In this document: positions 1 through 64,000 of the stretch, one piece after another | Position numbering within the stretch: position 1 is the stretch's first letter | Layout of the letters: each line of letters starts with the position of its first letter | NCBI GenBank assembly: GCA_937943625.1 | Contig: CALEAD010000005.1 | Location: 12,630 to 76,629, forward strand | Length of the DNA stretch: 64,000 nucleotides | Source of the DNA: an uncultured Anaerolineae bacterium | Lineage (GTDB): Bacteria; Chloroflexota; Anaerolineae; Promineifilales; Promineifilaceae | Reading direction: 5' to 3' | Program-made: the position numbers and the translations under genes | Notes under the pieces: model-generated | Seen by the model: only the letters and a program-made list of their open reading frames with translations | Database searches by the model: none | What the model was told of the DNA's origin: nothing

Positions 1-1200
1 GTGAAACCAATTCTTGTTATCGGCGCATCGGTGGGGGGAGCAACGGCCGCTAATCGGCTGGCGACTGCCGGCGTTCCGGTGGTCCTGCTGGAGAAGGATC
101 TCTCCTGGGTGAAACCGTGCGGGGGTGCGCTGCCGCCTGTGGCCTTTACGGAGTTCGATATTCCCCAATCGCTGATTTCGCGCAAGGTCTACAGGGCGCA
201 GGTTTACTCCCCGTCTAACCGCGTGACAGATTTTGCCGTTTCTGGGCTGCGCCAGCGGGAGACGGATTACATTGCCATGACCCGCCGCGAAGATCTAGAC
301 CCCTGGCTGCGCCAGCGTGCTGTACAGAATGGTGCGCAGCTAATCGAAGGACGCCTGACGGAGTTACAGGTGCGCGAAGATGGCGTGCGGGCAACCTATC
401 GTGACAAGGCCAGTGGGGAAAAGCACGAACTGTTTGTCGAAGCGGTCATTGGCGCCGATGGCGCTTACTCCACGACGGCGAAATTGTTGGGGCTGCCGCG
501 CCTGCCGCGCTGTATTGCTATTCAAGAGCGTATCTACCTGCCGGAAGAAAAAATGGCGCGGTGGCAGGAAACGGCCGCTCTCTATTTGGGTCATGATGTC
601 AGCCCTGACCTGTATGCCTGGGTGTTCCCCAAGCGAGATCACGTGGCGGTGGGCTGTGGCGCTGGCCCGGGCAACACAGCCGAAGCGCGCCGGCTCCTGG
701 CAAACCTGAAGCAGCGCCTGGCAGACGAGCTGGCAGGCGGGGAGGTTTTTCTGGAAGAGGCGCACGCTCTGCCGATGAGCCCACGCCCGCACATGGCTTT
801 TGATCGGGTGATGTTGGTGGGGGATGCAGCCGGGCTGGTTGTGCATACCTCTGGCGAGGGAATTTATTGGGCGATGAAAAGTGGTGATATGGCAGCCCGA
901 ACGCTGATTGAAAGTTTGCCCGATACGTCCGCGCGGGCGCTGCGCCGCTATGAAAAGCAGTGGTGGCGGGAGTACCGCACCATGTACCGCTTCTTGCGCT
1001 GGCTGCAAAAGTGGGGATATGGCAATGAGCGGCAGATGGAAGTGTTTACGGATATGTGCCGCAACAAGGATGTGCAGCAGTTAACTTTTGAGTCTTATAT
1101 GCACAAAAATATGACGCCTGTGCCCTGGTTGGCGCAGGTGCGGATGACAGCCGATATTCTGGCGGCGCAGATTCGTCATTATTTGCCACGGTGGGCCTGA
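1..1200 (+). CDS. bchP: Geranylgeranyl reductase (BchP/ChlP-family flavoprotein)
   Basis: 399-aa ORF. N-terminal FAD fold VIGASVGGATAANRLA..LLEK is followed by the KPCGGALP motif typical of ChlP/BchP. It heads a co-directional bch cluster. The GTG is at window base 1, so the true start could lie upstream. Confidence 0.8.
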   Translation: MKPILVIGASVGGATAANRLATAGVPVVLLEKDLSWVKPCGGALPPVAFTEFDIPQSLISRKVYRAQVYSPSNRVTDFAVSGLRQRETDYIAMTRREDLDPWLRQRAVQNGAQLIEGRLTELQVREDGVRATYRDKASGEKHELFVEAVIGADGAYSTTAKLLGLPRLPRCIAIQERIYLPEEKMARWQETAALYLGHDVSPDLYAWVFPKRDHVAVGCGAGPGNTAEARRLLANLKQRLADELAGGEVFLEEAHALPMSPRPHMAFDRVMLVGDAAGLVVHTSGEGIYWAMKSGDMAARTLIESLPDTSARALRRYEKQWWREYRTMYRFLRWLQKWGYGNERQMEVFTDMCRNKDVQQLTFESYMHKNMTPVPWLAQVRMTADILAAQIRHYLPRWA

Positions 1201-2048
1201 CGCAAATGCTTTCTTTTGTTTTCCCGGTCTTGTATGCGTTGTTTCTCTGGTGGTTCCTCACCGGGCTGATTATGGTTGTCTACGGCCGTTCGCCACGCAC
1301 GATTCGTCTCTTTTTTGCCGCCGCCACGCTGTTGATGCTGGTTGCCCTGGCGGGCATCTTTCTCACGCGCCAGGGCACTGAAAAGTGGCACATCTACACG
1401 GCCGTTACTTGCAGCATGATCCTTTGGGGATGGCACACCGGCAGTTATTACCTGGGGTTTGTGACCGGGCCAAAAGCAAAACGGCCGTTCTCCCGTCACC
1501 TCCCCCTCATGGCTCGTTTTCGCTTGGCACTGCGCGCCAGCTTGCATCACGAACTGCTTGTCGTGGCCTTCGTCATTCTCCTGGCTGCCCTCACCTGGGC
1601 GCAGGCCAACCGCTGGGGTTTCTGGCTCTTCCTGGCTATGTGGCTCATGCACCTCAGCGCCAAACTCAACATCTTTTTGGGTGTGCGCAACTTCTACATC
1701 GAATTCCTGCCCATGCACCTGCACCCCCTGGATCGGCTGCTCATTCGTCAGCCCGGCAATTTCTTCATGCCCATTTCCATCGTTCTTGCCGCCAGCATCG
1801 CACTGACCCTGGTCTACCACGCTATCATCCCTACCACAGATCCCGCACACTCAGCCGGCTACCTCTTTGTGGGCGTGATGATTGGCCTGGGCATTCTGGA
1901 GCACCTGCTGTTGGTGTTGCCCATTCCGGCTACTTTGTGGGGCTGGGGTGTGCGCCTTTTGCCACGCCACCCCCAAACGAGCGGCACGAGCGGACGAGCG
2001 CCCAACGCCACGCTGCGCGTTATTTCCAAGCAAATGATTGAAGGATAG
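1191..2048 (+). CDS. Polytopic membrane protein, PuhE/DUF3623-like (putative photosynthetic-complex assembly factor)
   Basis: 285-aa ORF with about 7 hydrophobic segments. LWWFLTG and SAKLNIFLGVRN motifs are recalled from the PuhE family. The start overlaps the bchP stop. Confidence 0.5.
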   Translation: MGLTQMLSFVFPVLYALFLWWFLTGLIMVVYGRSPRTIRLFFAAATLLMLVALAGIFLTRQGTEKWHIYTAVTCSMILWGWHTGSYYLGFVTGPKAKRPFSRHLPLMARFRLALRASLHHELLVVAFVILLAALTWAQANRWGFWLFLAMWLMHLSAKLNIFLGVRNFYIEFLPMHLHPLDRLLIRQPGNFFMPISIVLAASIALTLVYHAIIPTTDPAHSAGYLFVGVMIGLGILEHLLLVLPIPATLWGWGVRLLPRHPQTSGTSGRAPNATLRVISKQMIEG

Positions 2049-2052
2049 AGTG

Positions 2053-2940
2053 ATGATTTACGCTGCGCCTGTTTCTGTTTCAAAAGAGCCTGTCACGCGC
2101 GAGTGCGCGACGATGACCCTCCAGCGCCCCTTTGGGCCACTGGTGCTGGATGTATGGGAACCACGCGCCCCGGCAAAAGCGGCCAAAGATGCCGCGCCCG
2201 TCCTTCTCATTCATGGTTGGGGAGGAACAGGCAGCTACTGGCGTGAAACGGCGCGCTACCTCTCAGAAACGGTGAAAGTAATTGTGCCCGACCTGCCCGG
2301 TACGGGCCGTTCCCAGCCGGTAAACTGGCCACAGAACATATTCAACCAGGTAGATACCCTGGTATACATTCTGGATACGCTTGGCCTGGAGCGTGTGCAG
2401 GTGGTAGGCCACTCGATGGGAGGCGCAATGGCCGTGCTGCTGGCCGATGCCCGCCCACAGCAAGTTGAGCGCCTGGCGCTTACCTCCCTTTGCTTCTTCA
2501 TGAGTGAGGCGCAAGAAACGATGTATAAAACTGCCATGGGTATCTTCAAGCTAACCATGAGCTTTCGCCCTGGCTGGCTGGCGCAGGTTCCGCTTGTGCC
2601 ACAATTGGTTGCTACGCGCTACTTTTATCGCGTGCCCAAAGACAACGAGTTGCTGCGCCAGGGGTTGCGCGATTATCTGGAGCTAGATAAAGAAACGGCC
2701 GCTGCTTGCGCCGATGATGCTCCTAATCCCGTCATCACCCAGGCTGGGGCGCGCATTCGCGTTCCTACCCTGCTGATCGCCTGCCGCCAGGACCAGGTGA
2801 TGCCGGTGCAAAACGTAGACTTTACCCTGAAAACGATTCCCAATAGCCAGATACGCTGGATAGACAAGTGTGGGCATATGCCCATGGTGGAAAAACCGCA
2901 GGAGTATTTTGCTTTGTTACACGAATTTCTCCGCCTGTGA
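2053..2940 (+). CDS. Alpha/beta-fold hydrolase (BchO-like position in cluster)
   Basis: HGWGG oxyanion motif and GHSMGG nucleophile elbow. ATG 2053 is preceded by GAAGGA 7 nt upstream; the track ORF begins at TTG 2038. Confidence 0.65.
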   Translation: MIYAAPVSVSKEPVTRECATMTLQRPFGPLVLDVWEPRAPAKAAKDAAPVLLIHGWGGTGSYWRETARYLSETVKVIVPDLPGTGRSQPVNWPQNIFNQVDTLVYILDTLGLERVQVVGHSMGGAMAVLLADARPQQVERLALTSLCFFMSEAQETMYKTAMGIFKLTMSFRPGWLAQVPLVPQLVATRYFYRVPKDNELLRQGLRDYLELDKETAAACADDAPNPVITQAGARIRVPTLLIACRQDQVMPVQNVDFTLKTIPNSQIRWIDKCGHMPMVEKPQEYFALLHEFLRL

Positions 2941-3038
2941 GGGAAGTTGGTGCGTTGGTTGAGTTGGCGGGTCGGTTCATGAACCAACTCGCCAACCAGC
3001 CAACAAACCAACTAACCCAACAACAGCCATTGTGACCT

Positions 3039-3533
3039 ATGACAACAGCAGGCTATACCCCAGAACAATTGGAAAGACGCAACAAGAGCAAGTGGACGCT
3101 GGTGCAGGCGATATTGGCTCCCGTGCAGTTCCTGGCGTTCATCATCAGCTTTGTGCTGGTGGTGCGTTACCTGGTCACAGGTAATGGCTACCTGGCGGCC
3201 AATACCAGCGTGCTGATTAAAATTGCCCTGCTCTGGCTCATTACCATCACCGGTATGATTTGGGAGAAAGAGATTTTTGGCCACTGGTTTTTGGCGCCGC
3301 AGTTCTTTTGGGAAGATGTGGGCAATGCCGTGGCGATGGTGATGCACAACCTTTACTTTTTGGCGCGCGCGCTGCAATGGTCAGACCGCGCCGTGATGAC
3401 GCTGATGCTGGTGGCTTACATCTCTTACCTGGTAAATTGTGGGCAGTTTATTGTGCGCGGCATTAAGGCGCGGCAGCAACGGCCGTCTCACGCGCAAACG
3501 GCCGTTAGTCAGACTATTGAGCAATTGTCATGA
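3039..3533 (+). CDS. bchF: 2-vinyl bacteriochlorophyllide hydratase
   Basis: 164-aa membrane protein. N-terminus YTPEQLERRNKSKWTLVQAILAPVQFLAF matches the conserved BchF signature. Its stop overlaps the bchC start (ATGA). Confidence 0.8.
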   Translation: MTTAGYTPEQLERRNKSKWTLVQAILAPVQFLAFIISFVLVVRYLVTGNGYLAANTSVLIKIALLWLITITGMIWEKEIFGHWFLAPQFFWEDVGNAVAMVMHNLYFLARALQWSDRAVMTLMLVAYISYLVNCGQFIVRGIKARQQRPSHAQTAVSQTIEQLS

Positions 3534-4477
3534 GTACCGTACAGGCTGTCGTCATTCCCCAACCGGGGCAGGTAGAATTGCGATCCGTTACCCTGAAAAT
3601 GCCAGGGCCGGACGATGTAGTGGTGCAAACCGCTTACACCTCCATCAGCGCCGGCACCGAGCGCATGTTGCTGGCGGGGCAAATGCCCCATCCCATGTTG
3701 CAACTGCCCGTTGTGCCCGGCTATGAGACAGTTGGTCGCATTGTGGCTGTTGGTGAGAACGTGGATGCCGCCTGGAACGGCCGTTGGGTTTATGTGGGTG
3801 GCGCACACTGCTACGAAGGCATCAACGCCGCCTGGGGCGGCCAATCCGCCACCTTATTTGCCGACGTGAAGCGCGTCATTCCCCTGGATGGCATCGAGCC
3901 GCGTCATGGAGTGCTGCTGGCGCTGGCAGCAACGGCCGTTCACGGCATAGACCTGATTGCTCCTGTTGCCGGTAGCCGCATCCTGATACTGGGGCAAGGC
4001 CCGGTTGGCCAGCTCGCTGCCCGCTTTGCCCAGGCCCAGGGCGCCTGGGTCGCCGTCACCGACCGCATAGAAAGCCGCCTGGCTCGCGCCGTTGCTCACA
4101 CCATTATCAACGTAGACCGTCAACCCCTCAACGAAGCCATTCACGAACCGGTACACACCATCGTCGAAGCCACCGGCTCCATGGCCGCCCTTGCCAGTGC
4201 CTTGCCCTTGTTAGCCAATGGCGGCTCCATTTTGCTGCTAGGCTACTACCAGAACCTGCAACTGCCCTACATGCCACTTTTCCTCAAAGAGGCGCGCCTG
4301 CTGACGGCCAAAGAGTGGGCGCCTGGGGATCTGCTGCACTGCCGTGACGCTATCCGCAGCGGCGCGCTAGAGGTGGGTTCCCTGCTCACGCACACAATGC
4401 CAGTCACAGAAGTGGCCGCTGCCTACCACACCGCTCTCAACGACCTAGACTGCCTGAAGCTGGTGCTGGTGTGGTAA
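3530..4477 (+). CDS. bchC: 3-hydroxyethyl bacteriochlorophyllide a dehydrogenase (MDR/zinc-ADH fold)
   Basis: 315 aa. SISAGTERMLLAGQMP...PVVPGYETVGRIVAVG pattern plus a GxGxxG Rossmann motif (LGQGPVG). Lies in the bchF-bchC-bchX context. Confidence 0.8.
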   Translation: MSTVQAVVIPQPGQVELRSVTLKMPGPDDVVVQTAYTSISAGTERMLLAGQMPHPMLQLPVVPGYETVGRIVAVGENVDAAWNGRWVYVGGAHCYEGINAAWGGQSATLFADVKRVIPLDGIEPRHGVLLALAATAVHGIDLIAPVAGSRILILGQGPVGQLAARFAQAQGAWVAVTDRIESRLARAVAHTIINVDRQPLNEAIHEPVHTIVEATGSMAALASALPLLANGGSILLLGYYQNLQLPYMPLFLKEARLLTAKEWAPGDLLHCRDAIRSGALEVGSLLTHTMPVTEVAAAYHTALNDLDCLKLVLVW

Positions 4478-4577
4478 TGGGAGTTTTGTTGTGCCGCGTA
4501 AGCGAAAGCAGTGCTTAGGGATTGGAGATTAATTCCGCAAACCAAAATCCAAAATCCGCAAGTCTAAAGGAGATGTG

Positions 4578-5759
4578 ATGGCTGCAAGGATGTTAGCAAT
4601 TTATGGCAAGGGGGGCATTGGCAAGAGCTTTACCACCTCTAACCTCACGGCGCGCCTGGCGCTGGATGGGTACCGCGTGTTACAGCTGGGCTGCGACCCC
4701 AAGCACGACTCCTGCAACACCATCTTCGATGGCCATTCTCTGCCCACCCTCGGCGATGTCTGGCGCAGCTTTAAGGAGCAGGGGCAAGAAGAGCACCTGA
4801 CCGTTGGCGACGTCATCTTTCGCAATGAGCTGGCCCCTGGGGTGCCCATTTTTGGCTGCGAAATTGGCGGCCCCGACGTAGGGCGTGGCTGCGGCGGACA
4901 GGGTATCTCGCATGGCTTCAAGGTGCTGGAACGGCTGGGCATGAACCAATGGCAGCTTGACTACATCGTCATGGACTTTTTGGGTGATGTGGTTTGCGGT
5001 GGTTTTGCCACCCCCCTGGCACGCTCACTGGCAGAAGAGGTGATCATCGTTGTTGGACACGACCGCCAATCGCTCTACGCCGCCAACAACATCGCCAAGG
5101 CAGCGCGCTACTTCCAATCCCTGGGAGGCACAACGCAGCTTTTGGGGCTGATCGTCAACCGCGACGACGGCACAGACACGGCCGATCGCTTCGCCGAAGC
5201 AACCGGCCTCCCCATACTGGCCAGAGTGCCATTGAATCACCAGGCGCGCGTGCTGGCCGACGCCTGCAAGCTGGCGCTAGAGGTTAAAGAATTTGGCGCT
5301 ATCTTTGCAGACCTGGCGCAGCGCATTGCGCAGCGGCAAATTGCCCCCTGTCTGGATTACCAGCCGCTGGAGTATGACGCCTTCCTCCAGGTGTTTGGCG
5401 CCGAAGAGCCACCCGGCCTGCCGCAGTCCGCAACTGAGGTGGATTTATTCAGAGGGGAAACGGCCGTTGCCCGGCCCATTCTCCCCTTCATCCCCCTCAC
5501 ACCCATACGCCAGGTGCGGGTCACCGACCCCATCCAGCGCAAAGTGCAAGACATGGTCGAAGCGATTGGCATCCACATCACCGATCTTGACCACGACCAT
5601 CACGATGGCATTACCGTCACCTCAGGCGCAACCGAAATTCGCCTGGGGCAGCCAGAAGACCTGGAGCAAAAAATCGCTTTCCTGTCGGCCCTCATCCGCA
5701 CCGGGCAGGCATTTTCACTCATAGATGTGCGTTACGCAGATGCGCCATCCTATCACTAA
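4578..5759 (+). CDS. bchX: Chlorophyllide a reductase iron-protein subunit X (NifH-like) with long C-terminal extension
   Basis: P-loop IYGKGGIGKSFTTSNL and LGCDPKHDS motifs; GKSFT is the BchX-type variant. AAGGAG lies 5 nt upstream of ATG 4578. At about 393 aa it is longer than the NifH-like core. Confidence 0.8.
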   Translation: MAARMLAIYGKGGIGKSFTTSNLTARLALDGYRVLQLGCDPKHDSCNTIFDGHSLPTLGDVWRSFKEQGQEEHLTVGDVIFRNELAPGVPIFGCEIGGPDVGRGCGGQGISHGFKVLERLGMNQWQLDYIVMDFLGDVVCGGFATPLARSLAEEVIIVVGHDRQSLYAANNIAKAARYFQSLGGTTQLLGLIVNRDDGTDTADRFAEATGLPILARVPLNHQARVLADACKLALEVKEFGAIFADLAQRIAQRQIAPCLDYQPLEYDAFLQVFGAEEPPGLPQSATEVDLFRGETAVARPILPFIPLTPIRQVRVTDPIQRKVQDMVEAIGIHITDLDHDHHDGITVTSGATEIRLGQPEDLEQKIAFLSALIRTGQAFSLIDVRYADAPSYH

Positions 5760-6050
5760 CTTATTGCTCATCGTACCAGCTTTAGTTAGCCTTCCCACTA
5801 AAGCGGTCACTATGAAAAAAAACGCTGAATCATTTGTTAACTTACATGACCTGAGCAAAGCAAAAACCGCCCGATCAGGACATGCCATTTATTTTTAACC
5901 AGGGAGAGTTCATGGGTGTGGGTTACCACGTGTGAAAATCCGCAGATTTTTCAGATTCAGTTCGACGCGCAACACGAAGGAACACAAATCCACAATCCAA
6001 AATCGGTAGTTTCCCCAGGGACTTCTCTGGTAATGAACTAGGAGGATGCC

Positions 6051-6575
6051 ATGTTTGAAAGTTCACAATATTCTGGATTCCTGCTCTGCTACGCCCCCTT
6101 AGCCCTGGTCATTTTGGGCTTCATTGCCTTTGCTGCCCTGACCGACAGCCAGGCACGGAGCAAATACCTGCGCCGGCTTGACCCCCGGCCAGAAGGGGAG
6201 CGCCGCGATGAACCGGTGGCGCTCACCGCGCCGCTCACTGCGCAGACGCCCGCCGGAATGCTGGTGACGATCAGCCCGGCAGAAGAGGTGGCGGCCACTC
6301 GCTACCCCAAGCCCGCAGCCGCCAAACCGGACAATTTGCAGCTGATTGAAGGGATCGGCCCCAAAATTGCGCAGATCATGAAAGACGCCGGCATTGACAC
6401 CTTTGCCGCCCTGGCTACCAAAAACGCCAGTGACCTGCGCACGATTCTCGATGCGGCCGGCATTTCCGCTATTACCGACCCCACTACCTGGCCACAACAG
6501 GCGGCGCTGGCGGCACGCGGCGAGTGGGAAGCGTTAGAAGAGCTGCAAAACAAGCTGAAGGGCGGGCGAGCTTAG
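6051..6575 (+). CDS. Membrane-anchored helix-hairpin-helix (H3TH/COG3743-like) protein
   Basis: Strong RBS AGGAGG 5 nt upstream. One N-terminal TM segment. The C-terminal DNLQLIEGIGPKIAQIMKDAGIDTFAALA ... TWPQQAALAARGEWEALEELQ is a typical HhH module. Confidence 0.5.
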   Translation: MFESSQYSGFLLCYAPLALVILGFIAFAALTDSQARSKYLRRLDPRPEGERRDEPVALTAPLTAQTPAGMLVTISPAEEVAATRYPKPAAAKPDNLQLIEGIGPKIAQIMKDAGIDTFAALATKNASDLRTILDAAGISAITDPTTWPQQAALAARGEWEALEELQNKLKGGRA

Positions 6576-6584
6576 GCGCGACTG

Positions 6585-7880
6585 ATGGCAGACGTTTCGA
6601 TTCCTCTAGCAATGAAACAGCCGGATGCAAAGCCTTGCCAGCTTCATCCGCAGAGCATGTGTCCGGCTTTTGGCTCTTTGCGTGTCCTCACGCGCATCGA
6701 GGGGTCTCACCCGGTCATGGCGACTGATACCGGGTGCCTCTATGGACTGACGTTTGTCACCCATTTCTATGGGGCACGCAAATCCATTCTGGCGCCGCAA
6801 CTAGGCACGGCCGAATTAATGGCTGGTGAAATTGTCGAAGGTACGCGCGCCGCTATCGAGGTGGCGGCGCGTGAGCCTGGCTGCCAGCTCATTCCTGTCG
6901 TTTCCCTTTGCGTGGCGGAAACGGCCGGATTGCCAGAAGAAATGTTGCCGAAAAGGGTGGGAGAGGCAGAGGTGGTGCTGGTGCGTGTACCCGCCTACGC
7001 CATCCATTCCCACCCAGAGGCCAAAGACGTCGCCCTGGCAGCACTGCTGCGCCGTCTGGCTGATGCGCAAAGCGAACGCCAAAAGAAGCGTTTGCTGCTG
7101 TTGGGCGAAGTGTTCCCTGCTGACCCGCTGGCCATTGACAACCTGCTGCGTCGCATGGGCGTGGAGCAGACCATCACCCTGCCGGGGCGCGCTATTGCCG
7201 ACCTGCGCCTGGCGCGCAGCGTGGGGGCGCTGGCGCCGCTACACCCGTTCTATAAGGAAACGGCCGCACTTTTCCGCTCCTGGGACATTCCCGTTGTGGG
7301 TGGTGCGCCGGTGGGCGTCAGCGGCACCTATGCCTGGCTAAAGGCAGTAGGCGCATTGCTAGACCTGAACGCGAAGCTGGTGGATGAGGTGGTGGAAGAA
7401 GAACGGGAACGCGCGCAGGCGGTTTTGCAGGCGCAGCCGTTGCACGGCCGTATCCTGGTCACGGGCTATGAGGGCACTGAACTGGCCTATGCCCGCCTGC
7501 TGGTAGAGGCCGGCGCCGAAGTGCCCTACGTTTCCACCTCCATTGCCCAGGACCCGCTGGTGTTGCCCGATGAGCTGTGGCTGCGCGCGCGCGGCACGCA
7601 AGAAGTGGTCTACCGCAAATCGCTGGAAGAGGACGTAGCGGCGCTGGATAAATACGAACCAGACATGGTGCTGGGCACAACGCCGTTTTGCAGTGTGGCA
7701 AAAGAGCGCGGCATTCCCGCGATGTACTTTACCAATCAGTTGGCTTCACGGCCGTTTTTCCTCAGCGGTGGGTTAGCGGCCACATTAGGCTTCATGAACC
7801 AGACGATGGGGCGCAGTGCGCGCTACCAGTGGATACAATCTTTCTTTGACGAGACGGAGGTGGCGGATGCCAGCGCCTAA
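6585..7880 (+). CDS. bchY: Chlorophyllide a reductase subunit Y
   Basis: PQSMCPAFGSLRV and GCLYGLTFVTHFYGARK motifs are characteristic of BchY. Followed by an overlapping bchZ. Confidence 0.8.
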   Translation: MADVSIPLAMKQPDAKPCQLHPQSMCPAFGSLRVLTRIEGSHPVMATDTGCLYGLTFVTHFYGARKSILAPQLGTAELMAGEIVEGTRAAIEVAAREPGCQLIPVVSLCVAETAGLPEEMLPKRVGEAEVVLVRVPAYAIHSHPEAKDVALAALLRRLADAQSERQKKRLLLLGEVFPADPLAIDNLLRRMGVEQTITLPGRAIADLRLARSVGALAPLHPFYKETAALFRSWDIPVVGGAPVGVSGTYAWLKAVGALLDLNAKLVDEVVEEERERAQAVLQAQPLHGRILVTGYEGTELAYARLLVEAGAEVPYVSTSIAQDPLVLPDELWLRARGTQEVVYRKSLEEDVAALDKYEPDMVLGTTPFCSVAKERGIPAMYFTNQLASRPFFLSGGLAATLGFMNQTMGRSARYQWIQSFFDETEVADASA

Positions 7881-9363
7881 GCTCATTCGTGATCTCTCTG
7901 ATACCAGCAGCTACTGGGCAGCCGTCTGGACGATGTGTACCATGCCGGACGTGCACGTGATTTGCGATGCGCCGATTGGTTGCTTTAACCTGGTGGCAAC
8001 GGCCGTTCCCGACTACACCGATGCCATTCCCCACATCGAAAACATCACCCCCTCCATCATCACCGAGCAAGAAGTGGGCAGCAGCGGCACGGCCGCTTCT
8101 GTGCAGCGCACCTATGAGAACCTGCGCGACACCGGGCTGCTAGATGGCAAAAACTTGATTGTCGTTTCTACTGCCGAAAGCGAAATGATCGGCTCTGACC
8201 TGACCGACCTGGTGACGCGCTTGCAGCCGGGCGCGCGCTTCTTCCACAGCGAATCGCTGACTGAGGATGAGTGGACAGGGCGTGACCGCGTGCTGCATTG
8301 GCTGTGGCAGGAATACGGCCGTGCGCAGGCCGCCGGCATTGCTCCAGAATCAGGGCTGGTTAACATCATCGGTCCCACCTACGGCTGCTTCAACTCCGCC
8401 GCCGACCTGCACGAAGTGCGCCGCCTGATCGAGGGCGCAGGGGGGCGTATTAACCTCGTCTTCCCCTTGCAGGCGCGCCTGGCAGACGTGCCGCAACTGG
8501 CAAAAGCGTCGCTCAACGTCGTGATGTACAAAGAGTTTGGCCATACGCTGGCGCAGGCGCTGGGGCAGCCCTGGCTGCACGCCCCCATGGGCATGCGCGG
8601 CACGACGGAATTCGTGCAAAAGCTGGGGCAGTTGTTGGGAACAGGCGCACAGGCGGCTGCTTTTATCCGCCGCGAAAAAGAAACCACCCTGCAAGCGGTA
8701 TGGGATTTGTGGAAAGGGCCGCAAGGGGATTGGTTCCCCACCACCAACCTGGGTATTGTGGCCACGCGCACCTACGTAGATGGCTTGCAGGCGTACCTGG
8801 GGGACGAGTTGGGGATGCCGATTGTGTTTGCCGCTTCACGGCCGTTGCGCCCTGGCGAACTGGACAACGAGGGGGTGCGCCAACTGCTGCACCGGCAAGC
8901 CCCGGCTTTTGTCTTTGGCTCCATCAATGAGAAGATCTACCTCAGCGAGGCAGGAGCCAGGTACACCAACTTTGTGCCTGCGGCCTTCCCTGGCCCCATT
9001 GTGCGCCGCGCCGTGGGCACGCCTTTTATGGGCTATCGCGGCTGCGTCTACGTTTTACAGGAGATTGTGAACCGCCTGTATGAGGTGTTGTTTAACTTCT
9101 TGCCCGTAGATGCCGCTTATGCGCAGGCGCGCAGCGCAGGCGGCGCGCCAACCGCGCCCCTCTCTACGCGCGCCGGCGCGCTGCCCTGGCAGGCCGAAGC
9201 GAAAAAGCTGTTAGACCAGGCGCTGGAGGAGTTACCGTTTATTCCGCGCATCTCCGCCAGCCGTGAAATTCAGATGCAGGTAGAGGCATTGGCACATCAA
9301 CGCGAATTGACCGAGGTAACGGCCGAATTGGTAACGGCCGTGCTCGCCGCGCGCGCCAGCTAA
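7867..9363 (+). CDS. bchZ: Chlorophyllide a reductase subunit Z
   Basis: SYWAAVWTMCTMPDVHVICDAPIGCFNL is a BchZ/NifK-like N-terminus. ATG 7867 has GGAGG 6 nt upstream and overlaps the bchY end; the track ORF begins at GTG 7816. Confidence 0.8.
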   Translation: MPAPKLIRDLSDTSSYWAAVWTMCTMPDVHVICDAPIGCFNLVATAVPDYTDAIPHIENITPSIITEQEVGSSGTAASVQRTYENLRDTGLLDGKNLIVVSTAESEMIGSDLTDLVTRLQPGARFFHSESLTEDEWTGRDRVLHWLWQEYGRAQAAGIAPESGLVNIIGPTYGCFNSAADLHEVRRLIEGAGGRINLVFPLQARLADVPQLAKASLNVVMYKEFGHTLAQALGQPWLHAPMGMRGTTEFVQKLGQLLGTGAQAAAFIRREKETTLQAVWDLWKGPQGDWFPTTNLGIVATRTYVDGLQAYLGDELGMPIVFAASRPLRPGELDNEGVRQLLHRQAPAFVFGSINEKIYLSEAGARYTNFVPAAFPGPIVRRAVGTPFMGYRGCVYVLQEIVNRLYEVLFNFLPVDAAYAQARSAGGAPTAPLSTRAGALPWQAEAKKLLDQALEELPFIPRISASREIQMQVEALAHQRELTEVTAELVTAVLAARAS

Positions 9364-9372
9364 GAGAGCGCT

Positions 9373-10815
9373 ATGAATGCTATACTGCAACTCATGTCAT
9401 GGATTGTGTACGGGGCTTCTATCCCCTTACGGCCGCTGACCAATTGGGTGAACGGCCGTCCGGAGGTAAAGCGCTGGCTGGCCGTGCTGCGCCTGGGTCT
9501 ATTCCAGTTTGGCGTTGGGCTTTCCCTGGCCCCCGTCACCGGCACACTCAACCGCGTTCTCATAGACGACCTGAACATTGCTGCCGCCGTCGTCGCCCTG
9601 CTCATCTCCCTGCACTACTTCATCTCCCCTGTGCGCGCCATCATCGGCTACCGCTCAGACAAAGACCGCTCACGCGGCAAATGGCGCACTCCTTATATCG
9701 TGCTCGGCGTCATGCTCACCTATGGTGGGCTGGCGTTGGCTCCCTTTGCCCTCATTCTGTTGGGTGGCAACGGCATTTTGCCGTTTTGGGCGGCGCTGAT
9801 CGTTTGCATGGGCATTTTCCTGGCCTATGGCGCGGGCGTCAGCATTGTCGAAACCGTCTACCTGGCGCTGGTCAGCGACATCACGCCACCCAAATCACGC
9901 GGCAAAGTGCTCTCTGTGCTGTGGATGATGCTCATTTTCGGCACCGTCGTCAGCGCCGTCATTGTCAGCCGCCTGCTGGTAGATTACTCGCACGCCTTGC
10001 TCATTCGCGTCATGCAAGGGTCAGCCATTGCCTTCGTCATCCTCACCGTCATCGCCTTGTGGCAGCAAGAGCAGCTCAACCCAGATGGCAGCATCAAATC
10101 AGACCTGCAAACGGTGCGCATTCGCCTCTCCCTGTGGGAATCCATTCGCCTGTTGGGGGAGCAAAAGCTGCTGAAGGGCCTCTTTACCATCATCTTCCTG
10201 GCCACGATGGCCTTTGCCACCCATGACGTGCTGCTGGAGCCGTATGGAGGACAGGTGCTGGGTATGACTGTTTCCGCCACCATGCAGCTCACGGCGTTGT
10301 GGGGCGTGGCCACCATTGTGGGCGTGACGTCTGCGGGGTTGCTGCTGTGGCGTAAGCGCGCGCCTGCCTTTCTCATTGGCCTGGGTTGCACCGTGGGTCT
10401 GATTGGGTTTGCCGTCATTAGCTATGCCAGCGATGCCGCCCTGGTGAATCCCTTCCGCGTGGGTGTGGTGTTGATTAGTATTGGTCGTGGCCTTTTCCTG
10501 GTTAGCAGCGTTATCCTGGTCATGTCGCTGACGGATGTGAGTCATGCCGGGCTGTTTTTGGGTGTGTGGGGCATTGTGCAGGCGATGGCGCAGGGAGTAG
10601 GCACAATTGGCGGCGGCATTGTGCGTGACCTGGTCTTGCATCAGACGGGTAGCGTGGTGTGGGGATATACGGCCGTTTACGGTGGCTCCTTCCTGGTATT
10701 GTTGACGGTCGTGCTGTTACTGGTGTTTCGCCTGGGCAGCAAGCTGCAAGTCAGCGAAATTCGCATGCCCTGGGCTGGCCTGGAAGAAATTCCTGCTGAC
10801 CAGCTTGCCTTTTAA
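9373..10815 (+). CDS. pucC: PucC/LhaA-family (BCD) MFS protein
   Basis: 480 aa with about 12 TM segments. LRLGLFQFGVGLSLAPVTGTLNRVLIDDL ... ISPVRAIIGYRSD is the conserved PucC-family N-terminal signature. Confidence 0.75.
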   Translation: MNAILQLMSWIVYGASIPLRPLTNWVNGRPEVKRWLAVLRLGLFQFGVGLSLAPVTGTLNRVLIDDLNIAAAVVALLISLHYFISPVRAIIGYRSDKDRSRGKWRTPYIVLGVMLTYGGLALAPFALILLGGNGILPFWAALIVCMGIFLAYGAGVSIVETVYLALVSDITPPKSRGKVLSVLWMMLIFGTVVSAVIVSRLLVDYSHALLIRVMQGSAIAFVILTVIALWQQEQLNPDGSIKSDLQTVRIRLSLWESIRLLGEQKLLKGLFTIIFLATMAFATHDVLLEPYGGQVLGMTVSATMQLTALWGVATIVGVTSAGLLLWRKRAPAFLIGLGCTVGLIGFAVISYASDAALVNPFRVGVVLISIGRGLFLVSSVILVMSLTDVSHAGLFLGVWGIVQAMAQGVGTIGGGIVRDLVLHQTGSVVWGYTAVYGGSFLVLLTVVLLLVFRLGSKLQVSEIRMPWAGLEEIPADQLAF

Positions 10816-11030
10816 GGAGTGGAATCTGGCAAAAATCCCGCTGACCGCTGGGCACTGATTTACCAAATCGCATTACACCGGTAACGGACGAAAATGCCAG
10901 TGTCCAATAAGAAGTCTATTCTGTTCGGTGTTCAGATGCCGGGCGTTCGCAAAGTGGCGACTTTCGATTGAGGAAACTCAGGCGCCCGGCGTTATTTCAA
11001 AAAGCACAACTTTTTAACATGGAGGAAAAG

Positions 11031-11516
11031 ATGTCCAACAAATCTCGGCTTATCGTACTCATGCTTTTCGTTGTGGCCTCTCTGGTGCTAACCGGGTGCG
11101 TCGGGGCGTTTGGCGCCAGCAGCGTCGAGACGGTGCAAGGCAATGTGGCGACTACGTCCTTGCAATTCCTTGATCGCTCGGCAAAAGGGCCAGTGTATAA
11201 TATCTCGGTGCAGCTGCCCGATGAGTGGGCGGGTAAAGTAGTGATGCAAAATTTGGGCAATGTGGTTAACTTCCGCGCGGCCGAAACCAATGGCTTTCTT
11301 TTCTCCATTGAGGCGCTTTCTGAGCGGCAGTATTGGAAGGCCTCTGGCAGCTACCCGGCCAGCCAGGTAAATATCATTAATAAAGGTGACACCTATTTTG
11401 TGTATCACCTGCCAGTTGATGCCCATTACTCCGGGCTGGCTCCTGATGTCTTTGCCGCTTATGCCGCGGCCGTACCGGACGTAATCGCCAGCTTTACGGC
11501 CACAGCAGCCAGGTAA
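11031..11516 (+). CDS. Lipoprotein of unknown function inside the bch cluster
   Basis: GGAGG 5 nt upstream of ATG 11031. Signal peptide with lipobox LTGC. No recognisable domain. Confidence 0.55.
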   Translation: MSNKSRLIVLMLFVVASLVLTGCVGAFGASSVETVQGNVATTSLQFLDRSAKGPVYNISVQLPDEWAGKVVMQNLGNVVNFRAAETNGFLFSIEALSERQYWKASGSYPASQVNIINKGDTYFVYHLPVDAHYSGLAPDVFAAYAAAVPDVIASFTATAAR

Positions 11517-11530
11517 GGCGTTGGTTTTGC

Positions 11531-11650
11531 GAGACTCATGAGGGGGGCACACCACCACGAACGAAAACGTCACGCAGGCTACCAAACCCGCACGCATCAG
11601 GTTTGGTAACCTGGGCTACACTTACAGACGGCCGTCGGCAGTCGGCGGTC
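11531..11650 (+). repeat. Composite spacer repeat, copy A
   Basis: GAGACTCATGAGGGGGGCACACCACCACGAACGAAAACGTCACGCAGGC, then the hairpin TACCAAACC-N11-GGTTTGGTA (11580-11608), then three GGCNGTC heptamers. About 90% identical to copy B over roughly 57 nt. Confidence 0.7.
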
Positions 11651-11671
11651 ATTTTTAAGGGAGGCATTGCC

Positions 11672-11794
11672 ATGAACGTTACATTTTTAGAGCAGATATT
11701 GAATTTCCCCTTAGTAGTAATGCTTATCTTAGTGGTAGCAATGTTTTTACCACTCCTGTACAGCGTGTGGAAAACCTATAACGCTGAGAAGTAA
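11672..11794 (+). CDS. 40-aa single-TM peptide immediately upstream of bchI
   Basis: AAGGGAGG 7 nt upstream of ATG 11672. The peptide MNVTFLEQILNFPLVVMLILVVAMFLPLLYSVWKTYNAEK has no His, so it is not an LH antenna-type peptide. Its stop lies 3 nt before the bchI ATG. Confidence 0.35.
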   Translation: MNVTFLEQILNFPLVVMLILVVAMFLPLLYSVWKTYNAEK

Positions 11795-11797
11795 CGG

Positions 11798-13162
11798 ATG
11801 TTATTGTCGCCAAAGACGCAAGCAGCACAATATCCGGTTACCGCACAGCAGCGACAGGGAAAACCAGTTTTTCCATTCACGGCCATTGTTGGCCAGGAAG
11901 AGCTGAAGCTGTCGCTGCTTTTGTGCGTGACCGACCCGACGATTGGTGGGGTGTTGGTCATGGGGCACCGCGGCACGGCCAAGAGTACGGCCGTGCGCTC
12001 GCTAGCCGCCCTTTTGCCTCCTATTCAGCAGGTGGTGGGCTGCCCCTACAACTGCGATCCCGCCGACCCGTCTCCCATTTGCCCTTACTGCACCACGCAC
12101 CCCGAAGCGGCCGTGCAGGCGACGCTGGGGCCTGTGCCGGTCGTAGATTTGCCCCTGGGCGCAACGGAAGACCGCCTCGCCGGTTCGCTAGACGTGGAGC
12201 GGGCGCTGGTGGAAGGGGTGCAGGCTTTTGCCCCTGGCCTGCTGGCGCGCGCCAATCGCGGCTTCCTCTACATTGACGAGGTGAACCTGTTGGAAGACCA
12301 CCTGGTAGATTTGCTGCTAGACGTAGCTGCCAGTGGCGTAAACGTGGTGGAGCGCGAAAGTATCAGCATTCGCCATCCGGCGCGCTTTGTGCTGGTGGGT
12401 AGTGGCAACCCGGAAGAGGGTGACCTGCGCCCGCAGCTTTTGGATCGCTTTGGCCTGCACGCGCGCATCACCACCATCACCAACGTGGAAAAGCGCGTAG
12501 AGATTGTGCGCCGCCGCCGCGCCTTTGATGCCGATCCGGTGGCTTTTGCCGCCGCCTGGGAGCCAGAGCAAGAGAAGTTGCGCCAGCAGCTTTTGCAGGC
12601 GCAGCAGCAGGTGCGCTACGTTGAATTGACGGACGAAACGATTGAAACGGCCGCTCACCTTTGCGTGCTCCTGGCGATTGACGGTCACCGTGGCGAGTTG
12701 ACGCTGTGCCGCGCTGCCGTGGCCCTGGCGGCGTTGGAAGGGCGCACGGCCACCACGCCGGACGATATTGCCCGCGTGGCCACGCTTTCTTTGCAGCACC
12801 GCCTGCGCAAAGACCCGTTGGAGAGCATCGGCGACGATGAGCGCGTGCGTCGCGCTGTGGCGCAGCTTTTGGCGACGCCTGAGGCGTTGCCTGAAATGCC
12901 GCCTTCCCTCCCACCAACGCCCCCTTCCCCGCCAGCGCCCCCTGTGCTGCCACCGGCTCCCGTGCCGGAGACGGTAACCGCTATTGCGCCGCCGCCTGCG
13001 CCGCTTGTTGATGTGGAAACGGCCGTTGCCCTGCCCCACTTCAGCGACAGCCTGCCCGAAGAAGCGCTGGCCGACCTGCTGGTAGAAGCTGCGCCGGACG
13101 AAACGACCCTCGATGACGAATTTGACGAGCTGTGGCATGATGGAGCAAAGGTGAGCGATTAG
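11798..13162 (+). CDS. bchI: Mg-chelatase ATPase subunit I with Pro-rich/acidic C-terminal tail
   Basis: FPFTAIVGQEELKLSLLL..GGVLVMGHRGTAKST Walker A and LYIDEVNLL Walker B. At 454 aa it is about 90 aa longer than a typical BchI core. Confidence 0.85.
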   Translation: MLLSPKTQAAQYPVTAQQRQGKPVFPFTAIVGQEELKLSLLLCVTDPTIGGVLVMGHRGTAKSTAVRSLAALLPPIQQVVGCPYNCDPADPSPICPYCTTHPEAAVQATLGPVPVVDLPLGATEDRLAGSLDVERALVEGVQAFAPGLLARANRGFLYIDEVNLLEDHLVDLLLDVAASGVNVVERESISIRHPARFVLVGSGNPEEGDLRPQLLDRFGLHARITTITNVEKRVEIVRRRRAFDADPVAFAAAWEPEQEKLRQQLLQAQQQVRYVELTDETIETAAHLCVLLAIDGHRGELTLCRAAVALAALEGRTATTPDDIARVATLSLQHRLRKDPLESIGDDERVRRAVAQLLATPEALPEMPPSLPPTPPSPPAPPVLPPAPVPETVTAIAPPPAPLVDVETAVALPHFSDSLPEEALADLLVEAAPDETTLDDEFDELWHDGAKVSD

Positions 13163-13361
13163 AGATGAGCGATTTTGACATGGTTTACGATACGCTAGAA
13201 GGATGCTTTATAATTTTTTAACGGCCGACGGCAGACCGCCTATCACTGACAAAATCGCGATCGGTCGTCGGCCGTCTGTGGTCTAATTTCTCAAGAGAGT
13301 TTGCCCCACGTCCTAAACCTTTAGCATCCAATTTTGGGGTGAGCCAAACGGAGTGGAGAAA

Positions 13362-16300
13362 ATGAGCGTAAAGATGCTGTATGTGACCATGGATGGCGGC
13401 CACAATGCCGCCTTGCGTGAGGCAGTACGGCAAATAGAGCAGACGCACGGCATTTCAATTCAACTGGCGCTGCACACCGCGCCTGCCCTGCGTGACCCGG
13501 CGATGTGGCAAAAGCTGGAGCAAGACGCCATGCAGGCCGACTTTATCTTCGGCTGCATGATCTTTGGCGAAGAGTTCGTGCGCCCCATGCAGGACATCCT
13601 GGCAAAGACCAACGCCCCCATTTGCTTTATCACCAGCAATCCGGCACTGATCTACATGACGCGCCTGGGCAAATTTGTGCTGGCCCCCAAAAATGAAGAC
13701 AAAGAGCCGGGTCTGGTCTCGAAGTGGATGCAAAAGCTGCGGCCAAAGAGCAACGGCCGTTCCGAAGGCCACCGCCAGACTTCGATGATTACCAATCTGA
13801 CGAAGCTGATGAAATACGTGCCCGGCAAAGTACGCGACCTGCACACCTTCATCGCCTGCCACGAATTTTGGCTGCACAGCTCCCCAGACAACCTAGCGCG
13901 CATGATGATGATGTTCATCGAGCGCTACGTGCCCGGCTATCAGGGCAAGCTGCCCGTCCTGGACGCCATTCAATACCCCAACGCCGCCCTCTACCACCCC
14001 GATGCCCCCGCCCCCTTTTCAGACGGCGCCGAATACCGTCGCTGGCGCGCGCAGAACGGCCGTCCCGTTGAATCGTGGCAGGGTTCTGTTGGCATCCTCA
14101 TCCACCGCGCCGTCATCCTCAGCGGTAATACCGCCCACCTGGATACGCTCATCCGCAAACTTGAGGCACAGGGCATCGAGGCCCGCACCAGCTACAGCGC
14201 CCTGCTTGATTTTCGTCCCTCAATGCAAAAATTCTTTGCCGGCAATGATGGGCTGCCCCATGTAGACCTGGTGATGAACGGCATGGGCTTTCCTCTGGTA
14301 GGTGGCCCCGCCGGCAGTCGCCCCGACGACGCCAGCGCTGCCCTCAAAGACCTGGACGTAGGTTATTTTGACCTGGTTCCGCTCACCTTCCAGCATGAAG
14401 ACCACTGGCGCGGTAGCGACGTAGGGTTGCTTCCCATGCAAGCCGCCATGAACATTGCCCTGCCAGAACTAGATGGCGCCGTCGAGCCGGTCATCTATGG
14501 CGGCCCTGCGGCCGGGCGCGACAAATTCTTGCCCATGGAACCAGAGCTGACATTGGTAGCGCAGCGGGTGACGCGCCGCGTGCGCCTGCGGCACAAAGCC
14601 AACGCGCAAAAGAAAATCGCTATCGTCCTCTTTAACTTTCCCCCTAACCTGGGTAACGCCGGTACGGCCATGTATCTGGACGTTTTCCAAAGCCTCTATC
14701 GCCTGCTGGTCGAGATGCGCGACGCCGGTTACCAGATTGCCCTGCCCCCTGATGCTGACGCGCTGCGGCAGCAAGTGGTCGAAGGCAACGCCCTGCAATA
14801 TGGCACTGATGGCAATGTCGCTGAGCACCTTTCCCTGGAAGATTACCGCCGCCTCTTCCCCCACTACACAGAAATTGAGCCGTATTGGGGCTATGCTCCC
14901 GGCGAACTGCTGAACGATGGGCAGCGCTTTTACATTTTGGGGCAGCATTTTGGCAACGTCTTTATTGGCATTCAGCCCAGCTTTGGTTATGAGCGTGACC
15001 CGATGCGCCTGCTGATGGGCAAGGATGCCGCGCCGCATCATGGTTTTGCTGCTTTTTACACCTGGCTGGATCAGATGTACGACGCCGATGCCGTCATCCA
15101 TTTTGGCACGCACGGCGCGCTGGAATTTATGCCGGGCAAGCAGAATGGTGTCAGCGCCAACTGTTGGCCGCACCGCCTGCTGGGGCGCACGCCTAACTTT
15201 TATTACTATTGTGTGAACAACCCCAGCGAAGGTTCAATTGCGCGGCGGCGCGGTGCAGCCACGCTGGTAAGCTACATGACGCCGCCGCTGCAGCAGGCCG
15301 GGCTGTATAAAGGGCTGCGCCGCCTGAAAGACAGCCTGGAGGCGTATCACAAACGGCCGTCGCCCGAACTCGTCGCAGACATTCAGACGCAGGCAGAAAA
15401 GCTGGGCATTCACGTGTCGGTGGATGGCTACAGCGGCGGCAGCTTGAATGGGCACACCGAGGCCTACATTGCCGCCCTGGGCCACGAACTGATCCAGGTG
15501 GAGCACCGCATGATTCCCCTGGGGCTGCACATCTTGGGCGCGCCCCCCAGCGAAGATGAGCTGGTGGATATTCTGGCGCTGGTGGCTGCCTTTAACCCGG
15601 TGAAGCACCCGCAGCGCGAGGCGATGCTGCCCACGCTGCCGGCGCTGATTGCGCGCGGCCTGGGCTACGACTTCCAAACTTTGCAAGAAAGCGTGAAGAC
15701 GGACGCCGCCGCGCAAGAACGTTGGCAGCAAATTGAAGCGATCATCCACGAGGCGATGCGCCTGTTTGTAAACGCCGCCAAAGAGACCCCCTTGCAGACA
15801 ACGGCCGTTGACGAATTCTTGCAGCGGTCGGCGCGCATTCCCCCTGGCCTGCTGGCAAACCTGTGGCGCTGGCTGGCCGACCTGATGAACCGCATCATTC
15901 ACGACCGCGAGGTAGAAGGGCTGCTACACGTGCTAGAAGGTGGCTACATTTTGCCCTCCCCCGGCAACGACGTGGTGCGCAACGACGCCATTGTGCCCAC
16001 CGGGCGCAACATCCACGCCCTGGACCCCTACCGCGTGCCCACCCCAGCCGCCATGACTGCTGCCCATGCCCTGGTGCGCCAGATGTTGCAACGCCTGACG
16101 GCCGAACAAGGCAGCCTGCCGGAAACCATTGCCATGGTGCTGTGGGGTACGGATAATCTGAAAAGCGACTGCGAGGGCGTGGCGCAATGCTTTGATCTGC
16201 TGGGCGTGCGCCCGGTAGAAGATGAGCTGGGCAACATTTCCCGCGTCGCGCTCATCCCCCTGGCCGAGTTGGGACGGCCGCGCATAGACATTGTGATGAC

Positions 16301-17189
16301 CCTCAGCGGCATCTTCCGTGACCTGTTCCACCACCAGACAGAGCTGCTGGACCAGGCGGTGCGCCTGGCCGCCATGGCCGACGAGCCGCTGGAGATGAAT
16401 TTTGTGCGCAAGCACGCCCTGGCGCAGGCCAAAGAGCTGAACCTTTCCCTCAGCGAGGCGGCCACGCGCGTCTTTTGCAATGCGCCCGGCTCCTACGGCG
16501 CCAACGTCAACCACCTGGTGGAAAGCTCTACCTGGGAGACGGATGACCAGATTAGCGACACCTTCCTCTCGCGCAAATCCTTTGCCTACGGCCCCAGCGG
16601 CGAGTGGCGCGGCGCGCGCGAAATCATGGAGCGTAGCCTGGCAACGGTAGAAGCGACCTTCCAGAACATTGACAGCTTTGAGCTGGGCATCAGTGACGTA
16701 GATCATTATTACGAGTACCTGGGTGGCGTGGCGAAGAGTGTGGAGAAGCTGCGGGGGAAACGGCCGTCTGTGCTGGTAGCCGACGCCATTTCTCTGGAAG
16801 ACCGCCTGGCCTCGCTAGAACAAATGGTGCGCCTGGAATCGCGCGCCAAGCTGCTCAACCCCAAGTGGCACGAGGCGATGCTGCATCACGGTTACGAGGG
16901 CGTGCGCGAAATCGAGCTGCGCGTAAACAACACCTACGGCTGGAGCGCCACTACCGAGGCGGTAGAAGGCTGGGTGTACGAAGACATTGCCGAGACCTTC
17001 TTGCTGGACGAGGAGATGCGCGCGCGCATGGCGAAGGCCAATCCCCACGCCACCGCTGGCATTGCCCGCCGTCTGTTGGAAGCCAATTCGCGCGGCTTCT
17101 GGGACGCCAGCGACGAGCTGATTGCGCAACTGCGCGAAATTTACGGCAACCTGGAAGACCAGCTAGAGGGTATCCACAGCCCGGCATAA
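13362..17189 (+). CDS. bchH: Mg-chelatase subunit H (CobN family)
   Basis: About 1275 aa with CobN/BchH-type sequence throughout. GGAG 8 nt upstream of ATG 13362; the track ORF begins at GTG 13353. Confidence 0.9.
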   Translation: MSVKMLYVTMDGGHNAALREAVRQIEQTHGISIQLALHTAPALRDPAMWQKLEQDAMQADFIFGCMIFGEEFVRPMQDILAKTNAPICFITSNPALIYMTRLGKFVLAPKNEDKEPGLVSKWMQKLRPKSNGRSEGHRQTSMITNLTKLMKYVPGKVRDLHTFIACHEFWLHSSPDNLARMMMMFIERYVPGYQGKLPVLDAIQYPNAALYHPDAPAPFSDGAEYRRWRAQNGRPVESWQGSVGILIHRAVILSGNTAHLDTLIRKLEAQGIEARTSYSALLDFRPSMQKFFAGNDGLPHVDLVMNGMGFPLVGGPAGSRPDDASAALKDLDVGYFDLVPLTFQHEDHWRGSDVGLLPMQAAMNIALPELDGAVEPVIYGGPAAGRDKFLPMEPELTLVAQRVTRRVRLRHKANAQKKIAIVLFNFPPNLGNAGTAMYLDVFQSLYRLLVEMRDAGYQIALPPDADALRQQVVEGNALQYGTDGNVAEHLSLEDYRRLFPHYTEIEPYWGYAPGELLNDGQRFYILGQHFGNVFIGIQPSFGYERDPMRLLMGKDAAPHHGFAAFYTWLDQMYDADAVIHFGTHGALEFMPGKQNGVSANCWPHRLLGRTPNFYYYCVNNPSEGSIARRRGAATLVSYMTPPLQQAGLYKGLRRLKDSLEAYHKRPSPELVADIQTQAEKLGIHVSVDGYSGGSLNGHTEAYIAALGHELIQVEHRMIPLGLHILGAPPSEDELVDILALVAAFNPVKHPQREAMLPTLPALIARGLGYDFQTLQESVKTDAAAQERWQQIEAIIHEAMRLFVNAAKETPLQTTAVDEFLQRSARIPPGLLANLWRWLADLMNRIIHDREVEGLLHVLEGGYILPSPGNDVVRNDAIVPTGRNIHALDPYRVPTPAAMTAAHALVRQMLQRLTAEQGSLPETIAMVLWGTDNLKSDCEGVAQCFDLLGVRPVEDELGNISRVALIPLAELGRPRIDIVMTLSGIFRDLFHHQTELLDQAVRLAAMADEPLEMNFVRKHALAQAKELNLSLSEAATRVFCNAPGSYGANVNHLVESSTWETDDQISDTFLSRKSFAYGPSGEWRGAREIMERSLATVEATFQNIDSFELGISDVDHYYEYLGGVAKSVEKLRGKRPSVLVADAISLEDRLASLEQMVRLESRAKLLNPKWHEAMLHHGYEGVREIELRVNNTYGWSATTEAVEGWVYEDIAETFLLDEEMRARMAKANPHATAGIARRLLEANSRGFWDASDELIAQLREIYGNLEDQLEGIHSPA

Positions 17190-17204
17190 GCCGTGGTTTT
17201 GCCC

Positions 17205-17239
17205 GGAGAGTGGAGAGTGGAGATTGATTGGGTTGGTTG
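17205..17239. repeat. Tandem heptamer array, GGAGAGT/GGAGATT then TTGGTTG
   Basis: Units are GGAGAGT GGAGAGT GGAGATT GATTGGG TTGGTTG. It lies just after the bchH stop. Confidence 0.85.
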
Positions 17240-17315
17240 TTAAGGAGATGAATCCGTCTTCATCCGTTCCAACCGGCGTTCATCTGTGGACTATTATTTA
17301 CGGAGTGAGGTGGAA

Positions 17316-17840
17316 ATGAGTACAAATTACAATCGCGTGGCACAAATTTTGCACTGGCTGAGCGCGCTGCTAATCATTGGCCTGGCGCTGGGTGGCCTGG
17401 TGATGGTGCGCTTGGCAGACTCGGTCGCTCTGAAGACGACGATGTACCGCACGCACGCCTTTATGGGCACAACGGTGCTGCTGCTGACGCTTGCGCGCAT
17501 CGTGTGGATTTTTGTGGGCAAACGGCCGTCGCCCCTGCCCATGCCCCGCTGGGAACAACTTGCCTTCACCTGGAACCACCGCCTGCTGTACGTGATTATC
17601 CTGGCCATGACCTTCAGTGGCATTGGCATGTTGGCACTCAGCGGCGTCAGCCTGCCGCCAACGACGCTCACCCCGGCTGACATTCAAGACGTAGCGCCGC
17701 GCGCCGGTCACAGTCTCTTCTCTAAGGTGTTTATTGCCCTGTTTATCATGCACGTGGCCGGCGTTTTTTATTACCAGTTCAGCAAGGGGGACACCCTGGG
17801 GCGCATGGGCGTTACCTGGCTGCGCAGTAAGAAAGCATGA
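17316..17840 (+). CDS. Cytochrome b561-family membrane protein
   Basis: 174 aa with 4 TM segments. Has the N-terminal VAQILHWLSALLIIGL His motif and further TM His residues (HAFMG, WNHRL, MHVAG), typical of the CybB/Ni_hydr_CYTB family. Confidence 0.6.
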   Translation: MSTNYNRVAQILHWLSALLIIGLALGGLVMVRLADSVALKTTMYRTHAFMGTTVLLLTLARIVWIFVGKRPSPLPMPRWEQLAFTWNHRLLYVIILAMTFSGIGMLALSGVSLPPTTLTPADIQDVAPRAGHSLFSKVFIALFIMHVAGVFYYQFSKGDTLGRMGVTWLRSKKA

Positions 17841-17868
17841 GGATAAGTGAAACGAACGAGGTTAATCA

Positions 17869-19752
17869 GTGACTCACCTCCCGTTTCCTGCCCTGGTTGG
17901 TTTGGAACTGGCGCAGCAGGCGCTGCTGCTGCTGGCCGTTGAACCGCGCCTGCAAGGCGTGGCGCTGGTGGCTGCTGCGGGCACGGGCAAATCCAGCCTG
18001 GCGCGCGGCACGCGCCTGCTGCACGACGTGGGCACCCCTTATGTGGAAATTCCCACCGGCGTGGACGTGGAAAATTTACTGGGCGGGCTAAATCTGGAGG
18101 CCACGCTGCGCACAGGCAGTGTGGTGATGCAGCCTGGGGTGCTGGCCAGAGCGCATGGCGGTGTGGCCTATGTAGATGGGCTGAATTTGCTGACGGACGC
18201 CAGCGCCAATTTGCTGCTGGCAGCGCTGGAGGAGGGGGAGGTGCGCGTGGAGCGTGAGGGCATCAGCCTGACGTATCCGGCGCGCTTCAGCTTGATTGGC
18301 TCCTATGACCCGGCTGAAGGAACGCCGCGCCGCCACCTGCTAGACCGCATGGGGCTGATTGCGCCGCTGCTCGGTTGCTTTGATGTGCGCGAAAGAACGG
18401 CCGTTATCCGTCGCAACCTCCTCTCTATCACCGGCGCCTGGGACGAAGACCAGCGCTTTTTGCAAGGGTTGGTGCAAACGGCGCGCGAGCATTTGCCCCA
18501 CGTGACCATCAGCGAAGCGCAAATGGTGCAGCTAACGATGACGGCGCTGCTCTATGGCGTCGAAGGCCACCGCGTGGACCTATTTGCCGTGCGCGCCGCC
18601 TGTGCCGCTGCGGCGCTGGAGCTGCGCGACGAAGTGAACGATGAAGACCTGGCGCTGGCGGCGCGGCTGGTCATTTTGCCCCGCGCCACGCAAATTCCCA
18701 CGCCCCCGCCGCCCCCACCCGCGCCACCTGAACCAGAAGCAAACGAACCCGAATCCAGCGAAGAGGAGGGCGAAAGCGCGCCGCAGCAACTTTTGCCGCC
18801 GCCGGAGCAAATTTTAGAAGCGCTGGCCGGCCAGCTTCCCGCCGATCTGGAAGAACTCCCCTTTCACCATTTGCGGCGCGGCCGCAGCGGCTCGCGCGGC
18901 AGTACGGATGGCAAGCGTGGCCGGCACGTGCGCAGCATCCCCGGCGACCCGCGCCGCGCGCGCATTGACGTGGTGGCCACTTTGCGCGCCGCCGCTCCCT
19001 GGCAGCCTTTGCGCAGTGGCCGACTGGTGGGAACGAATGGTCATGGCGCCAACGGGGCGGGGTCTGCACACGAGCAGGGTAAAGTGAATGGTCACGTGGT
19101 GGATTTGCTAAAGCTGCCGGTGCCGAAGCCGGGCAACGGCCGTATCAAACTCCAGCTTTCCGATGTGCGCGTGAAGCAGTACCGCAGCAAGGCCGGCGCT
19201 CTCTTCTGTTTTGCCGTGGATGCCAGTGGCAGCATGGCGCTGCACCGCATGCGCCATGCCAAGGGGGCGGTGCACGCCTTGCTGGAAAAAGCATATGTCA
19301 ACCGCGACCGCGTGGCGCTGATCGCCTTTCGCGGTGAGCAGGCAGAGCTGCTGATGCCGCCGACGCAAAGCGTGGAACTGGCGCGGCGGGCGCTTGATTT
19401 GCTGCCGACGGGTGGGGGCACGCCGCTGGCTGCGGCGCTGCTGCTGGCTGACGACGTGGCGCAGCAGGCGCGGCGGCGCGGCATTTTGCAAACAGTGCTG
19501 ATCCTGCTCACAGATGGCCGTGCCAATGTTGGCCTGCATGGTCAGGAAAATGTGCAGGAAGAGCTACAGCGCCTGGGGCGCTACATTGCTAGCTCCCCAC
19601 TGCACGTGGTAGTGGTGGACACGCAGCGCAATTACCTCAGCCGCGGTGAAGCGCGCCAGCTTGCAGAATGGCTGGAGGCGCAGTATGCTTACCTGCCCAA
19701 TGCCAGTGGGGAAGAGATTGCCAGCCTGGCTGTGCAGACGACGGCCGTTTGA
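17869..19752 (+). CDS. bchD: Mg-chelatase subunit D
   Basis: N-terminal degenerate AAA module, a Pro-rich/acidic linker (PTPPPPPPAPPEPEANEPESSEEEGE) and a C-terminal vWA domain with MIDAS DASGSM. Confidence 0.85.
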   Translation: MTHLPFPALVGLELAQQALLLLAVEPRLQGVALVAAAGTGKSSLARGTRLLHDVGTPYVEIPTGVDVENLLGGLNLEATLRTGSVVMQPGVLARAHGGVAYVDGLNLLTDASANLLLAALEEGEVRVEREGISLTYPARFSLIGSYDPAEGTPRRHLLDRMGLIAPLLGCFDVRERTAVIRRNLLSITGAWDEDQRFLQGLVQTAREHLPHVTISEAQMVQLTMTALLYGVEGHRVDLFAVRAACAAAALELRDEVNDEDLALAARLVILPRATQIPTPPPPPPAPPEPEANEPESSEEEGESAPQQLLPPPEQILEALAGQLPADLEELPFHHLRRGRSGSRGSTDGKRGRHVRSIPGDPRRARIDVVATLRAAAPWQPLRSGRLVGTNGHGANGAGSAHEQGKVNGHVVDLLKLPVPKPGNGRIKLQLSDVRVKQYRSKAGALFCFAVDASGSMALHRMRHAKGAVHALLEKAYVNRDRVALIAFRGEQAELLMPPTQSVELARRALDLLPTGGGTPLAAALLLADDVAQQARRRGILQTVLILLTDGRANVGLHGQENVQEELQRLGRYIASSPLHVVVVDTQRNYLSRGEARQLAEWLEAQYAYLPNASGEEIASLAVQTTAV

Positions 19753-19764
19753 TGTACCTGACAA

Positions 19765-19873
19765 GATGACACATTTAAGAATTCACCGCAAGGCGCGCAA
19801 AGATCGCAAAGCATTTCTCTGGTATTTTCTTCGCGCTCTTTGCGCTCTTTGCGCTTAAATTAAGATGTGTCAT
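19765..19873. repeat. Nested imperfect palindrome of about 110 nt downstream of bchD
   Basis: Outer arms are GATGACACATTTAAG and CTTAAAT..TGTGTCAT. Inner arms are GCGCGCAAAGATCGCAAAGC and GCGCTCTTTGCGCTCTTTGCGC, giving a stem of about 17 bp with one mismatch. Confidence 0.6.
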
Positions 19874-19890
19874 TCAACCAGAGGTAGTAT

Positions 19891-21432
19891 GTGCAAAGGA
19901 AAGACGCTATGATGACAAATGCAGGCGTAGATGCGCCAACGGCCGTTTCCGCTTACGCCCCGGAAAATTTTTCCACCGCTTACGCACAATTTTGTCAGCA
20001 CTATCCCACCTGCGCGCGCACAAGCCATCTGGATGCACTGCGCCGCAGCGATTACCGCCGCCTGGATGAGCAGCAGCACATCTACCTGGACTACACGGGT
20101 GGGGGGCTGTATGGGGAATCGCAGCTAGACCAGCATTTTGCCCTGCTGCGTCGTAACGTGTTTGGCAATCCCCATTCTGCCAACCCCACTTCCCTGGCCA
20201 TGACGGAACTGGTGGAGGAAACGCGCCGCTTTATTCTCGATTACTTTAACGCGGCGGCCAATTATATTGCCGTCTTCACAGCCAATGCCAGCGGCGCACT
20301 CAAGCATGTCGGGGAATCTTATCCATTTCGCCCCGGTGGCCGCTACCTGCTGACGTTTGACAATCATAACTCCGTCAATGGCATTCGCGAATTTGCCCGC
20401 AGTCGCGGCGCCACATTCACCTACGCGCCGCTGACTGTGCCTGATTTGCGCATAGACCGGAAGCGCCTGGAGGAGCTATTTGACGCAATTGACCCGGCGC
20501 ATCCGCACCTGTTTGCCTTTCCGGCGCAGTCTAACTTTTCCGGCGTCAAGCATCCGCTGGAGTACGTGGAGCTGGCACAGCGCCGGGGCTGGGATGTGCT
20601 GCTGGATGCGGCGGCCTTTGTGCCTACAAATCGGCTCGATTTAACGGCCGTACAGCCCGACTTTGTCTCCCTCTCCTTCTACAAAATGTTTGGCTACCCA
20701 ACCGGGATTGGCGCGCTGCTCATTCACAAACGCGCTTGTGCCAAACTAAAACGGCCGTGGTTTGCCGGTGGCACGGTGAATTTTGCCAGTGTGCAGGGTG
20801 AGGGGCACTACCTGGCTGCCAACGAGGCTGCCTTTGAAGATGGCACAATTGATTACCTGAACATTCCTGCGGTGAAAATAGGGCTGGTGCATTTGCAGAA
20901 AATTGGCATCGAGACAATTGGCGAGCGCGTGCGCTGCCTGACGGACTGGTTGTTGCAAAATCTTTATGCCCTGCGCCACAGCAACGGCCGTCCGCTGGTG
21001 CGCCTCTACGGTCCCATTACCACCGAGATGCGCGGCGGAACCATTGCCTTTAACCTGTACGATCCAGAGGGCAGGCTGCTCGATTACCGGCGTGTGGAAG
21101 AGCTGGCCAATCAGGCGCGCATCTCACTGCGCACCGGCTGTTTTTGCAACCCCGGCGCCGGCGAAGCGGCCGAGGGGCTGACGGCCGAAGACATGCGCTA
21201 TGGTCTGCAAAACGGCGCCGACATCAACTTGCCCCGCTTTTTGCAAATCATTCAGCATCGTGGCAACAAGAGCGCAGGCGCTATTCGCGTTTCGGTGGGG
21301 TTGGTCACTAATTTTGCCGACGTATACCGCCTGATGCACTTTATTACCGGCTTCCGCGACCAGACAAATCTCAATATCGGTCAGGTGACGTTTGACATTG
21401 AAGGCTGCCGCATCATTCGTGATGGCAGCTAG
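19891..21432 (+). CDS. Class-V PLP-dependent enzyme (NifS/MOCOS-N-terminal-like)
   Basis: 513 aa. The SLSFYKMFGYPTGIGALLI PLP-lysine motif and N-terminal DYTGGGLY...FGNPHS match molybdenum-cofactor-sulfurase-like aminotransferase class V. GAGG 6 nt upstream of GTG 19891. Confidence 0.6.
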   Translation: MQRKDAMMTNAGVDAPTAVSAYAPENFSTAYAQFCQHYPTCARTSHLDALRRSDYRRLDEQQHIYLDYTGGGLYGESQLDQHFALLRRNVFGNPHSANPTSLAMTELVEETRRFILDYFNAAANYIAVFTANASGALKHVGESYPFRPGGRYLLTFDNHNSVNGIREFARSRGATFTYAPLTVPDLRIDRKRLEELFDAIDPAHPHLFAFPAQSNFSGVKHPLEYVELAQRRGWDVLLDAAAFVPTNRLDLTAVQPDFVSLSFYKMFGYPTGIGALLIHKRACAKLKRPWFAGGTVNFASVQGEGHYLAANEAAFEDGTIDYLNIPAVKIGLVHLQKIGIETIGERVRCLTDWLLQNLYALRHSNGRPLVRLYGPITTEMRGGTIAFNLYDPEGRLLDYRRVEELANQARISLRTGCFCNPGAGEAAEGLTAEDMRYGLQNGADINLPRFLQIIQHRGNKSAGAIRVSVGLVTNFADVYRLMHFITGFRDQTNLNIGQVTFDIEGCRIIRDGS

Positions 21433-21535
21433 GCGTGTCAGGGATTAGCGATGAGCGCTTAGAAATCGTTTGCTCCCAATCCTCTATTTCTAATCCCTCA
21501 ATTTCCAGCCTCCAAATTCTAATTCCCAATCTTTT

Positions 21536-21958
21536 ATGACCCCAATCCTCTTCCTGATTTTGGCAACCATATTGTGGGGTGTATGGGGCATTGCCGACAA
21601 GTATGCCGTCACCCATGCGCACCCGTTTACCGTACAGTGGATGTATACCGTTCCCTTCATCCTCACGCTGCCGCTCTGGTATTGGCTGGGGCGTAACGCG
21701 CAGCCAGAGACAAATCACAACCCCACGGCGCTGGCGTGGGCCGGGCTGGCGGGTGTGGCGTCACTGCTGGCGCTGCTGCTGCTTTTGTTTGCCATGCAGC
21801 GCCAGCCCGCTTCGCTGGCAGTGGCCTTCACCTCGGCTTACCCGCTGGTCACGTTGCTGCTGGCAGTAGTGCTTGGCGCAGAGAAGGTAACTGTGTACAA
21901 GGTGGGGGGGATTGGCCTGATTGTGGCCGGGCTTTTGCTGTTGCAGGCAGGGGAATAG
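21536..21958 (+). CDS. Small EamA-like (DMT superfamily) membrane protein
   Basis: 140 aa with 4-5 TM segments. ILWGVWGIADKYA is an EamA-type N-terminus. Confidence 0.55.
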   Translation: MTPILFLILATILWGVWGIADKYAVTHAHPFTVQWMYTVPFILTLPLWYWLGRNAQPETNHNPTALAWAGLAGVASLLALLLLLFAMQRQPASLAVAFTSAYPLVTLLLAVVLGAEKVTVYKVGGIGLIVAGLLLLQAGE

Positions 21959-22032
21959 GGTTGACCGCGGACCGTAACGGTTGGGTGCCGGCCACCATTC
22001 GCGGTCTGCGGTCTGCCGTCTACCTCCTGTCA

Positions 22033-23799
22033 CTAACGAAAGTCCCAACCAAAGTCTAGATTGAGGCGTTCGGTGCCTGCTTGCAGCACCACGCCCCAGC
22101 GCCCCACGCCAGGGGCAGGGTAAGACCAATCCCCAGGAATGAGTAGATTGAGGTTGGCGGGATCAAAGGCGTTGATAGAAACACAGTAAGTGCCCGCGTC
22201 TAGCCGCTCAAAACGGTAACGGCCGTCGGCATTGGTGGTGGCCGTAGCCAAAACGTCTGCCGGGGGAATGACGCCATCGGCCGGGCAGGCGCCGCGGCTG
22301 AGGGTGACAACGATGTTGGGCAGGGGAGATTCGTTGCGGTCGTAGGTGCCATTGGCAATGAAGATGCCGCTGTTTTCGCCGCGTTCGATGCAGCCCGCCG
22401 AGGGGTTGCCGTTGCTGAGAATAAAGCAAATATCATCCCACACTACGCCCCCCAACACGGCCGAATTGGGTGCAGGAGTGGCGCTGGCGCTGGCATTTGG
22501 GTCTACGATGATGCGCGTGTAAACGGCATCCTCGATAAAGCCGCCCACACCGAAGCGTTCGCCTGCGGCATTGGCAAGCTGCCAGTTGCTGCGGTACGTG
22601 CCCGCCTGCGTGGGCGCAATCAGAATCACGCTGATGTCCAGCGGTTGACCGGGCGCAATCGGTTCGCTAAGCGCTACCTCTGTTTGCCCACCCATCACTG
22701 GCGGATCGTCTACTGTGACCAGCTTATATTCGGTTGTCCAGGGGCAGGTTCCCGTGTTGAGCAGTCGCCACTGTTTCACAAATTCTGTGCCGGGGGCAAA
22801 TACGGTGTCATCGGGCACGGTCAGGTCGGCCACAAAGGCGTAGTTGTTGATGCAGGTGGCGGGGTCTACTTCTGGCAACGGCCGGAATTGATAATCCCAG
22901 CCAAAGTTGGTGTTACGAATTGCGCCGCTTTCGCCCAGCACAAGGGTGACGCTGCTGACGTCAACGGCCGGGAAGGTCCAGCTCCCCGGCGCAAGCAGGC
23001 TGAGATTGGGGTCTGTGAGGGCATCTACGGAAACGCAGTATTCGCCAGCAGGCAGATTCGCGAAGGTGTAGTTGCCATTGGCGTCGGTGGTGGTGGTTGC
23101 CAGCCCGACGGCAGGGCAGCTTCCCGCACCCAGGCTGACAATGACGCCAGCAATGCCCGGCTCGTTGGCCTCGAGCGTGCCGTTAGCGCGGAAGCCACCG
23201 CCGGGCAGCGCCAGGCAGCCCACAGGTGCGGGGGTGTCCGCAGGGGCAGCCGGGCCGGGGTCGGCGCAGAGGTCGTGCCACACGGTACCGCTGATGCTGG
23301 CATTGGCGGCGGGGGTGGGGGTGGGAGTAGGCTCCAGGCGGTTGGGGATGTCCAGGGTGAAGGTGGCAGTACGGCCGTTGACCGAAACGGTATAAGTGCC
23401 GGCATCCAGCCCCGCCACTTGTAGGGGAATGGTCTGGCTAAAGGGTACAACGGCCAGGGTGCAAACGGCATCGCCGGGGCGGATTGTGCCCACAGCCACG
23501 CGGAACGTGTTGCCGCTTAGCTGCTGGATAACTTCGTCAATTTGCGTGCAGCCGTCGGGCAATTCGCCGCGCGCAATCACGTTTACCTGCACGGGGAAGC
23601 TCTGCGAGATTTGCAGCTCAATGCTGTCTACAACCGCCTGTCCACGAATCGTCTCGCCGCTGGGAACGGCCGTTGGCGTGGGCAGCGCCGGCGTACTCGT
23701 GGGCGGAACTGGGGTAGGGGAAGTTTCTGGTTCGCTGCGGCAAGCTACCAGCAGCCAAACCAGAATCAAGAGGATCAGAGTTGTAGCTTTGGGTTTCAT
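22033..23799 (-). CDS. Secreted lipoprotein with SdrD-B-like and NBR1/FW-like Ig domains
   Basis: ATG 23799 is preceded by AAGGA. Signal peptide plus lipobox LLVAC. Two NGNYTF..L.AG.YCVS repeats (SdrD B-like) and VPDDTVFAPGTEFVKQWRLLNTGTCPW (NBR1-like). The track ORF extends to 23943. Confidence 0.6.
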   Translation of the reverse strand: MKPKATTLILLILVWLLVACRSEPETSPTPVPPTSTPALPTPTAVPSGETIRGQAVVDSIELQISQSFPVQVNVIARGELPDGCTQIDEVIQQLSGNTFRVAVGTIRPGDAVCTLAVVPFSQTIPLQVAGLDAGTYTVSVNGRTATFTLDIPNRLEPTPTPTPAANASISGTVWHDLCADPGPAAPADTPAPVGCLALPGGGFRANGTLEANEPGIAGVIVSLGAGSCPAVGLATTTTDANGNYTFANLPAGEYCVSVDALTDPNLSLLAPGSWTFPAVDVSSVTLVLGESGAIRNTNFGWDYQFRPLPEVDPATCINNYAFVADLTVPDDTVFAPGTEFVKQWRLLNTGTCPWTTEYKLVTVDDPPVMGGQTEVALSEPIAPGQPLDISVILIAPTQAGTYRSNWQLANAAGERFGVGGFIEDAVYTRIIVDPNASASATPAPNSAVLGGVVWDDICFILSNGNPSAGCIERGENSGIFIANGTYDRNESPLPNIVVTLSRGACPADGVIPPADVLATATTNADGRYRFERLDAGTYCVSINAFDPANLNLLIPGDWSYPAPGVGRWGVVLQAGTERLNLDFGWDFR

Positions 23800-23860
23800 G
23801 GTATTGTCCTTTTCAGAAGGTGGGTGCTTGAGCATATCACATTCTGGCGCATGGGGCGCG

Positions 23861-24904
23861 CTAACTGAGCAAATAGGCGGCGATGAGGCGGGCGGTATGT
23901 TCCAGGCTGTCGCGATGGGTGCGCTCGTAGTGGTGCGAGGCATCTACACCGGGGCCAATGAGCGCGACGCGCACATTGCCGCCGGCGCGCCAGTAAGATT
24001 CGCCGTCAGAGCCGTAGTAGGGGTAAACGTCTGTGTGATAGGGGATTTGATGGGCGGTGGCCAATGTTTCTAGCTCGCGGCGAAAGCCGAGGTGATACGG
24101 CCCGGCGTTGTCTTTGGCGCAGATGGTGACGGTGTATTCGTCGGAGGTTTGCCTGGGGGCGACAACGGCCATGTCTATGGTGAGCAGGTCGTGCAGGTTG
24201 GCGGGAAAGCCGGCAGCGGCGCCGTGCCCGACTTCTTCGTAGTTGCTGATGTGGATGGTGGTGTCCTGACGGGGGCGCAACCCGGCCTGCACCAGGGCGT
24301 CTATGGCGCCGTAGATAGTGGCTACGCTGGCTTTGTCATCCAGGTGGCGAGAGCGGATGAAGCCGGTGTCGGTTTCTTCGACGCGCGGGTCGAAGGCAAT
24401 GATGTCGCCGACGCGAATGCCGAGGGCCTCGGTCTCGGCGCGGGAGCGGGTGCGGGCGTCTATGCGCACTTCCATGTTGCTGTCGTTGCGCTCCTCGTTG
24501 CGCTCTTTGGCGGTATGAGCATGAATGGAGGCGGTGGTCGACAGGATGGTTGCGCGGTAGGTACGGCCGTTGCTGGCAAAAATTGTTACTCCTTCTCCTT
24601 CCACCGAAGTCCACGACCAGCCACCTAGTTGTGTCATGCGCAAACGGCCGTTGTCCTTAATCTCGCGCACCATTGCCCCGAGCGTGTCTACGTGTGCCGT
24701 TAGCGCGCGCGGGCGTGTCGCCTCTTCCCCGGTCCACGTGCCCACCAAAAAACCCTTTGGCGCAACGGTCAGCGTAAAAGGGAAGGGCGCGAACGCCTGC
24801 TGCACGTATGCAATGGCGCGGTCGGTGTCTCCCGTCGGGCTGGGGGTGTTTAGCAACCCTTTCAGAAAGCCAACCATCTTGTCTACGTTAATCGTTATAT
24901 CCAT
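23861..24904 (-). CDS. M42-family metallo-aminopeptidase
   Basis: FrvX/M42-like sequence across the whole length. GAGGA 8 nt upstream of ATG 24904. Confidence 0.7.
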   Translation of the reverse strand: MDITINVDKMVGFLKGLLNTPSPTGDTDRAIAYVQQAFAPFPFTLTVAPKGFLVGTWTGEEATRPRALTAHVDTLGAMVREIKDNGRLRMTQLGGWSWTSVEGEGVTIFASNGRTYRATILSTTASIHAHTAKERNEERNDSNMEVRIDARTRSRAETEALGIRVGDIIAFDPRVEETDTGFIRSRHLDDKASVATIYGAIDALVQAGLRPRQDTTIHISNYEEVGHGAAAGFPANLHDLLTIDMAVVAPRQTSDEYTVTICAKDNAGPYHLGFRRELETLATAHQIPYHTDVYPYYGSDGESYWRAGGNVRVALIGPGVDASHHYERTHRDSLEHTARLIAAYLLS

Positions 24905-24948
24905 CACCAATCCTCGCGTTTCACGTTTCATGCCTGATGTTACATACT

Positions 24949-25722
24949 TCAGGCGCTACGTACCACATCCATCACGGCTGTAAACAGCGCACCGTTGGTG
25001 GCAATACTCTCGCCAGCGTGAATCGTCGGACGGCCGTGCCAGTCTGTAAACGTGCCACCCGCTTCTTCCAGGATTAATTGCAGTGGCGCCGTATCCCACA
25101 GCGCCATAATCGGGTCTACCATGATCTCGGCGCGACCGGTGGCAACCAGGCTATAGCCATAGGCGTCGCCCCAGGTGCGCTGAATGTAGGTGGCGGCTAC
25201 CAGCCGCTGCCAGGCCTCCGCTTTGCCAGGGTGGGGGGCGTAATTGATGTCGCTGCTGAGCAGCACAGCGTCTTGTAGCTGGCTGACCTGGGAGACGTGT
25301 GCGCGACGGCCGTTCCAATAACAGCCGCCTCCGCGCAGCGCATACACCGCTTCATTCAGCGCGGGAAAGTGCGCCACGCCCACCAGCGCCTCGGCGCCAT
25401 CCGTCAGCGCCAGCAGCGTGGCGTAAATGGGCACACCGCTGACAAAGGATTTGGTGCCGTCAATTGGGTCCAATATCCAGGTATAGGGGGAGTCTTGCGC
25501 CGGGGAACGGCCGTATTCTTCGCCGATGATGCCGTGCGCGGGCCAGTAACGGCCGATCAGCTCACGCAGCTTTTGTTCCGCCTGCCGGTCAGCGGTCGTT
25601 ACGGGTGTATTGTCCGCCTTGCGTTCGGCCGTTATGCCGCTCTGAAAGTAACCCAGGGTAATGCGCCCGGCCTGCCAGACGGCATCCAGGGCAAATTCGA
25701 GAAAGGTTTGTGGGGTGCTCAT
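24949..25722 (-). CDS. Inositol-monophosphatase-family phosphatase (possibly histidinol-phosphatase type)
   Basis: GEE..., WILDPIDGTKSF and WD motifs of the IMPase fold. AAGGAG lies upstream of ATG 25722. Confidence 0.7.
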   Translation of the reverse strand: MSTPQTFLEFALDAVWQAGRITLGYFQSGITAERKADNTPVTTADRQAEQKLRELIGRYWPAHGIIGEEYGRSPAQDSPYTWILDPIDGTKSFVSGVPIYATLLALTDGAEALVGVAHFPALNEAVYALRGGGCYWNGRRAHVSQVSQLQDAVLLSSDINYAPHPGKAEAWQRLVAATYIQRTWGDAYGYSLVATGRAEIMVDPIMALWDTAPLQLILEEAGGTFTDWHGRPTIHAGESIATNGALFTAVMDVVRSA

Positions 25723-25799
25723 GGGATTTGCGACTCCTTCGTAAATGACCGCTGACCGCAGACGGCAAGTGTAGCCCAGGTTGCCAAACCTGGTACTTG

Positions 25800-25925
25800 C
25801 TGCTGTGAACATGACCGCCAACCGCCGACGGCCAACTCATTCGTTTATTCGCCCCATTCGTTGCCTGCGCTTCTCATTCACAGTGGGGGGCTGCCGCCCA
25901 TGAACGCTTTCTTGCAGACAGACAT
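25800..25925 (-). repeat. Composite spacer repeat, copy D (reverse orientation)
   Basis: The reverse complement reads TTCATGGGCGGCAGCCCCCCACTGTGAATGAGAAGCGCAGGCAACGAATGGGGCGAATAAACGAATGAG, then GGCCGTC GGCGGTT GGCGGTC. This matches the second half of copy C and points toward the IMPase-family gene start. Confidence 0.6.
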
Positions 25926-25999
25926 AAGAGAATAGAGAGTGGCGACTAGAGATTGTTGCTGGTCAATCCCTGGTCGCCAATCTCCAGCTTTCGCGTTCG

Positions 26000-26623
26000 C
26001 TAACGAAAACAGCCAAACAGCGTCAGGCTGAGCACGCTGCCTGCGCCCAGCAGCAGCCCGGCCACTACCTGCATTGGCGTGTGTCGCTTGAGATAGAGGC
26101 GCACCCAGCTTACGCTAACCACAAAGGGTAACACAAATAGGCTGGCCGTCCAGCCAAATACCAGCCAGACAATGGTCATTGTGGCCATAATACCGGTTGC
26201 ATGAATGCTGATCAGCCAAAAGAGGTTAATCAGTGCCAGGGCTGCCAATTCTACCACGTTGAATACCAGCAGACAGCGCAGCAGCTCCGGCCCATTGAAC
26301 AGGTGAACCAAAGCCAGCCCGAGCAGCGCGCAGCTAATGGCAATGGCATACGGCAGGTGACGCTCGCTGGTGTTGCTCATGTGCAGTTCGCTGATGTGGC
26401 CGGTGCGCAGCAAATACAACACGGCGGCGATGGGGGTAGCAGAAACAAGCAGCATATAGCCTGCTGCCCAACCCAGGCCGTTCCAAAACGGCCGTTCTGC
26501 CAAAGCCAGCGCCACCCCCAATGAGGAAAACATTACCGGCGGGCTGATGATATTCGAATAAACACGCGCTGCTTTGACCTTGCCCACGCGGTCATGCAGC
26601 AATTCATCCAGTGGACGCTTCAT
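26000..26623 (-). CDS. Polytopic membrane protein, function unknown
   Basis: About 207 aa with 6 hydrophobic segments. No motif recognised. Confidence 0.45.
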   Translation of the reverse strand: MKRPLDELLHDRVGKVKAARVYSNIISPPVMFSSLGVALALAERPFWNGLGWAAGYMLLVSATPIAAVLYLLRTGHISELHMSNTSERHLPYAIAISCALLGLALVHLFNGPELLRCLLVFNVVELAALALINLFWLISIHATGIMATMTIVWLVFGWTASLFVLPFVVSVSWVRLYLKRHTPMQVVAGLLLGAGSVLSLTLFGCFR

Positions 26624-26678
26624 AAAGTAGGTGGCAGGTGGCAAGGGGCAAAGCCAGAATTGCCTTGCCCCTTGCTTC

Positions 26679-27953
<1,275 letters not shown>

Positions 27954-27958
27954 TTAAT

Positions 27959-28052
27959 GGTTTGTTGGTTTGATGGTTTGATGGTTTGATGGTTTGTTGG
28001 TTTGATGGTTTGTTGTGTCAACCAACCAACCAACCCAACCAACTCAACCAAC
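27959..28052. repeat. Octamer array (GGTTTGWT x7) facing a complementary CAACCAAC tract (long imperfect hairpin)
   Basis: 27959-28014 holds seven GGTTTGTT/GGTTTGAT units. 28021-28052 reads ACCAACCAACCAACCCAACCAACTCAACCAAC. It lies between the kinase stop and the ahcY start. Similar GGTTGGTT/AACCAACC hairpins are at 2957-2995, 44715-44775, 55325-55372 and 61571-61598. Confidence 0.85.
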
Positions 28053-29015
28053 TTCTAGCAATATATCCAGCGCGCCATCATCGTCAAAGTGGCTGCGATA
28101 CCGCGCCACAAATTCTGCCGGCGTGAAGAAATGATTTTGCGTGCCCACCTGCTCCAGCACATAGGTGGCGGCGACTGCCCCCATGCGCCCGCAGACGTCC
28201 CAGGGCAGGTCTAGCTGCATCCCGCGCATCAGCGCCGCGCGGAATGCGTCGCCAACGCCGGTAGGCTCAACGACGGTGTGAGGGGGCACGACCGGTATCA
28301 GGTACTCTGTGCCATTTACCAGCAAGCGTGATCCTTTGGCCCCTTTGGTGACCAGTAAGCCACCTATTTTAGCGCAAAGTTGCGCCTCATTCAGCCCGGT
28401 GCGCTCCTGGATGAGGCTGTACTCATACTCGTTGACAGTTAGCAGCGCGCACCCTTCCAGCCCGGCGCGCAGCTCTTCTCCAGAGAGGCGCACTGTTTGT
28501 TGGCTGGGGTCGTAGATGAAGGGAATGCCAAGCTGGCGACACTCGGTGGCATAATTTTTCATCGCGCCTGGGTCGTTGGGGGAGATAATGGTCAGATCGG
28601 CGTCGGGGGCGTATTGGGCAAAGGTTAGCTCTGCCGCGCGCGCCATCGCGCCGGTGTAAAAGCTGGCAATCTGATTGTGATCCAGGTCGGTGTTGACAAA
28701 GAAGGAGGCGGTGTACTCGTCGGCAATCTCAACAATGGCGGAGGTGTCTACGCCGTGTTGTTCCAGCCAGGCGCGGTAGTCGCCAAAGTCTTGCCCGGCG
28801 GTTGCCATGACCTTAGGCCGCCCGCCAAGCAGAGCCAGGGTGTAGGCGATGTTGGGGGCCGTGCCGCCGCGCTGGCGCTTGAGCGTATCTACCAAAAAGC
28901 TGAGGCTGACATTTTCCAGGTGATCGCTCAGCAACATTTCGCGGAAACGGCCGGGAAATGACATCAGATAATCGTAGGCAATGGAGCCGGTGATGACAAT
29001 GTTTTTTGTGGTCAT
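28044..29015 (-). CDS. PfkB-family kinase, adenosine-kinase-like
   Basis: N-terminal GSIAYD and C-terminal PTGVGDAFRAA PfkB signatures. Directly upstream of ahcY, consistent with adenosine salvage. Confidence 0.7.
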   Translation of the reverse strand: MTTKNIVITGSIAYDYLMSFPGRFREMLLSDHLENVSLSFLVDTLKRQRGGTAPNIAYTLALLGGRPKVMATAGQDFGDYRAWLEQHGVDTSAIVEIADEYTASFFVNTDLDHNQIASFYTGAMARAAELTFAQYAPDADLTIISPNDPGAMKNYATECRQLGIPFIYDPSQQTVRLSGEELRAGLEGCALLTVNEYEYSLIQERTGLNEAQLCAKIGGLLVTKGAKGSRLLVNGTEYLIPVVPPHTVVEPTGVGDAFRAALMRGMQLDLPWDVCGRMGAVAATYVLEQVGTQNHFFTPAEFVARYRSHFDDDGALDILLEVG

Positions 29016-29779
29016 GGGGTTGTTGGGTGGGTGTTGGAGCTAGAGCTAGAGGTAGCGGTAAGTGGCTGCGGCTGCTTGTAGAGTGGGGTCAGCCCCAGGC
29101 GGTCGCGCAGCATGGTGAGCAGGGCGCGCAGGCCATCTTTGCTGGAGATTTTTTTGCCTTCGGCGTAGGTGCGCGGGTCGTAGCTGATGGGAATTTCAAG
29201 GATTTGGTGGCCGGCTAGGAGGATTTTGTTGGGCAGCTCAAAGTCCAGGTTGAAGTCGGTAGTGGTGAGGTTGAGCGATTTGACGAGATCGGCGCGCACC
29301 ATTTTGGTGGCGGTGGCAACGTCGGTGAGTTTGCCGCCAAAAAGGAGATTGGTCACGGCCGTTAAAAAGCGCACGCCCCAATACGCATGGGCATACTTGT
29401 ACCGCACCTGCCCCCCCAAGACGCGCGAGCCGAAAACGGCCGTTGCCCCGGTCTCTTCTACCTTGCGACAAAACTTCGGGTGGTCGGCCGGATCATACTC
29501 CTTGTCGGCATCCTGAATGATCATGTAATCCCCGGTCATTTGCTCGATGCCGGTGCGAATAGACATGCCCTTGCCCATGTTGCGCTCGTGGAAAATGACG
29601 CGAATTTCTGGATCAGAGAGTTGCTGCAAAATCTCGCGCGTGCCATCGGTTGAATAGTTGTCTATGACGAGAATTTCTCGTTCCCAGCTATTCCCCAGGT
29701 CAACAGCCTTTGTGCGCGCGATCACGTCGGCAATCGTTTCACGTTCGTTGTAACAACAGATAATGACGGACAATTTCAT
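29012..29779 (-). CDS. Family-2 glycosyltransferase (Dpm1-like)
   Basis: SVIICCYNE ... DNYSTDGT ... QDADKEYDP motifs. Its stop overlaps the kinase start (ATGA). Confidence 0.75.
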   Translation of the reverse strand: MKLSVIICCYNERETIADVIARTKAVDLGNSWEREILVIDNYSTDGTREILQQLSDPEIRVIFHERNMGKGMSIRTGIEQMTGDYMIIQDADKEYDPADHPKFCRKVEETGATAVFGSRVLGGQVRYKYAHAYWGVRFLTAVTNLLFGGKLTDVATATKMVRADLVKSLNLTTTDFNLDFELPNKILLAGHQILEIPISYDPRTYAEGKKISSKDGLRALLTMLRDRLGLTPLYKQPQPLTATSSSSSNTHPTTP

Positions 29780-29846
29780 GAGAAAAGGCGTTGAGATTGG
29801 AGATTAGTCACAGAGCGCACAGCGGAGCAATGCGTGGCCTCCGATC

Positions 29847-31163
29847 TCAGAATTGTTGAAAGAATCTGGCAAAAGTGTCCAGCACATAATCCAGGCGGGG
29901 GGTGTCCAGCCCAGGGTATACGCCAATAAAAAAGGCACCCCGCATAATCTGGTCGGCCACGGCCAGGTCGCTCACCTGCCGATAGGTAATTTCCTGGTAG
30001 GCGGGCTGGCGCAAAATGTTGCCGGCAAAAATCAGGCGCGTTTGCACCTTGTGTTGCTCCAGGAAGCGCGTCAGGTCGTGGCGCATAAAGGGCGCCTCAT
30101 CGCGCACCAGCATGGGAAAGGCAAACCAGGAGACGTCGGCTTTGGCGTGCCAGTTGGGCAGAATGAGAAACTCTTCGTATTGCTTTAGCCCTGCGTACAA
30201 ATAGGCAAAGTTGCGCTTGCGCGCCGCAATGAAGCCGGGCAGCTTGTCAATTTGCGCCAGCCCCATGGCTGCCTGTGGGTCGGTGATTTTCAGGTTGTAA
30301 CCAATTTCGCTGTAGTAGTAGCGGTGATCGTAGTAGCCGGGAATGCCGGGGATTTCGCGCTCGAAGCGAATGCCACACTTGCCGTTGGTAGGATATTCAT
30401 AGCCGCACCAGCAGTCGCGCCCCCAGTCGCGCACGGCGCGGGCAATTTTGGCCAGGCGCGGGCGGTTGGTGTAGACGGCACCTCCTTCACCCATGGTGAT
30501 GTGGTGCGCGGGGAAAAAGCTGAGCGTGGCCATGTCGCCAAAGGTGCCGACAAGCTGGCCGTCCCAGCGACTGCCCAGGGCGTCGCAAGTGTCTTCGATG
30601 AGGAAGAGGTTGTGTTTGCGCACGAAGGCCATCACGGCGTCCATGTCGGCGGGGTTGCCCAGGGTGTGGGCAAATATGAGGGCGCGGGTGCGAGGGGAAA
30701 CGGCCGTTTCCAACTGTCCCGGGTCTAAATTCAGGTCTCCCAGGCGGCTATCTACAAACACCGGCGTGAGCTGGTTCTGAATGATGGGATTGACGGTGGT
30801 CGGGAAGCTGGCAGCGGGCACAATCACTTCGTCACCCGGCAGCAGGCGGTTTTCCAGCTTCATCGAGCGCAGCGTCGTGATGGCCAACAGGTTGGCCGAG
30901 GAGCCGGAGTTGGTAGGAATGACTTCGCGCACGCCGAGGAAGCGACCCAGCTTCTCCTCAAACTGCTGCGCGTAGGGGCCGGCCGTTAGCCAGAAGTCGA
31001 GCACGGCGCTGACCATATTTTGCATTTCGGTTGCGTCAAACACGCGCCCGGCATAGCTGACGGCCGTTTCGCCGGGCACAAATGGTTTTTCTGCATGGTT
31101 CTGCCGATAAAATTCGGCTACTTGCGCCAGAATGGACTGGCGTAATGTTTCCTGATCACTCAT
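29847..31163 (-). CDS. DegT/DnrJ/EryC1-family PLP enzyme, RfbH (CDP-4-keto-6-deoxyglucose 3-dehydrase)-like
   Basis: 438 aa with an RfbH-like N-terminus (ILAQVAEFYRQNH..FVPGETAVSYAGRVFD) and an aminotransferase fold. Confidence 0.7.
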   Translation of the reverse strand: MSDQETLRQSILAQVAEFYRQNHAEKPFVPGETAVSYAGRVFDATEMQNMVSAVLDFWLTAGPYAQQFEEKLGRFLGVREVIPTNSGSSANLLAITTLRSMKLENRLLPGDEVIVPAASFPTTVNPIIQNQLTPVFVDSRLGDLNLDPGQLETAVSPRTRALIFAHTLGNPADMDAVMAFVRKHNLFLIEDTCDALGSRWDGQLVGTFGDMATLSFFPAHHITMGEGGAVYTNRPRLAKIARAVRDWGRDCWCGYEYPTNGKCGIRFEREIPGIPGYYDHRYYYSEIGYNLKITDPQAAMGLAQIDKLPGFIAARKRNFAYLYAGLKQYEEFLILPNWHAKADVSWFAFPMLVRDEAPFMRHDLTRFLEQHKVQTRLIFAGNILRQPAYQEITYRQVSDLAVADQIMRGAFFIGVYPGLDTPRLDYVLDTFARFFQQF

Positions 31164-31243
31164 ATTGTTTTCCGGTGCGGCGCGTCATGCGTGAAGCGCA
31201 AAGCATAGAATGTGAAACATGAGGTTCATGGTTTCACGTAAGT

Positions 31244-31271
31244 GGCGATTGGAGATGAGAGATTGGAGATT
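31244..31271. repeat. Tandem heptamer array, GGAGATT family
   Basis: Units are GGCGATT GGAGATG AGAGATT GGAGATT. Related words occur at 4518-4560, 17205-17239, 21473-21533, 25945-25990, 29793-29815, 34858-34890 and 52820-52845. Confidence 0.85.
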
Positions 31272-31433
31272 GATTCCCCGCGCTGCATTCCCCGCTCCGC
31301 ATTGTTGGGAGTTAAGGTCAGGTGGCTGGTGGTTGCAAAGCCGGGATGCGATTATAGCACAGGCAGGGGCATCTCCAAGTGATTGGCTCATGAGCGGTTT
31401 AGCCAGCCAGCGGGTCAGGCGGAAAGTGACAGG

Positions 31434-32405
31434 CTATGGGGTCGGCACGGCCGTTTCCGTTGGCGTGGCGGTTGGTTCAGGCGTCAGCGTGGGTGTTTCT
31501 GTTGGTGGCAGCGGCGTCTCCGTGGGTGTGGGGGTGTCGGTGGGCGGCACGGCTGTTTCTGTCTCTGTTGGCGTTGGCGTATCAATGACCGGTGTGGACG
31601 TGGGCGTATCGGTGACAACGGCCGTTGGTGTGAGCGTGTCAGCGGGTGGTATGGCCGTTTCTGTGGGCGGCGGCGGTGGTGGGCTGGTTGGCGTGGGGAT
31701 CGGCGTGGCGGTGGCGGGCAAGGGGGGCAAGAAAATGGCCAGCCCGGCTGTCAGGCGCGTGCTGCTCAGGCAGTTAGCCTGCATGATGGCGTATACTGTC
31801 GTGCCGTGCCGCAGCCCCAGCGAGTACAGGGTATCGCCGCGCTGTACCGTATAACGCTCCCACGAAGCGGGTGGGCTGCCGCAAATGGGGCGCACAGGTG
31901 GCCGCTGCGGCAGGTAAATGACGATCCCGCTAATCAGGACATTCACGTCCAAGCAGTTGGCACCCACGATTTCTGCAATCGTGGTGCCTGATTGTGCCGC
32001 CAGATAAAAATAGGTATCGCCAGGCTGCACGGTGTAGGGAACCCAGCCAGCAGGGATATTGCCACAAGAAGGGGGCAGAACGGGAACGGCCGTTGCCGGT
32101 TTAGGCGTTCCTGTGCTTTCCCGCGTGCTCATCAGCCGTGTGGGTTGTGCGGTGATAGCAGAGGTCGGCGTTGCCGCTGCTGGCTGCGTGAGGCGCAGGG
32201 TTGCAGGCGCGGTGACAGAAGCTGTCGCAGATGGCGTCGCAGAGGAGAACGGCACGACCGCCAGCACCGTTGGCGACCCTGCGGGCAGGCGCAGTGGTGC
32301 ATCTACCAATGCCAGCAGCAGCGCCATCGTCACCGTTACCATGACTGCGGCCGTTATCAGCAAATTATCGCGCCAGGTGTTGCCCATCGAACTGCCTGAC
32401 ATCAC
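31434..32405 (-). CDS. Membrane-anchored double-LysM protein with Pro/Thr-rich tail
   Basis: Two LysM modules (YTVQPGDTYFYLA.., YTVQRGDTLYSLG..), an N-terminal TM segment and a C-terminal TPTPTETE repeat region. Confidence 0.7.
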   Translation of the reverse strand: MMSGSSMGNTWRDNLLITAAVMVTVTMALLLALVDAPLRLPAGSPTVLAVVPFSSATPSATASVTAPATLRLTQPAAATPTSAITAQPTRLMSTRESTGTPKPATAVPVLPPSCGNIPAGWVPYTVQPGDTYFYLAAQSGTTIAEIVGANCLDVNVLISGIVIYLPQRPPVRPICGSPPASWERYTVQRGDTLYSLGLRHGTTVYAIMQANCLSSTRLTAGLAIFLPPLPATATPIPTPTSPPPPPPTETAIPPADTLTPTAVVTDTPTSTPVIDTPTPTETETAVPPTDTPTPTETPLPPTETPTLTPEPTATPTETAVPTP

Positions 32406-34843
32406 GACTTCGCCCCTTGATCCCTATTGTTGGTGGCCGGAAAGGTCACCTCTGTGGTCGCAATGGGGAACAAGACGGAAAAGGTGCATCCCTGGCCCAG
32501 TTCCCCATCCACCCACACGCGCGCGCCATGCGCCACCGCCAGGTTGCGCACTTCGGCCAGCGCCTGCGGATTGCTGCCCAGGCCGAGGATGGGTCCGGTC
32601 ATGTGTGGCGGCGGGGGCGTAAAGACGTAGGCGCGGTTGGCGCTGCTGATGCCGGGGCCGCTGTCTTGCACGTTGATCTGCACAAACTTGAGAATTTCTT
32701 CCCGGTCGTTGCTAATGGGTGCCGCCAGCGCCTTGGTTTGTGCCGAGATGGTAATGTGCCCATGCGGCCCAGAGGCCAGGGTGGCATTTTGCAGCAGGCC
32801 CACCAGGATTTGCTGTAAGATGGTGTGGTGGATGGAAAGTGGGGGCAGGTCAGCAGAGACGTTTAGCTCTAACCGCTGCTGATTTTCGCGCAGGTGAGGG
32901 ATGACAGCATGAACGGCCGTTTCCAACACCTCTTCCAAATTCACACTCTGATCGGCTTCTATACCTGGTCCGGCCCCTGTCGTGGTTGGTTCAACCAGCA
33001 GTTGCGCCAGCATTTGCTCAATGCGCTGCGCGTTTGTGAGGATGCCGGCCACAAATGTTTGCTGTGCGGGCAGCAGCTCCTTAGCCGTCTGATTGAGCAG
33101 GTCGGCATAGCTGATTACGGCCGTCATTGGTGTGCGAATTTCTTGCAGCGCTTGCGCCAGCCTGGCGCTGTTTTCCGGCGCTGACTGTTGCCTGAGTTGA
33201 GCTTCTAGCAGTTCGATGCGCGCCTGCGCCTCCTCAAGCTGGCCGGAATAGCGCGTAATGGTACGCATCACCCACTCAGTGCTCAGCGCCGCCTCACCGG
33301 CGGCGGCAATTGCCATCGCCTCTTCTGCGCTCAGCAGCGATTCGCGCAGCGCTTCGATTTCCGCCTCTAGCTCACGTATTTGTTCATCCCGGTTCACCTG
33401 CTCCAATTCGTGCAGCGTTTCTGCCAGGTCTTGCGCCTGCTTGCGCGCCTCAGCCGCCCGCCCTTCAGCCTGGCGTGCGCGCGCCTGCCACACCTCTAGC
33501 TCACTTTCCAGCCGTTTTTGCGCCTCTTCCAGGGCAATCAGTCGGCCGCTGTCTGGTGCTTCGACTACAGGCACGGGAGTGGCAACGGCCGTTTGCGTGT
33601 GCAGGCGGCTGTTGTCCAACGCCTGGGCAATGTAGGCGGCAAGCGGCGCGATGGTGGCACGTTCTTCTTCCGTCCAGGCGGCGCGGCTCTGCGGGTGGGA
33701 AAGCAGCAGCAGCCCCAGCCATTCCGTCTTCACGCGCAGCGGGCAGAGGTAGATTGCGCCTAGCGAGCCGGGCAGGCCAAGCTCCGTATACAGCAGATGC
33801 AGCTGGCGTGCGCCCAGGCCGGTGGGGCGCAACTCTATGCTATCTTCCTGTTCACGCGCCAGGCGAAAAGCGGGCCAGTCTTCGGGATTGATGCTCAGCG
33901 TGCGTGGCATGTTGCGCTCTGCCTGCGGCAGGTTGGTTGTCAGCGTCAGGCGCTGCCTGTCGTTTTCCGCCACTGCCAGCGCCACAAACCGCGCCTGTGT
34001 CACCTTTTCTACCAGCTCCAGCGCGGCAATGAGCGTTGACTGCGGGTGCATGGAACTGATCACGTCGGTCAATTCGTGCAGCAGGTTGTGCCATTCCGGT
34101 AGGGCAACGGCCGTTGCCGGCGCTGCTATCGGTGGCAAGGCAGCGAAGGCGCGGCGATAGGCGTGCGCGGCCCACAGTGGCAGGACGATGAGATACCCCA
34201 GGCGCAGCCAGAACAGGGCGTTGCTTTCCGCCGGAATGGCCTGCGGTTGCCCGCCGAAGAGCTGAACGGCATAAGCGCCCAGGAGAATGAGCAACATAAT
34301 GGGGCGCAGGGTAGCTCTGGCTTGTGGCTGCCACAGCGTGACGAGCAGCCCCGGCGCCAGCACCCCTGCCTGGAAGGCATAGCCAATGGTCGCCTGGGTT
34401 GTGCGGATGAATGGCTGCCCGGCTGCCTGCTGCTGCCAGCTTTGGCTGAAGGAGACGGCCATGATGGCCAGCGTGACCAGGGCTGCCAGCAGCAGCGCGC
34501 TGCTGAGGTTGCGCCGCCGCGGCGCGCGCGGTGTGGCCAATGCCCAGGTGAGGAACACGGCCGTTATCCCATGCGCCGTCTGGTAGAGAGGAGGCAGGTA
34601 CCGAGCGGCCGTTTGTGGCTCTCCTTGCCATAGCAAGGCCAGCAGCAGCAGTGCGCCTTCCGCCAGCAGCACCGCACCCGCGGCAACGGCCGTGCGGCGC
34701 GCCGTGCCGTCGCTGCGCTGTTGTCGCCACTGGCTCAGGCTGATGCCCAGGACGGCTTGCAGCGCAAACAGCGTCACCAGGTGAAAGACAATTGTTCCTG
34801 GTGGCTGACTGAGAAGCTGCGTCAATTGTGGCCACTCATTCAT
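32402..34843 (-). CDS. Multi-TM GAF/coiled-coil histidine-kinase-like protein with Gln at the phospho-acceptor position
   Basis: 813 aa. About 8 N-terminal TM segments, a GAF-like region, a long coiled coil, an H-box reading LQEIRTPM instead of SHELRTPL, and a HATPase_c domain (DSGPGI). It overlaps the LysM gene start by 4 nt. Confidence 0.7.
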   Translation of the reverse strand: MNEWPQLTQLLSQPPGTIVFHLVTLFALQAVLGISLSQWRQQRSDGTARRTAVAAGAVLLAEGALLLLALLWQGEPQTAARYLPPLYQTAHGITAVFLTWALATPRAPRRRNLSSALLLAALVTLAIMAVSFSQSWQQQAAGQPFIRTTQATIGYAFQAGVLAPGLLVTLWQPQARATLRPIMLLILLGAYAVQLFGGQPQAIPAESNALFWLRLGYLIVLPLWAAHAYRRAFAALPPIAAPATAVALPEWHNLLHELTDVISSMHPQSTLIAALELVEKVTQARFVALAVAENDRQRLTLTTNLPQAERNMPRTLSINPEDWPAFRLAREQEDSIELRPTGLGARQLHLLYTELGLPGSLGAIYLCPLRVKTEWLGLLLLSHPQSRAAWTEEERATIAPLAAYIAQALDNSRLHTQTAVATPVPVVEAPDSGRLIALEEAQKRLESELEVWQARARQAEGRAAEARKQAQDLAETLHELEQVNRDEQIRELEAEIEALRESLLSAEEAMAIAAAGEAALSTEWVMRTITRYSGQLEEAQARIELLEAQLRQQSAPENSARLAQALQEIRTPMTAVISYADLLNQTAKELLPAQQTFVAGILTNAQRIEQMLAQLLVEPTTTGAGPGIEADQSVNLEEVLETAVHAVIPHLRENQQRLELNVSADLPPLSIHHTILQQILVGLLQNATLASGPHGHITISAQTKALAAPISNDREEILKFVQINVQDSGPGISSANRAYVFTPPPPHMTGPILGLGSNPQALAEVRNLAVAHGARVWVDGELGQGCTFSVLFPIATTEVTFPATNNRDQGAKS

Positions 34844-35062
34844 GCTGCGCGCCTGCTACCCGTCTCCAATTTCTGGTCGCCAATCTCTTATCATTATGTA
34901 CACTGCTGCCCAAGATTATAGCATAATCTGGCCAGTTTACGATGCCGCTTTCTGCCTTCATTGCAGCCCTTTGGCCCGGTTGTCGCCGCGTGCTTGGCAA
35001 ATGTTCGCAGGAGGGTAAGGTCCTTCAGGTGATAACAGCCCTCTGGAAGGTGTATTGGCAAA

Positions 35063-35094
35063 GGCGCGGTAATAGCTACCGCGCCTTTTTGTTT
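35063..35094 (+). terminator. Intrinsic-terminator-like hairpin
   Basis: GGCGCGGTA-atagc-TACCGCGCC is a perfect 9-bp GC-rich stem followed by TTTTTGTTT. No plus-strand gene ends upstream of it. Confidence 0.5.
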
Positions 35095-35104
35095 GGAGTG
35101 CGTG

Positions 35105-35952
35105 ATGAATGAAACAGTGGTCTTGGTGAACGGGTTGGCAAAAATGTTCCGCGTGAAGCAAAAGGCGGCCGAGCTGCACGGCAGCCTGCGCGCTTTGTGG
35201 CGGACGGAAGAGAAGGAGATAACGGCCGTTGCCGACATTCCCTTTTCCATACAAAAAGGGGAAATACTCGCCTTCATCGGCCCCAACGGTGCAGGCAAAT
35301 CTACCACCATCAAAATGCTCACCGGCATCCTCTATCCCAGCAGCGGCCAGGCCTCTGTGCTCGGCTTCACCTCCTGGCAGCAGCGCCGCCAGATGAGCTA
35401 TCACATCGGCTCTGTCTTTGGCCAGAAGCCGCAGCTCTGGTACCACCTGCCGGCTGAGGATACCTTTCGGCTCTTTGCCCGTATTTATGAGCTGGACATG
35501 GGCGAATTTCAGAAGATGAGCCGACGATTGGCCTGGATGTGGTAGCCAGGCAGCAAATCCGCGACGCCATCCGCTACCTGAATGAGCAAGAAGGCACGAC
35601 CGTCTTTCTCACCAGCCACGACGCCGGGGACATCGAAAGCCTGTGCAAGCGGGTGATCATCATCAATCATGGCCGTCTCATATACGACAACTGCACCTCG
35701 GCGCTGAAGCGATAATACCTGCGGCGCAAAATCATTGACATGCGCTTTGCCACGCTGCTGACGGAACCCTTTTCGCTGCCCTGTGTGAAGACGCTTAAGC
35801 AGGGCACTTATCGCCTCAAGCTGGAGTTCGACAGCCGCGAGATGCCCGTGGAGCAGGTGGTGCAGCAGGTGATGGCTAACCGCCCCACCCAGGACATTAC
35901 CCTCACCAACCTGCCGCCGGAGGAGATCATTCGCGAGATATACCGGCAGTAA
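35105..35952 (+). pseudogene. Decayed ABC-transporter ATP-binding gene
   Basis: The Walker A region (GPNGAGKST) is intact. At about 35515 the reading frame jumps directly to DEPTIGLD, so the segment carrying the ABC signature is missing and the frame shifts. There is also an in-frame TAA at 35713-35715 (ALKR*YLRRK). Confidence 0.6.
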
Positions 35953-35969
35953 ACGGCCGTTGGTGGGGC

Positions 35970-36583
35970 GTGGTTGCTATCCACTTCCCACTCGCCGCCA
36001 CCCGCCTATTTCTGGAGGACAACATGGGCCAACTATGCTTAACAACGGCCAAATACGTGGCCATTACGCCGATCAATTTGCAGAATCAACTGGCCTACGC
36101 CTGGGAGGCGCTGAACCGTGCGTTCTTTATTCTGATTGTCATGTTTGTCTTTGTGCAGTTGTGGACGGCCGTTTACACCACCCAGGGCGTCACAGACCAT
36201 TCAGGTGCAGCACGCCTTGCCCGTGCTGTTGGTAGCGGCGCTGGCGATTGTGCTCGATTTCTTTACCTAACAACATGATTGGCCTGCTCGCCTTCATCAC
36301 CGAGGACACCGCCTCCATTCGTCTGATCTACCAGAAGTTCGTCTTCATCCTGGGCGGATTGATGCTGCCATTGGGTTTCTTGTCGGCGTGGTTGCAACCG
36401 GTGGCGCGCGTGCTGCCCTTCAACCTGACGACCTACGCCCCGGTGAAACTCTTTGTCGCCTTTACCTGGACGCAGTTCTGGCAAATTCTGGTCCTGCAAG
36501 CGGTCTGGCTGACCATTTTGGACCTGGCGTTGCGGCGGCAGTACCGCTGGGCCACACAGCGCCTGGCGGTCAACAGCGGTTGA
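35970..36583 (+). pseudogene. Decayed ABC-2-type permease gene
   Basis: Two overlapping ORF fragments (35970-36278 and 36248-36583) have permease-like hydrophobic sequence in different frames. A third, 28-codon stub follows. Confidence 0.45.
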
Positions 36584-36702
36584 TGATGGGGGCAGTGGCG
36601 TTTTCGCTGGTTGCCAGTGTAGCGCAATTTACTACTAGACACTGGTGTTTTTGCTGGCTGCCAGAGTAGAGTGTTTGCCAAATCGCGTTACAGTGCTGTG
36701 CG

Positions 36703-37270
36703 TCAGCTCCAGGCACACCGGCCGGCCGATTTTGTGGTGAGCAGTTTGGCGTAGAGCATGCCGCGCATTTCCACGTCGTCCACAAAGGCGGGGTTGCCTT
36801 TGGCCAGCTTGATGGCATCTACTTTGGTTTCTGGTTTGCCGACAACGGCCGTTTCCGGCACGCCGGAGGTGAGCTTAACATCAACCTGACACCGCTGAGG
36901 ACGTCGCGCACGTCCGCTTCGGTCGGGTTGGGGTAGCCTCCAGTAGCGCCTTTGCCGCCAGGATCATCGCCGGGGTGGAGTAGCCGGACTGGATCGCGCC
37001 AGTTTCTATGAACGCTTTTTGGATGGGGTGGAGGTCGCCAACGGCCGTTGTCAACCCTTCCACCGTCTCGATTTGCTTGCCCACCACCTGGCCGACAAGC
37101 AGCGTGTCGCTGTTGACCAGTTTGCCATTGACGAGAACGGCCGCCGCGCCCGTGGCGCCATCGTGGCTGCCAAAGCGCACAAAAAAGTAGCCCGCACCTG
37201 ACATATCGAATTTTGCCACGAAACGCGCCTGCCCCGTGAAAATTACCCGAACAAAACGACCGTTCCCCAC
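36703..37270 (-). pseudogene. Frameshifted, truncated xanthine-dehydrogenase-family gene (CoxS-like [2Fe-2S] domain fused to a CoxL-like N-terminus)
   Basis: HPIQKAFIETGAIQSGYSTPAMI is CoxS-like. PNPTEADVRDVLSG and VGKPETKVDAIKLAKGNPAFVDDVEMRGMLYAKLL continue in two other frames, and the sequence ends after about 60 aa of the Mo-subunit. Confidence 0.45.
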
Positions 37271-37293
37271 ACACCTCTGCTATACTTCCTACC

Positions 37294-38457
37294 ATGAGCG
37301 ACACCTTCTACGCCGATTTGCCTGCTTATACCCGCTTTCTCGACATCCTCGACGACGCGGCTTACACGGCCGTTCCTCGTGACTGGTTGATTTTGCTCAG
37401 CGACGTGCGCGGCTCGACGCAGGCGATTGCAAACGGCCGTTACCGACAAATTAACCTCGCCGGTGCCTCTTCCATTGTGTCGGTGCTCAACGTGGCGGGG
37501 GAAACGGCCGTGCCCTTCATCTTCGGCGGTGACGGGGCCACGCTACTGGTTCCGCCCTCGCTGCGCGCGGCGGCGCAAGAGGCGCTGCTGGCGACGCAGG
37601 CGATGGCAAAGGCGGCATTCGACCTCGATTTGCGCGTTGGCGTTGTGCCCGTAGCCGATCTGCCAGCCGCGCAGCTCCTACGTGTTGCCAAATTCCGCCC
37701 GTCGCCCTACTACGAGCAGGCGATGTTCAGCGGTGGCGGCCTGATCCTGGCCGAACGGCTACTTAAAGCGCCCCATTCCCCCTATGAGCTGCCGCCCGCC
37801 CCGGACGCCCAGGCTGACTTTAGCGGCCTGGAATGTCGCTGGCAAGACATCCCCGGCGAGCAGGGGGAAATTCTCAGCCTGCTGGTGCTGGCGCAAACGG
37901 GAGACAGCCACGGCGATCACGCCGTCTATCGCCACCTGCTGCGGGTGATGACGCAGATTTATGGCGAGGGCATGGCCTACAACCCCATCCGCCGTGATAA
38001 TATCCAGGTGACGCTGAACTGGGAAGGGTTGGCGGGGGAAACGGCCGTGCGCGCTGGAAACGGCCGTTGGGCCAAAGCCAGATACCAGCTAGGTGTCTGG
38101 CTGGGCAACCTGCTCTTCCGCACCTTTCTGTTGCCCTTTGACCGCCCCACCCAGGGCGGCCAGCCCTGGTCACGCTATCTGGAATTGGTAGAAGAAACGA
38201 CCGATTATCGCAAATACGATGACATTCTGCGCATGATTCTTTCCAGCTCCCCGCAGCAGCGCCGCCAGCTACAAGAATATCTAGCGGCGCAACGTACTGC
38301 CGGGCGGCTGGCATATGGCCTGCACATCTCCGACCGCGCCACCCTCACCTGCCTGGTCTTCGAGCGCATGGGGCGGCAGGTCCATTTTGTGGATGGGGCA
38401 GATGGCGGCTATGCGCTGGCGGCGCAAGCATTGAAGCGGCAGCTGGTAGGGGAGTGA
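37294..38457 (+). CDS. DUF3095-like protein (cyclase-like fold suspected)
   Basis: 387 aa. The pattern LSDVRGSTQAIANGRYRQINLAG...PFIFGGDGATLLVP is recalled from the DUF3095 family. Confidence 0.55.
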   Translation: MSDTFYADLPAYTRFLDILDDAAYTAVPRDWLILLSDVRGSTQAIANGRYRQINLAGASSIVSVLNVAGETAVPFIFGGDGATLLVPPSLRAAAQEALLATQAMAKAAFDLDLRVGVVPVADLPAAQLLRVAKFRPSPYYEQAMFSGGGLILAERLLKAPHSPYELPPAPDAQADFSGLECRWQDIPGEQGEILSLLVLAQTGDSHGDHAVYRHLLRVMTQIYGEGMAYNPIRRDNIQVTLNWEGLAGETAVRAGNGRWAKARYQLGVWLGNLLFRTFLLPFDRPTQGGQPWSRYLELVEETTDYRKYDDILRMILSSSPQQRRQLQEYLAAQRTAGRLAYGLHISDRATLTCLVFERMGRQVHFVDGADGGYALAAQALKRQLVGE

Positions 38458-38569
38458 CCGCAGCCCGCTGACGGCCAACCGCCAAATCTCTGTGGCGGCG
38501 CGGTCGGCAGCTGGCGGTTGATGTTTGCATACTTGTGGATTGCTAACGGCAGCTACCGGGCAAAGAACG

Positions 38570-39262
38570 ATGAAAGCACTGATTGTAGATGATGACTTGC
38601 CTCTGGCTGATGTGTTGGCCTTTACCCTGCGACGCGCCGGGTTTGAGACGGTGTTGGCGCACGATGGCGTGGCGGCGCTGGAAAAGTGGCAGCAACAGCG
38701 TCCTGACGTCATCATCCTTGACCTCAATTTGCCGCGCCTGGACGGGTTTACCGTCTGTCGCCAGATTCGTGCCCACGACGATACCCCCATCATCATGCTC
38801 ACGGTGCGCGATGACGAAGACGATATTGTGGCCGGTCTGAAGTTGGGCGCGGACGATTACGTGCTTAAGCCGTTCAGCCCGCGCCAGGTGCTGGCGCGCG
38901 TGGAGGCGGTGCTGCGCCGTGCTGGTGCGCCCCCCATTACCCCGGAACCGATCTGCGCGGCCGGGCTGACGCTGGATATGCAGCGCCTGGAGCTGTGCCG
39001 TGCCCCAGGAGAAACGGTTAATCTGACGCGCCTGGAAGCGCGCCTACTGGAAATTTTGATGCGCAATGCCGGTCAGGTGATCCCGGCGGAGGCGCTGATC
39101 GAGTACGTCTGGGGTGCAGAAGGGGGCGACCGGGCGATGCTGAAGCAGTTGGTTTACCGCCTGCGGCGCAAAGCGGATGCGGTGCTAAACCTTTCTGTGC
39201 ACCTGGAAACGATTGCCGGCGTGGGGTATACCTTTGAAGTGGGGCATGAACAAGGGGAGTGA
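38570..39262 (+). CDS. OmpR-family response regulator
   Basis: REC domain (ALIVDDD ... ILDLNLP ... K) plus a winged-helix C-terminus (LTRLEARLLEILM ... GVGYTF). Confidence 0.8.
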   Translation: MKALIVDDDLPLADVLAFTLRRAGFETVLAHDGVAALEKWQQQRPDVIILDLNLPRLDGFTVCRQIRAHDDTPIIMLTVRDDEDDIVAGLKLGADDYVLKPFSPRQVLARVEAVLRRAGAPPITPEPICAAGLTLDMQRLELCRAPGETVNLTRLEARLLEILMRNAGQVIPAEALIEYVWGAEGGDRAMLKQLVYRLRRKADAVLNLSVHLETIAGVGYTFEVGHEQGE

Positions 39263-40856
39263 GCCGGCGCAGGGGATTGGGCGGCGGCTGTCGTCGCGCC
39301 TGATTGTGCTCTTTGTGGGGATGATTGTGGCCACGGCCGTTGCTGCTGCTGCCATCGCCTACGGGTTGATTGCCACCGAGATGGAGCGCCAGGCCTGGGC
39401 GCGCGTGCGCAATGGTGAGCGCGCAACGCTGGCGCTGTTGGCGCTGGAGCGCGAGCGGCTAGACGCGCTGGTGACGCTTTCTACGCAGCACCCGGCGCTG
39501 CGGCAGGCGCTGCAAGCTGGTGATAAGCGCGCCGTTGAAGCGTATGTGGCGCAGTACCAACAGGGGGCCAGGGTAGATTTGTTGCTCATCCACGACGCCG
39601 CCGGAGAATTGGTTGCCAGGGGGGAAACGGCCGTTAGCTGCGAACCCAGCTTCGAGAAACTTACCGATTACTGCCTCTTCCTGGAAGAGATGCCGCTGCT
39701 GACGCTGTTTGGCGGCAACGCTATCTTTGCCGAACCAGATGGCACCTTGTTGGGCTACGTTACCATTGGCCGCACCCTGAACAACAACTTTGCCCAGGAA
39801 CTGGCGGCGCAGACTGGCGTGGAGCACAGCTTTTTCGTGGCGGATGAGCGCATTGCCAGCAGCCTGCCCGCTGGCGCGCCCAACCTGCCTGCGCCCCTGT
39901 TTGCGGCGGTGATGCAGCAGGGGCAGCCCCTCAGCCATACGCTTGCCTTTGCCGGTGGGCATTATTATGCGCTGCTGTATCCTCTGCGGCTGGCAAACAA
40001 TGAGGTGTTGGCCGTAGGCGAGATTGCTGTGCCCGTGGATGACCTGATGCTGGCGCGGCGGCAAATTTTGCTGACGCTGGTGGCCAGCACGCTGCTGATT
40101 GCGGCCACGGGTTCGATTACGGCCGTACTCCTGCGCAACGCCATGCAAGATGAAGCGTTGCAACATCTGCGCGCCTATTTCCTCGCCAGTATTACCCACG
40201 AATTTCGCACCCCGCTGGCCGCCCTGCGCGCCTCCGTTGAATTTCTCGCCGATGAAATGACGCACCTTTCGCGCCAAGAAATTAATGATCTGCTGCACGC
40301 CATCCACATGAGCGTCAGTCGCCTGCAAACGCTGATTGACAACCTGCTGGAAAGTGTCAGCATTGAAGCGGGGCAATTTGCCATTCGCGCCAAAGCTGTT
40401 GCTCTCGCAGAGCCGATTCAGGATGCGGCGCGCGTGATGCAGCCGCTGCTTTCGCGGCGGCAGCAGCAGCTGCAGGTGCGTGTGCCCGCGGAATTGCCGC
40501 CGGTATGGGGCGACCCGCTACGCCTGACGCAGGTGCTGGTAAACTTATTGGCTAATGCCAGCAAGTATGGCCCCATCGGGCAGACGATTGCGATCAGTGC
40601 GGAACTGGTAAACGGCCGTTTTGTGCGCGTTTCTGTGGCCGACCAGGGTCCGGGCGTGCCGCCCGCCACCCAAGAAAAACTGTTCCGCCGCTTTGCCCAC
40701 CTGAACCTACGCGACGGCGCACAGCACGGCTTGGGGCTGGGGCTATGGGTGGTCAACGCCATTATCACTGCGCACGGCGGCGAAGTGGGCGTAGATACTC
40801 CTACCGCAGGTGGGGCCGTGTTTTGGTTTACCGTACCGTTGACCGCAGACAACTGA
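39246..40856 (+). CDS. Sensor histidine kinase with large extracytoplasmic domain
   Basis: Two TM segments flank a loop of about 270 aa. H-box ITHEFRTPL and HATPase_c (DQGPGV, GLGLGLW). It overlaps the regulator gene end. Confidence 0.75.
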   Translation: MNKGSEPAQGIGRRLSSRLIVLFVGMIVATAVAAAAIAYGLIATEMERQAWARVRNGERATLALLALERERLDALVTLSTQHPALRQALQAGDKRAVEAYVAQYQQGARVDLLLIHDAAGELVARGETAVSCEPSFEKLTDYCLFLEEMPLLTLFGGNAIFAEPDGTLLGYVTIGRTLNNNFAQELAAQTGVEHSFFVADERIASSLPAGAPNLPAPLFAAVMQQGQPLSHTLAFAGGHYYALLYPLRLANNEVLAVGEIAVPVDDLMLARRQILLTLVASTLLIAATGSITAVLLRNAMQDEALQHLRAYFLASITHEFRTPLAALRASVEFLADEMTHLSRQEINDLLHAIHMSVSRLQTLIDNLLESVSIEAGQFAIRAKAVALAEPIQDAARVMQPLLSRRQQQLQVRVPAELPPVWGDPLRLTQVLVNLLANASKYGPIGQTIAISAELVNGRFVRVSVADQGPGVPPATQEKLFRRFAHLNLRDGAQHGLGLGLWVVNAIITAHGGEVGVDTPTAGGAVFWFTVPLTADN

Positions 40857-40857
40857 C

Positions 40858-40906
40858 GCCGACGGCGGTCGGCCGTCAGCCGTCAGCAGTTGCCCGTCGG
40901 CGGTCA
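40858..40906. repeat. Tandem heptamer array (7 units)
   Basis: Units are GCCGACG GCGGTCG GCCGTCA GCCGTCA GCAGTTG CCCGTCG GCGGTCA, followed by an A-run. It starts immediately after the kinase stop. Confidence 0.9.
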
Positions 40907-41224
40907 AAAAATCTGCCACGTACCTCGTCACAACATCTCCCCCGTCCCCTCATTGTTACCAATTTGTTACCGATTGGTGACTGTGCCTGTTACCTCCCTG
41001 CTCTAAACTAACTAGCGTCTAGGGTTGGTCTGCTGCAATGCTCAATTTGGTGCATTGATTTGACCGTAGACCGTAAGCCATGGGGCGTAAGAGCAGGGGG
41101 CTGCTTGTAGTCCCGCGGGCGATTGATCGCCCACCTCAATCATAGCGCCCCGTCAACAGGGCTTGTCGCCACGCCCACAAGCGCGCATGCACAGCCCAGT
41201 TTACCAGGCGCCGTTCCGTGGCTA

Positions 41225-41455
41225 GGGGACTTTATCCCCCGGCAATCATGGGCCATCATGAATGAAAGAAAATGGTAAGCAGGTTGCCGAACCTGCGCGT
41301 ACTAGGTTTGGCAACCTGGGCAAACATTTACTGAAGAGACGCGGAGAGTGGGAGACTTCATGCGTGGGTGCACTCCCACAAATGAAAAGTGCCAACAATG
41401 AATAGGGGCGAATAAGCAAATGAGTTGATGGGCGGCCGTCGGCGGTCTGTTTTTC
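41225..41455 (+). repeat. Composite spacer repeat, copy C (one and a half units)
   Basis: GGGGACTTTAT...CATCATGAATGAAAG...TTGCCGAACC-N9-GGTTTGGCAACCTGGGC, then a second GGGAGACTTCATGCGTGGGTGCACTCCCACAAATGAAAAG unit, then AATGAATAGGGGCGAATAAGCAAATGAG and heptamers. Confidence 0.65.
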
Positions 41456-41472
41456 AAGGGAGGTTAATCGTA

Positions 41473-42033
41473 ATGAAGGTGATGGACTTGATCCGTAAGC
41501 TAAGCAGCCCGGAAAACAAACGGGTTCTAGAGGCGGTGGAAGAATTGCGGGTGAGGGGGTGGCTAAGCGACGGCTCTCTGGCGGGCGTGCCGCTTTGCCA
41601 CGTGCGCATGGAAAATGCGGATTTAATGGATGCAGACCTGCGCGACGTGGACTTTCATCAGGCGCAGTTACAGTGGGCAGACCTGAGCCGCGCCAATTTG
41701 CAAGGCGCCAAACTGACGCGCGCCAATTTGCAGGGGGCCAATTTTAGCGAGGCGAACCTGCGCGGCGCTGATATGTTCAAGGCGAATTTATTTGAGGCGC
41801 GCAATTTGCGGCCAGAGCAGCTGGCACAGGCTTCGCGGCTGTGGGGCGCCATTATGCCTGATGAGGAGACGTATGACGGCCGTTACAACCTACCCGGTGA
41901 CCGCAAATTTGCCGAGTGGGGGCGCGTGAACGTGGATGACCCAGAGGCGATGGCCAAATTTTTTGGCGTCTCCCTGGAAACTTACCTGCGCGGCCAGGAA
42001 CTGGGCAAGCAGGTAATTACGGCTGAAGCGTAA
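41473..42033 (+). CDS. Pentapeptide-repeat protein
   Basis: Tandem A(D/N)LxG units: ADLSRANLQGAKLTRANLQGANFSEANLRGADMFKANL. GGGAGG lies upstream. Confidence 0.7.
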   Translation: MKVMDLIRKLSSPENKRVLEAVEELRVRGWLSDGSLAGVPLCHVRMENADLMDADLRDVDFHQAQLQWADLSRANLQGAKLTRANLQGANFSEANLRGADMFKANLFEARNLRPEQLAQASRLWGAIMPDEETYDGRYNLPGDRKFAEWGRVNVDDPEAMAKFFGVSLETYLRGQELGKQVITAEA

Positions 42034-42085
42034 ACCGTGAACCATCATCCATGAGCGGTTTACGGCTGACGACGGAGACAACCGC

Positions 42086-42628
42086 ATGATTGATTTGTTA
42101 TTAATCCTGGTCACACTGGTATTTGCCGTGCAGGCGTTTCGCGCTGCGCGCTTACTTTCGGCGGCGCTGTGGCTGGCGGGTGTCAGCGTCTTGTTGGCTA
42201 TCTTCTTCTTTCGTCTGGGTGCGCCGCAGGTCGCCGTCATTGAGCTGAGCGTGGGTGCAGGCCTGGTGACGGTGCTGTTTGTCTTTGCCATTAGCGTCGC
42301 TGGGGATGAGCCGGTGGCGCTGCGCAGTTTGCTACCCTGGCCGTTGGCGGCGGCGCTGGCGTTAGGTGCGGCGGCGCTGCTCGGCTGGCTGACGCTCCCG
42401 CTGGTTGGGGTGGAGGGCGCACTGGCAGAACGGCCGTTGGCCGAACTCCTCTGGCAGCAGCGTGGATTAGACATGCTAGGCCAGGTGGTGATTATCTTTT
42501 GCGGTGTGCTGGGCATGTTGGGGTTGCTGGCAGAAGCTAAAGCGCCCCTGCGCCAGCCGGTAGCCGCAGAAGTGGCCGCCCGCCGCGAGCGTGAACTTGA
42601 GGAGATGCAGCAGAAGGCGTTGCCGTGA
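42086..42628 (+). CDS. MbhD/MbhE (MnhB, DUF4040)-like membrane subunit
   Basis: APQVAVIELSVGAGL is a DUF4040 signature. 180 aa with 5 TM segments. First gene of the hydrogenase operon. Confidence 0.6.
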   Translation: MIDLLLILVTLVFAVQAFRAARLLSAALWLAGVSVLLAIFFFRLGAPQVAVIELSVGAGLVTVLFVFAISVAGDEPVALRSLLPWPLAAALALGAAALLGWLTLPLVGVEGALAERPLAELLWQQRGLDMLGQVVIIFCGVLGMLGLLAEAKAPLRQPVAAEVAARRERELEEMQQKALP

Positions 42629-42671
42629 AACGGGGTGAAAATCTTTTCATGTTTCAGCCAGGGGACTGACT

Positions 42672-42977
42672 ATGACATTATTAAACATTGGACTGATTGG
42701 CGTGCTGGGGCTGCTGGGTGTGGGTTTCTATGGCCTGCTGACCAGCCGCAACCTGATCAAGGTGATCATTGCCCTGCAAATTTTGGCCAAAGCGGCCGTG
42801 TTGGCGCTGCTGGTGGCGGGCAATGCCAGCGGACAGATCGGCCTGGGGCAAAGTGTGGCTATCACAGTGATTGTGGCAGACACCATCGTGGCGGTGATTG
42901 GCATGGCGCTGGCCATTCAGGTGCGGCGGCAGATGCACACGCTGGATGTGGTGGAACTGGCACGGCTGCGAGGGTGA
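42672..42977 (+). CDS. NuoK/MnhC/MbhG-like membrane subunit
   Basis: 101 aa with 3 TM segments and a NuoK-like pattern (GLLTSRNLIKVIIALQIL). Confidence 0.65.
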   Translation: MTLLNIGLIGVLGLLGVGFYGLLTSRNLIKVIIALQILAKAAVLALLVAGNASGQIGLGQSVAITVIVADTIVAVIGMALAIQVRRQMHTLDVVELARLRG

Positions 42978-42980
42978 GCA

Positions 42981-44744
42981 ATGGCGACCTGGTTGATGTG
43001 GATGACAATTGGCGTGCCCTGGTTGGGCGCGTTGCTGGTATGGCGCTTGGGGGATGAACGGCCGAATGCGCAGCACCATGCGGCGGCGGTTTTTTCGCTG
43101 TTAGCGGGCGGGACGGCGCTGGCGTTGCTGCCTTTTGTGGGGGAAACGGCCGTTTCCCGCATTCCCGTCGGCGGCGTTTTTGGCGATTTCACCCTGGTGG
43201 CGGATGGGCTGGGCGTCTTTTTGGCCATTGTGGCCACAGTGGTAGGCAGCCTGGCCGTCATCTTCTCCGGCGCCTACATGCACGGTGCGGCGCAGTTGGG
43301 GCGCTATTATGCCCTGGTGCTGCTCTTCATAGGCGCAATGGCCGGGCTGGTGCTGGCGGGTGGCTTTTTACTGCTCTTCTTTTTCTGGGAAATTACCGCG
43401 CTTTGCTCCTATGCCCTCATCTCCTTCCATAATGACGACCCCAAGGCGGTCAGCGGCGGCGTCAAGGCGCTGATTATGACGCAGGTGGGCGGCGTAGGGC
43501 TGCTGGGTCTGGCGCTGCTGGCCTATGGCTACCTGAGCAGCTATGAGATCAATACCTTTTTGGCCCAGGCGCACACCTTGCCGGCAGCCGTTCTCAGCAT
43601 TGCCGCATTTGGCGCCCTGGCGGCGGCGGCGGCCAAGTCGGCGCAGGTTCCTTTTCAAACCTGGCTGCCCGATGCGATGGAAGCTCCTTCGCCCGTTTCG
43701 GCGCTGATTCATGCGGCGACGATGGTGAACGCCGGCGTCTACCTGCTGGCGCGACTATATCCCGCTTTTGCCGCTGTGCCGGGCTGGAAAACGGCCGTGC
43801 TCACCGTAGGTCTGCTTTCTGCCTTGTTGGCCGCCTTTATGGCGCTGACGGCGCATGACCTGAAGCGGGCGTTGGCCTACTCAACCGTCAGCCAGTTGGG
43901 GTACATGGTGTATGCGGTGGGCGTGGGCGGCGTGTTTGCCAGCCAGTTTCATTTGCTCAGCCACGCCGTGTTTAAGGCGCTGCTCTTTCTCAGCGCCGGT
44001 GCGGTCATTCATGCTGTTGGCACACGGGATATGCGGCAAATGGGCGGCCTGGGGGCGATGATGCCTTTCGTGCGCGCCGTTTTTCTTGCCGGGGCGCTGG
44101 CGCTGGCGGGGCTGCCGCTGGCAAATGGCTTCTTTAGCAAGGAGCTGGTGCTGGAAGAGGGGCTGCATCATGGGCCGCTGTGGGCTTATGTGGGCATGTT
44201 GCTGGGTGCAGGGCTGACGGCGCTGTATACGCTGCGCATGGTGGCGATGGTATTTTATGGGGAAACGGCCGTTACGCGGCGCGTGCATGATGCTTCGCCA
44301 CGAATGCAGCTTCCCCTGGGCGTGCTGACTTTTGGCTCACTGACCACCTGGCTGCTGGCAGGGCCGTTTACGCGCTTACTGGCGCAAACCTTGCCCTATC
44401 ACGCCCTGAAGGAAATGACGACACTGGAAATGGCCGTAGAAATCCTCACCGCCCCCGCTACTGCTCTGGCGCTGCTGGTGATTGGCCTGGGGCTGTCAGC
44501 CTGGCTGCTGCGCCATCGCCTGCATCGCTGGCAACGGCCGTTGCACCCGCTGGCACAGGCCGCTGTGCAGAGCTTTGGTTTTGAGCGCATCAATCAGCAA
44601 CTGACAGTGGGCACAAAAGGCGCGGCGGCTGTACTAAGCCGCACGCAAACGGGTCAACTAAACTGGAACGTGGCCGCGATTGTCGGCGCGTTGCTGCTGG
44701 TGTTGGTGGTGTTGAGTTGGATAGTTGGATGGTTAGTTGGATAG
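42981..44744 (+). CDS. NuoL/MrpA-like antiporter-type subunit with C-terminal lateral-helix region
   Basis: 587 aa with the Proton_antipo_M core (WLPDAMEAPSPVSALIHAATMV). The C-terminal amphipathic stretch plus a final TM segment resembles NuoL. Confidence 0.75.
   Translation: MATWLMWMTIGVPWLGALLVWRLGDERPNAQHHAAAVFSLLAGGTALALLPFVGETAVSRIPVGGVFGDFTLVADGLGVFLAIVATVVGSLAVIFSGAYMHGAAQLGRYYALVLLFIGAMAGLVLAGGFLLLFFFWEITALCSYALISFHNDDPKAVSGGVKALIMTQVGGVGLLGLALLAYGYLSSYEINTFLAQAHTLPAAVLSIAAFGALAAAAAKSAQVPFQTWLPDAMEAPSPVSALIHAATMVNAGVYLLARLYPAFAAVPGWKTAVLTVGLLSALLAAFMALTAHDLKRALAYSTVSQLGYMVYAVGVGGVFASQFHLLSHAVFKALLFLSAGAVIHAVGTRDMRQMGGLGAMMPFVRAVFLAGALALAGLPLANGFFSKELVLEEGLHHGPLWAYVGMLLGAGLTALYTLRMVAMVFYGETAVTRRVHDASPRMQLPLGVLTFGSLTTWLLAGPFTRLLAQTLPYHALKEMTTLEMAVEILTAPATALALLVIGLGLSAWLLRHRLHRWQRPLHPLAQAAVQSFGFERINQQLTVGTKGAAAVLSRTQTGQLNWNVAAIVGALLLVLVVLSWIVGWLVG
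43141..43158. repeat. Perfect 18-nt palindrome GGGAAACGGCCGTTTCCC, the longest instance of the iterated ACGGCCGT palindrome
   Basis: Read directly from the sequence. It lies inside the NuoL-like gene, where it encodes GETAVS. Confidence 0.95.
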
Positions 44745-44785
44745 GTTAGCCTGTTTGTTTGCCAACCAACCCTTTGGGAAACAAC

Positions 44786-46336
44786 ATGATGGAAACATCG
44801 CCGCTATTCTGGTTAATTGCTCTGCCGCTGCTGGCGACGCCACTGGTCTACCTGAGCGGCCACCTGGCGCAAACGGTGACGCGCCGTGAGACGGTGAACG
44901 GCCGTGTGGCCCGTGACGTGGCTCTAGCGGCGCTGCTGGCCTGCTGGCTGCCCTTCACCTGGGCGGCGCGCGAACTGGCGCACATCAGTGCGGCGCACAC
45001 GGACGCCCTGACCTTTGGGTGGGGTGGGCTGGCGCTGCGCCTGGATGGGTTGAGTTTGTTGCTAACGGTCGTTGCCCTGGGGTTAGGCACGCTGGTTGCC
45101 TTCTACTCTGGCCCTTACCTGGCCGCTGACCGGGGGCAAGAAAAGTATTACGCCATGCTCGTGGCCATCGTCGGCATCATGATCGCCCTCGGCTGTGCCG
45201 CTGACCTGTTTAACCTGTGGGTCTGGTTCGAGGCGATGGCGGTCGCTTCCTATTTACTGGTCGCTTTCTATCACGAACAGCCCACCTCGCTGGAAGCGGG
45301 CGTCAAGTACCTGGTGCAAAGCGCCGTTGGCTCCATCCTGGTGCTGTTGGGCATCGGCCTGGTGTTGGCGCATACGGCCACGCTCGACTTGCAGGAGATT
45401 CGCGCATTTGTGGCGACGCAAGGCGCGCTTTCGCCCATGCTGTTGGCGGCGGGTGCGCTCTTTCTGATTGGCTTTGGCGTAAAGGTGGCGCTGGTGCCGC
45501 TGCACACCTGGCTGCCAGACGCGCATTCGCAGGCCCCTAGCGGCATCAGCGCCATGCTCTCTGGCGTGGTGATTGAGGCGGGGCTGGTGGCGCTGCTGCG
45601 TTCGCTGGGGCCGCTAACGGCCGTTGCCGGGACAGCCACGGCCTGGGCAGTGTTGCTAGCCTGCTTTGGCGTGCTGAACATGCTGGTGGGCAATTTGCTG
45701 GCACTGCGGCAGACCCAGGTCAAGCGCATGTTGGCCTACTCCAGCCTGGTGCACGTGGGCTATATGCTGGTGGGGGTGAGCGTGGCGCTGTTTACGGGAA
45801 CGGCCGTTGGCGCGGCGGGCGGGCTGTTCCATTTGTTCAATCACGCCCTCATGAAAGGACTGGCCTTTTTGGCTGCCGGGGCGCTGCTCTACACCCTGCA
45901 CCTGGCGGTTGGCGACCATAACCCGCTGACAGTGAACGATCTGGCGGGCGCGGCGCGGCGCTATCCCCTGGCGGCGCTAACGCTTAGCCTGGCGCTGCTC
46001 AGCCTGGGCGGGCTGCCGCCCTTCGCCGGATTTATGTCCAAATGGCAAATTTTTGTCGCCGGTTTTCAGGCGCACAACGGCTGGGTAGCCGCCCTGGTGA
46101 TTTTTGCCGCGCTGAACAGCGTGCTTTCCCTGGCCTATTACGCGCCGCTGGTCAACTCGCTCTACCGCCTGAAATCATCCGAGCTGGTGTGGGCGGGCAA
46201 ACCAATGCCCCGTACCATGAGCGTGGCGCTGGCGCTGCTGGCGCTGCCAGTAGTGGCGATTGGCTTCTGGCCGGGGCTGATGCGCTGGTTGACGGAACCG
46301 GCGGGGCTGGCGCTGATGGCGCTGTTTGGTAAATGA
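44786..46336 (+). CDS. NuoN/NuoM/MrpD-like antiporter-type subunit
   Basis: About 517 aa with WLPDAHSQAPSGISAMLSGVVIEAG core motifs. Confidence 0.75.
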   Translation: MMETSPLFWLIALPLLATPLVYLSGHLAQTVTRRETVNGRVARDVALAALLACWLPFTWAARELAHISAAHTDALTFGWGGLALRLDGLSLLLTVVALGLGTLVAFYSGPYLAADRGQEKYYAMLVAIVGIMIALGCAADLFNLWVWFEAMAVASYLLVAFYHEQPTSLEAGVKYLVQSAVGSILVLLGIGLVLAHTATLDLQEIRAFVATQGALSPMLLAAGALFLIGFGVKVALVPLHTWLPDAHSQAPSGISAMLSGVVIEAGLVALLRSLGPLTAVAGTATAWAVLLACFGVLNMLVGNLLALRQTQVKRMLAYSSLVHVGYMLVGVSVALFTGTAVGAAGGLFHLFNHALMKGLAFLAAGALLYTLHLAVGDHNPLTVNDLAGAARRYPLAALTLSLALLSLGGLPPFAGFMSKWQIFVAGFQAHNGWVAALVIFAALNSVLSLAYYAPLVNSLYRLKSSELVWAGKPMPRTMSVALALLALPVVAIGFWPGLMRWLTEPAGLALMALFGK

Positions 46337-46662
46337 AAGGAATCAACATGAGCAATATCTTACTATCGCCTCCGATTGCTTTTTTGCTGTTTGTGCTGCT
46401 GGTGGGCGCGCTCTCTGGCATGGGGCGGCTGCTGGCGGGGCCAACGCAACAGACGGCGCTGAAGTCTAGCACCTATTCCAGTGGCGAAGCGCCGCCGACG
46501 GAAATGGCGGCGCCGGGGTACCGGCCGTTTTTTGTCGTTGCCCTCTTTTTTGCCATCTTGCACCTGGGGGTGTTGGTGTTGGGTGTAGGAGGCATGGGGT
46601 TGGCAACGGCCGTTTACCTCATTGGCCTGGCGCTGGCGTTGCTGGCGCTCATCGTGGGTTGA
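46333..46662 (+). CDS. Small 3-TM subunit, NuoA/ND3-like (tentative)
   Basis: 109 aa. The YSSGE loop and three TM segments resemble NuoA (YECG). An alternative ATG at 46348 has AAAGGAA upstream. Confidence 0.4.
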   Translation: MKGINMSNILLSPPIAFLLFVLLVGALSGMGRLLAGPTQQTALKSSTYSSGEAPPTEMAAPGYRPFFVVALFFAILHLGVLVLGVGGMGLATAVYLIGLALALLALIVG

Positions 46663-46680
46663 GTCGAAAGGAGCTGGCAG

Positions 46681-47181
46681 ATGATCCTCTCAGAAAAAGG
46701 CTGGCAAACCGTTTTTGACCGCATCAAAACCTGGGCGCGCGTCAATTCCCCCTGGGTCATTCATTTCAACAGCGGCTCCTGCAACGGCTGCGATATTGAA
46801 ATTTTGGCCACCATCACGCCGCGCTACGATCTGGAACGCTTTGGCGTGAAGTTGCAAGGCAGCCCGCGCCACGCCGACATCTTGCTCTGCACCGGCCCGG
46901 TCACGCGCCAGGCGCGCGAGCGGCTGCTGCGCGTCTACGAGCAGATGCCAGAACCAAAGTTTGTGGTGGCAATTGGCTCCTGCGCCCTTTCCGGCGGCGC
47001 CTTTCATGATTGCTACAACACCATGGGCGGCGTAGATCAGGTCATTCCCGTGGATGCGTACATCCCAGGCTGCCCGCCGCGCCCAGAAGCAATCATTGAT
47101 GGCGTGGTGAAGCTGCTGCAAAAGCTACAGCAGGGCGAGAAAGCAGAGGTTGGCGATCAGAAGCCTGGAGAGTTGAGCTGA
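46681..47181 (+). CDS. Group 4 [NiFe]-hydrogenase small subunit (NuoB-like)
   Basis: Cluster ligands SCNGCDIE, GSCALSGG and IPGCPP. AAGGAG 7 nt upstream. Confidence 0.8.
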   Translation: MILSEKGWQTVFDRIKTWARVNSPWVIHFNSGSCNGCDIEILATITPRYDLERFGVKLQGSPRHADILLCTGPVTRQARERLLRVYEQMPEPKFVVAIGSCALSGGAFHDCYNTMGGVDQVIPVDAYIPGCPPRPEAIIDGVVKLLQKLQQGEKAEVGDQKPGELS

Positions 47182-47651
47182 TGAAAACAACAGAGGAAAT
47201 TTTAACCCTGGCGCGCGAGATCGCCGGAGCATGGGATTGGACCACAGAAGTGACGCAGCCAGAACCAAATCGCCTGGATGTGCTGCTGCGTAATCCCGCT
47301 GACCTGGTGGCGATTGTGACGGCACTGCGCGTGAAGCGTTTGGGCTACCTGGCGGCCATCACCGGGCTGGATTTGGGCGCGGGTGAGCTGGAAGCCCTCT
47401 ACCATTTTTGCGCTGGCGAGGTGGTGATCACGCTGCGGGTGAGGCTGAATGGAAGAGAAACGGCCGTTGCCTCCCTCAGCGAACTTATCCCCAGTGCCGA
47501 ACCCTTTGAGCGCGAGCTGCGCGAAATGTACGGCGTCAACATCATTGGCCTGCCCTCACCCGACTACCTGTACCTGCCGGATGACTGGCCCGCGGGCGTT
47601 TACCCCATGCGCCAGGATTTTGATCCACAGGTTTTGTCGCGCAAAACGTGA
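47181..47651 (+). CDS. NuoC/HycE-N/MbhK-like subunit
   Basis: 156 aa with the PSAEPFERELREMYG motif of the 30-kDa subunit family. Confidence 0.7.
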   Translation: MKTTEEILTLAREIAGAWDWTTEVTQPEPNRLDVLLRNPADLVAIVTALRVKRLGYLAAITGLDLGAGELEALYHFCAGEVVITLRVRLNGRETAVASLSELIPSAEPFERELREMYGVNIIGLPSPDYLYLPDDWPAGVYPMRQDFDPQVLSRKT

Positions 47652-48784
47652 AACGTCAATGGACAACGGAAATGGAGAAAACCATGCAAACAGACACACA
47701 GCGGGAACGCTTTACCATTCCTATTGGCCCGCAGCACCCGGCGCTAAAAGAGCCGGGGCACTTCCGCTTCAGCGTAGATGGTGAAATCGTCACCGGGGCT
47801 ACAGTACGCCTGGGCTACGCCCATCGTGGCCTGGAAAAGCTGGCCGAAAAGCAAAACTGGGTGCAAAACATCTACCTGTTTGAGCGCGTTTGCGGCATCT
47901 GCTCCCACACCCACGCTACAGCCTACTGCCTGGGTGTGGAGCGGCTGGCTGGTGTTATCGCGCCCCCTCGCGCGCAGGCCATCCGCACGCTGGTGTGCGA
48001 ACTGGAACGCATTCATAGCCATCTACTCTGGTTAGGCGTTTCTGCCCACGAAGCAGGCTTTGATACCCTCTTTATGTATAGCTGGCGCGACCGCGAAACC
48101 GTCATGGATTTGCTGGAAGCCCTTACCGGCAACCGCGTCAACTACTCCGTCAATGTGTTGGGCGGCGTGAAGGTAGACGTGACCGAGGAGATTGCCCAGG
48201 CCATTTACAAAGGATTGGACTTTCTAGAAGAACGCACGCACCATTACTTGCAGGTAGTGAGCAGCGACGCCAGCTTTTTGCAGCGGGCGCGCGGCGTGGG
48301 CGTGATGACGCGCCAGCAGGCTGAAGTGATGGGCGTGGTGGGGCCAACGGCGCGTGCCTCTGGTGTGACACGTGACATCCGCATTGAAGCGCCGTATGCC
48401 GCTTATGCCGATTTTCCGCCGCAGGTGATTGTGGATGAGCGCGGTGACCTGGAAGCGCGTTTTGTCGTGCGCCTGAAGGAGTTGCTGGAGAGCTACCGCC
48501 TGGTACGTGAGATTTTGGCTCGTTTGCCAGAGGGGGAGCTGACGGTGCGGATGCCGCGTCGCATTAAGTCGGGGGAAACAGTTAGCCGTGTAGAAGCGCC
48601 GCGTGGGGAGCTGTTTTATTTTCTCAAGAGCAATGGCACGGACACGCCGGTGCGGGTTCATGCGCGCACGCCCACCATTTGTAACATGACTTCGGTGGTG
48701 CGGCTAGCGGTAGGGCATCAGCTGGCAGATGTGCCCCTGATTTTGGCAGGTATTGACCCGTGCTTTTCGTGTAATGACCGGTAG
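47648..48784 (+). CDS. Group 4 [NiFe]-hydrogenase large subunit (NuoD-like)
   Basis: Both Ni-Fe ligand motifs are intact: N-terminal RVCGICSHTH and C-terminal DPCFSCNDR. The protein ends right after the second motif, so there is no cleavable extension. Alternative ATG starts at 47672 and 47684. Confidence 0.8.
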   Translation: MKRQWTTEMEKTMQTDTQRERFTIPIGPQHPALKEPGHFRFSVDGEIVTGATVRLGYAHRGLEKLAEKQNWVQNIYLFERVCGICSHTHATAYCLGVERLAGVIAPPRAQAIRTLVCELERIHSHLLWLGVSAHEAGFDTLFMYSWRDRETVMDLLEALTGNRVNYSVNVLGGVKVDVTEEIAQAIYKGLDFLEERTHHYLQVVSSDASFLQRARGVGVMTRQQAEVMGVVGPTARASGVTRDIRIEAPYAAYADFPPQVIVDERGDLEARFVVRLKELLESYRLVREILARLPEGELTVRMPRRIKSGETVSRVEAPRGELFYFLKSNGTDTPVRVHARTPTICNMTSVVRLAVGHQLADVPLILAGIDPCFSCNDR

Positions 48785-48832
48785 GAGGCGGCGAACAATG
48801 ACAGGGTTCAAGCCGTCATCGGTCTGGCGCCG

Positions 48833-48874
48833 GCGGTCAGCAGTCAGCCGTTAGCGGTCAGCCGCCAGCGGTCA
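48833..48874. repeat. Tandem heptamer array (6 units)
   Basis: Units are GCGGTCA GCAGTCA GCCGTTA GCGGTCA GCCGCCA GCGGTCA. It lies in the spacer between the hydrogenase large-subunit gene and the NuoH-like gene. Confidence 0.9.
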
Positions 48875-48889
48875 AAAGGTGTGGTGTGT

Positions 48890-49828
48890 ATGAGTACAGT
48901 GACGAGTATCGCGGCGCTGTTGTTGTTTCCCAGTGGGCTATTTTTGCTGTTGTCTGGGCTGGCGTATGAGTGGGCAGACCGCAAGCTGCTGGCGCAGTTT
49001 CAGAACCGGGTGGGGCCGCGCTGGTTCCAGCCGCTGGCGGATGTGGTGAAGCTGCTGGCAAAAGAAGAGGTGGCTCCTGATGGGGTCAACGGCCGTCTCT
49101 TTGTTGCGCTTCCCATCATTGCGCTGGCCGGGGCGCTGACGGCGGCGCTGTACGTGCCTCTGTTTGGTCTGGCCCCCGCCTTTAGCTTCCCCGGCGACCT
49201 GATTGTGACGCTTTATTTGCTCAGTATGCTGACGCTATGCATGGGCATCGCCGGGGCAAATACGCTGGATCGCTTCTCGTTAGTGGGGGCGACGCGCGCC
49301 CTAACGCAGCTATTCTCTTACGAAGCGCCTTTTTTGCTGGCGCTGTTGGGGCCGGCGTTGGTGGCCGAAAGCTGGCAGATTAGCGAGATCGCGGCGTATG
49401 CCAACGGCCGTTATCTGCTGCTAACCCAACCCATCGGCTTCCTTGTGGCCATCATTGGTCTGATGGGCAAGCTGGAACTACCCCCCTTCGACGCGCCGGA
49501 AGCAGAAACAGAAATTGTCGCCGGCGCGCTCACCGAATACAGCGGGCGCGGCCTGGCGCTCTTCCGCCTGGGCAAAGGGGTAGAGATGGTGGTAGGGCTG
49601 ACGCTGGTGGCTGCTTTTTACCTGGGCGGCGTGGCAAATCCATTTGCGTTTTTGCTAAAAACGTTGGTGCTGCTGTTGGTAATGGTTGTAATGCAGGCGC
49701 TCATGACCCGCTTGCGCATAGACCAGACGGTAGGCATGTGGTGGCGCTATGGCGCGCTGCTAGTGCTGGCGCAGTGGCTGATTACCATTTTGTTTCATGC
49801 GATTAGCCAGGTACACTTGATGGGGTGA
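48890..49828 (+). CDS. NuoH/HycD/MbhM-like membrane subunit
   Basis: About 312 aa with 8 TM segments and the RVGPRWFQPLAD NuoH-family motif. Confidence 0.75.
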   Translation: MSTVTSIAALLLFPSGLFLLLSGLAYEWADRKLLAQFQNRVGPRWFQPLADVVKLLAKEEVAPDGVNGRLFVALPIIALAGALTAALYVPLFGLAPAFSFPGDLIVTLYLLSMLTLCMGIAGANTLDRFSLVGATRALTQLFSYEAPFLLALLGPALVAESWQISEIAAYANGRYLLLTQPIGFLVAIIGLMGKLELPPFDAPEAETEIVAGALTEYSGRGLALFRLGKGVEMVVGLTLVAAFYLGGVANPFAFLLKTLVLLLVMVVMQALMTRLRIDQTVGMWWRYGALLVLAQWLITILFHAISQVHLMG

Positions 49829-49869
49829 TACGCCAACTAAGCAAACCAACTACCGCAAAGGATCAAACG

Positions 49870-50244
49870 ATGAAGTTCGGATCAATGCTCAAAGATATTT
49901 CTCAGGCGCTGGTGCAGCAACCGGCCACAGAACAATACCCCTCTGTACGCCGCCCTGTGCCAGAGCGGTTGCGCGGGCGGCTGGTGTGGAACCCGGCAAC
50001 CTGCACCGGCTGTGGCCTTTGCGCCACAGACTGCCCGGCCAAAGCCATTGAACTGTTGGTGCTTGACAAAAAGGCCAAACGCTTTGTGATGACTTATCAC
50101 ATAGACCGATGCACGTTTTGTGCCCAATGCGTGCAGAGTTGTCGTCAGGGTTGCCTGAACATGGCCGCAAATCATTGGGAACTGGCGGCGTTTGACCGGG
50201 ACGACTTTCTGCTGCGCTGGCAAAGTGCGCCAGAAAGCGGCTGA
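49870..50244 (+). CDS. NuoI/HycF/MbhN-like 2x[4Fe-4S] ferredoxin subunit
   Basis: CTGCGLCATDCP and CTFCAQCVQSC motifs. AAGGA 8 nt upstream of ATG 49870. Confidence 0.7.
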   Translation: MKFGSMLKDISQALVQQPATEQYPSVRRPVPERLRGRLVWNPATCTGCGLCATDCPAKAIELLVLDKKAKRFVMTYHIDRCTFCAQCVQSCRQGCLNMAANHWELAAFDRDDFLLRWQSAPESG

Positions 50245-50281
50245 TGGCTGATAGCTGACGGCAGACCGCAGACGGAGACCG
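50240..50281. repeat. Tandem heptamer array (6 units, opposite-orientation family)
   Basis: Units are GCTGATG GCTGATA GCTGACG GCAGACC GCAGACG GAGACCG. It spans the stop of the NuoI-like gene. Confidence 0.85.
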
Positions 50282-50367
50282 CACGGCAGTGGATGTTTAC
50301 GCCAACCATCCACGGTTCCCGGCCCACGGTCAAACCTGTACCATGAACGATAGGAGGACAACCAACC

Positions 50368-50772
50368 ATGGCAAAAATTCTTGTAATTGACGATGACCCC
50401 GATATTGTGGACGCTGTGCGCATGACGTTAGAAAGCGCTGGCCACACCGTGGTGGCGGCGCGGAGTGGCAAAGAAGGGTTGGCAATGGTCGAGCAGGTGC
50501 AGCCAGACCTGATTGTGCTGGATGTGATGATGGAAACCCACACGGAAGGGTTTCAGATTGCCCTGAAGCTGCACAGCCCAGATCCAACTTCTAAATTTGC
50601 TGCCTACAAAAACATCCCTATCTTGATGCTAACCGCCATCCACAGCACCACGCCGCTGCGCTTCGAGCCAGACATTGATTACCTGCCCGTAGAGCTGTTT
50701 GTGGACAAGCCGATTGATCCGGATGACCTGATCCGCAAGGTGGATTGGGTGCTCAGCCGAGAAACGGTGTAA
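50368..50772 (+). CDS. Stand-alone CheY-like receiver protein
   Basis: 134 aa with ILVIDDD ... LDVMM ... a conserved Lys region. Confidence 0.75.
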   Translation: MAKILVIDDDPDIVDAVRMTLESAGHTVVAARSGKEGLAMVEQVQPDLIVLDVMMETHTEGFQIALKLHSPDPTSKFAAYKNIPILMLTAIHSTTPLRFEPDIDYLPVELFVDKPIDPDDLIRKVDWVLSRETV

Positions 50773-50858
50773 CGTGAAACCGTGCAGCCGTGCAGCCGTG
50801 AAAACGTGAAAAAGCACTTCGCGCTCTACGCTTCACGCCGCACGCTTTGGGGTGAGGG

Positions 50859-52817
50859 ATGAAGCGCCTGTTGACTGCGTTTTTGGAGAGACGTCTGCGC
50901 TTTGTGCTGGTTGCCTGTTTCTCCCTGGTGGTGGCGCTAACGGTGGGGCTGGGCACGTTGGTTACGTCGCGGGTGATCAATGACTACCTGGCAGCAGCTG
51001 AGGCAGAGCGCGTTGCCCGCGACATGAACCTGGCGGAGGCGTTTTACCAGCTGAAGCTGGATGAAATTGCCGCCATCAGCCACCGCCTGGTGCTCGATCC
51101 ATTTGTGGTGCAAAGCCTGCCCGGGGCCATCCGGGGCGAAGCAGAGGCGCTGCGGCTAATTGATCAGCAGATTACCAACAAGATCACGGTGCTGGCACTG
51201 GGTGGCACGCACCTGATCGCCGTGCTGGACGCGCAAGGTAATATCCTGGCCGGACGGGTGCTGTCACCAGCCAATGAGCTGTCGCCAATGTTGACGCGGG
51301 GCAATTGGGGCACACTGCCCATTGTACAGGCGGTTCTGGCTGAGGGGAAAGAGCGGGCAGCCACAGAGGTTTTGCCCGTTGAGTTTTTGGCCCAGGTGGG
51401 GCTGGATGCGCAGGCGCACCTGACCTTGATTGATACCCCGAAAGCAGCCCTACAGCCTTTTGACCCGCGGGAGGGTAAGGCCGGTTTAGCCCAGGTGGGG
51501 GTAGCGCCTGTTGTGGATGACAACGGCCGTGTCCAGGGCGCCGTCCTCTCTGCTTACCTCTTCAACAACGATTACACCTTGGTAGACCGTATTCGCGACG
51601 TGGCAGGCATTGACACCGTGACGATCTTTTTTGGCGATTTGCGTGTTTCTACCAATGTGACAACTGAGGAGGGGGAGCGCGCCGTCGGCACGCGCATCTC
51701 CCAAGATGTGTTCGACGTGGTTTTAACCCAGGGCAGGGATTACGTGGGACGCGCCTTTGTGGTCAATGATTGGTTCATTACCCGCTACGAACCGCTGCGG
51801 GATTTTCAGGGGAACGTAGTGGGCAGCCTGTACGTGGGTGCACGCGAGTCAGTTTTTCGCGCTTTGGTGCAGGCTTTCAACAGCCGTGTGATTCTCATTG
51901 CCCTGGTTTGCATTGTGCTGGCTGGTGTCATTGCTGTGCCCATTTCTACGCTGATTACCCGCCCCATTGCCGACCTGGTAGCAGCCAACCGACGGCTGGC
52001 GCAGGGAGACATGACGGTGCGCGTCGTGCCCTCTGGCAGCAGCGAATTGAAGATGCTGGGCCAATCATTTAACCGCATGGTGGAAAAGTTGCAGCAAACC
52101 CAACAGAGCTTTTTGCACAAGGAAAGACTGGCCTCTATGGGGCAGCTTTCGGCCGGCGTGGCGCATGAATTGAATAACCCCCTGGGCACAATTCTGCTCT
52201 TTACGGACATCCTGTATAAGCAAACGGCCGAAACTGACCCCCGACGCGAGGACTTGAAACTGATCCAGAGTGAGGCCATGCGTTGCAAAAAAATCGTTGC
52301 CGACCTGCTCAACTTTGCCCGCCAGCAGGATGTGCTGGCGCAGGAGACGGATGTTCACGCTTTGCTCGATCAGGTTCTGAACATCATCGCCCTGGAGCCA
52401 GCTGCGGCACACATAAAGATTGTGCGCCATTATGCGGCCGACCTGCCAACCATTCAGGCCGATCCGGCTCAACTCCAACAGGTGTTCACCAACCTGATCC
52501 GCAATGGGGTAGAAGCGATGCCTGATGGGGGTGTGCTGACGGTGGCGACACGGCCGTTAAATGGCCAGCAGATAGAAATTCAGATTAGCGACACCGGCAG
52601 CGGAATCCCCCCAGAAAACCTGGGCAAACTGTTTACACCATTTTTTACCACCAAGCCGATTGGTAAAGGCACCGGGCTGGGGCTCTCTATCGCCTATGGC
52701 ATCATCAAAATGCACCGGGGGCAGATTTCTGTGCAAAGCCCCGGCGGCAAAGGCACGACCTTTACGATTGTGCTACCGGTCAGGCTGCCAGTGGCGCAAA
52801 CGACGATGATGACGTGA
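50859..52817 (+). CDS. Sensor histidine kinase (extracytoplasmic sensor + HAMP + HisKA + HATPase_c)
   Basis: TM1, a loop of about 290 aa, TM2, a HAMP domain (RPIADLVAANRRLAQGD), H-box VAHELNNPL and DTGSGI/GTGLGLS. Confidence 0.75.
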   Translation: MKRLLTAFLERRLRFVLVACFSLVVALTVGLGTLVTSRVINDYLAAAEAERVARDMNLAEAFYQLKLDEIAAISHRLVLDPFVVQSLPGAIRGEAEALRLIDQQITNKITVLALGGTHLIAVLDAQGNILAGRVLSPANELSPMLTRGNWGTLPIVQAVLAEGKERAATEVLPVEFLAQVGLDAQAHLTLIDTPKAALQPFDPREGKAGLAQVGVAPVVDDNGRVQGAVLSAYLFNNDYTLVDRIRDVAGIDTVTIFFGDLRVSTNVTTEEGERAVGTRISQDVFDVVLTQGRDYVGRAFVVNDWFITRYEPLRDFQGNVVGSLYVGARESVFRALVQAFNSRVILIALVCIVLAGVIAVPISTLITRPIADLVAANRRLAQGDMTVRVVPSGSSELKMLGQSFNRMVEKLQQTQQSFLHKERLASMGQLSAGVAHELNNPLGTILLFTDILYKQTAETDPRREDLKLIQSEAMRCKKIVADLLNFARQQDVLAQETDVHALLDQVLNIIALEPAAAHIKIVRHYAADLPTIQADPAQLQQVFTNLIRNGVEAMPDGGVLTVATRPLNGQQIEIQISDTGSGIPPENLGKLFTPFFTTKPIGKGTGLGLSIAYGIIKMHRGQISVQSPGGKGTTFTIVLPVRLPVAQTTMMT

Positions 52818-52895
52818 TTGCAGACTGGAGATTGGCGATCAGGTGGCTTCTGCACTTGTAAACCGCTCCCCACGCCTCACTGACCACTTTTATCA

Positions 52896-53060
52896 GGAGA
52901 CTTTATGTGTGGGCACACCACCACGAATGAAAACGTAACGCAGGTTACCAAACCTGCACGCACCAGGTTAAGTTTGCAGTAACCGCTTTGGCGGGTAACT
53001 GGCTAAAGCCGTTACTACGAACCTCACAAAGTTAGTTTGTTGAAGTACCGGGCTACATTT
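52896..53060 (+). repeat. Composite spacer repeat, copy B (with an insertion of about 75 nt)
   Basis: GGAGACTTTATGTGTGGGCACACCACCACGAATGAAAACGTAACGCAGGTTACCAAACCTGCACGCACCAGGTT ... GGGCTACATTTTCAAGGGAG. Directly upstream of the hybrid kinase GTG. Confidence 0.7.
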
Positions 53061-53074
53061 TCAAGGGAGCCACA

Positions 53075-54223
53075 GTGAAAGGCAACATCCTGGTTGTAGA
53101 TGATGAATCAGGCATTCGGCGGGGTTGCCAGCGCGTGCTAGAGCCTGAGGGGTACAACGTGGAAACGGCCGTTTCCCTGCAAGAAGCGCGCCAAAAAATC
53201 CAGGAATTCCCCTATGACCTCATCCTGCTTGACGTGATGATGCCCGACGGCCGCGGCATAGACCTGCTTGCGCCCATTTGCGCCCGAGACCCAGAAACAG
53301 TAGCTATCATCATTACCGGTTTTGCCACCATCGAAATGGCCGTCGAGGCGATCAAGCGTGGCGCCTACAATTTCATCTCCAAGCCCTTCACCGCTGACCA
53401 ACTGCTCATGGCCGTCAACCAGGGCATGGAAAAGCGTCACCTTTCCCTGGAGGCCAGGCGGCTACAGGCCATTGAGCAAGAAGCCAAAGCCCTGGCCCAG
53501 GCCAAAGAGGAAGCCGAGCGACTCAGCGAATTCAAATCCCGCTTCACCTTCATCGTTGCCCATGAGCTGCGCTCGCCGGTAGGTGGGGCACAGAGCCTGT
53601 TGCGCACCCTCACGCGCGGCATGGCCGGCAACCTGACCGAAAAACAGCAAGAGATTTTACGGCGTATCGAAATACGCCTGGATCAGCTCATGGCCTTGAT
53701 CAATGATTTGCTCGACCTGGCAGCGAGCAAAACGATGACCGCCGAGGAAACCCTGCGGCCAATTGCTATTTCTCAGCTTTTACGTGAGGCAGTGGAACGG
53801 TTTACCGTTGAAGCGGAACATAAGCAAATTGCCCTACACCTCACGCTCCCAGAAGATAGCATCCTTGTGCCGGCTACAGAACAGGGGCTGGTGCTCATCT
53901 GCAACAACCTGCTTAGCAACGCCATCAAATACACGCCTGCTGGCGGAGAGGTATGGGTGCAATTGCAAGCCGACCCACCGGAGCATGTAACAATTTCTGT
54001 ACGCGATACGGGTATTGGCATTCCGCAAAGCGCCATGCCGCACCTGGGCGAGGAGTTCTACCGCGCCGAAAATGCGCGCGGTTCGCCTGCCATTGGCACA
54101 GGCCTGGGTTTAAGCATTGTCAGGCAGATAGTGGCGTCGTTTGCTGGGTCACTGCACATCACAAGCGAAGAGGGTAAGGGCAGCACCTTCAAAGTGGTTT
54201 TGCCCCAGCTATTGCCATCATGA
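53075..54223 (+). CDS. Hybrid receiver-histidine kinase (REC-HisKA-HATPase_c), soluble
   Basis: ILVVDDE...LDVMMPDG receiver, then VAHELRSPV and DTGIGI/GTGLGLS. GTG start. Its stop overlaps the next gene (ATGA). Confidence 0.75.
   Translation: MKGNILVVDDESGIRRGCQRVLEPEGYNVETAVSLQEARQKIQEFPYDLILLDVMMPDGRGIDLLAPICARDPETVAIIITGFATIEMAVEAIKRGAYNFISKPFTADQLLMAVNQGMEKRHLSLEARRLQAIEQEAKALAQAKEEAERLSEFKSRFTFIVAHELRSPVGGAQSLLRTLTRGMAGNLTEKQQEILRRIEIRLDQLMALINDLLDLAASKTMTAEETLRPIAISQLLREAVERFTVEAEHKQIALHLTLPEDSILVPATEQGLVLICNNLLSNAIKYTPAGGEVWVQLQADPPEHVTISVRDTGIGIPQSAMPHLGEEFYRAENARGSPAIGTGLGLSIVRQIVASFAGSLHITSEEGKGSTFKVVLPQLLPS
53161..53176. repeat. 16-nt palindrome GGAAACGGCCGTTTCC (iterated palindrome instance)
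   Basis: Read directly from the sequence, inside the hybrid kinase gene (VETAVS). The same 16-mer occurs at 30696-30711. Confidence 0.95.
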
Positions 54224-55263
54224 AAACGAAGCGACTGAACTGGACGCTGCTGGCGCAGCGCCTGGCCTTTGCTTTCCTGGGTGGCGGCATGTTGCTATAT
54301 GCCCTGTGGCCTTGGCTGCCCCTGGTGCACGGCAAACCACCGCGCACGCTGGTTCTCTATGGCTTCAGCATCTTGGGTGAGGTGATGAACGAAGGCATCT
54401 TCCCCGCTTTTCAGGAAGTGTGGGCAGCACAGACCGGTGAACGGGTGGAGTTTATCTCTGCCTTCGCCAGTTCTGGCACGGTGACGAACCAGATGATTAT
54501 GGGTGTGCCCGCCGAGGTAGCGATTTTGTCGCTGGAGCTGGATGCCTTGCGCCTGGTGGAGCACAGGGTGGTGGATGGCCCAACCTGGAAGGCGTTGCCT
54601 CATGAAGGAGTGGTGAACCGCACCCCTTTTATTATTCTCGTGCGCCCCGGCAACCCGAAACAAATTAGTGATTTTGCTGACCTGACCCGCCCCGGTGTGG
54701 GTGTGGTACACCCCGACCCGCTGACGTCAGGGGGCGCGCAGTGGGCGCTGCTGGCCGAATATGGCTCGGTGACGCTCCAGGGTGGCAGCGAAACGGCCGC
54801 TTATGAGCAGCTTCTGGGTATCTGGCGAAACGTGGTGGCCCAGGCTGCCTCGGCGCGCGCCACCCGCACCCAGTTTGAAACCGGCTTTGGCGACGCGCTG
54901 ATCACCTATGAACAGGAATTGGTGCGGGATCGGGCGCGGGGACGTCTGACGGCGGAACCGGTTTACCCGCACAGCACCATCTTGAGCGAGCACACGGTGG
55001 TGGTGCTGGAGCGCAATATCAGACCAGAACAGCGAGAATTGGTAGATGCCTTCGTCAATTTTCTCTGGAGTGAAGAAGCGCAACGCATTTTTGTGGCCTA
55101 TGGGTTTCGCAGCGTGGATGAGTCGCTCAATAGTGCGAACCCTGATTTTGGTTACATTGCTGCCCCCTTTGTCGTTGCCGACCTGGGGGGATGGATTGCC
55201 GCGCGGGATAACATCGTTAACGCGGTCTGGAAAGAGCGCGTGCTGCCGGAACTGCGTCGCTAA
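54220..55263 (+). CDS. Sulfate/thiosulfate-type ABC substrate-binding protein
   Basis: VRPGNPKQISDFADLTRPGVGVVHPDPLTSGGAQWALLAEYG closely parallels the E. coli Sbp/CysP motif RKGNPKQI.DW.DL..PGV.V..PNPK.SGGARW. Confidence 0.7.
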   Translation: MKTKRLNWTLLAQRLAFAFLGGGMLLYALWPWLPLVHGKPPRTLVLYGFSILGEVMNEGIFPAFQEVWAAQTGERVEFISAFASSGTVTNQMIMGVPAEVAILSLELDALRLVEHRVVDGPTWKALPHEGVVNRTPFIILVRPGNPKQISDFADLTRPGVGVVHPDPLTSGGAQWALLAEYGSVTLQGGSETAAYEQLLGIWRNVVAQAASARATRTQFETGFGDALITYEQELVRDRARGRLTAEPVYPHSTILSEHTVVVLERNIRPEQRELVDAFVNFLWSEEAQRIFVAYGFRSVDESLNSANPDFGYIAAPFVVADLGGWIAARDNIVNAVWKERVLPELRR

Positions 55264-55405
55264 ATGGCTGAGCCGCAAATTGGGCAGATGGATACAGCCG
55301 GGAGATGTAATTTTGGGAAAAGTTTGTTAGTTGGTTGGTTGGTTTCCCGCCAACTAACCAACCATCAAACGAACCAATGGCCTAGTAGTCACAGGGAGTT
55401 GAACT

Positions 55406-56248
55406 ATGCGCACAGATAGGTTAACCCAACCACCACTGGGGCCTGCACAACGGCCGTTACGCCGCACCACCCCTTTGCCCGTTGGCATTCTTCTGGCGGT
55501 GATGCTGCCCCTGATCCTGATGCCACTTTCTGCCATTTACCTCTTTGCCGGGCGGGGTGGGCTGGGTGAGTTTGTGCGTATGCTCAGCAGCCCCGACGCG
55601 CAATTTGCCCTGCGCTTTTCTTTGCTGATTGCCCTGGCAACGGCCGTGACCAACGGCTTTTTGGGCACCTATGCCGCCTATGTCCTTTCTAAATATGAAT
55701 TTCGCGGTCGTGAGGCGCTCATCGTAATCGTCAATTTACCGGTTGCCATTCCCACCGTCGTTGTGGGCACATCGTTGCTGCTGTTGTGGGGGCCAATTGG
55801 TTTGCTGGGGCAATTTCTCGATCCGTTAGGGTTGCAGCCGATGTTTGCCCCGGCGGGCGTGCTGCTGGCCCATCTGTTTGTAACCTTTCCCTACATGTTG
55901 GGGGCGGTGAAGCCGGTGCTGGATGAACTGGACGTGACCTACGAAGAGGCAGCCTACACCATTGGCGCCAGCCGCTGGCAAACCTTTCGCATGGTCATTT
56001 TGCCCGCGCTGAAAGGTGGGCTGTTTTCCGGGGCATTGCTCACCTTTGCCCATTCATTGGGTGAATTTGGCGCTACTGTTATTGTCAGCGGCAACTTGCG
56101 CTTGCGCACGCAGACAGCCCCTTTGTATATTTTTGCCCAATTCGAGGCAGGTAATCTGGAAACAGCTAATGCCGTAGCGTCCGTGTTGGCTACCCTGTCT
56201 TTTTTGCTCTTTTTTATTTTGATACGCTTTACGCAACGTAAAGTATAG
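55406..56248 (+). CDS. CysT/CysW-type ABC permease (single copy)
   Basis: 280 aa with 6 TM segments and an EAA-loop-like YEEAAYTIGASRWQTFRMVILP. Confidence 0.7.
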   Translation: MRTDRLTQPPLGPAQRPLRRTTPLPVGILLAVMLPLILMPLSAIYLFAGRGGLGEFVRMLSSPDAQFALRFSLLIALATAVTNGFLGTYAAYVLSKYEFRGREALIVIVNLPVAIPTVVVGTSLLLLWGPIGLLGQFLDPLGLQPMFAPAGVLLAHLFVTFPYMLGAVKPVLDELDVTYEEAAYTIGASRWQTFRMVILPALKGGLFSGALLTFAHSLGEFGATVIVSGNLRLRTQTAPLYIFAQFEAGNLETANAVASVLATLSFLLFFILIRFTQRKV

Positions 56249-56271
56249 TGCCTGGCACGGCCACAAAAGCG

Positions 56272-58155
56272 ATGTCAATCACCCTCACAAATCTTGTTAA
56301 ATACTTTGGCCAGAACCTGGTGGTCAATAACGTCTCCCTGGAAGTGATGGATGGGGAGCTGTTTGTGCTGCTTGGCGGCAGCGGCAGCGGCAAAAGCACC
56401 ATTTTGCGCCTGATTTCCGGGCTAATTACCCCAGACGCGGGGCGCATTGCGCTAAACGGCCGTGACGTGACCGATCTGTCCGTGCAGGCGCGCGGCACCG
56501 GGTTTGTCTTCCAAAATTACTCCATCTTTCGCCACATGACTGTCAACGAGAACGTTGCCTTTGGCCTGCGCATTCGCCGCGTTCCGGTGGCAGAGCAGCG
56601 GCAGCGCTGTGCCGAACTGCTGGACCTGGTAGGATTGGCCGGGCTGGGTGAGCGGTACGCGGACCAGCTATCTGGCGGGCAGCAGCAGCGGGTGGCGCTG
56701 GCACGGGCGTTGGCTTACCAGCCGGCTGTGCTGCTGCTAGATGAACCGTTTGGCGCGCTAGACGTGAAGATTCGCGCCCAACTGCGCCACAGCCTGCGCG
56801 AAATTCAGCAGCGGTTGAAGGTGACGACCATTCTGGTGACGCATGACCAGGAAGAGGCGTTTGAGCTGGCAGATCGCATTGGCCTGATCCATCGTGGACG
56901 GCTGGTGGAAGTGGGGCCGCCAGAAAAGTTGTATCACCAGCCACGCACCGAGTTTACGGCAACCTTTATCGGTGGCGGCAATGTGCTGGTAGGGCGGCGC
57001 GAAGGGGAGTTTATCCGCCTGGGGCAGAGCCGGCTGCCCATGCCGCCTGATGCGCCCCCTCATGATGAGGGCGCGCCGGTGCGAATTCTCTTTCGCCCGG
57101 AAACGGCCGTTGCCCAACCAAACCCCTTTGACCCGCACGAAGGCATCACCCCCCTGGGTGTGGGCACCATTCGCGCGCAAATTTTTACCGGCCCGCTACA
57201 GCGGCTGGTGTTGGCGGTAGACGCGCTAGAGGGGACGCGGCAGCTTGTGCCCGAACCTGTCTATGGCCAGCGGCGCACGCGCATTGAGGTAGCCTTGCCC
57301 AGCCGGTATCAGGAGGGGGAGGGATTGGCCGTAGGGCAGCAGGTCTGGCTTGGCGTGCGCAACTTTCACGTGCTTGACCCGACTGGACTAAAATTGCTTA
57401 TCCACGCTGAAGGGTCGCCGGCAGGGACGGTGGCGGTTGCTTTTGGTTGCCTGTTGGCCCAGGCGGCTGGTGGGCCGGTGACGTTGCTGGGGTTGGCGGA
57501 GGGCGCGGATCAAATCACGGCCGTTGCAGAGCGGTTGAACCAGGCAGCGCATACCTGGATGCCTCACCTCCCCTTTTTAGAGACGCGCGTGCGCCAGGGA
57601 GATTTGCAGGAAATCAGGCGCGAAGCCCAGGAAGGGGACTATGAAATTGTGGTTCTGGGGCGCGTTGCCAGTGAGACGACGGACGGTCGGGAAACGGCCG
57701 TTGTGCGTCAACTCTTTTTTAGCATTGGCGTTTCTGTGCTTTATGTGACCGTCCCGCGGCCACAGGTGAAGCGCATTCTCATCTGTACAGCCGCGGGCGA
57801 GCCGGGTAAGCGGGACGTGATTTTTGGCGGCCGCGTAGCTCGCCGCACCGGCGCCCAGGTTACGGTCTTACACGTCCTCAATCCGCTGACTGACGACGCG
57901 GAGCGGCAGCGTGCGGAACGACATTTGCAGCAGGCGCAGGCCTCTCTGGCCTCCCTGGGCGTGCACAGCCAGATTGAACTGCGCGCAGGAAAGCCGCTGG
58001 AGATGATGCTGAAAACTGCGACGCAGGATTACGATCTATTGGTGATTGGTGCACCGGCGCCTCCTGCACCGCAACACCTCGTCTGGCCGGAGCTGACCGG
58101 CCAGGTTGTCAGCCAGGCCCCTTGCCCGGTGTTGGTTGTGCCCATGCAAGCATAA
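56272..58155 (+). CDS. CysA-like ABC ATPase fused to a TOBE-like domain and tandem universal-stress-protein domains
   Basis: Walker [10 protein letters not shown], signature LSGGQQQR and Walker B LLLDEP, then a TOBE-like region. Two USP-like modules follow (EIVVLGRV.. and [10 protein letters not shown]...CPVLVVP). The track ORF starts at GTG 56248. Confidence 0.7.
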
Positions 58156-58202
58156 CTGCCGTTTACCGGCTACCTGGCGGGCAGGTGCAGCCTTTGTCAC
58201 GC

Positions 58203-59354
58203 TTATTCTCTGGGCAAGGGCAGGGTAAAGTGAAAGCGGCTGCCCTGTCCCTCCCCCTCGCTTTCTGCCCAGATGCGCCCACCGTGTGCTTCTACCAGGT
58301 GACGAGCAATGGTCAGGCCAATGCCGCTGCCGCCACTGGCGCGTGCGCGCGACTTGTCCACGCGGTAGAAGCGCGTGAACAGATGGGGCAAATGCGCGGC
58401 CGGAATGCCCACGCCGGTGTCGCTGACCGTGATACAGAGGGCGCCGGGTTGGGCAACGGCCGTTACCATCACCTCACCCCCTGCAGGCGTATATTGCAGC
58501 GCGTTGCCAATCAGGTTAATCAACACCTGGGCAATGCGGTCGCCATCAGCCGACACAACCGACAGAGCGGGCGCCGGCTGTACGTGCAGCGCTACCCCCT
58601 TGTCTGCAAACTGACGGTGCAGGCGATTGGCGATCTCTGCTAACAGCACACCTATATCTACTGGCTGGCAGCGCAATTCATACGCGCCCGCCTCCACGCG
58701 GCTCAGCTCTTGCAAGTCGGCTACCAATTGCTGCAAACGCGCCGCTTCCTGGTGAATTTGTTGGAATGTGGTGGCGTCGGCGGGCAGCACGCCATCCATC
58801 AATCCTTCCATGGAGCCTTTGATGACGGTCAGTGGCGTGCTGAGTTCGTGGCTGACGTCGCCAATAAGCTGGCGACGCATGGTTTCTGCTGTAGCAAGCT
58901 GGCGCGCCATCTGGTTGAAGCTGTGTGCCATTTGCCCAATTTCGTCTAATTCCGCAAGGGGGCGATTGGGCAGGGGCAGGATACGGCCGTAATTGCCCCG
59001 GGCAATATCGCGGCTGGCTTCCATAATCTGGCGCACGGGTTGCACAATGCGCCGCGTCATCAGGGCGCTCAGCGCCAGGGCAATCAGGCTGGCGACGCCC
59101 AAAGCAATTAGAGTGGCTTCGGTGACGGCCGTTCTAAAATTCACCACCAGGTCACTTGCCAGGTCACGGTCGGCCATCAGGTGCTGATTGCCCAAACTCA
59201 GCATCGCCATCTCCATGGCCTCCAGGTGGCGGGCAAAGGCGCGGGGCAGGGTTAGCTCCATAGCCAGCACCAGCACAGCCGCTGCCAGCAGCACCACTGC
59301 CAGATAGGAGAGGAAGAGCTTCCAGCCCAATCGTCGTCTGAAGGTGTTGCGCAT
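58203..59354 (-). CDS. Sensor histidine kinase (2 TM + HAMP), CusS/CopS-like context
   Basis: H-box VSHELSTPL plus DTGVGI and GSGIGLTI. Downstream of an OmpR regulator in a copper-type gene neighbourhood. Confidence 0.75.
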   Translation of the reverse strand: MRNTFRRRLGWKLFLSYLAVVLLAAAVLVLAMELTLPRAFARHLEAMEMAMLSLGNQHLMADRDLASDLVVNFRTAVTEATLIALGVASLIALALSALMTRRIVQPVRQIMEASRDIARGNYGRILPLPNRPLAELDEIGQMAHSFNQMARQLATAETMRRQLIGDVSHELSTPLTVIKGSMEGLMDGVLPADATTFQQIHQEAARLQQLVADLQELSRVEAGAYELRCQPVDIGVLLAEIANRLHRQFADKGVALHVQPAPALSVVSADGDRIAQVLINLIGNALQYTPAGGEVMVTAVAQPGALCITVSDTGVGIPAAHLPHLFTRFYRVDKSRARASGGSGIGLTIARHLVEAHGGRIWAESEGEGQGSRFHFTLPLPRE

Positions 59355-59430
59355 GGTTAGTAGGGGGGACTGGAGACGGTTAGCGGTCTGCGGTCAAATT
59401 ATTCAGATTGCTTGCACCATGCCCTCATTG

Positions 59431-60111
59431 CTAATCGCTAACCCCTTCAAATCGGTATCCCACGCCGCGTACGGTGACAATGCCGTGATGAGGCCCCAAT
59501 TTTTGCCGCACGTGTCCCAGGTGCACGTCTACCACGCGAATTTCGCCAAAAAAATTTTGGCCCCACACCTGCTCTAACAATTGTTCGCGGCTGAGAACCA
59601 TGCCGCGATGCTCGGCCAATGTTTTTAGCAGGTCAAACTCAGTGGTGGTTAGCTCTACCTCCTGGCCAGCGGCCCAAACGCGGCGGGCAGCAAGGTCAAT
59701 GCGCAAGTGGGCAAACTGCATCACCCGGCTTTCGGGCAGGTTGCCGCTTTGCAGGCGCCGCAGCGCCGCTTTGATGCGTGCCACCAACTCGCGCGGGCTG
59801 AATGGCTTGGTCAGGTAATCGTCTGCGCCAACCGCCAGCCCTACCAGCTTGTCTGTCTCCTCGCTGCGGGCGGTGAGCAAAATCACGTACACGTCTGACT
59901 CGCGCCGAAGCTGGGCCAATAGTTCCAGCCCATCCATGCCGGGCAGCATGATGTCTAGCACCAGCAGGTCGGGCTGGAAGGCGCGGCACAGTTGCAAAGC
60001 GATACGGCCGTCTACGGCCGTTTTCACCTCGTACCCTTCTGGCCGTAAATAGGCCGTTACCAGGTTCAGGATGTTCTGCTCGTCGTCAACCACCAGGATT
60101 TTAGCGCTCAT
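59431..60111 (-). CDS. OmpR-family response regulator
   Basis: ILVVDDEQ...LDIMLPGMDG receiver plus a winged helix (TTTEFDLLKTLA...GVGYRF). Confidence 0.8.
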   Translation of the reverse strand: MSAKILVVDDEQNILNLVTAYLRPEGYEVKTAVDGRIALQLCRAFQPDLLVLDIMLPGMDGLELLAQLRRESDVYVILLTARSEETDKLVGLAVGADDYLTKPFSPRELVARIKAALRRLQSGNLPESRVMQFAHLRIDLAARRVWAAGQEVELTTTEFDLLKTLAEHRGMVLSREQLLEQVWGQNFFGEIRVVDVHLGHVRQKLGPHHGIVTVRGVGYRFEGVSD

Positions 60112-60133
60112 GTTGGCGGGTGCAGCGAATAGG

Positions 60134-60149
60134 TGACAAGAGATGACAA
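60134..60149 (-). promoter_or_regulatory. Direct repeat TTGTCA-N4-TTGTCA (10-nt period) upstream of the OmpR-family regulator gene
   Basis: The plus strand reads TGACAAgagaTGACAA, 23-38 nt upstream of ATG 60111. The geometry fits OmpR/PhoB-type tandem half-sites. No experimental support. Confidence 0.25.
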
Positions 60150-60236
60150 ATTCAGGCATGGATCATGATACGCGGAAGGGATGCTTTACGAGTTTTTTCG
60201 ACCGTTGGCGGCAGATCGTCTTGCCTTTCCTGTATT

Positions 60237-60264
60237 GCGGTCGGCGGTCTGCCGTCAGTGGTCA
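60237..60264. repeat. Tandem heptamer array (4 units)
   Basis: Units are GCGGTCG GCGGTCT GCCGTCA GTGGTCA, followed by AAAAATT. Confidence 0.85.
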
Positions 60265-60322
60265 AAAATTTGTAAAGATGCTTTGAACCATGCCTAAGTT
60301 TAATTATACCAATTGCCAATAG

Positions 60323-61558
60323 CTAATCGCTCACTTCGCTTAATGCCTGCAAAAAAGCCAATAGCTGGGCGCGTTCGCGGGGAGAAAGGTGCAGGGGTTC
60401 CAGCTGGCTGTGCCCGGCAGGGGCGGGTGGGGCCAGGTGATAGTGCATAATCACCTCTTGCAAGGTGGCAAACTGGCCGGCGTGCATGTAGGGCGGCCGT
60501 TCGGCCACGTTGCGCAGGCTGGGGGGCTTAAAGGCGCGCAGTAGTTCTTCCCCTTCGCTGAGAATGAAGCGCAGTTCGGCGCACTGCTGCGGCGCGGCGT
60601 CGCTGTAGGGGCTGAGGCAGTTGAACTCATCGGCCAGCACGAGCTGCGCGCCAGCAGCGCGGCCGGTGTCTTGGGGTAAACCGGGCGCGTCAGGAACGGC
60701 CGTGTTGTGAAAATCATTGTCTGTCAACAGCGGCCCATTATGACACTGAATGCAGTTTGCCCGGTCGATAAACAGGCGCAGCCCTGCTACCTCATCGGCT
60801 GTCAGGCTGGCGCGCATGGTGCGGGTGTCGCCTTCTAACAACGCCTGCACGTAGGCATCAAAGCGTGAGGGGCCGGGCATGATTGTGCGCTCAAAGGCGG
60901 CAATTGCCTTGCCCATGTTTACGTAGATGCGTGTTACCGCTTCCTGCGCGGCGGGTGTCATGGCGTCCCAGGCGGCGCGAGCAGCAGGGTCTGCTGCTGG
61001 CCCGGCGCTGGCGGGCACACCGCTCAGGTCGGGTAGGGGGCCAAAGAGCGCCTCGTATTCGCTGCGGTAGTGTGCGGCAATCAGGTGGGCGTACTGTGCG
61101 CGCGTGCCGCCATGCTCGACTGGGTTTTCTAGCGGTCCTAGCGCCTGTGCCCACAGGCTGTCTTTACGGCCGTCCCAAAATAGCCAGGGGCTATAGGCCA
61201 TGCCCGCAATTGGCATTGTGCGCCGGTCTGTCGTGCCTATGCCCTGTGCCAGTGGTAGCCCGTCCTGGAAGCCCAGTTCCGGCAGGTGGCATGTGCCACA
61301 AGCAACCCGGCCATTGTTGCTGAAGCGCGCATCAAAGAACAGGCGTTCTCCCAGGGCAATGGCGCGGGGGTCGTCCGCGTAGCGGTTGGAGGGGTCAGGG
61401 GGGAGTGGGGGCAGGCTGCCCAGCCATAGGGTGCGCAGCATGGCAACTTCTGCCTCTGTCCAGCGGTCGGCGCTGCGCGGCCCGAAGATAAATATGGCCG
61501 TAGCCAGGCTAATTGTGGCCAGCGCGGCCAGGAGGATGAGCGTGCGTTTTGCTTGCAT
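60323..61558 (-). CDS. Di-haem cytochrome c peroxidase / MauG-family protein
   Basis: Signal or TM anchor, and two CxxCH sites (CGTCH, CIQCH) with CCP-family spacing. Confidence 0.75.
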   Translation of the reverse strand: MQAKRTLILLAALATISLATAIFIFGPRSADRWTEAEVAMLRTLWLGSLPPLPPDPSNRYADDPRAIALGERLFFDARFSNNGRVACGTCHLPELGFQDGLPLAQGIGTTDRRTMPIAGMAYSPWLFWDGRKDSLWAQALGPLENPVEHGGTRAQYAHLIAAHYRSEYEALFGPLPDLSGVPASAGPAADPAARAAWDAMTPAAQEAVTRIYVNMGKAIAAFERTIMPGPSRFDAYVQALLEGDTRTMRASLTADEVAGLRLFIDRANCIQCHNGPLLTDNDFHNTAVPDAPGLPQDTGRAAGAQLVLADEFNCLSPYSDAAPQQCAELRFILSEGEELLRAFKPPSLRNVAERPPYMHAGQFATLQEVIMHYHLAPPAPAGHSQLEPLHLSPRERAQLLAFLQALSEVSD

Positions 61559-61609
61559 AGGTGGGAGGGATGGTTGGTTGAATACTGCTAACCAACCAAC
61601 GTTCCTCTT

Positions 61610-62080
61610 TCAACGGCCGTAACTGGCAAATATCTCTATGTTGCCATGACGGTCAAACGTCAGCACGTCATACGGTTCGGTGCGGCCGTCGGGCGATTCC
61701 ATGCCTGGGGAGCCAAGCGGCATACCGGGCACAGCCAGGCCAATAATATCGGGGCGTTTGGCCAACAGGCGGGTTACTTCGGCGGCGGGAATATGTCCTT
61801 CTAAAACGTAGCCATCCACGATGGCAGTGTGGCAGGAATAGAGCTGTGGGGGAATCTGGTACTGCTGCCGGATGGCCAGGCCATCGCGCACGGGAATTTC
61901 GGCAACATGAAACCCTTCCTTTTTCATGTACTCCATCCAATCGCCACAGCAGCCTCAGGTGGGTGGGTAATAAACTTGCACGACTGGCGCGCCAAGGTCT
62001 GCGGGCTGCGTTTGTTCGGCGGAGCAGGCCACCAGTATGGGCAGCGCCAGCAGCAGCAGTAAGTGAACAATTCGGGTCAT
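61610..62080 (-). CDS. CopG/DUF411-family lipoprotein gene interrupted by an in-frame TGA (candidate selenocysteine codon, or a pseudogene)
   Basis: AAGGAG 6 nt upstream of ATG 62080. Signal peptide with lipobox ILVAC. The reading frame runs VVQVYYPPT-TGA-GCCGDWMEYMKKEGF and continues into the track ORF 61610-61936, which carries the DUF411 motifs (SCHTA, VPGMPLGSPGME). The TGA is at 61955-61957. Confidence 0.5.
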
Positions 62081-62141
62081 AAACGTCTCCTTGTGAGTGT
62101 AGAGTATAGAGCTAGAGCTGTAGAGAGATGCTCTAGCTTTG

Positions 62142-62693
62142 CTAGCCGCCCAGCAGAATGTTGAACGTAATGGTGTCTTTTTGCCCGGCGGCTTCGATTG
62201 TAAATGTCACTTCCCACCAACCGCTCATCTGAAAGCGCAGCCCTTCTACCAGGTAACGGCCGTTGCCCAGGTATTCGGTCACTTGCGGGCGTGTGGGCAG
62301 GCCGTGCCCGTGTTGGGGCATACCGCCGCTAACGGTAATCGTCGCATTTTCGACTGGTTGGCCATCGGCCGTTTCGACATACAGCGTCCAGCTGTGCATC
62401 TGATTAATGGCAACGGGGTCCAGGTCGTTGGTGAACGAGACCTGGAACAGCCCCTGATCGCTGAGGCGGCTTGTGGATGTGTTCAGGTCAGCAGGGGTGG
62501 CACTGCTCATCATACCGTGCATCATGCCCATGCCTCCCATTGGGCCGCGTAGCGGGGTTGCGGGCATTGTTTCTGCCATGCGCTGGTGCATGAGGGTTGG
62601 CCCCATGGCGGGCAGAAGGAAGAGGAGGAGGGCAACGGTAAGAACGGCCGTTGTCAGCGCAGTTACAAGGATGGTGAGTGCTGTTTTTTGCAT
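62142..62693 (-). CDS. Membrane-anchored Met/His-rich, YtkA/FixH-like protein
   Basis: N-terminal TM segment, an [11 protein letters not shown] Met-rich stretch and a C-terminal beta-rich domain with GMPQHGHG. Sits in a copper-handling context. Confidence 0.55.
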
Positions 62694-62747
62694 AAGGAGG
62701 TAGTGTACGCTGTTTGCTTAAAGAAATCGACAATCGTACTTAAAGAT

Positions 62748-62757
62748 TTTGTAAAGA
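62748..62757 (-). promoter_or_regulatory. 10-mer TCTTTACAAA shared by the two upstream regions of the copper-type module
   Basis: Identical TTTGTAAAGA (plus strand) at 62748-62757, upstream of the YtkA-like gene, and at 60269-60278, upstream of the regulator/kinase pair. Confidence 0.25.
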
Positions 62758-62828
62758 AATGGCCAGGGGGTGGCGGATGAGCGGGGGGAGCGTGGGAAGT
62801 GGTAATTGCGAATCGCCGATTGCCATTC

Positions 62829-62856
62829 TTCAACCCCTGCGTATCTCAGGTATAAT
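62829..62856 (+). promoter_or_regulatory. Candidate sigma70-type promoter (TTCAAC-16 nt-TATAAT)
   Basis: TATAAT at 62851-62856 ends only 8 nt before GTG 62865 of the open-ended membrane ORF. This implies a leaderless or near-leaderless transcript if the promoter is real. Confidence 0.25.
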
Positions 62857-62864
62857 ATCCCCCT

Positions 62865-64000
62865 GTGAACCAATATCGCTTAAAAGCGCGCCCCTTTCTG
62901 GCAACGGCCGTTGCTTACCTGCTGCTCGTCGTTGCCATGACCTGGCCGCTGACGCTGAATCTGACACAGCGCCTGGCCGGCAACAACATAGACAACTGGC
63001 TGTATGTCTGGAACAATTGGTGGCTGCGCCAGGTGATTGCGCATGAGGAGTCGCTGTTCTTCACCCCTTACCTCTTTGCGCCGCAGGGCGTCAGCCTGAT
63101 TGCGCACGCCAACTCTTTTCTCAATTCTTGGCTGGCTTACCTGCCTTGGCAATGGTGGGGGCAGGTGGCGGCGCATAACCTGGTGTTCTTGTTTGGCCTG
63201 TGGCTGGGCAGCCTGGGTATGTTTTGGCTGGTGTGGGAGATGAACGGCCGTTTTTGGGGAGCGTTTTTGGCCGGGTTTGTCTACAGCTTTGCCCCCTATC
63301 ACCTGACGCAGGTGCTTGCGCACGATCACCTGGGTGCCATTCACTGGTGGCCCTTTTTTGTGCTGTTCTGGCGACGGCTGTGGCTGCCTGAGGCAGAGCT
63401 GTTGCCTGCGGCGCGTTGGCGTGCGGCCCTGGGCGCGGGTTTGTTTGCGGCGCTGACGCTGTGGGCAGGCATTCAACTGGTTGTGTTGCTGCTGGCCTGG
63501 ACGGCCGTTTACACCCTCTGGCTACTGCTGGCAAAGCGGCACGCCGGGGAACGTCCCGCGCTGGTGCGCCTGATGCCTCATGTGGCGCTGGTGGGGGCAA
63601 CGGCCGTTTTGCTCACTGCGCCCATGCTCATCCCCAAGCTCCAACGCTGGCGCGAGCTGGCCGACACAGCCGCCGCGCTCAACCTGCACGCCATTTCCCA
63701 AACCGATCTGCTGGCCTACTGGATTCCCCCGACCTATCACCCCTTCTGGGGCGACCAGGTAGTGTTCATTTACCAGCGGTTTGTAGATAACCAGGCCTCC
63801 ATGCCCTACCTGAGATATGTGGCGCTGTGCCTGGCGCTGTTGGCGCTGTGGCGGCGGCGCGCCGAGGCTACTTTTTGGGCGCTCAGTGGCCTGTTATGGG
63901 TCACGCTGGCGGCCGGTTCCATCTTGCGCTTCAATGGCACAACCTACCCCGACGTGGTACTGCCTTACACCTGGCTGGGCCGCCTTTTTCCCATCTCTGC
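62865..64000 (+). CDS. Polytopic membrane protein, 5' part (open at window end); GT-C/YfhO-like guess only
   Basis: Not in the supplied track. My hand translation from GTG 62865 finds no stop through 64000 (378 codons). It has many hydrophobic segments and is Trp-rich (NWLYVWNNWWLRQV). Confidence 0.5.
   Translation, partial: MNQYRLKARPFLATAVAYLLLVVAMTWPLTLNLTQRLAGNNIDNWLYVWNNWWLRQVIAHEESLFFTPYLFAPQGVSLIAHANSFLNSWLAYLPWQWWGQVAAHNLVFLFGLWLGSLGMFWLVWEMNGRFWGAFLAGFVYSFAPYHLTQVLAHDHLGAIHWWPFFVLFWRRLWLPEAELLPAARWRAALGAGLFAALTLWAGIQLVVLLLAWTAVYTLWLLLAKRHAGERPALVRLMPHVALVGATAVLLTAPMLIPKLQRWRELADTAAALNLHAISQTDLLAYWIPPTYHPFWGDQVVFIYQRFVDNQASMPYLRYVALCLALLALWRRRAEATFWALSGLLWVTLAAGSILRFNGTTYPDVVLPYTWLGRLFPIS

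What the first reader, a model, noticed from the sequence alone, without database searches (positions are those of the whole stretch)
1..64000. Highly iterated palindrome ACGGCCGT (extended AACGGCCGTT / GGAAACGGCCGTTTCC) saturating genes and spacers
**Count.** A hand scan finds roughly 105 exact ACGGCCGT octamers in 64 kb, about one per 600 bp. Exact starts include 3479, 3498, 5460, 11628, 13019, 19136, 35953, 38041, 38060, 43146, 60004, 60014 and 62904. My zero-order estimate at about 60% GC predicts about 2.

**Extension.** Most copies extend to AACGGCCGTT. Several extend to perfect 16-18-nt palindromes: 43141-43158 is GGGAAACGGCCGTTTCCC, and 16-mers lie at 53161-53176 and 30696-30711.

**Phase independence.** The motif occurs in all three codon phases of genes on both strands. 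It stamps recurrent peptide words onto unrelated proteins: ETAV, NGR followed by F/W/Y/S/P/V, and K/E/Q-RP. BchH alone contains SNGRSE, QNGRPV, HKRPSP, QTTAVD and GKRPSV. GETAV appears in BchX, the NuoL-like subunit, the DUF3095-like protein, the RfbH-like enzyme and the sensor kinase at 39246-40856. The motif also occurs in spacers (11628, 35953).

**Interpretation.** This points to selection acting on the DNA word itself and overriding protein sequence. That is the same signature as cyanobacterial HIP1 (GCGATCGC). The core contains CGGCCG and GGCC, which are classic cytosine-methyltransferase targets. I am not aware of a described iterated palindrome with this sequence.
Basis: partly seen in the sequence, partly recalled or inferred. 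Interest (0 to 1): 0.85.

Follow-up and report, generated by a model that had tools for sequence, protein, structure and literature searches.

The report
Iterated palindrome ACGGCCGT in Chloroflexota
The eight-letter palindrome ACGGCCGT is written about once every 600 bases into the genes of a whole group of Chloroflexota bacteria and their phages, at the expense of codon choice and even protein sequence, making it the first clear counterpart outside cyanobacteria of the long-unexplained HIP1 repeat.

Summary
ACGGCCGT occurs 106 times in 64 kb, against about 1-4 expected from dinucleotide, Markov-3 and codon-order nulls and 12 from a protein-preserving synonymous shuffle. It lies in all three codon phases of unrelated genes. 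95 of 107 peptide-compatible positions are realised, and TAV and [NHDY]GR are 5x and 3x over-represented.

New findings:
- 49 of 50 sites are kept in sister species at about 87% DNA identity, against 32-39% of all 8-mers.
- Sites turn over at deeper divergence through synonymous and amino-acid-changing substitutions, without indels.
- The same density (1.2-2.3 per kb) holds in seven Ardenticatenaceae-like MAG loci with GC 50-60%. A relative at similar BchH identity and Chloroflexus have none.
- Bona fide phage and mobile-element contigs carry 2-4 copies per kb.
- One-off variants are tolerated only at the outer A/T, which points to a CGGCCG core.
- CGGCCG and GGCC are not avoided, although 20 other 6-mer palindromes are.

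Best reading: a HIP-type DNA word, read as two half-sites and maintained at the DNA level. It is probably methylation-linked and used in DNA exchange or repair. No cognate methyltransferase was found, so the function remains inferred. I found no prior description.

The parts
1282..1289 (.). DUF3623 (+), phase 1, YGR
   Evidence: kept in L035
1398..1405 (.). DUF3623 (+), phase 0, TAV
   Evidence: kept in L035
1481..1488 (.). DUF3623 (+), phase 2, KRPF
   Evidence: kept in L035
3479..3486 (.). BchF (+), phase 2, QRPS
   Evidence: kept in L035
3498..3505 (.). BchF (+), phase 0, TAV
   Evidence: kept in L035
3777..3784 (.). BchC (+), phase 1, NGR
   Evidence: kept in L035
3932..3939 (.). BchC (+), phase 0, TAV
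   Evidence: kept in L035
5460..5467 (.). BchX (+), phase 0, TAV
   Evidence: kept in L035
7444..7451 (.). BchY (+), phase 1, HGR
   Evidence: kept in L035
7748..7755 (.). BchY (+), phase 2, SRPF
   Evidence: kept in L035
7999..8006 (.). BchZ (+), phase 0, TAV
   Evidence: kept in L035
8315..8322 (.). BchZ (+), phase 1, YGR
   Evidence: kept in L035
8838..8845 (.). BchZ (+), phase 2, SRPL
   Evidence: kept in L035
9334..9341 (.). BchZ (+), phase 0, TAV
   Evidence: kept in L035
9452..9459 (.). PucC (+), phase 1, NGR
   Evidence: kept in L035
10669..10676 (.). PucC (+), phase 0, TAV
   Evidence: kept in L035
11628..11635 (.). intergenic
11987..11994 (.). BchI (+), phase 0, TAV; synonymous ACC>ACG relative to motif-less L042
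   Evidence: kept in L035, L040, L041, L044
13019..13026 (.). BchI (+), phase 0, TAV
   Evidence: kept in L035
13753..13760 (.). BchH (+), phase 1, NGR; KKGTS in motif-less L042
   Evidence: kept in L035
14056..14063 (.). BchH (+), phase 1, NGR; EQGMP/ERGTP in relatives
   Evidence: kept in L035
15353..15360 (.). BchH (+), phase 2, KRPS
   Evidence: kept in L035
15801..15808 (.). BchH (+), phase 0, TAV
   Evidence: changed in L035 (the only changed site)
16760..16767 (.). BchH (+), phase 2, KRPS
   Evidence: kept in L035
17522..17529 (.). cytb561 (+), phase 2, KRPS
   Evidence: kept in L035
18397..18404 (.). BchD (+), phase 0, TAV
   Evidence: kept in L035
19136..19143 (.). BchD (+), phase 1, NGR
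19741..19748 (.). BchD (+), phase 0, TAV
19939..19946 (.). class-V aminotransferase (+), phase 0, TAV
20644..20651 (.). class-V aminotransferase (+), phase 0, TAV
20751..20758 (.). class-V aminotransferase (+), phase 2, KRPW
20984..20991 (.). class-V aminotransferase (+), phase 1, NGR
22219..22226 (.). Ig-like protein (-), phase 1, DGR
23371..23378 (.). Ig-like protein (-), phase 1, NGR
23666..23673 (.). Ig-like protein (-), phase 0, TAV
24563..24570 (.). M42 peptidase (-), phase 1, NGR
24644..24651 (.). M42 peptidase (-), phase 1, NGR
25030..25037 (.). IMPase (-), phase 1, HGR
25306..25313 (.). IMPase (-), phase 1, NGR
25507..25514 (.). IMPase (-), phase 1, YGR
26488..26495 (.). PAP2 (-), phase 2, ERPF
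26984..26991 (.). AdoHcyase (-), phase 2, VRPF
27818..27825 (.). AdoHcyase (-), phase 2, ERPF
29355..29362 (.). GT2 (-), phase 0, TAV
29436..29443 (.). GT2 (-), phase 0, TAV
30700..30707 (.). DegT (-), phase 0, TAV; core of perfect 16-mer 30696-30711
31060..31067 (.). DegT (-), phase 0, TAV
31447..31454 (.). LysM (-), phase 0, TAV
31618..31625 (.). LysM (-), phase 0, TAV
32086..32093 (.). LysM (-), phase 0, TAV
32913..32920 (.). GAF histidine kinase (-), phase 0, TAV
33117..33124 (.). GAF histidine kinase (-), phase 0, TAV
33585..33592 (.). GAF histidine kinase (-), phase 0, TAV
34107..34114 (.). GAF histidine kinase (-), phase 0, TAV
34557..34564 (.). GAF histidine kinase (-), phase 0, TAV
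34686..34693 (.). GAF histidine kinase (-), phase 0, TAV
35222..35229 (.). ORF 34958-35446 (-), no Pfam hit, phase 1, NGR
35953..35960 (.). intergenic
36165..36172 (.). ORF 35970-36278 (+), no Pfam hit, phase 0, TAV
36845..36852 (.). ORF 36819-37304 (-), no Pfam hit, phase 2, KRPL
37041..37048 (.). ORF 36819-37304 (-), no Pfam hit, phase 1, NGR
   Evidence: kept in L045
37366..37373 (.). DUF3095 (+), phase 0, TAV
   Evidence: kept in L045
37433..37440 (.). DUF3095 (+), phase 1, NGR
   Evidence: kept in L045
37504..37511 (.). DUF3095 (+), phase 0, TAV
   Evidence: kept in L045
38041..38048 (.). DUF3095 (+), phase 0, TAV
   Evidence: kept in L045
38060..38067 (.). DUF3095 (+), phase 1, NGR
   Evidence: kept in L045
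39333..39340 (.). dCache histidine kinase (+), phase 0, TAV
   Evidence: kept in L045
39627..39634 (.). dCache histidine kinase (+), phase 0, TAV
   Evidence: kept in L045
40119..40126 (.). dCache histidine kinase (+), phase 0, TAV
   Evidence: kept in L045
40612..40619 (.). dCache histidine kinase (+), phase 1, NGR
   Evidence: kept in L045
41876..41883 (.). pentapeptide-repeat protein (+), phase 1, DGR
   Evidence: kept in L045
42430..42437 (.). NuoJ-like ORF 42086-42628 (+), phase 2, ERPL
   Evidence: kept in L045
43146..43153 (.). NuoL (+), phase 0, TAV; core of perfect 18-mer 43141-43158
   Evidence: kept in L045
43791..43798 (.). NuoL (+), phase 0, TAV
   Evidence: kept in L045
44265..44272 (.). 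NuoL (+), phase 0, TAV
   Evidence: kept in L045
44534..44541 (.). NuoL (+), phase 2, QRPL
   Evidence: kept in L045
44898..44905 (.). NuoM (+), phase 1, NGR
   Evidence: kept in L045
45617..45624 (.). NuoM (+), phase 0, TAV
   Evidence: kept in L045
45800..45807 (.). NuoM (+), phase 0, TAV
   Evidence: kept in L045
46606..46613 (.). NuoA (+), phase 0, TAV
   Evidence: kept in L045
47460..47467 (.). NuoC (+), phase 0, TAV
   Evidence: kept in L045
49089..49096 (.). NuoH (+), phase 1, NGR
   Evidence: kept in L045
49404..49411 (.). NuoH (+), phase 1, NGR
   Evidence: kept in L045
51523..51530 (.). sCache histidine kinase (+), phase 1, NGR
   Evidence: kept in L045
52550..52557 (.). sCache histidine kinase (+), phase 2, TRPL
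   Evidence: kept in L045
53165..53172 (.). hybrid histidine kinase (+), phase 0, TAV; core of perfect 16-mer 53161-53176
   Evidence: kept in L045
55450..55457 (.). ABC permease (+), phase 2, QRPL
55640..55647 (.). ABC permease (+), phase 0, TAV
56456..56463 (.). ABC ATPase-Usp (+), phase 1, NGR
57103..57110 (.). ABC ATPase-Usp (+), phase 0, TAV
57517..57524 (.). ABC ATPase-Usp (+), phase 0, TAV
57694..57701 (.). ABC ATPase-Usp (+), phase 0, TAV
58456..58463 (.). HAMP histidine kinase (-), phase 0, TAV
58983..58990 (.). HAMP histidine kinase (-), phase 1, YGR
59125..59132 (.). HAMP histidine kinase (-), phase 0, TAV
60004..60011 (.). response regulator (-), phase 1, DGR
60014..60021 (.). response regulator (-), phase 0, TAV
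60696..60703 (.). cytochrome c peroxidase (-), phase 0, TAV
61166..61173 (.). cytochrome c peroxidase (-), phase 1, DGR
61613..61620 (.). DUF411 (-), phase 1, YGR
62256..62263 (.). YtkA-like (-), phase 1, NGR
62644..62651 (.). YtkA-like (-), phase 0, TAV
62904..62911 (.). ORF 62865-63998 (+), no Pfam hit, phase 0, TAV
63244..63251 (.). ORF 62865-63998 (+), no Pfam hit, phase 1, NGR
63501..63508 (.). ORF 62865-63998 (+), no Pfam hit, phase 0, TAV
63600..63607 (.). ORF 62865-63998 (+), no Pfam hit, phase 0, TAV

Best explanation
ACGGCCGT is a HIP-type 'highly iterated palindrome'. It is a lineage-wide DNA word of an Ardenticatenaceae-like clade of Chloroflexota, not a protein motif, an RNA motif or a mobile repeat.

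Shown:
- New copies arise in place by point substitutions, both synonymous and amino-acid-changing, without indels.
- Once complete, a copy is held almost invariant.
- Nearly every position whose peptide allows the word carries it.
- The same process acts on chromosomal genes, accessory insertions, mobile elements and phage structural genes.
- The strictly required part is the hexamer CGGCCG. The outer A/T is preferred, a further A/T is weakly preferred, and the two half-sites behave independently.

Inferred:
- The word is read in double-stranded DNA by a symmetric (dimeric) sequence-specific host factor. By analogy with HIP1 (G-CGATCG-C and M.Ssp6803I/DmtC), this is most probably a solitary cytosine methyltransferase of CGGCCG or ACGGCCGT specificity.
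- The modified word serves as a densely and rather evenly spaced mark of resident DNA. A DNA-handling process uses this mark. Candidates are uptake and recombination of conspecific DNA, methyl-directed repair, or attenuation of a nuclease.
- Selection, possibly helped by a repair ratchet, then keeps the density near 1.5-2 per kb.
- Phages and mobile elements that live in these hosts acquire the mark as well.
For: Excess and frame independence:
- 106 copies against about 1-4 expected.
- 95 copies in CDS against 12.2 +/- 3.1 when the protein sequence is kept.
- Codon phases 0/1/2 hold 51/30/14 copies, in genes on both strands.
- 95 of 107 peptide-compatible positions are realised; TAV is 5x and [NHDY]GR 3x enriched.

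Maintenance:
- 49 of 50 sites are kept in sister species. This compares with 32-39% of all 8-mers and 8 of 31 control palindromes with 75% GC.
- In deeper relatives 33-50% of sites are shared, against 12-14% background.
- Orthologous 8-mers are bimodal: 93 exact, 2 one-off and 25 with 2-5 differences.

Origin by substitution:
- The alignments show no indels at sites, and both synonymous and non-synonymous routes are seen.
- Flanks are unique.

Recognition logic:
- In 184 kb of clade DNA, one-off variants are in excess only at position 1/8 (G 2.7x, T 3.7x). Inner variants are at or below expectation.
- A at -1 and T at +8 occur in about 65-70% of copies in every phase and in non-coding DNA. The two flanks are uncorrelated: 0.49 complementary pairs against 0.50 expected.

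Clade-wide distribution:
- Density is 1.2-2.3 per kb in L035, L040, L041, L044, L166, L167 and L168, with GC 50-60%.
- There are no copies in L042/L043 or in the Chloroflexus and proteobacterial bchH loci.
- Metagenome contigs rich in the word have GC 43-64%.

Not a restriction target:
- CGGCCG outside the word occurs 57 times against 42 expected, and GGCC 454 against 462. Meanwhile 20 of 64 6-mer palindromes are depleted.

Phages and mobile elements:
- They carry 2-4 copies per kb, including in terminase, portal and major-head genes.

Spacing and placement:
- Spacing is mildly more even than random: CV 0.80, p about 0.01, Stouffer z -2.6 over 12 loci.
- Copies are uniformly placed within genes.

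HIP1 precedent:
- HIP1 sites are conserved (PMC5861425).
- One-off variants of HIP1 are biased to the outer bases, and cognate methyltransferases are present (PMC4390886).
- Methylated HIP1 raises transformation and recombination (bioRxiv 10.1101/2024.09.10.611283).
Against: - No methyltransferase, Vsr, MutH-like or other candidate reader was found in the window or in about 1 Mb of motif-rich DNA. The only C5 methyltransferase seen belongs to an ordinary PstI/BsuBI-type R-M pair.
- No methylation data exist.
- The spectrum of C>T variants gives no clear deamination or VSP signature. Position-2 C>T is 2.2x in chromosomes and 1.2x in mobile elements.
- Conservation alone cannot separate selection for a function from a site-restoring repair bias.
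- Only about 64 kb plus about 20-kb samples per relative were seen, so no whole genome was examined.
- Spacers are not enriched: 2 to 7 of the 106 copies lie outside clear genes.
- The function of HIP1 itself is still debated, so the analogy carries limited mechanistic weight.
Confidence: 0.6

Rival explanations
1. Neutral molecular ratchet without cellular function. A sequence-context-specific repair activity converts near-matches into the full word and restores damaged copies in any DNA replicating in these cells. Candidates are very-short-patch-like repair or the methyl-directed mismatch repair proposed by Elhai. Abundance would then be a by-product.
For: - Orthologous states are bimodal, with almost no one-off intermediates.
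- Inner one-off words show no excess despite 302 parent copies.
- Peptide-compatible positions are 89% saturated.
- The same signature appears in accessory insertions, mobile elements and phage capsid genes, with higher density in presumably less constrained mobile-element genes.
- Copies are placed uniformly within genes, and the number of genes without a copy fits a Poisson distribution.
Against: - T-variants of the cytosines are not depleted as a Vsr-type drive predicts. ATGGCCGT/ACGGCCAT is 2.2x over expectation.
- Unconstrained spacers are not richer than genes.
- Spacing is slightly more even than random.
- Known VSP effects are only a few-fold (my own knowledge of E. coli CCWGG), whereas the excess here is about 70-fold.
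- New copies often need 2-5 substitutions, including amino-acid changes.
Confidence: 0.3
2. DNA uptake signal. The word is the recognition sequence of the competence machinery, like DUS in Neisseria or USS in Pasteurellaceae, and accumulates through biased uptake plus recombination.
For: - Density is about 1-2 per kb, in all reading frames, and reshapes tolerant protein positions.
- Copies are conserved among related species.
- Accessory DNA exchanged within the clade carries the word.
- HIP1 has recently been proposed as an uptake sequence (bioRxiv 10.64898/2026.06.24.733823; 10.1101/2024.09.10.611283).
Against: - Known uptake sequences are asymmetric 9-12-mers and are often paired at terminators. 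Here the word is a palindrome and only 2 to 7 copies lie outside genes.
- Phage structural modules are as rich as the host. Uptake bias explains that only if those phages are prophages that recombine in the population.
- Competence genes could not be examined.
Confidence: 0.2
3. Chi-like self mark. A helicase-nuclease (AddAB, RecBCD or AdnAB type) or a defence system is attenuated by the word. DNA dense in it is then spared and recombined, and resident phages and mobile elements mimic it.
For: - Phage and mobile-element contigs reach 2-4 copies per kb, at or above the host density.
- The word is not avoided despite strong palindrome avoidance elsewhere.
- Kamoku and Nielsen describe HIP1 behaviour as reminiscent of Chi (10.1101/2024.09.10.611283).
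Against: - All known Chi sites are asymmetric and co-oriented with replication (my own knowledge). A palindrome cannot carry polarity.
- No nuclease gene was examined.
- Higher density in mobile elements is equally expected from weaker protein constraint.
Confidence: 0.12
4. Binding site of a nucleoid-structuring protein, the chromosome-architecture role proposed for HIP1 by Xu et al. 2018.
For: - Half-site logic suggests a dimeric reader.
- Spacing is mildly even.
- Copies are conserved.
Against: - Periodicity on the 10-90 kb scale cannot be tested in 64 kb.
- Small phage genomes are equally rich in the word.
- No candidate protein was found.
Confidence: 0.1
5. Protein-level or RNA-level motif, a dispersed mobile element, or an assembly artefact.
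For: Recurrent peptides such as TAV, NGR and RP exist. Because the word is a palindrome, every transcript contains ACGGCCGU.
Against: - Three different peptides arise from one DNA word, in three phases.
- The choice of synonymous codons is what is fixed.
- Flanks are unrelated, with 32% mean identity, and there are no indels at sites.
- The word is present at orthologous positions in independent assemblies from NCBI, ENA, JGI and Logan.
- There are no Rfam or tRNA features in the window.
Confidence: 0.03

Closest known systems
HIP1 (GCGATCGC) of cyanobacteria
   Same: - Both are GC-rich perfect octamer palindromes at about one copy per 0.35-1 kb.
- Both occur in all reading frames and in spacers.
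- Both spread by substitution, not insertion.
- In both, sites are conserved between related genomes above control palindromes.
- In both, one-off variants are concentrated at the first and last base, so a 6-bp core (CGATCG there, CGGCCG here) is the strict part.
- In both, the density is close to 1 per kb (PMC5861425, PMC4390886).
   Different: - The sequence and the phylum differ. HIP abundance has been reported only in cyanobacteria (PMC5861425 introduction).
- This word has no GATC core, so a Dam-type enzyme cannot be involved.
- The cognate methyltransferase, methylation and a transformation effect are known for HIP1 and unknown here.
- Strong presence in phage structural genes is shown here.
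Alternate cyanobacterial HIPs (GGGATCCC, TCGATCGA, CAGGCCTG)
   Same: They show that the HIP phenomenon can switch words between lineages. CAGGCCTG in Synechococcus PCC 6312 also has a GGCC centre (PMC5861425 section 25).
   Different: They are moderately enriched, confined to single cyanobacterial lineages, and said to be accompanied by a matching methyltransferase (PMC4390886). Here the word is family- or order-wide in Chloroflexota and no enzyme has been identified.
DNA uptake sequences (Neisseria DUS, Pasteurellaceae USS)
   Same: The density is about 1 per kb. They occur inside genes in several frames and impose recurrent peptides. They are shared by related species and accumulate by substitution.
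   Different: Uptake sequences are asymmetric 9-12-mers, frequent as inverted pairs in terminators, and their receptor is known for DUS (ComP). Here the word is a palindrome, is rare in spacers, and uptake is untested. These statements on DUS and USS rest on my own knowledge.
Chi sites
   Same: Chi is an over-represented octamer that marks self DNA for a DNA-processing enzyme.
   Different: Chi is asymmetric, strand-skewed and about 10-fold rarer. This word has no polarity.
Restriction-modification target palindromes
   Same: The word is a short palindrome containing the classical EagI/XmaIII (CGGCCG) and HaeIII (GGCC) sites.
   Different: R-M targets are avoided, as 20 other hexamer palindromes are in this very window. 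This word is about 70-fold enriched, and phages carry it rather than shed it.

Membership tests
HIP (highly iterated palindrome) elements | Perfect GC-rich octamer palindrome, 15-300x over-represented, at about one copy per 0.35-1 kb | tested here: met
   106 copies in 64 kb. The excess is about 30-80x over Markov-3 and shuffle nulls. In 184 kb of clade DNA there are 302 copies against 4.2 expected.
HIP (highly iterated palindrome) elements | Present in all reading frames and in non-coding DNA; spreads by nucleotide substitution, not insertion | tested here: met
   Codon phases hold 51/30/14 copies, and 2 to 7 copies lie outside genes. Orthologue alignments show no indels at sites. Flanks are unique.
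HIP (highly iterated palindrome) elements | Sites conserved between related genomes more than control palindromes and more than their codons predict | tested here: met
   49 of 50 sites are kept, against 32-39% of all 8-mers and 8 of 31 control palindromes with 75% GC. In deeper relatives 33-50% are shared, against 12-14%.
HIP (highly iterated palindrome) elements | One-nucleotide variants biased to the first and last base, which implies a hexamer core | tested here: met
   Excess is seen only at position 1/8 (G 2.7x, T 3.7x; in mobile elements 4.6x and 4.1x). Inner variants are at about 0.4-1.5x, apart from two C>T-type variants at about 2.2x.
HIP (highly iterated palindrome) elements | A methyltransferase specific for the core or the whole word is encoded in the genome and the word is methylated | tested here: inconclusive
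   None was found in the window or in motif-rich loci. The one C5 methyltransferase found (L234) is paired with a PstI/BsuBI-type endonuclease and is widely mobile.
HIP (highly iterated palindrome) elements | Methylation-dependent stimulation of natural transformation or recombination | not testable with these tools
   This needs an experiment. It has been shown only for HIP1 (10.1101/2024.09.10.611283).
HIP (highly iterated palindrome) elements | Long-range (10-90 kb) periodic distribution | not testable with these tools
   The window is 64 kb. Only short-range evenness could be tested (CV 0.80).
HIP (highly iterated palindrome) elements | Cyanobacterial host, as described so far | tested here: not met
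   The closest BchH and AdoHcyase relatives are Ardenticatenaceae, Anaerolineae and Chloroflexota MAGs. The element works like a HIP but lies outside the taxon in which HIPs were defined.
DNA uptake sequences (DUS/USS) | Asymmetric 9-12-nt word, frequently in inverted pairs at transcription terminators | tested here: not met
   The word is a perfect palindrome. Only 2 strictly intergenic copies exist. Flank pairing is no higher than chance.
DNA uptake sequences (DUS/USS) | Preferential uptake of DNA carrying the word by competent cells | not testable with these tools
   This needs an experiment.
Chi sites | Asymmetric word co-oriented with replication | tested here: not met
   A palindrome has no orientation.
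REP/MITE-type dispersed repeats | Copies of a longer (over 20 nt) element, mostly intergenic, with related flanks | tested here: not met
   Only 8-10 nt are shared. The 38-nt flanks are 32% identical on average and 61% at most. At least 90% of copies are inside genes.
Restriction-modification target | Avoidance of the site in host and phage genomes | tested here: not met
   The word is enriched in hosts and in phages. Other hexamer palindromes are avoided.

The most novel reading that the evidence does not exclude
Ardenticatenaceae-like Chloroflexota evolved, independently of cyanobacteria, a genome-wide palindromic 'watermark' with a CGGCCG core. A methylation-coupled system reads it to tell resident DNA from foreign DNA during uptake, recombination or repair, and their phages and mobile elements copy it. 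HIP-type watermarks would then be a convergent, general strategy. The genes shared by the two systems would reveal the long-sought HIP machinery.
Probability: 0.35. Interest if true: 0.9.

Novelty: new variant of a known kind. Interest (0 to 1): 0.78.

Why it matters
The function of HIP1 has been an open question for about 30 years, and every study so far has been confined to one phylum. A second, unrelated word with the same evolutionary signature in a different phylum gives an independent replicate.

- Genes whose presence tracks the word in both phyla become strong candidates for the machinery. Examples are a solitary methyltransferase, a nicking or repair enzyme, competence proteins or a nuclease.
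- The phage data add a new constraint on any model, because the force acts on, or is exploited by, resident viruses.
- The word visibly reshapes proteins. TAV is 5-11x over-represented, which matters for phylogenetics and selection tests on these genomes.
- The word is a very strong binning and host-assignment signature for Chloroflexota MAGs, plasmids and phages.
- It also predicts that DNA from these organisms has an unusual EagI/HaeIII digestion or methylation pattern.

Tried and rejected
1. Search for a cognate methyltransferase.
- Pfam scans of about 50 window genes found none.
- I ran a regex screen for C5 and N4/N6 methyltransferase motifs in six-frame ORFs. It covered 357 kb of motif-rich loci and then 636 kb of metagenome loci.
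- The DPPY and SPPY hits had no Pfam domain.
- L275 is a type IIG Eco57I-like enzyme, and L180 is a fragment.
- The L234 C5 methyltransferase looked promising because its best PDB match over its full length is M.HaeIII. I rejected it for three reasons. It sits next to a BsuBI/PstI-family endonuclease. It has 60-66% identical homologues in cyanobacteria, Oscillochloris, Blastocatellia and Betaproteobacteria. CTGCAG is strongly avoided in the clade.

2. Extended palindrome or hairpin idea, rejected. The flanks on the two sides are uncorrelated. The 16-18-nt perfect palindromes are therefore the tail of independent half-site preferences.

3. VSP-type signature, not seen. T-variants are not depleted.

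4. Close pairs at 10 and 19 nt. There are three pairs within 20 nt, against about 3.4 expected from a Poisson spacing, so they are chance.

5. Genes free of the word as possible foreign islands. There are 12 such genes against 11 expected, so no signal.

6. The single genome-contig scan returned only distant bchH loci with 55% identity or less. Close relatives had to be reached through exact-protein look-ups.

7. The window's own 117-kb contig could not be fetched beyond the window.

8. Literature searches found no prior description of the word as an iterated palindrome, and no such element reported in Chloroflexota. Delaye and Moya 2011 is not held.

Full report
**1. Observation**

An exact search finds 106 ACGGCCGT copies in the 64,000-bp window. 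100 dinucleotide-preserving shuffles gave mean 1.18 and maximum 4. The window has 59.4% GC. The word is the commonest 8-mer by a wide margin, and the only comparable words are its own overlaps. AACGGCCGTT occurs 49 times and GGAAACGGCCGTTTCC 3 times. The only overstatement is that 'most' copies are the 10-mer. 46% are, with A at -1 in 70% and T at +8 in 67%.

**2. Null models**

I annotated 50 confident genes by ORF, GC3 and Pfam. They comprise:
- a bacteriochlorophyll gene cluster (bchP, DUF3623, bchF, bchC, bchX, bchY, bchZ, pucC, bchI, bchH, bchD);
- an 11-gene NDH/Mbh-like cluster;
- sugar-modification genes;
- several two-component systems.

These genes hold 95 copies in 55 kb. The expectations are:

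| Null model | Expected copies |
|---|---|
| Permuting synonymous codons within each gene, protein kept | 12.2 +/- 3.1 (max 24) |
| Permuting whole codons | 2.3 +/- 1.5 |
| Markov-3 | 3.6 |
| Markov-3 with motif copies masked | 1.4 |

The excess is therefore about 8-fold at the purely synonymous level. A further 5-fold or so is built into the protein sequences.

**3. Frame independence and saturation**

Copies fall in codon phases 0, 1 and 2 in the ratio 51:30:14, in genes on both strands. They encode TAV, [NHDY]GR and xRP[FSLW] respectively.

| Peptide | Positions | Encoded by the word | Expected from codon usage |
|---|---|---|---|
| TAV | 53 | 51 | 15% |
| [NHDY]GR | 36 | 30 | about 4% (CGT is an 11% Arg codon elsewhere) |
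| xRP[T-initial codon] | 18 | 14 | not computed |

Overall 95 of 107 compatible positions are realised.
- TAV occurs 53 times against 10.2 +/- 3.2 in amino-acid shuffles.
- [NHDY]GR occurs 36 times against 11.1 +/- 3.4.
- The reversed control peptides VAT and RG[NHDY] are not enriched.
- Copies are uniformly placed along genes (KS p = 0.2). The number of genes without a copy is 12, against 11 expected from a Poisson distribution.
- The 38-nt flanks of different copies are unrelated, with mean identity 32% and maximum 61%. The copies are therefore not a mobile element.

**4. Source and relatives**

The window comes from a 117-kb contig of an NCBI/ENA MAG. The closest BchH and AdoHcyase homologues are unnamed MAG proteins, followed by proteins labelled Ardenticatenaceae, Anaerolineae/Anaerolineales or Chloroflexota. 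Chloroflexus BchH is only 55% identical. Exact-protein look-ups gave syntenic loci from relatives.

| Locus | Relation to the window | Copies per kb |
|---|---|---|
| L035 | sister species, about 88% nt identity | 1.30 |
| L040 | BchH 84% | 1.31 |
| L041 | BchH 78% | 1.47 |
| L044 | BchH 71%; Ardenticatenaceae MAG GCA_020634525.1 | 1.17 |
| L166 | AdoHcyase-anchored, GCA_020634375.1 | 2.30 |
| L167 | AdoHcyase-anchored, GCA_016713795.1 | 1.98 |
| L168 | AdoHcyase-anchored, GC 50% | 1.51 |

In every one of these loci the word is the top palindrome. By contrast, L042/L043 (BchH 72%, GC 64%) and 33 Chloroflexus, proteobacterial and Gemmatimonadaceae bchH loci have essentially none. A metagenome scan returned motif-rich contigs with GC from 43 to 64%. 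The word is therefore a deep, lineage-wide signature that is largely independent of base composition.

**5. Evolutionary dynamics**

- Against the two sister-species loci, 49 of 50 aligned copies are intact. This compares with 32-39% of all 8-mers and 8 of 31 control palindromes with 75% GC. A more sensitive alignment gives 50 of 51.
- Against relatives with about 75% nucleotide identity, 33-50% of copies are shared, against 12-14% of background 8-mers. Each lineage also has private copies.
- Orthologous 8-mers are bimodal: 93 exact, 2 one-off and 25 with 2-5 differences.
- No indels accompany gain or loss.
- Some copies needed only a synonymous change. In BchI, STAVR changed from ACC to ACG.
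- Others needed amino-acid replacements relative to motif-less orthologues. In BchH, KKGTS became SNGRS, EQGMP or ERGTP became QNGRP and HSGVD became TTAVD. In BchD, RADVV became RTAVI.
- Accessory insertions present only in a sister species carry the word at normal density.

**6. What is recognised**

- In 184 kb of non-redundant clade DNA there are 302 copies against 4.2 expected. The only one-off variants in clear excess are those at position 1/8 (G 2.7x, T 3.7x, C 1.2x). Inner variants are at 0-1.5x, except position-2 C>T at 2.2x.
- The strict core is therefore CGGCCG, with an outer A/T preference. This is the exact analogue of Elhai's finding for G-CGATCG-C (PMC4390886).
- The additional A at -1 and T at +8 preference holds in each codon phase and in non-coding copies. 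The two sides are statistically independent, and further out no complementarity is selected.
- This argues for recognition of two half-sites in duplex DNA by a symmetric protein. It argues against hairpin or cruciform function.

**7. Not a restriction target**

Outside full copies, CGGCCG occurs 57 times against 42 expected, and GGCC 454 times against 462, so neither is avoided. Meanwhile 20 of 64 hexamer palindromes are significantly depleted in the same window, and several of these are also depleted in relatives. Examples:
- GGGCCC 0 against 21;
- CTGCAG 3 against 34;
- ACGCGT 0 against 15;
- GGCGCC 44 against 133;
- CAGCTG 14 against 65.

**8. Phages and mobile elements**

- Scans of IMG/VR for close pairs of the word returned contigs with densities above the host. 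L050 has 4.1 per kb, L061 3.7, L114 3.6, L057 3.2 and L046 3.0.
- L061, L114, L046 and L136 encode ParA/ParB, anti-repressor, integrase, DnaC-like loader, transglycosylase and FtsK-like proteins. This is a mobile-element or prophage-like gene content.
- L309 and L314 encode terminase large subunit, portal and major head protein, so they are true tailed-phage modules.
- In those structural genes there are 26 copies in 12.8 kb, 26 of 32 compatible positions are realised, and TAV occurs 14 times against 1.8 expected. In the mobile-element genes the corresponding figures are 39 of 44, and 24 against 2.2.
- The same force therefore acts on, or is exploited by, resident viruses. This excludes a restriction-target role. 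It is also awkward for a pure uptake-bias origin unless these are recombining prophages.
- Caveat: the loci were ascertained by containing close pairs.

**9. Spacing**

Inter-copy distances are slightly under-dispersed. The window has CV 0.80 against 0.98 +/- 0.09 for random placement (p = 0.011). 11 of the 12 loci tested lie below their random mean, with Stouffer z = -2.6, although some loci are orthologous and not independent. Only 2 copies are strictly intergenic (11628 and 35953). 5 more lie in short ORFs without Pfam support. Spacers are therefore not enriched.

**10. Mechanism**

What is shown is a DNA-level, frame-blind, substitution-driven and strongly maintained word. It has a hexamer core and independent half-sites, and it acts on all DNA resident in the clade.

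What is inferred rests on analogy with HIP1. For HIP1 a solitary C5 methyltransferase modifies the core. Methylated copies also raise transformation and recombination (10.1101/2024.09.10.611283; 10.64898/2026.06.24.733823). By analogy, a methyltransferase or other dimeric reader uses the word as a mark of resident DNA in uptake, recombination, repair or nuclease control.

A function-less repair ratchet remains a serious rival and may in any case contribute to the origin of copies. Conservation cannot distinguish the two.

**11. Comparison and novelty**

- The element meets every sequence-level criterion used to define HIPs.
- It fails only the taxonomic one, and the enzymatic criteria remain untested.
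- The literature held here states that HIP abundance has not been observed outside cyanobacteria (PMC5861425). It lists only GGGATCCC, TCGATCGA and CAGGCCTG as alternates.
- Searches for this word, or for any iterated palindrome in Chloroflexota, found nothing.
- I therefore rate it a new variant of a known kind: a HIP-like element with a new word, in a new phylum, with newly documented enrichment in phages.

Noticed in passing
IMG/VR loci L050, L061, L114, L057, L046, L136, L160, L309, L314 (and near-copies L289, L293): Viral and mobile-element contigs carry ACGGCCGT at 2-4 copies per kb, at or above the host density. This includes terminase, portal and major-head genes (L309, L314). The word could serve as a host-assignment signature for Chloroflexota phages.
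   Followed up: partly
window 1-64000; also L041, L044, L166, L167: There is severe avoidance of many 6-bp palindromes. Examples are GGGCCC 0 against 21 expected, CTGCAG 3 against 34, ACGCGT 0 against 15, CAGCTG 14 against 65, GGCGCC 44 against 133, and AAGCTT, GAGCTC, GGATCC, ATCGAT and GATATC all 0. This suggests heavy restriction-modification pressure in this lineage and contrasts with the enriched octamer.
   Followed up: partly
L234 10143-12251 (metagenome contig WBZL01000229.1): A motif-rich contig carries a 347-aa C5 cytosine methyltransferase, whose best PDB match is M.HaeIII. It is directly followed by a BsuBI/PstI-family restriction endonuclease. Homologues at 60-71% identity occur in Ardenticatenales, Oscillochloris, cyanobacteria and Blastocatellia. 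It probably explains the CTGCAG avoidance rather than the iterated palindrome.
   Followed up: partly
window 1-19752: The photosynthesis gene cluster has a proteobacteria-like order (bchP, DUF3623/puhE-like, hydrolase, bchF-C-X, HHH protein, bchY-Z, pucC, small ORFs, bchI, bchH, cytochrome b561, bchD). It sits in an Ardenticatenaceae-like Chloroflexota MAG. Its BchH is only 55% identical to Chloroflexus. No reaction-centre genes lie in the window.
   Followed up: no
L042/L043 (JGI 3300005965 Ga0081527_100015; ENA ERZ27249355): This relative has BchH 72% identical to the window's but 64% GC, different neighbours and no copy of the word. Either it is a lineage that never had the word, or the bch genes moved horizontally between a motif-rich and a motif-free lineage.
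   Followed up: no
L035 18423-19151; L045 2871-5751: There are sister-species-specific insertions relative to the window. One is a PhdYeFM/PIN toxin-antitoxin pair between the cytochrome b561 gene and bchD. The other is a HAD hydrolase, DUF5131 and a 382-aa ORF between DUF3095 and the response regulator. Both carry the word at normal density.
   Followed up: partly
window 42086-49828: An NDH-1/Mbh-like cluster (NuoJ-like, K, L, M, A, B, C, D, H) is present. Its 'NuoD' also matches the NiFe-hydrogenase large-subunit family. The orthologous locus L045 adds a 4Fe-4S ferredoxin gene after nuoH. It may be an energy-converting hydrogenase-related complex rather than classical complex I.
   Followed up: no
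window 37294-38457: The DUF3095 gene has the highest local load of the word, with 5 copies in 1.16 kb including the pair at 38041 and 38060. All 5 are conserved in the sister species.
   Followed up: no
window 53247 and 45065: Two one-off variants in the window (ACGGCCGC and ACGGTCGT) are the full word at the orthologous position in sister locus L045. These are examples of recent gain or loss by a single transition.
   Followed up: no

Follow-up and report, generated by a model that had tools for sequence, protein, structure and literature searches.

CopG of Pseudomonas aeruginosa is a DUF411 protein that binds a Cu4 cluster bridged by Cys residues and works as a copper oxidoreductase (PMC8456105, PMC8872213; PDB 6WIS/6WJE). 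It is a periplasmic protein of a Gram-negative bacterium and its gene has cop/cus neighbours. A thioredoxin-like fold is also found in the UxxC selenoproteins, such as the DsbA-like form 1, the DsbG-like proteins and the redoxin family (PMC13188914). These proteins carry selenocysteine (Sec) at the N-terminal Cys of a CxxC-type motif, work with a dithiol/disulfide couple and have abundant Cys homologues.

The RNA element that directs Sec insertion in bacteria, the SECIS, canonically has 16-37 nt from the UGA to its apical loop (PMC10778597). In the E. coli SECIS the apical-loop residues G23 and U24 are among the few conserved positions, and U17 and G23 are the SelB-binding sites; the fdhF element is a short G+C-rich hairpin in the coding region, 11 nt from the UGA, and the UGA itself can pair in a lower helix, which has to be melted by the ribosome (PMC8659212). 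Recoding hairpins that are not contiguous with the UGA are known from the archaeal and eukaryotic SECIS in the 3' UTR, which use archaeal SelB or SBP2/eEFSec, and from the engineered RiboU, in which a SECIS artificially grafted into 16S rRNA stays functional (PMC10945757). In the searchable literature we found no description of a long-range SECIS in bacteria. We describe here a locus in a 64,000-nt stretch of DNA from an uncultured Anaerolineae bacterium (Chloroflexota), termed the window, in which a CopG/DUF411 gene carries an in-frame UGA and a conserved distal RNA element.

A CopG/DUF411 lipoprotein gene with an in-frame UGA

The gene lies on the minus strand of the window at 61610-62080 and, read through, has 156 codons with the UGA as codon 42. 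Its ATG at 62080 is preceded at a distance of 6 nt by a Shine-Dalgarno-like AAGGAG (62087-62092), read from the sequence. The translation opens with MTRIVHLLLLLALPILVAC, the N-terminus of a DUF411/CopG protein, and the signal peptide (62024-62080) has a lipobox (LVAC, Cys19). The frame reads ...VVQVYYPPT-TGA-GCCGDW..., with the TGA at 61955-61957, and is then open to the gene's own stop. These sequence facts, including the lipoprotein signal and the frame that stays open through the TGA, are as the original prediction had given them. The gene's own stop is also a TGA (61612-61610), and therefore TGA is not reassigned genome-wide.

The product matches Pfam DUF411 (PF04214) with E=3.3e-27 and 94.4 bits against a gathering score of 27, and P. 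aeruginosa CopG (6WIS_A) with E=2.7e-30, residues 34-154 aligning to 5-123. In this alignment the TGA falls on the first C of CGCC, which confirms the earlier placement at the first Cys of the CxCC motif. At this site, [UGA]-G-C-C, two of the three Cys (the second and third) are encoded outright, whereas the first depends on decoding of the UGA as Sec or Cys; with Sec, U-G-C-C would replace C-G-C-C. The conserved CopG/DUF411 motifs C-H-T, G-M-P-x-G-S-P-G-M and x-G-C-C-x-x-W are shared, and no other disruption of the gene was seen. Among relatives, 119 of 122 distinct peptides upstream of the TGA contain a signal-like hydrophobic stretch and 91 of 122 a lipobox-like motif. Judged by these signal peptides and by its own LVAC signal, the protein is an exported, lipid-anchored member of the CopG/DUF411 family.

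The gene is flanked upstream by a Met-rich YtkA-like gene (62142-62693) and downstream by a gene for a di-haem CCP/MauG-type enzyme (60323-61558), both on the minus strand; these neighbours had been predicted and their synteny is conserved. Next in order, on the same strand, are genes for an OmpR-type response regulator and a HAMP/HisKA sensor kinase (58203-60159). This arrangement of the regulator/kinase pair recurs in most of the window's clade, the L004 lineage being an exception.

The protein thus resembles the structurally known CopG (6WIS/6WJE) in Pfam/PDB homology over 120 residues, in its motifs, in export and in metal-related gene surroundings. In contrast to P. aeruginosa CopG, its first CxCC Cys is UGA-encoded, it is a Chloroflexota lipoprotein and not a Gram-negative periplasmic protein, and its partners are the YtkA-like and di-haem CCP/MauG genes instead of cop/cus. 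With the UxxC selenoproteins it would share a CxxC-type motif whose N-terminal Cys is replaced by Sec (U-G-C-C includes U-x-x-C), the thioredoxin-like fold, here by homology, and abundant Cys homologues. However, the CopG motif forms a multinuclear copper cluster and not a dithiol/disulfide couple, and the TGA-form CopG family, unlike the UxxC selenoproteins, is absent from the catalogues searched.

The UGA column across relatives

At the first CxCC codon, TGA and Cys codons alternate and nothing else is found. TGA occurs in 29 of 80 GTDB species-representative DUF411 loci, belonging to Chloroflexota, a Desulfuromonadales MAG and Vicinamibacteraceae, and likewise in the loci L001 and L004; 35 Cys forms align at this column, with Cys homologues in other lineages, and C42 is invariant in alignment A2. 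A sample chosen only by the distal RNA motif described below gave the same picture, since 104 of 109 distinct metagenomic genes have a TGA exactly 123 nt upstream of it. Independent ENA, Logan and NCBI assemblies show TGA at this column, including the same allele, and the A of the TGA is thus not an assembly error. On this comparison, TGA recurs at one position far more often than chance would allow, both between species, of which there are dozens, and between assemblies made independently.

The original prediction had read the gene as a selenoprotein or a precise pseudogene. Apart from the stop codon itself, nothing speaks for a pseudogene, for an isolated nonsense allele or for an error in sequencing or assembly. 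Against such readings stand the TGA in 29 GTDB species and in more than 100 metagenomic genes, the independent assemblies of the same allele, the lack of further disruptions and the conserved synteny, so that these comparative data refute them and leave them a negligible probability. The selenoprotein half of the prediction gained from the conserved TGA and from the signs of translation on both sides of it.

Downstream of the TGA, GCCG.W is conserved as protein, while its synonymous sites vary. Because of this conservation and of the upstream signal peptides, both sides of the UGA can be taken as translated and under selection. The same data bear on the view that TGA is a true stop, which would yield two separate products, a signal-peptide fragment of 41 aa and, started at an internal ATG, a cytoplasmic DUF411 fragment of 105/108 aa. 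Gene callers and PGAP annotate the gene in this way, all of the closest homologues are annotated as truncated ORFs of 105/108 aa, and the window does have an ATG 6 codons past the TGA. However, GCCG.W lies between the TGA and this ATG and is protein-conserved in all forms, many relatives have no Met there (...GDWVKYMEE..., ...GTWIEYLRD...), and the internal ATG has no RBS. The short product would also lack the CxCC copper ligands and an export signal, and signal peptides are conserved upstream of the TGA. We regard a true stop as highly improbable. The in-frame TGA is very likely a conserved Sec codon.

Sec decoding and catalogued selenoproteins

A search of the window and of a further 1.15 Mb of DNA found neither selA, selB, selD nor tRNA-Sec; aragorn was used for tRNA-Sec and tblastn for SelA, SelB and SelD, with approximate E. 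coli sequences as queries, and the only tblastn match was a weak one to a generic GTPase. The phyla that hold TGA forms are reported to decode Sec, and Cyanobacteria and Bacteroidetes are reported to be without the trait. In cyanobacterial and Rhodothermaceae DUF411 loci we have seen only Cys forms. On a Caldilineales contig (L014) the DUF411 orthologue adjoins a gene for a DsbA-like UxxC protein, a catalogued selenoprotein family, and this DsbA-like gene has a strong canonical proximal hairpin (z=-3.7). Two Acidobacteriota TGA forms (L077 and L059) have fdhF-like proximal hairpins themselves, with the apical loop 16-37 nt from the UGA; in L077 a stem with a GGUCU loop begins 11 nt past the UGA.

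SelB-dependent insertion of Cys has been reported for some bacteria. This precedent favors a recoding of the UGA to something other than Sec, be it Cys through SelB and a non-canonical tRNA or near-cognate read-through with Cys or Trp. Yet the column holds only TGA or Cys, the TGA forms sit in Sec-decoding phyla, a member of a catalogued UxxC selenoprotein family adjoins one orthologue, and simple leaky read-through would need no dedicated conserved RNA element. Recoding to a residue other than Sec is therefore very unlikely in our view. The Sec reading is strongly supported by the TGA/Cys column, the evidence for translation on both sides, the Sec-decoding phyla and the second selenoprotein gene beside one orthologue.

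Searches for DUF411, CopG, COG3019 or PF04214 as a selenoprotein returned nothing relevant in the literature; selenoprotein catalogues to 2026 do not list the family, and it lacks an NCBIfam model. TGA-form CopG/DUF411 would be a selenoprotein family new to current catalogues and widespread in Chloroflexota.

Two other candidates were rejected. Further TGA sites in the window, at about 5027 and 1853 on the minus strand and elsewhere, read as antisense-frame artefacts, and no second selenoprotein was found there. In L004 the PCuAC gene is split by a duplication in the assembly and not by a TGA.

The proximal hairpin

An 8-bp hairpin, ACAUGAAA-N9-UUUCAUGU, is present on the minus strand at 61905-61929 (+29 to +53, counted from the U of the UGA), as the original prediction had described, which took it as support for a SECIS. 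The hairpin is real, but this use of it did not hold up. A hairpin of at least 5 bp at the same position occurs in 15 of 31 TGA forms, where synonymous shuffles give 13.2 +/- 2.1, and in 13 of 35 Cys forms. A bSECIS-style pattern was likewise found in 17 of 31 TGA forms and in 18 of 35 Cys forms, and proximal MFE z-scores against synonymous shuffles average 0.04 in TGA forms and -0.07 in Cys forms. RNAalifold found no conserved proximal helix in an ungapped codon alignment, and Rfam gave no match at gathering thresholds and no SECIS family at E<=10. With the proximal hairpin at chance frequency, no SECIS whose apical loop falls 16-37 nt past the UGA was recognized in the window or in the Chloroflexota forms. 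We have rejected the 8-bp hairpin as the SECIS; it occurs at chance frequency, is about as common in Cys forms and has no excess stability. It is incidental to the coding sequence, sits within the variable part enclosed by a long-range loop and is not a selected structure.

A conserved distal RNA architecture in TGA forms

The RNA signal specific to TGA forms, which the prediction had placed in the proximal range, lies instead in a long-range helix and a GU-loop hairpin whose distal part spans 61834-61811. All of the following elements are on the minus strand. The 5' strand of the long-range helix H1 (UGUGGCG, 61942-61948, +10 to +16) begins 6 nt after the UGA and can pair with UGCCACA (61828-61834, +124 to +130), the Cys-His-Thr codons 114 nt downstream. 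The hairpin H2 follows 2 nt past H1, 129 nt after the UGA codon, at 61811-61825 (+133 to +147). It is formed by GCCAUC-GUG-GAUGGC over the codons A-I-V-D-G and has a perfect 6-bp stem and a GUN loop; the bulged U of the E. coli SECIS is absent. A further strand, H0 3' (61838-61842, +116 to +120), reads UCUAU in the window and UCCAG in most relatives. Its partner would be the Trp-codon region at +18 to +22 (61940-61936), where 4 of 5 pairs are possible in the window and the helix is not predicted thermodynamically. The 5' flank of the UGA (CCA CCC AC, 61959-61966, -9 to -2) can pair alternatively, either locally with G11-G14 or with the distal hairpin sequence.

H2 is complete in 31 of 33 TGA forms versus 4 of 35 Cys forms, and H1 in 25 of 33 versus 2 of 35; the median predicted probability of H1 is 0.99 in TGA forms and 0.00 in Cys forms. 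The H2 loop is GUG, GUU or GUC in 33/33 TGA sequences. Codons within the element are frozen in TGA forms (H2 codons GCC 31/33, AUC 32/33, GAU 32/33 and GGC 32/33; GGC(+4) 29/30; UGC(+44) 31/33), as are the synonymous sites of the UGA flank, and UGU(+3) is used in 25 of 33 TGA forms versus UGC in 28 of 35 Cys forms. The remaining synonymous sites of these genes are saturated. By this conservation H2 stands out as the single most conserved RNA feature of TGA forms, and the architecture as a whole is confined almost wholly to them. A 4-bp bracket helix (-5..-2 with 11..14) had been considered as the source of the codon bias and is superseded, as H1 and the flank-H2 pairings cover more of the frozen sites.

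With H1 and H2 aligned as proposed, 93.9% of cells are paired; sliding the partners lowers this to 30-49%. Three pairs have changed on both sides, a number reached in 5 of 500 shuffles; the support for H1 and H2 comes mostly from conservation and less from covariation, and the TGA forms are phylogenetically clustered, so that such P values overstate independence. Compensatory changes were seen from G:C to A:U in H1 (L019) and from A:U to G:C in H2 (L212, a close Cys form that retains the whole element). The partner of G11 in the His codon is C in 22 cases and U in 11, which looks like a wobble tolerance of the RNA type. A C.A mismatch in H1 is present in 8 of 33 TGA forms. In the PG* subclass (n=15) H2 is kept with no predicted tether to the UGA, and when the full length is folded, the flank pairing competes with H2, whose predicted probability is often low (median 0.09).

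Given this distribution, the H1/H2 element likely serves recoding. It might be that Sec is inserted with the help of a weak, clade-variable proximal structure, for instance the +29..+53 hairpin, and that the distal element slows ribosomes, masks the UGA from RF2 or protects the mRNA after termination. Such a division of labor would fit the untethered H2 of the PG* class, the presence of the +29..+53 hairpin in about half of the TGA forms and the sequestration of the UGA flank in a helix in full-length folds, and the proximal hairpin of the DsbA-like gene in L014 suggests that the local SelB accepts canonical geometry. However, the proximal hairpin stays at shuffle frequency and is about as common in Cys forms, its region has no excess stability, and H2, with G-U in its loop, is the most conserved element and comes with a TGA in 95% of independent sequences selected by the distal motif. 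A proximal SECIS is unlikely on these grounds, if still worth considering. H2 is, by a modest margin, more likely than not the SelB site.

Discussion

Taken together, we lean towards a Sec-containing CopG whose UGA is recoded by a distal hairpin, H2, that is tethered by H1. In this model SelB carrying Sec-tRNA(Sec) would bind the GU-loop hairpin, and H1 would place H2 at the mRNA entrance of a ribosome whose A site holds the UGA, so that the effective spacing would resemble the canonical 11 nt. At other times the H2 sequence may be paired with the UGA flank and the UGA buried; an oncoming ribosome would melt this pairing and set the distal strand free to fold as H2. The details of the tether and the refolding are tentative.

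Like the fdhF SECIS, H2 is a short G+C-rich hairpin in the coding region with G-U in its apical loop, and the flank pairing in the window recalls the UGA-containing lower helix of fdhF. In contrast to fdhF, the distance from the UGA to H2 is about 130 nt and not 11 nt, well beyond the canonical 16-37 nt, and in most members proximity would need the long-range helix, which makes the element discontinuous. Because a SECIS grafted into 16S rRNA works and the H2 loop shares the G-U, a non-adjacent SECIS is plausible. Non-contiguity with the UGA is common to H2, the archaeal and eukaryotic SECIS and RiboU, but the element described here is part of a bacterial ORF, and its tether would be a pairing of the mRNA with itself. 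That bacteria can use a discontinuous SECIS, with a distal GU-loop hairpin, a long-range helix and ribosome-triggered refolding, is a possibility we put forward with some reserve.

In the protein, a selenolate would substitute one thiolate in the Cys-bridged tetranuclear copper cluster of CopG, and this exchange of Se for S may tune how the cell envelope handles Cu(I)/Cu(II) redox chemistry. The YtkA-like and di-haem proteins would be partners of CopG there, and the adjoining two-component system probably controls them. As an exchange in a Cu4 cluster, it would show how nature tunes a metal site.

Should the SECIS prove to be the tethered distal hairpin, bacteria would no longer be bound by the rule of a SECIS immediately after the UGA. 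The 16-37-nt rule in bacterial selenoprotein finders would then be too narrow, which would explain why SECIS-based searches have missed the family, and other families may have escaped notice. Placing a SECIS at a distance from the UGA would also relax the sequence constraints on recombinant selenoproteins with an internal Sec. More than 100 public genes of the family are at present mis-annotated as a tiny ORF and a truncated "DUF411 domain-containing protein". With the TGA-form CopG the bacterial selenoproteome would gain a copper-cluster protein, and in Chloroflexota, Desulfuromonadales-like bacteria and Acidobacteriota, which are abundant in sludge, sediments and soils, the use of selenium would be tied to the handling of copper.

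Results

The gene under study lies on the minus strand, where a Shine-Dalgarno-like AAGGAG (62092-62087) stands 6 nt before an ATG at 62080, and it runs to a TGA stop at 61612-61610 in a frame that is interrupted by a single internal TGA (61957-61955), located between VVQVYYPPT and GCCGDWMEYM. The N-terminus, MTRIVHLLLLLALPILVAC, is a lipoprotein-type signal. The ribosome binding site, start codon, signal and PT[TGA]GCCGDW frame of the original prediction could all be re-read in the sequence. When the TGA is read as Cys, the translation hits Pfam DUF411 (E=3.3e-27) and the P. aeruginosa CopG structure (6WIS/6WJE, E=2.7e-30). In the structural comparison the first C of the CopG motif CGCC aligns with the TGA codon, which places the TGA at the first Cys of CxCC as had been claimed. 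The protein is a member of the CopG/DUF411 family with a predicted U-x-C-C motif. Since the gene itself ends in TGA, this codon is not generally reassigned in the organism.

Among the closest database relatives (65-100% identity), almost every entry is an ORF call of 105 or 108 aa that starts just past the TGA position, and more distant relatives are full length with CGCC. At the DNA level two relatives, L001 and L004, read PPT*GCCGDW and PPS*GCCGLW with the same in-frame TGA. We gathered 80 DUF411 loci from GTDB species representatives by protein similarity, and 29 of them have TGA at the first-Cys column. The hosts are Caldilineaceae, Caldilineales, Anaerolineales, Ardenticatenaceae, Ca. Fredericiella and 'Chloroflexia' MAGs, together with one Desulfuromonadales MAG and two Vicinamibacteraceae. 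All remaining loci, including those of Proteobacteria, Campylobacter, cyanobacteria, Gemmatimonadota and Rhodothermaceae, have TGC or TGT, so that the column holds either TGA or a Cys codon, the alternation for which the original prediction had looked to homologues. Upstream of the TGA, a signal-like hydrophobic stretch is present in 119 of 122 distinct peptides and a lipobox-like motif in 91; downstream, GCCG.W is kept as protein sequence while its codons vary. Judged from these patterns, coding constraint is acting on both flanks. A precise pseudogene, left open in the original prediction, is contradicted by this constraint and by the recurrence of the same TGA among the GTDB loci, and an assembly error by its presence in independent ENA, Logan and NCBI assemblies. 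The Sec/Cys column and the two-sided constraint form the classical Sec/Cys signature, with which neither a pseudogene nor an assembly error nor a pair of separate products is compatible. The UGA at this metal-ligand Cys position is conserved and translated, and the predicted selenoprotein is thus strongly supported; we consider it very likely.

Public pipelines systematically split the TGA-form genes into an orphan ORF of 41-47 aa and a truncated 'DUF411 domain-containing protein', for example MFO7684374.1 (P0048; L091:10001-10318). Other TGA junctions of the window with coding-like composition, at about 5027, 1853, 15236, 21126 and 54729 (all minus strand) and including CQ-U-AC and AG-U-VCGICG contexts, were rejected; their Q/H/R-rich translations are typical of antisense frames and none is gene-like.

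An 8-bp hairpin at 61929-61905 (+29 to +53), proposed earlier as a bacterial SECIS element, is present in the sequence but is not under selection. Hairpins of 5 bp or more whose loop lies near +33 occur in 15 of 31 TGA forms, where synonymous shuffles predict 13.2 +/- 2.1 (P=0.25), and also in 13 of 35 Cys forms; they recur in position because the [ML]-E-E-N-G-F codons are conserved. Stability downstream of the UGA or Cys codon differs neither from shuffles nor between the two forms, and the proximal region of the window itself has a positive z-score. RNAalifold found no conserved proximal helix, and no Rfam SECIS family matched even at E<=10. We therefore reject this hairpin as the SECIS.

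A synonymous-codon entropy scan of 33 distinct TGA forms and 35 Cys forms, aligned by codon, points to a different element. Most synonymous sites are saturated in both groups, but two blocks are frozen in TGA forms only. Beside the UGA, Pro(-2) is CCY in 31/33 TGA forms, Thr(-1) is ACY, Cys(+2) is UGC in 26/33 and Gly(+4) is GGC in 29/30. Cys(+3) is UGU in 25/33 TGA forms versus UGC in 28/35 Cys forms (Fisher P=2e-5). Far downstream (alignment codon numbers), Leu+41 is CUC in 23/28, Cys+44 UGC and Ala+47 GCC in 31/33 each, and Ile+48 AUC, Asp+50 GAU and Gly+51 GGC in 32/33 each; Cys forms with the identical AIVDG peptide use varied codons. The two blocks are complementary. Counting from the U of the UGA (window coordinate = 61958 - position), helix H1 pairs UGUGGCG (+10 to +16) with UGCCACA (+124 to +130), helix H0 pairs the Trp-codon region (+18 to +22) with +116 to +120, and H2 is a self-contained 6-bp hairpin, GCCAUC-GUN-GAUGGC, at +133 to +147 (-8.1 kcal/mol, z=-2.0).

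This architecture is specific to TGA forms and joins the UGA region to the distal GU-loop hairpin at a fixed distance. H2 is complete in 31/33 TGA forms versus 4/35 Cys forms, and H1 in 25/33 (six more have one C.A mismatch) versus 2/35. The partition-function probability of H1 has a median of 0.99 in TGA forms (above 0.5 in 25/33) and 0.00 in Cys forms (0/35). In a gap-free alignment of 171 columns, whose sequences were picked by protein similarity and not by RNA motif, 93.9% of cells pair in the proposed register, compared to 30-49% with the partners slid. The H1/H2 signal is mostly conservation and less covariation: three pairs have changes on both sides, a number reached in 5 of 500 shuffles. 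The binomial and Fisher P values overstate independence, since the TGA forms cluster in the phylogeny. The partner of G11 is the free third base of a His codon (C in 22 sequences, U in 11), column pair 30:132 switches among C:G, U:G and U:A, and in L019 GAU at +4 occurs together with UGU at Cys+44, replacing G:C by A:U. The nearest Cys-form relative, L212, has GCCGUC-GUG-GACGGC, with A:U replaced by G:C in H2. When metagenomes were scanned by the distal motif alone, a TGA stood at the CxCC position, at a distance of exactly 123 nt upstream, in 104 of 109 distinct usable genes, and all 158 occurrences of the H2 15-mer in the examined DNA lie inside DUF411. The best candidate for the recoding signal is hence the distal hairpin, which in most members is tethered to the UGA.

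In full-length folds the H2 sequence is often paired with the UGA's own flank and the hairpin is not formed (-9 to -7 with 144-146, -5 to -2 with 139-142, G2 A3 with 137-138, G4-C6 with 133-135). In this register 91.7% of cells pair versus 29-50% with the partners slid, and the freezing of the Ser/Pro/Thr/Gly codons on either side of the UGA is explained by it.

The element varies between clades. A subclass without Gly at +4 has lost H1 and retains H0 and H2. The Desulfuromonadales-like forms with Pro-Gly before the UGA (L025, L053, L097, L117, L126, L130, L131, L134, L135, L149, L154, L166, L180, L197 and L209) retain H2 (mean P=0.96) and have ordinary signal peptides, not of the lipoprotein type. 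Here the flank from -5 to +2 pairs locally with +15 to +21, GGC encodes both Gly(-1) and Gly(+5), and no tether between UGA and H2 is predicted. The two Acidobacteriota (Vicinamibacteraceae) forms are without H1/H2 and have fdhF-like proximal hairpins instead (L077:1491-1521 and L059:3034-3067); in L077 the stem of GGUGUG-GGUCU-CACACC, with loop GGUCU, begins 11 nt after the UGA. This suggests an independent acquisition of Sec at the same residue. The closest full-length Cys forms (L212:4001-4495, L213:1460-1939, L214:4001-4480) all encode this Cys by TGT, a single step away from TGA, and are located outside the YtkA/CCP operon. The RNA element is whole in L212 and partly decayed in L213 and L214. 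Codon and element together would fit recent Sec-to-Cys reversions.

Discussion

Neither the window nor the 1.15 Mb of examined DNA contained tRNA-Sec, selA, selB or selD, and Sec decoding in these organisms is supported indirectly. The Sec-decoding trait has been reported for Chloroflexi, Acidobacteria and Deltaproteobacteria, and Cyanobacteria and Bacteroidetes were reported to be without it (PMC1794560, PMC5322559). The TGA forms fall in phyla reported as Sec-decoding, and all sampled cyanobacterial and Rhodothermaceae loci are Cys forms. In a Caldilineales MAG (L014), a tandem DsbA/Thioredoxin_4 lipoprotein gene (3569-4942, plus strand; Pfam E=5e-77) lies directly downstream of the TGA-form DUF411 gene. 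Its first domain reads EWSDYT-U-PYCG (U-P-Y-C; TGA 3896-3898) and its second EFSDYQ-C-PFCL (C-P-F-C). The UGA is followed after 9 nt by a 9-bp hairpin and then by a second hairpin (-24.7 kcal/mol, z=-3.7). DsbA-like UxxC proteins are a catalogued selenoprotein family (PMC13188914), and this standard UxxC candidate gives us an internal control for what a canonical SECIS looks like in Chloroflexota.

The window protein behaves like the UxxC thioredoxin-fold selenoproteins. DUF411, CopG, PF04214 and UxCC are absent from the selenoprotein table of the 2026 AEM review, the family (also as COG3019) from the 2022 review and the GOS paper, and a DUF411/CopG selenoprotein from the deep-Sep paper; no NCBIfam model matches. 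An earlier description may still exist in subscription-only papers. Within the searchable literature we found no long-range or discontinuous bacterial SECIS.

In canonical bacterial SECIS elements the distance from UGA to loop is 16-37 nt (PMC10778597). The few conserved positions of the E. coli element include G23 and U24 in its apical loop, and SelB binds at U17 and G23 (PMC8659212). Contiguity of SECIS and UGA is dispensable, because a SECIS grafted into 16S rRNA still functions (PMC10945757). We lean slightly towards the distal hairpin as the SelB site. SelB carrying Sec-tRNA(Sec) would bind H2, and H1/H0 would keep H2 at the mRNA entrance while the UGA occupies the A site, the tether standing in for the canonical 11-nt spacing. 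The approaching ribosome might melt the flank pairing and so free the distal strand to fold as H2.

CopG holds a Cys-bridged Cu4 cluster and has been proposed to be a Cu(I)/Cu(II) oxidoreductase (PMC8456105, PMC8872213). In the window protein Sec42 would replace one thiolate of such a cluster. A lower pKa and a softer ligand character of the selenolate, compared to a thiolate, are general properties of Sec.

Both neighbours named in the original prediction, the YtkA-like and the di-haem (CCP/MauG-type) gene, were identified. The order YtkA-like, DUF411(TGA), CCP/MauG, OmpR-type regulator and HAMP/HisKA kinase is found in the window (58203-62693, minus strand), in L001 and in L088-L091; it is kept in most of the window's clade, and only its first three genes occur in the L004 lineage. 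In L004 a PCuAC/LpqE-like copper chaperone gene (11672-12154, minus strand) is split into ORFs of 42 and 112 aa because about 20 nt (aaggtgggcggcctgcatgtc) are duplicated; this is probably an artefact of assembly, since L005 and L006 carry the gene intact (146 aa). The di-haem gene (60323-61558, minus strand) scores best with the MbnH-family and MauG NCBIfam models, far below their cut-offs. Because MbnH/MauG-type enzymes modify partner proteins, the target of the di-haem enzyme might be the neighbouring CopG or YtkA protein instead of peroxide. Regulator and kinase match heavy-metal (CopRS/CusRS-type) subfamily models, likewise below cut-offs. The conserved YtkA-CopG(U)-di-haem-regulator-kinase order suggests a copper or redox module of the envelope.
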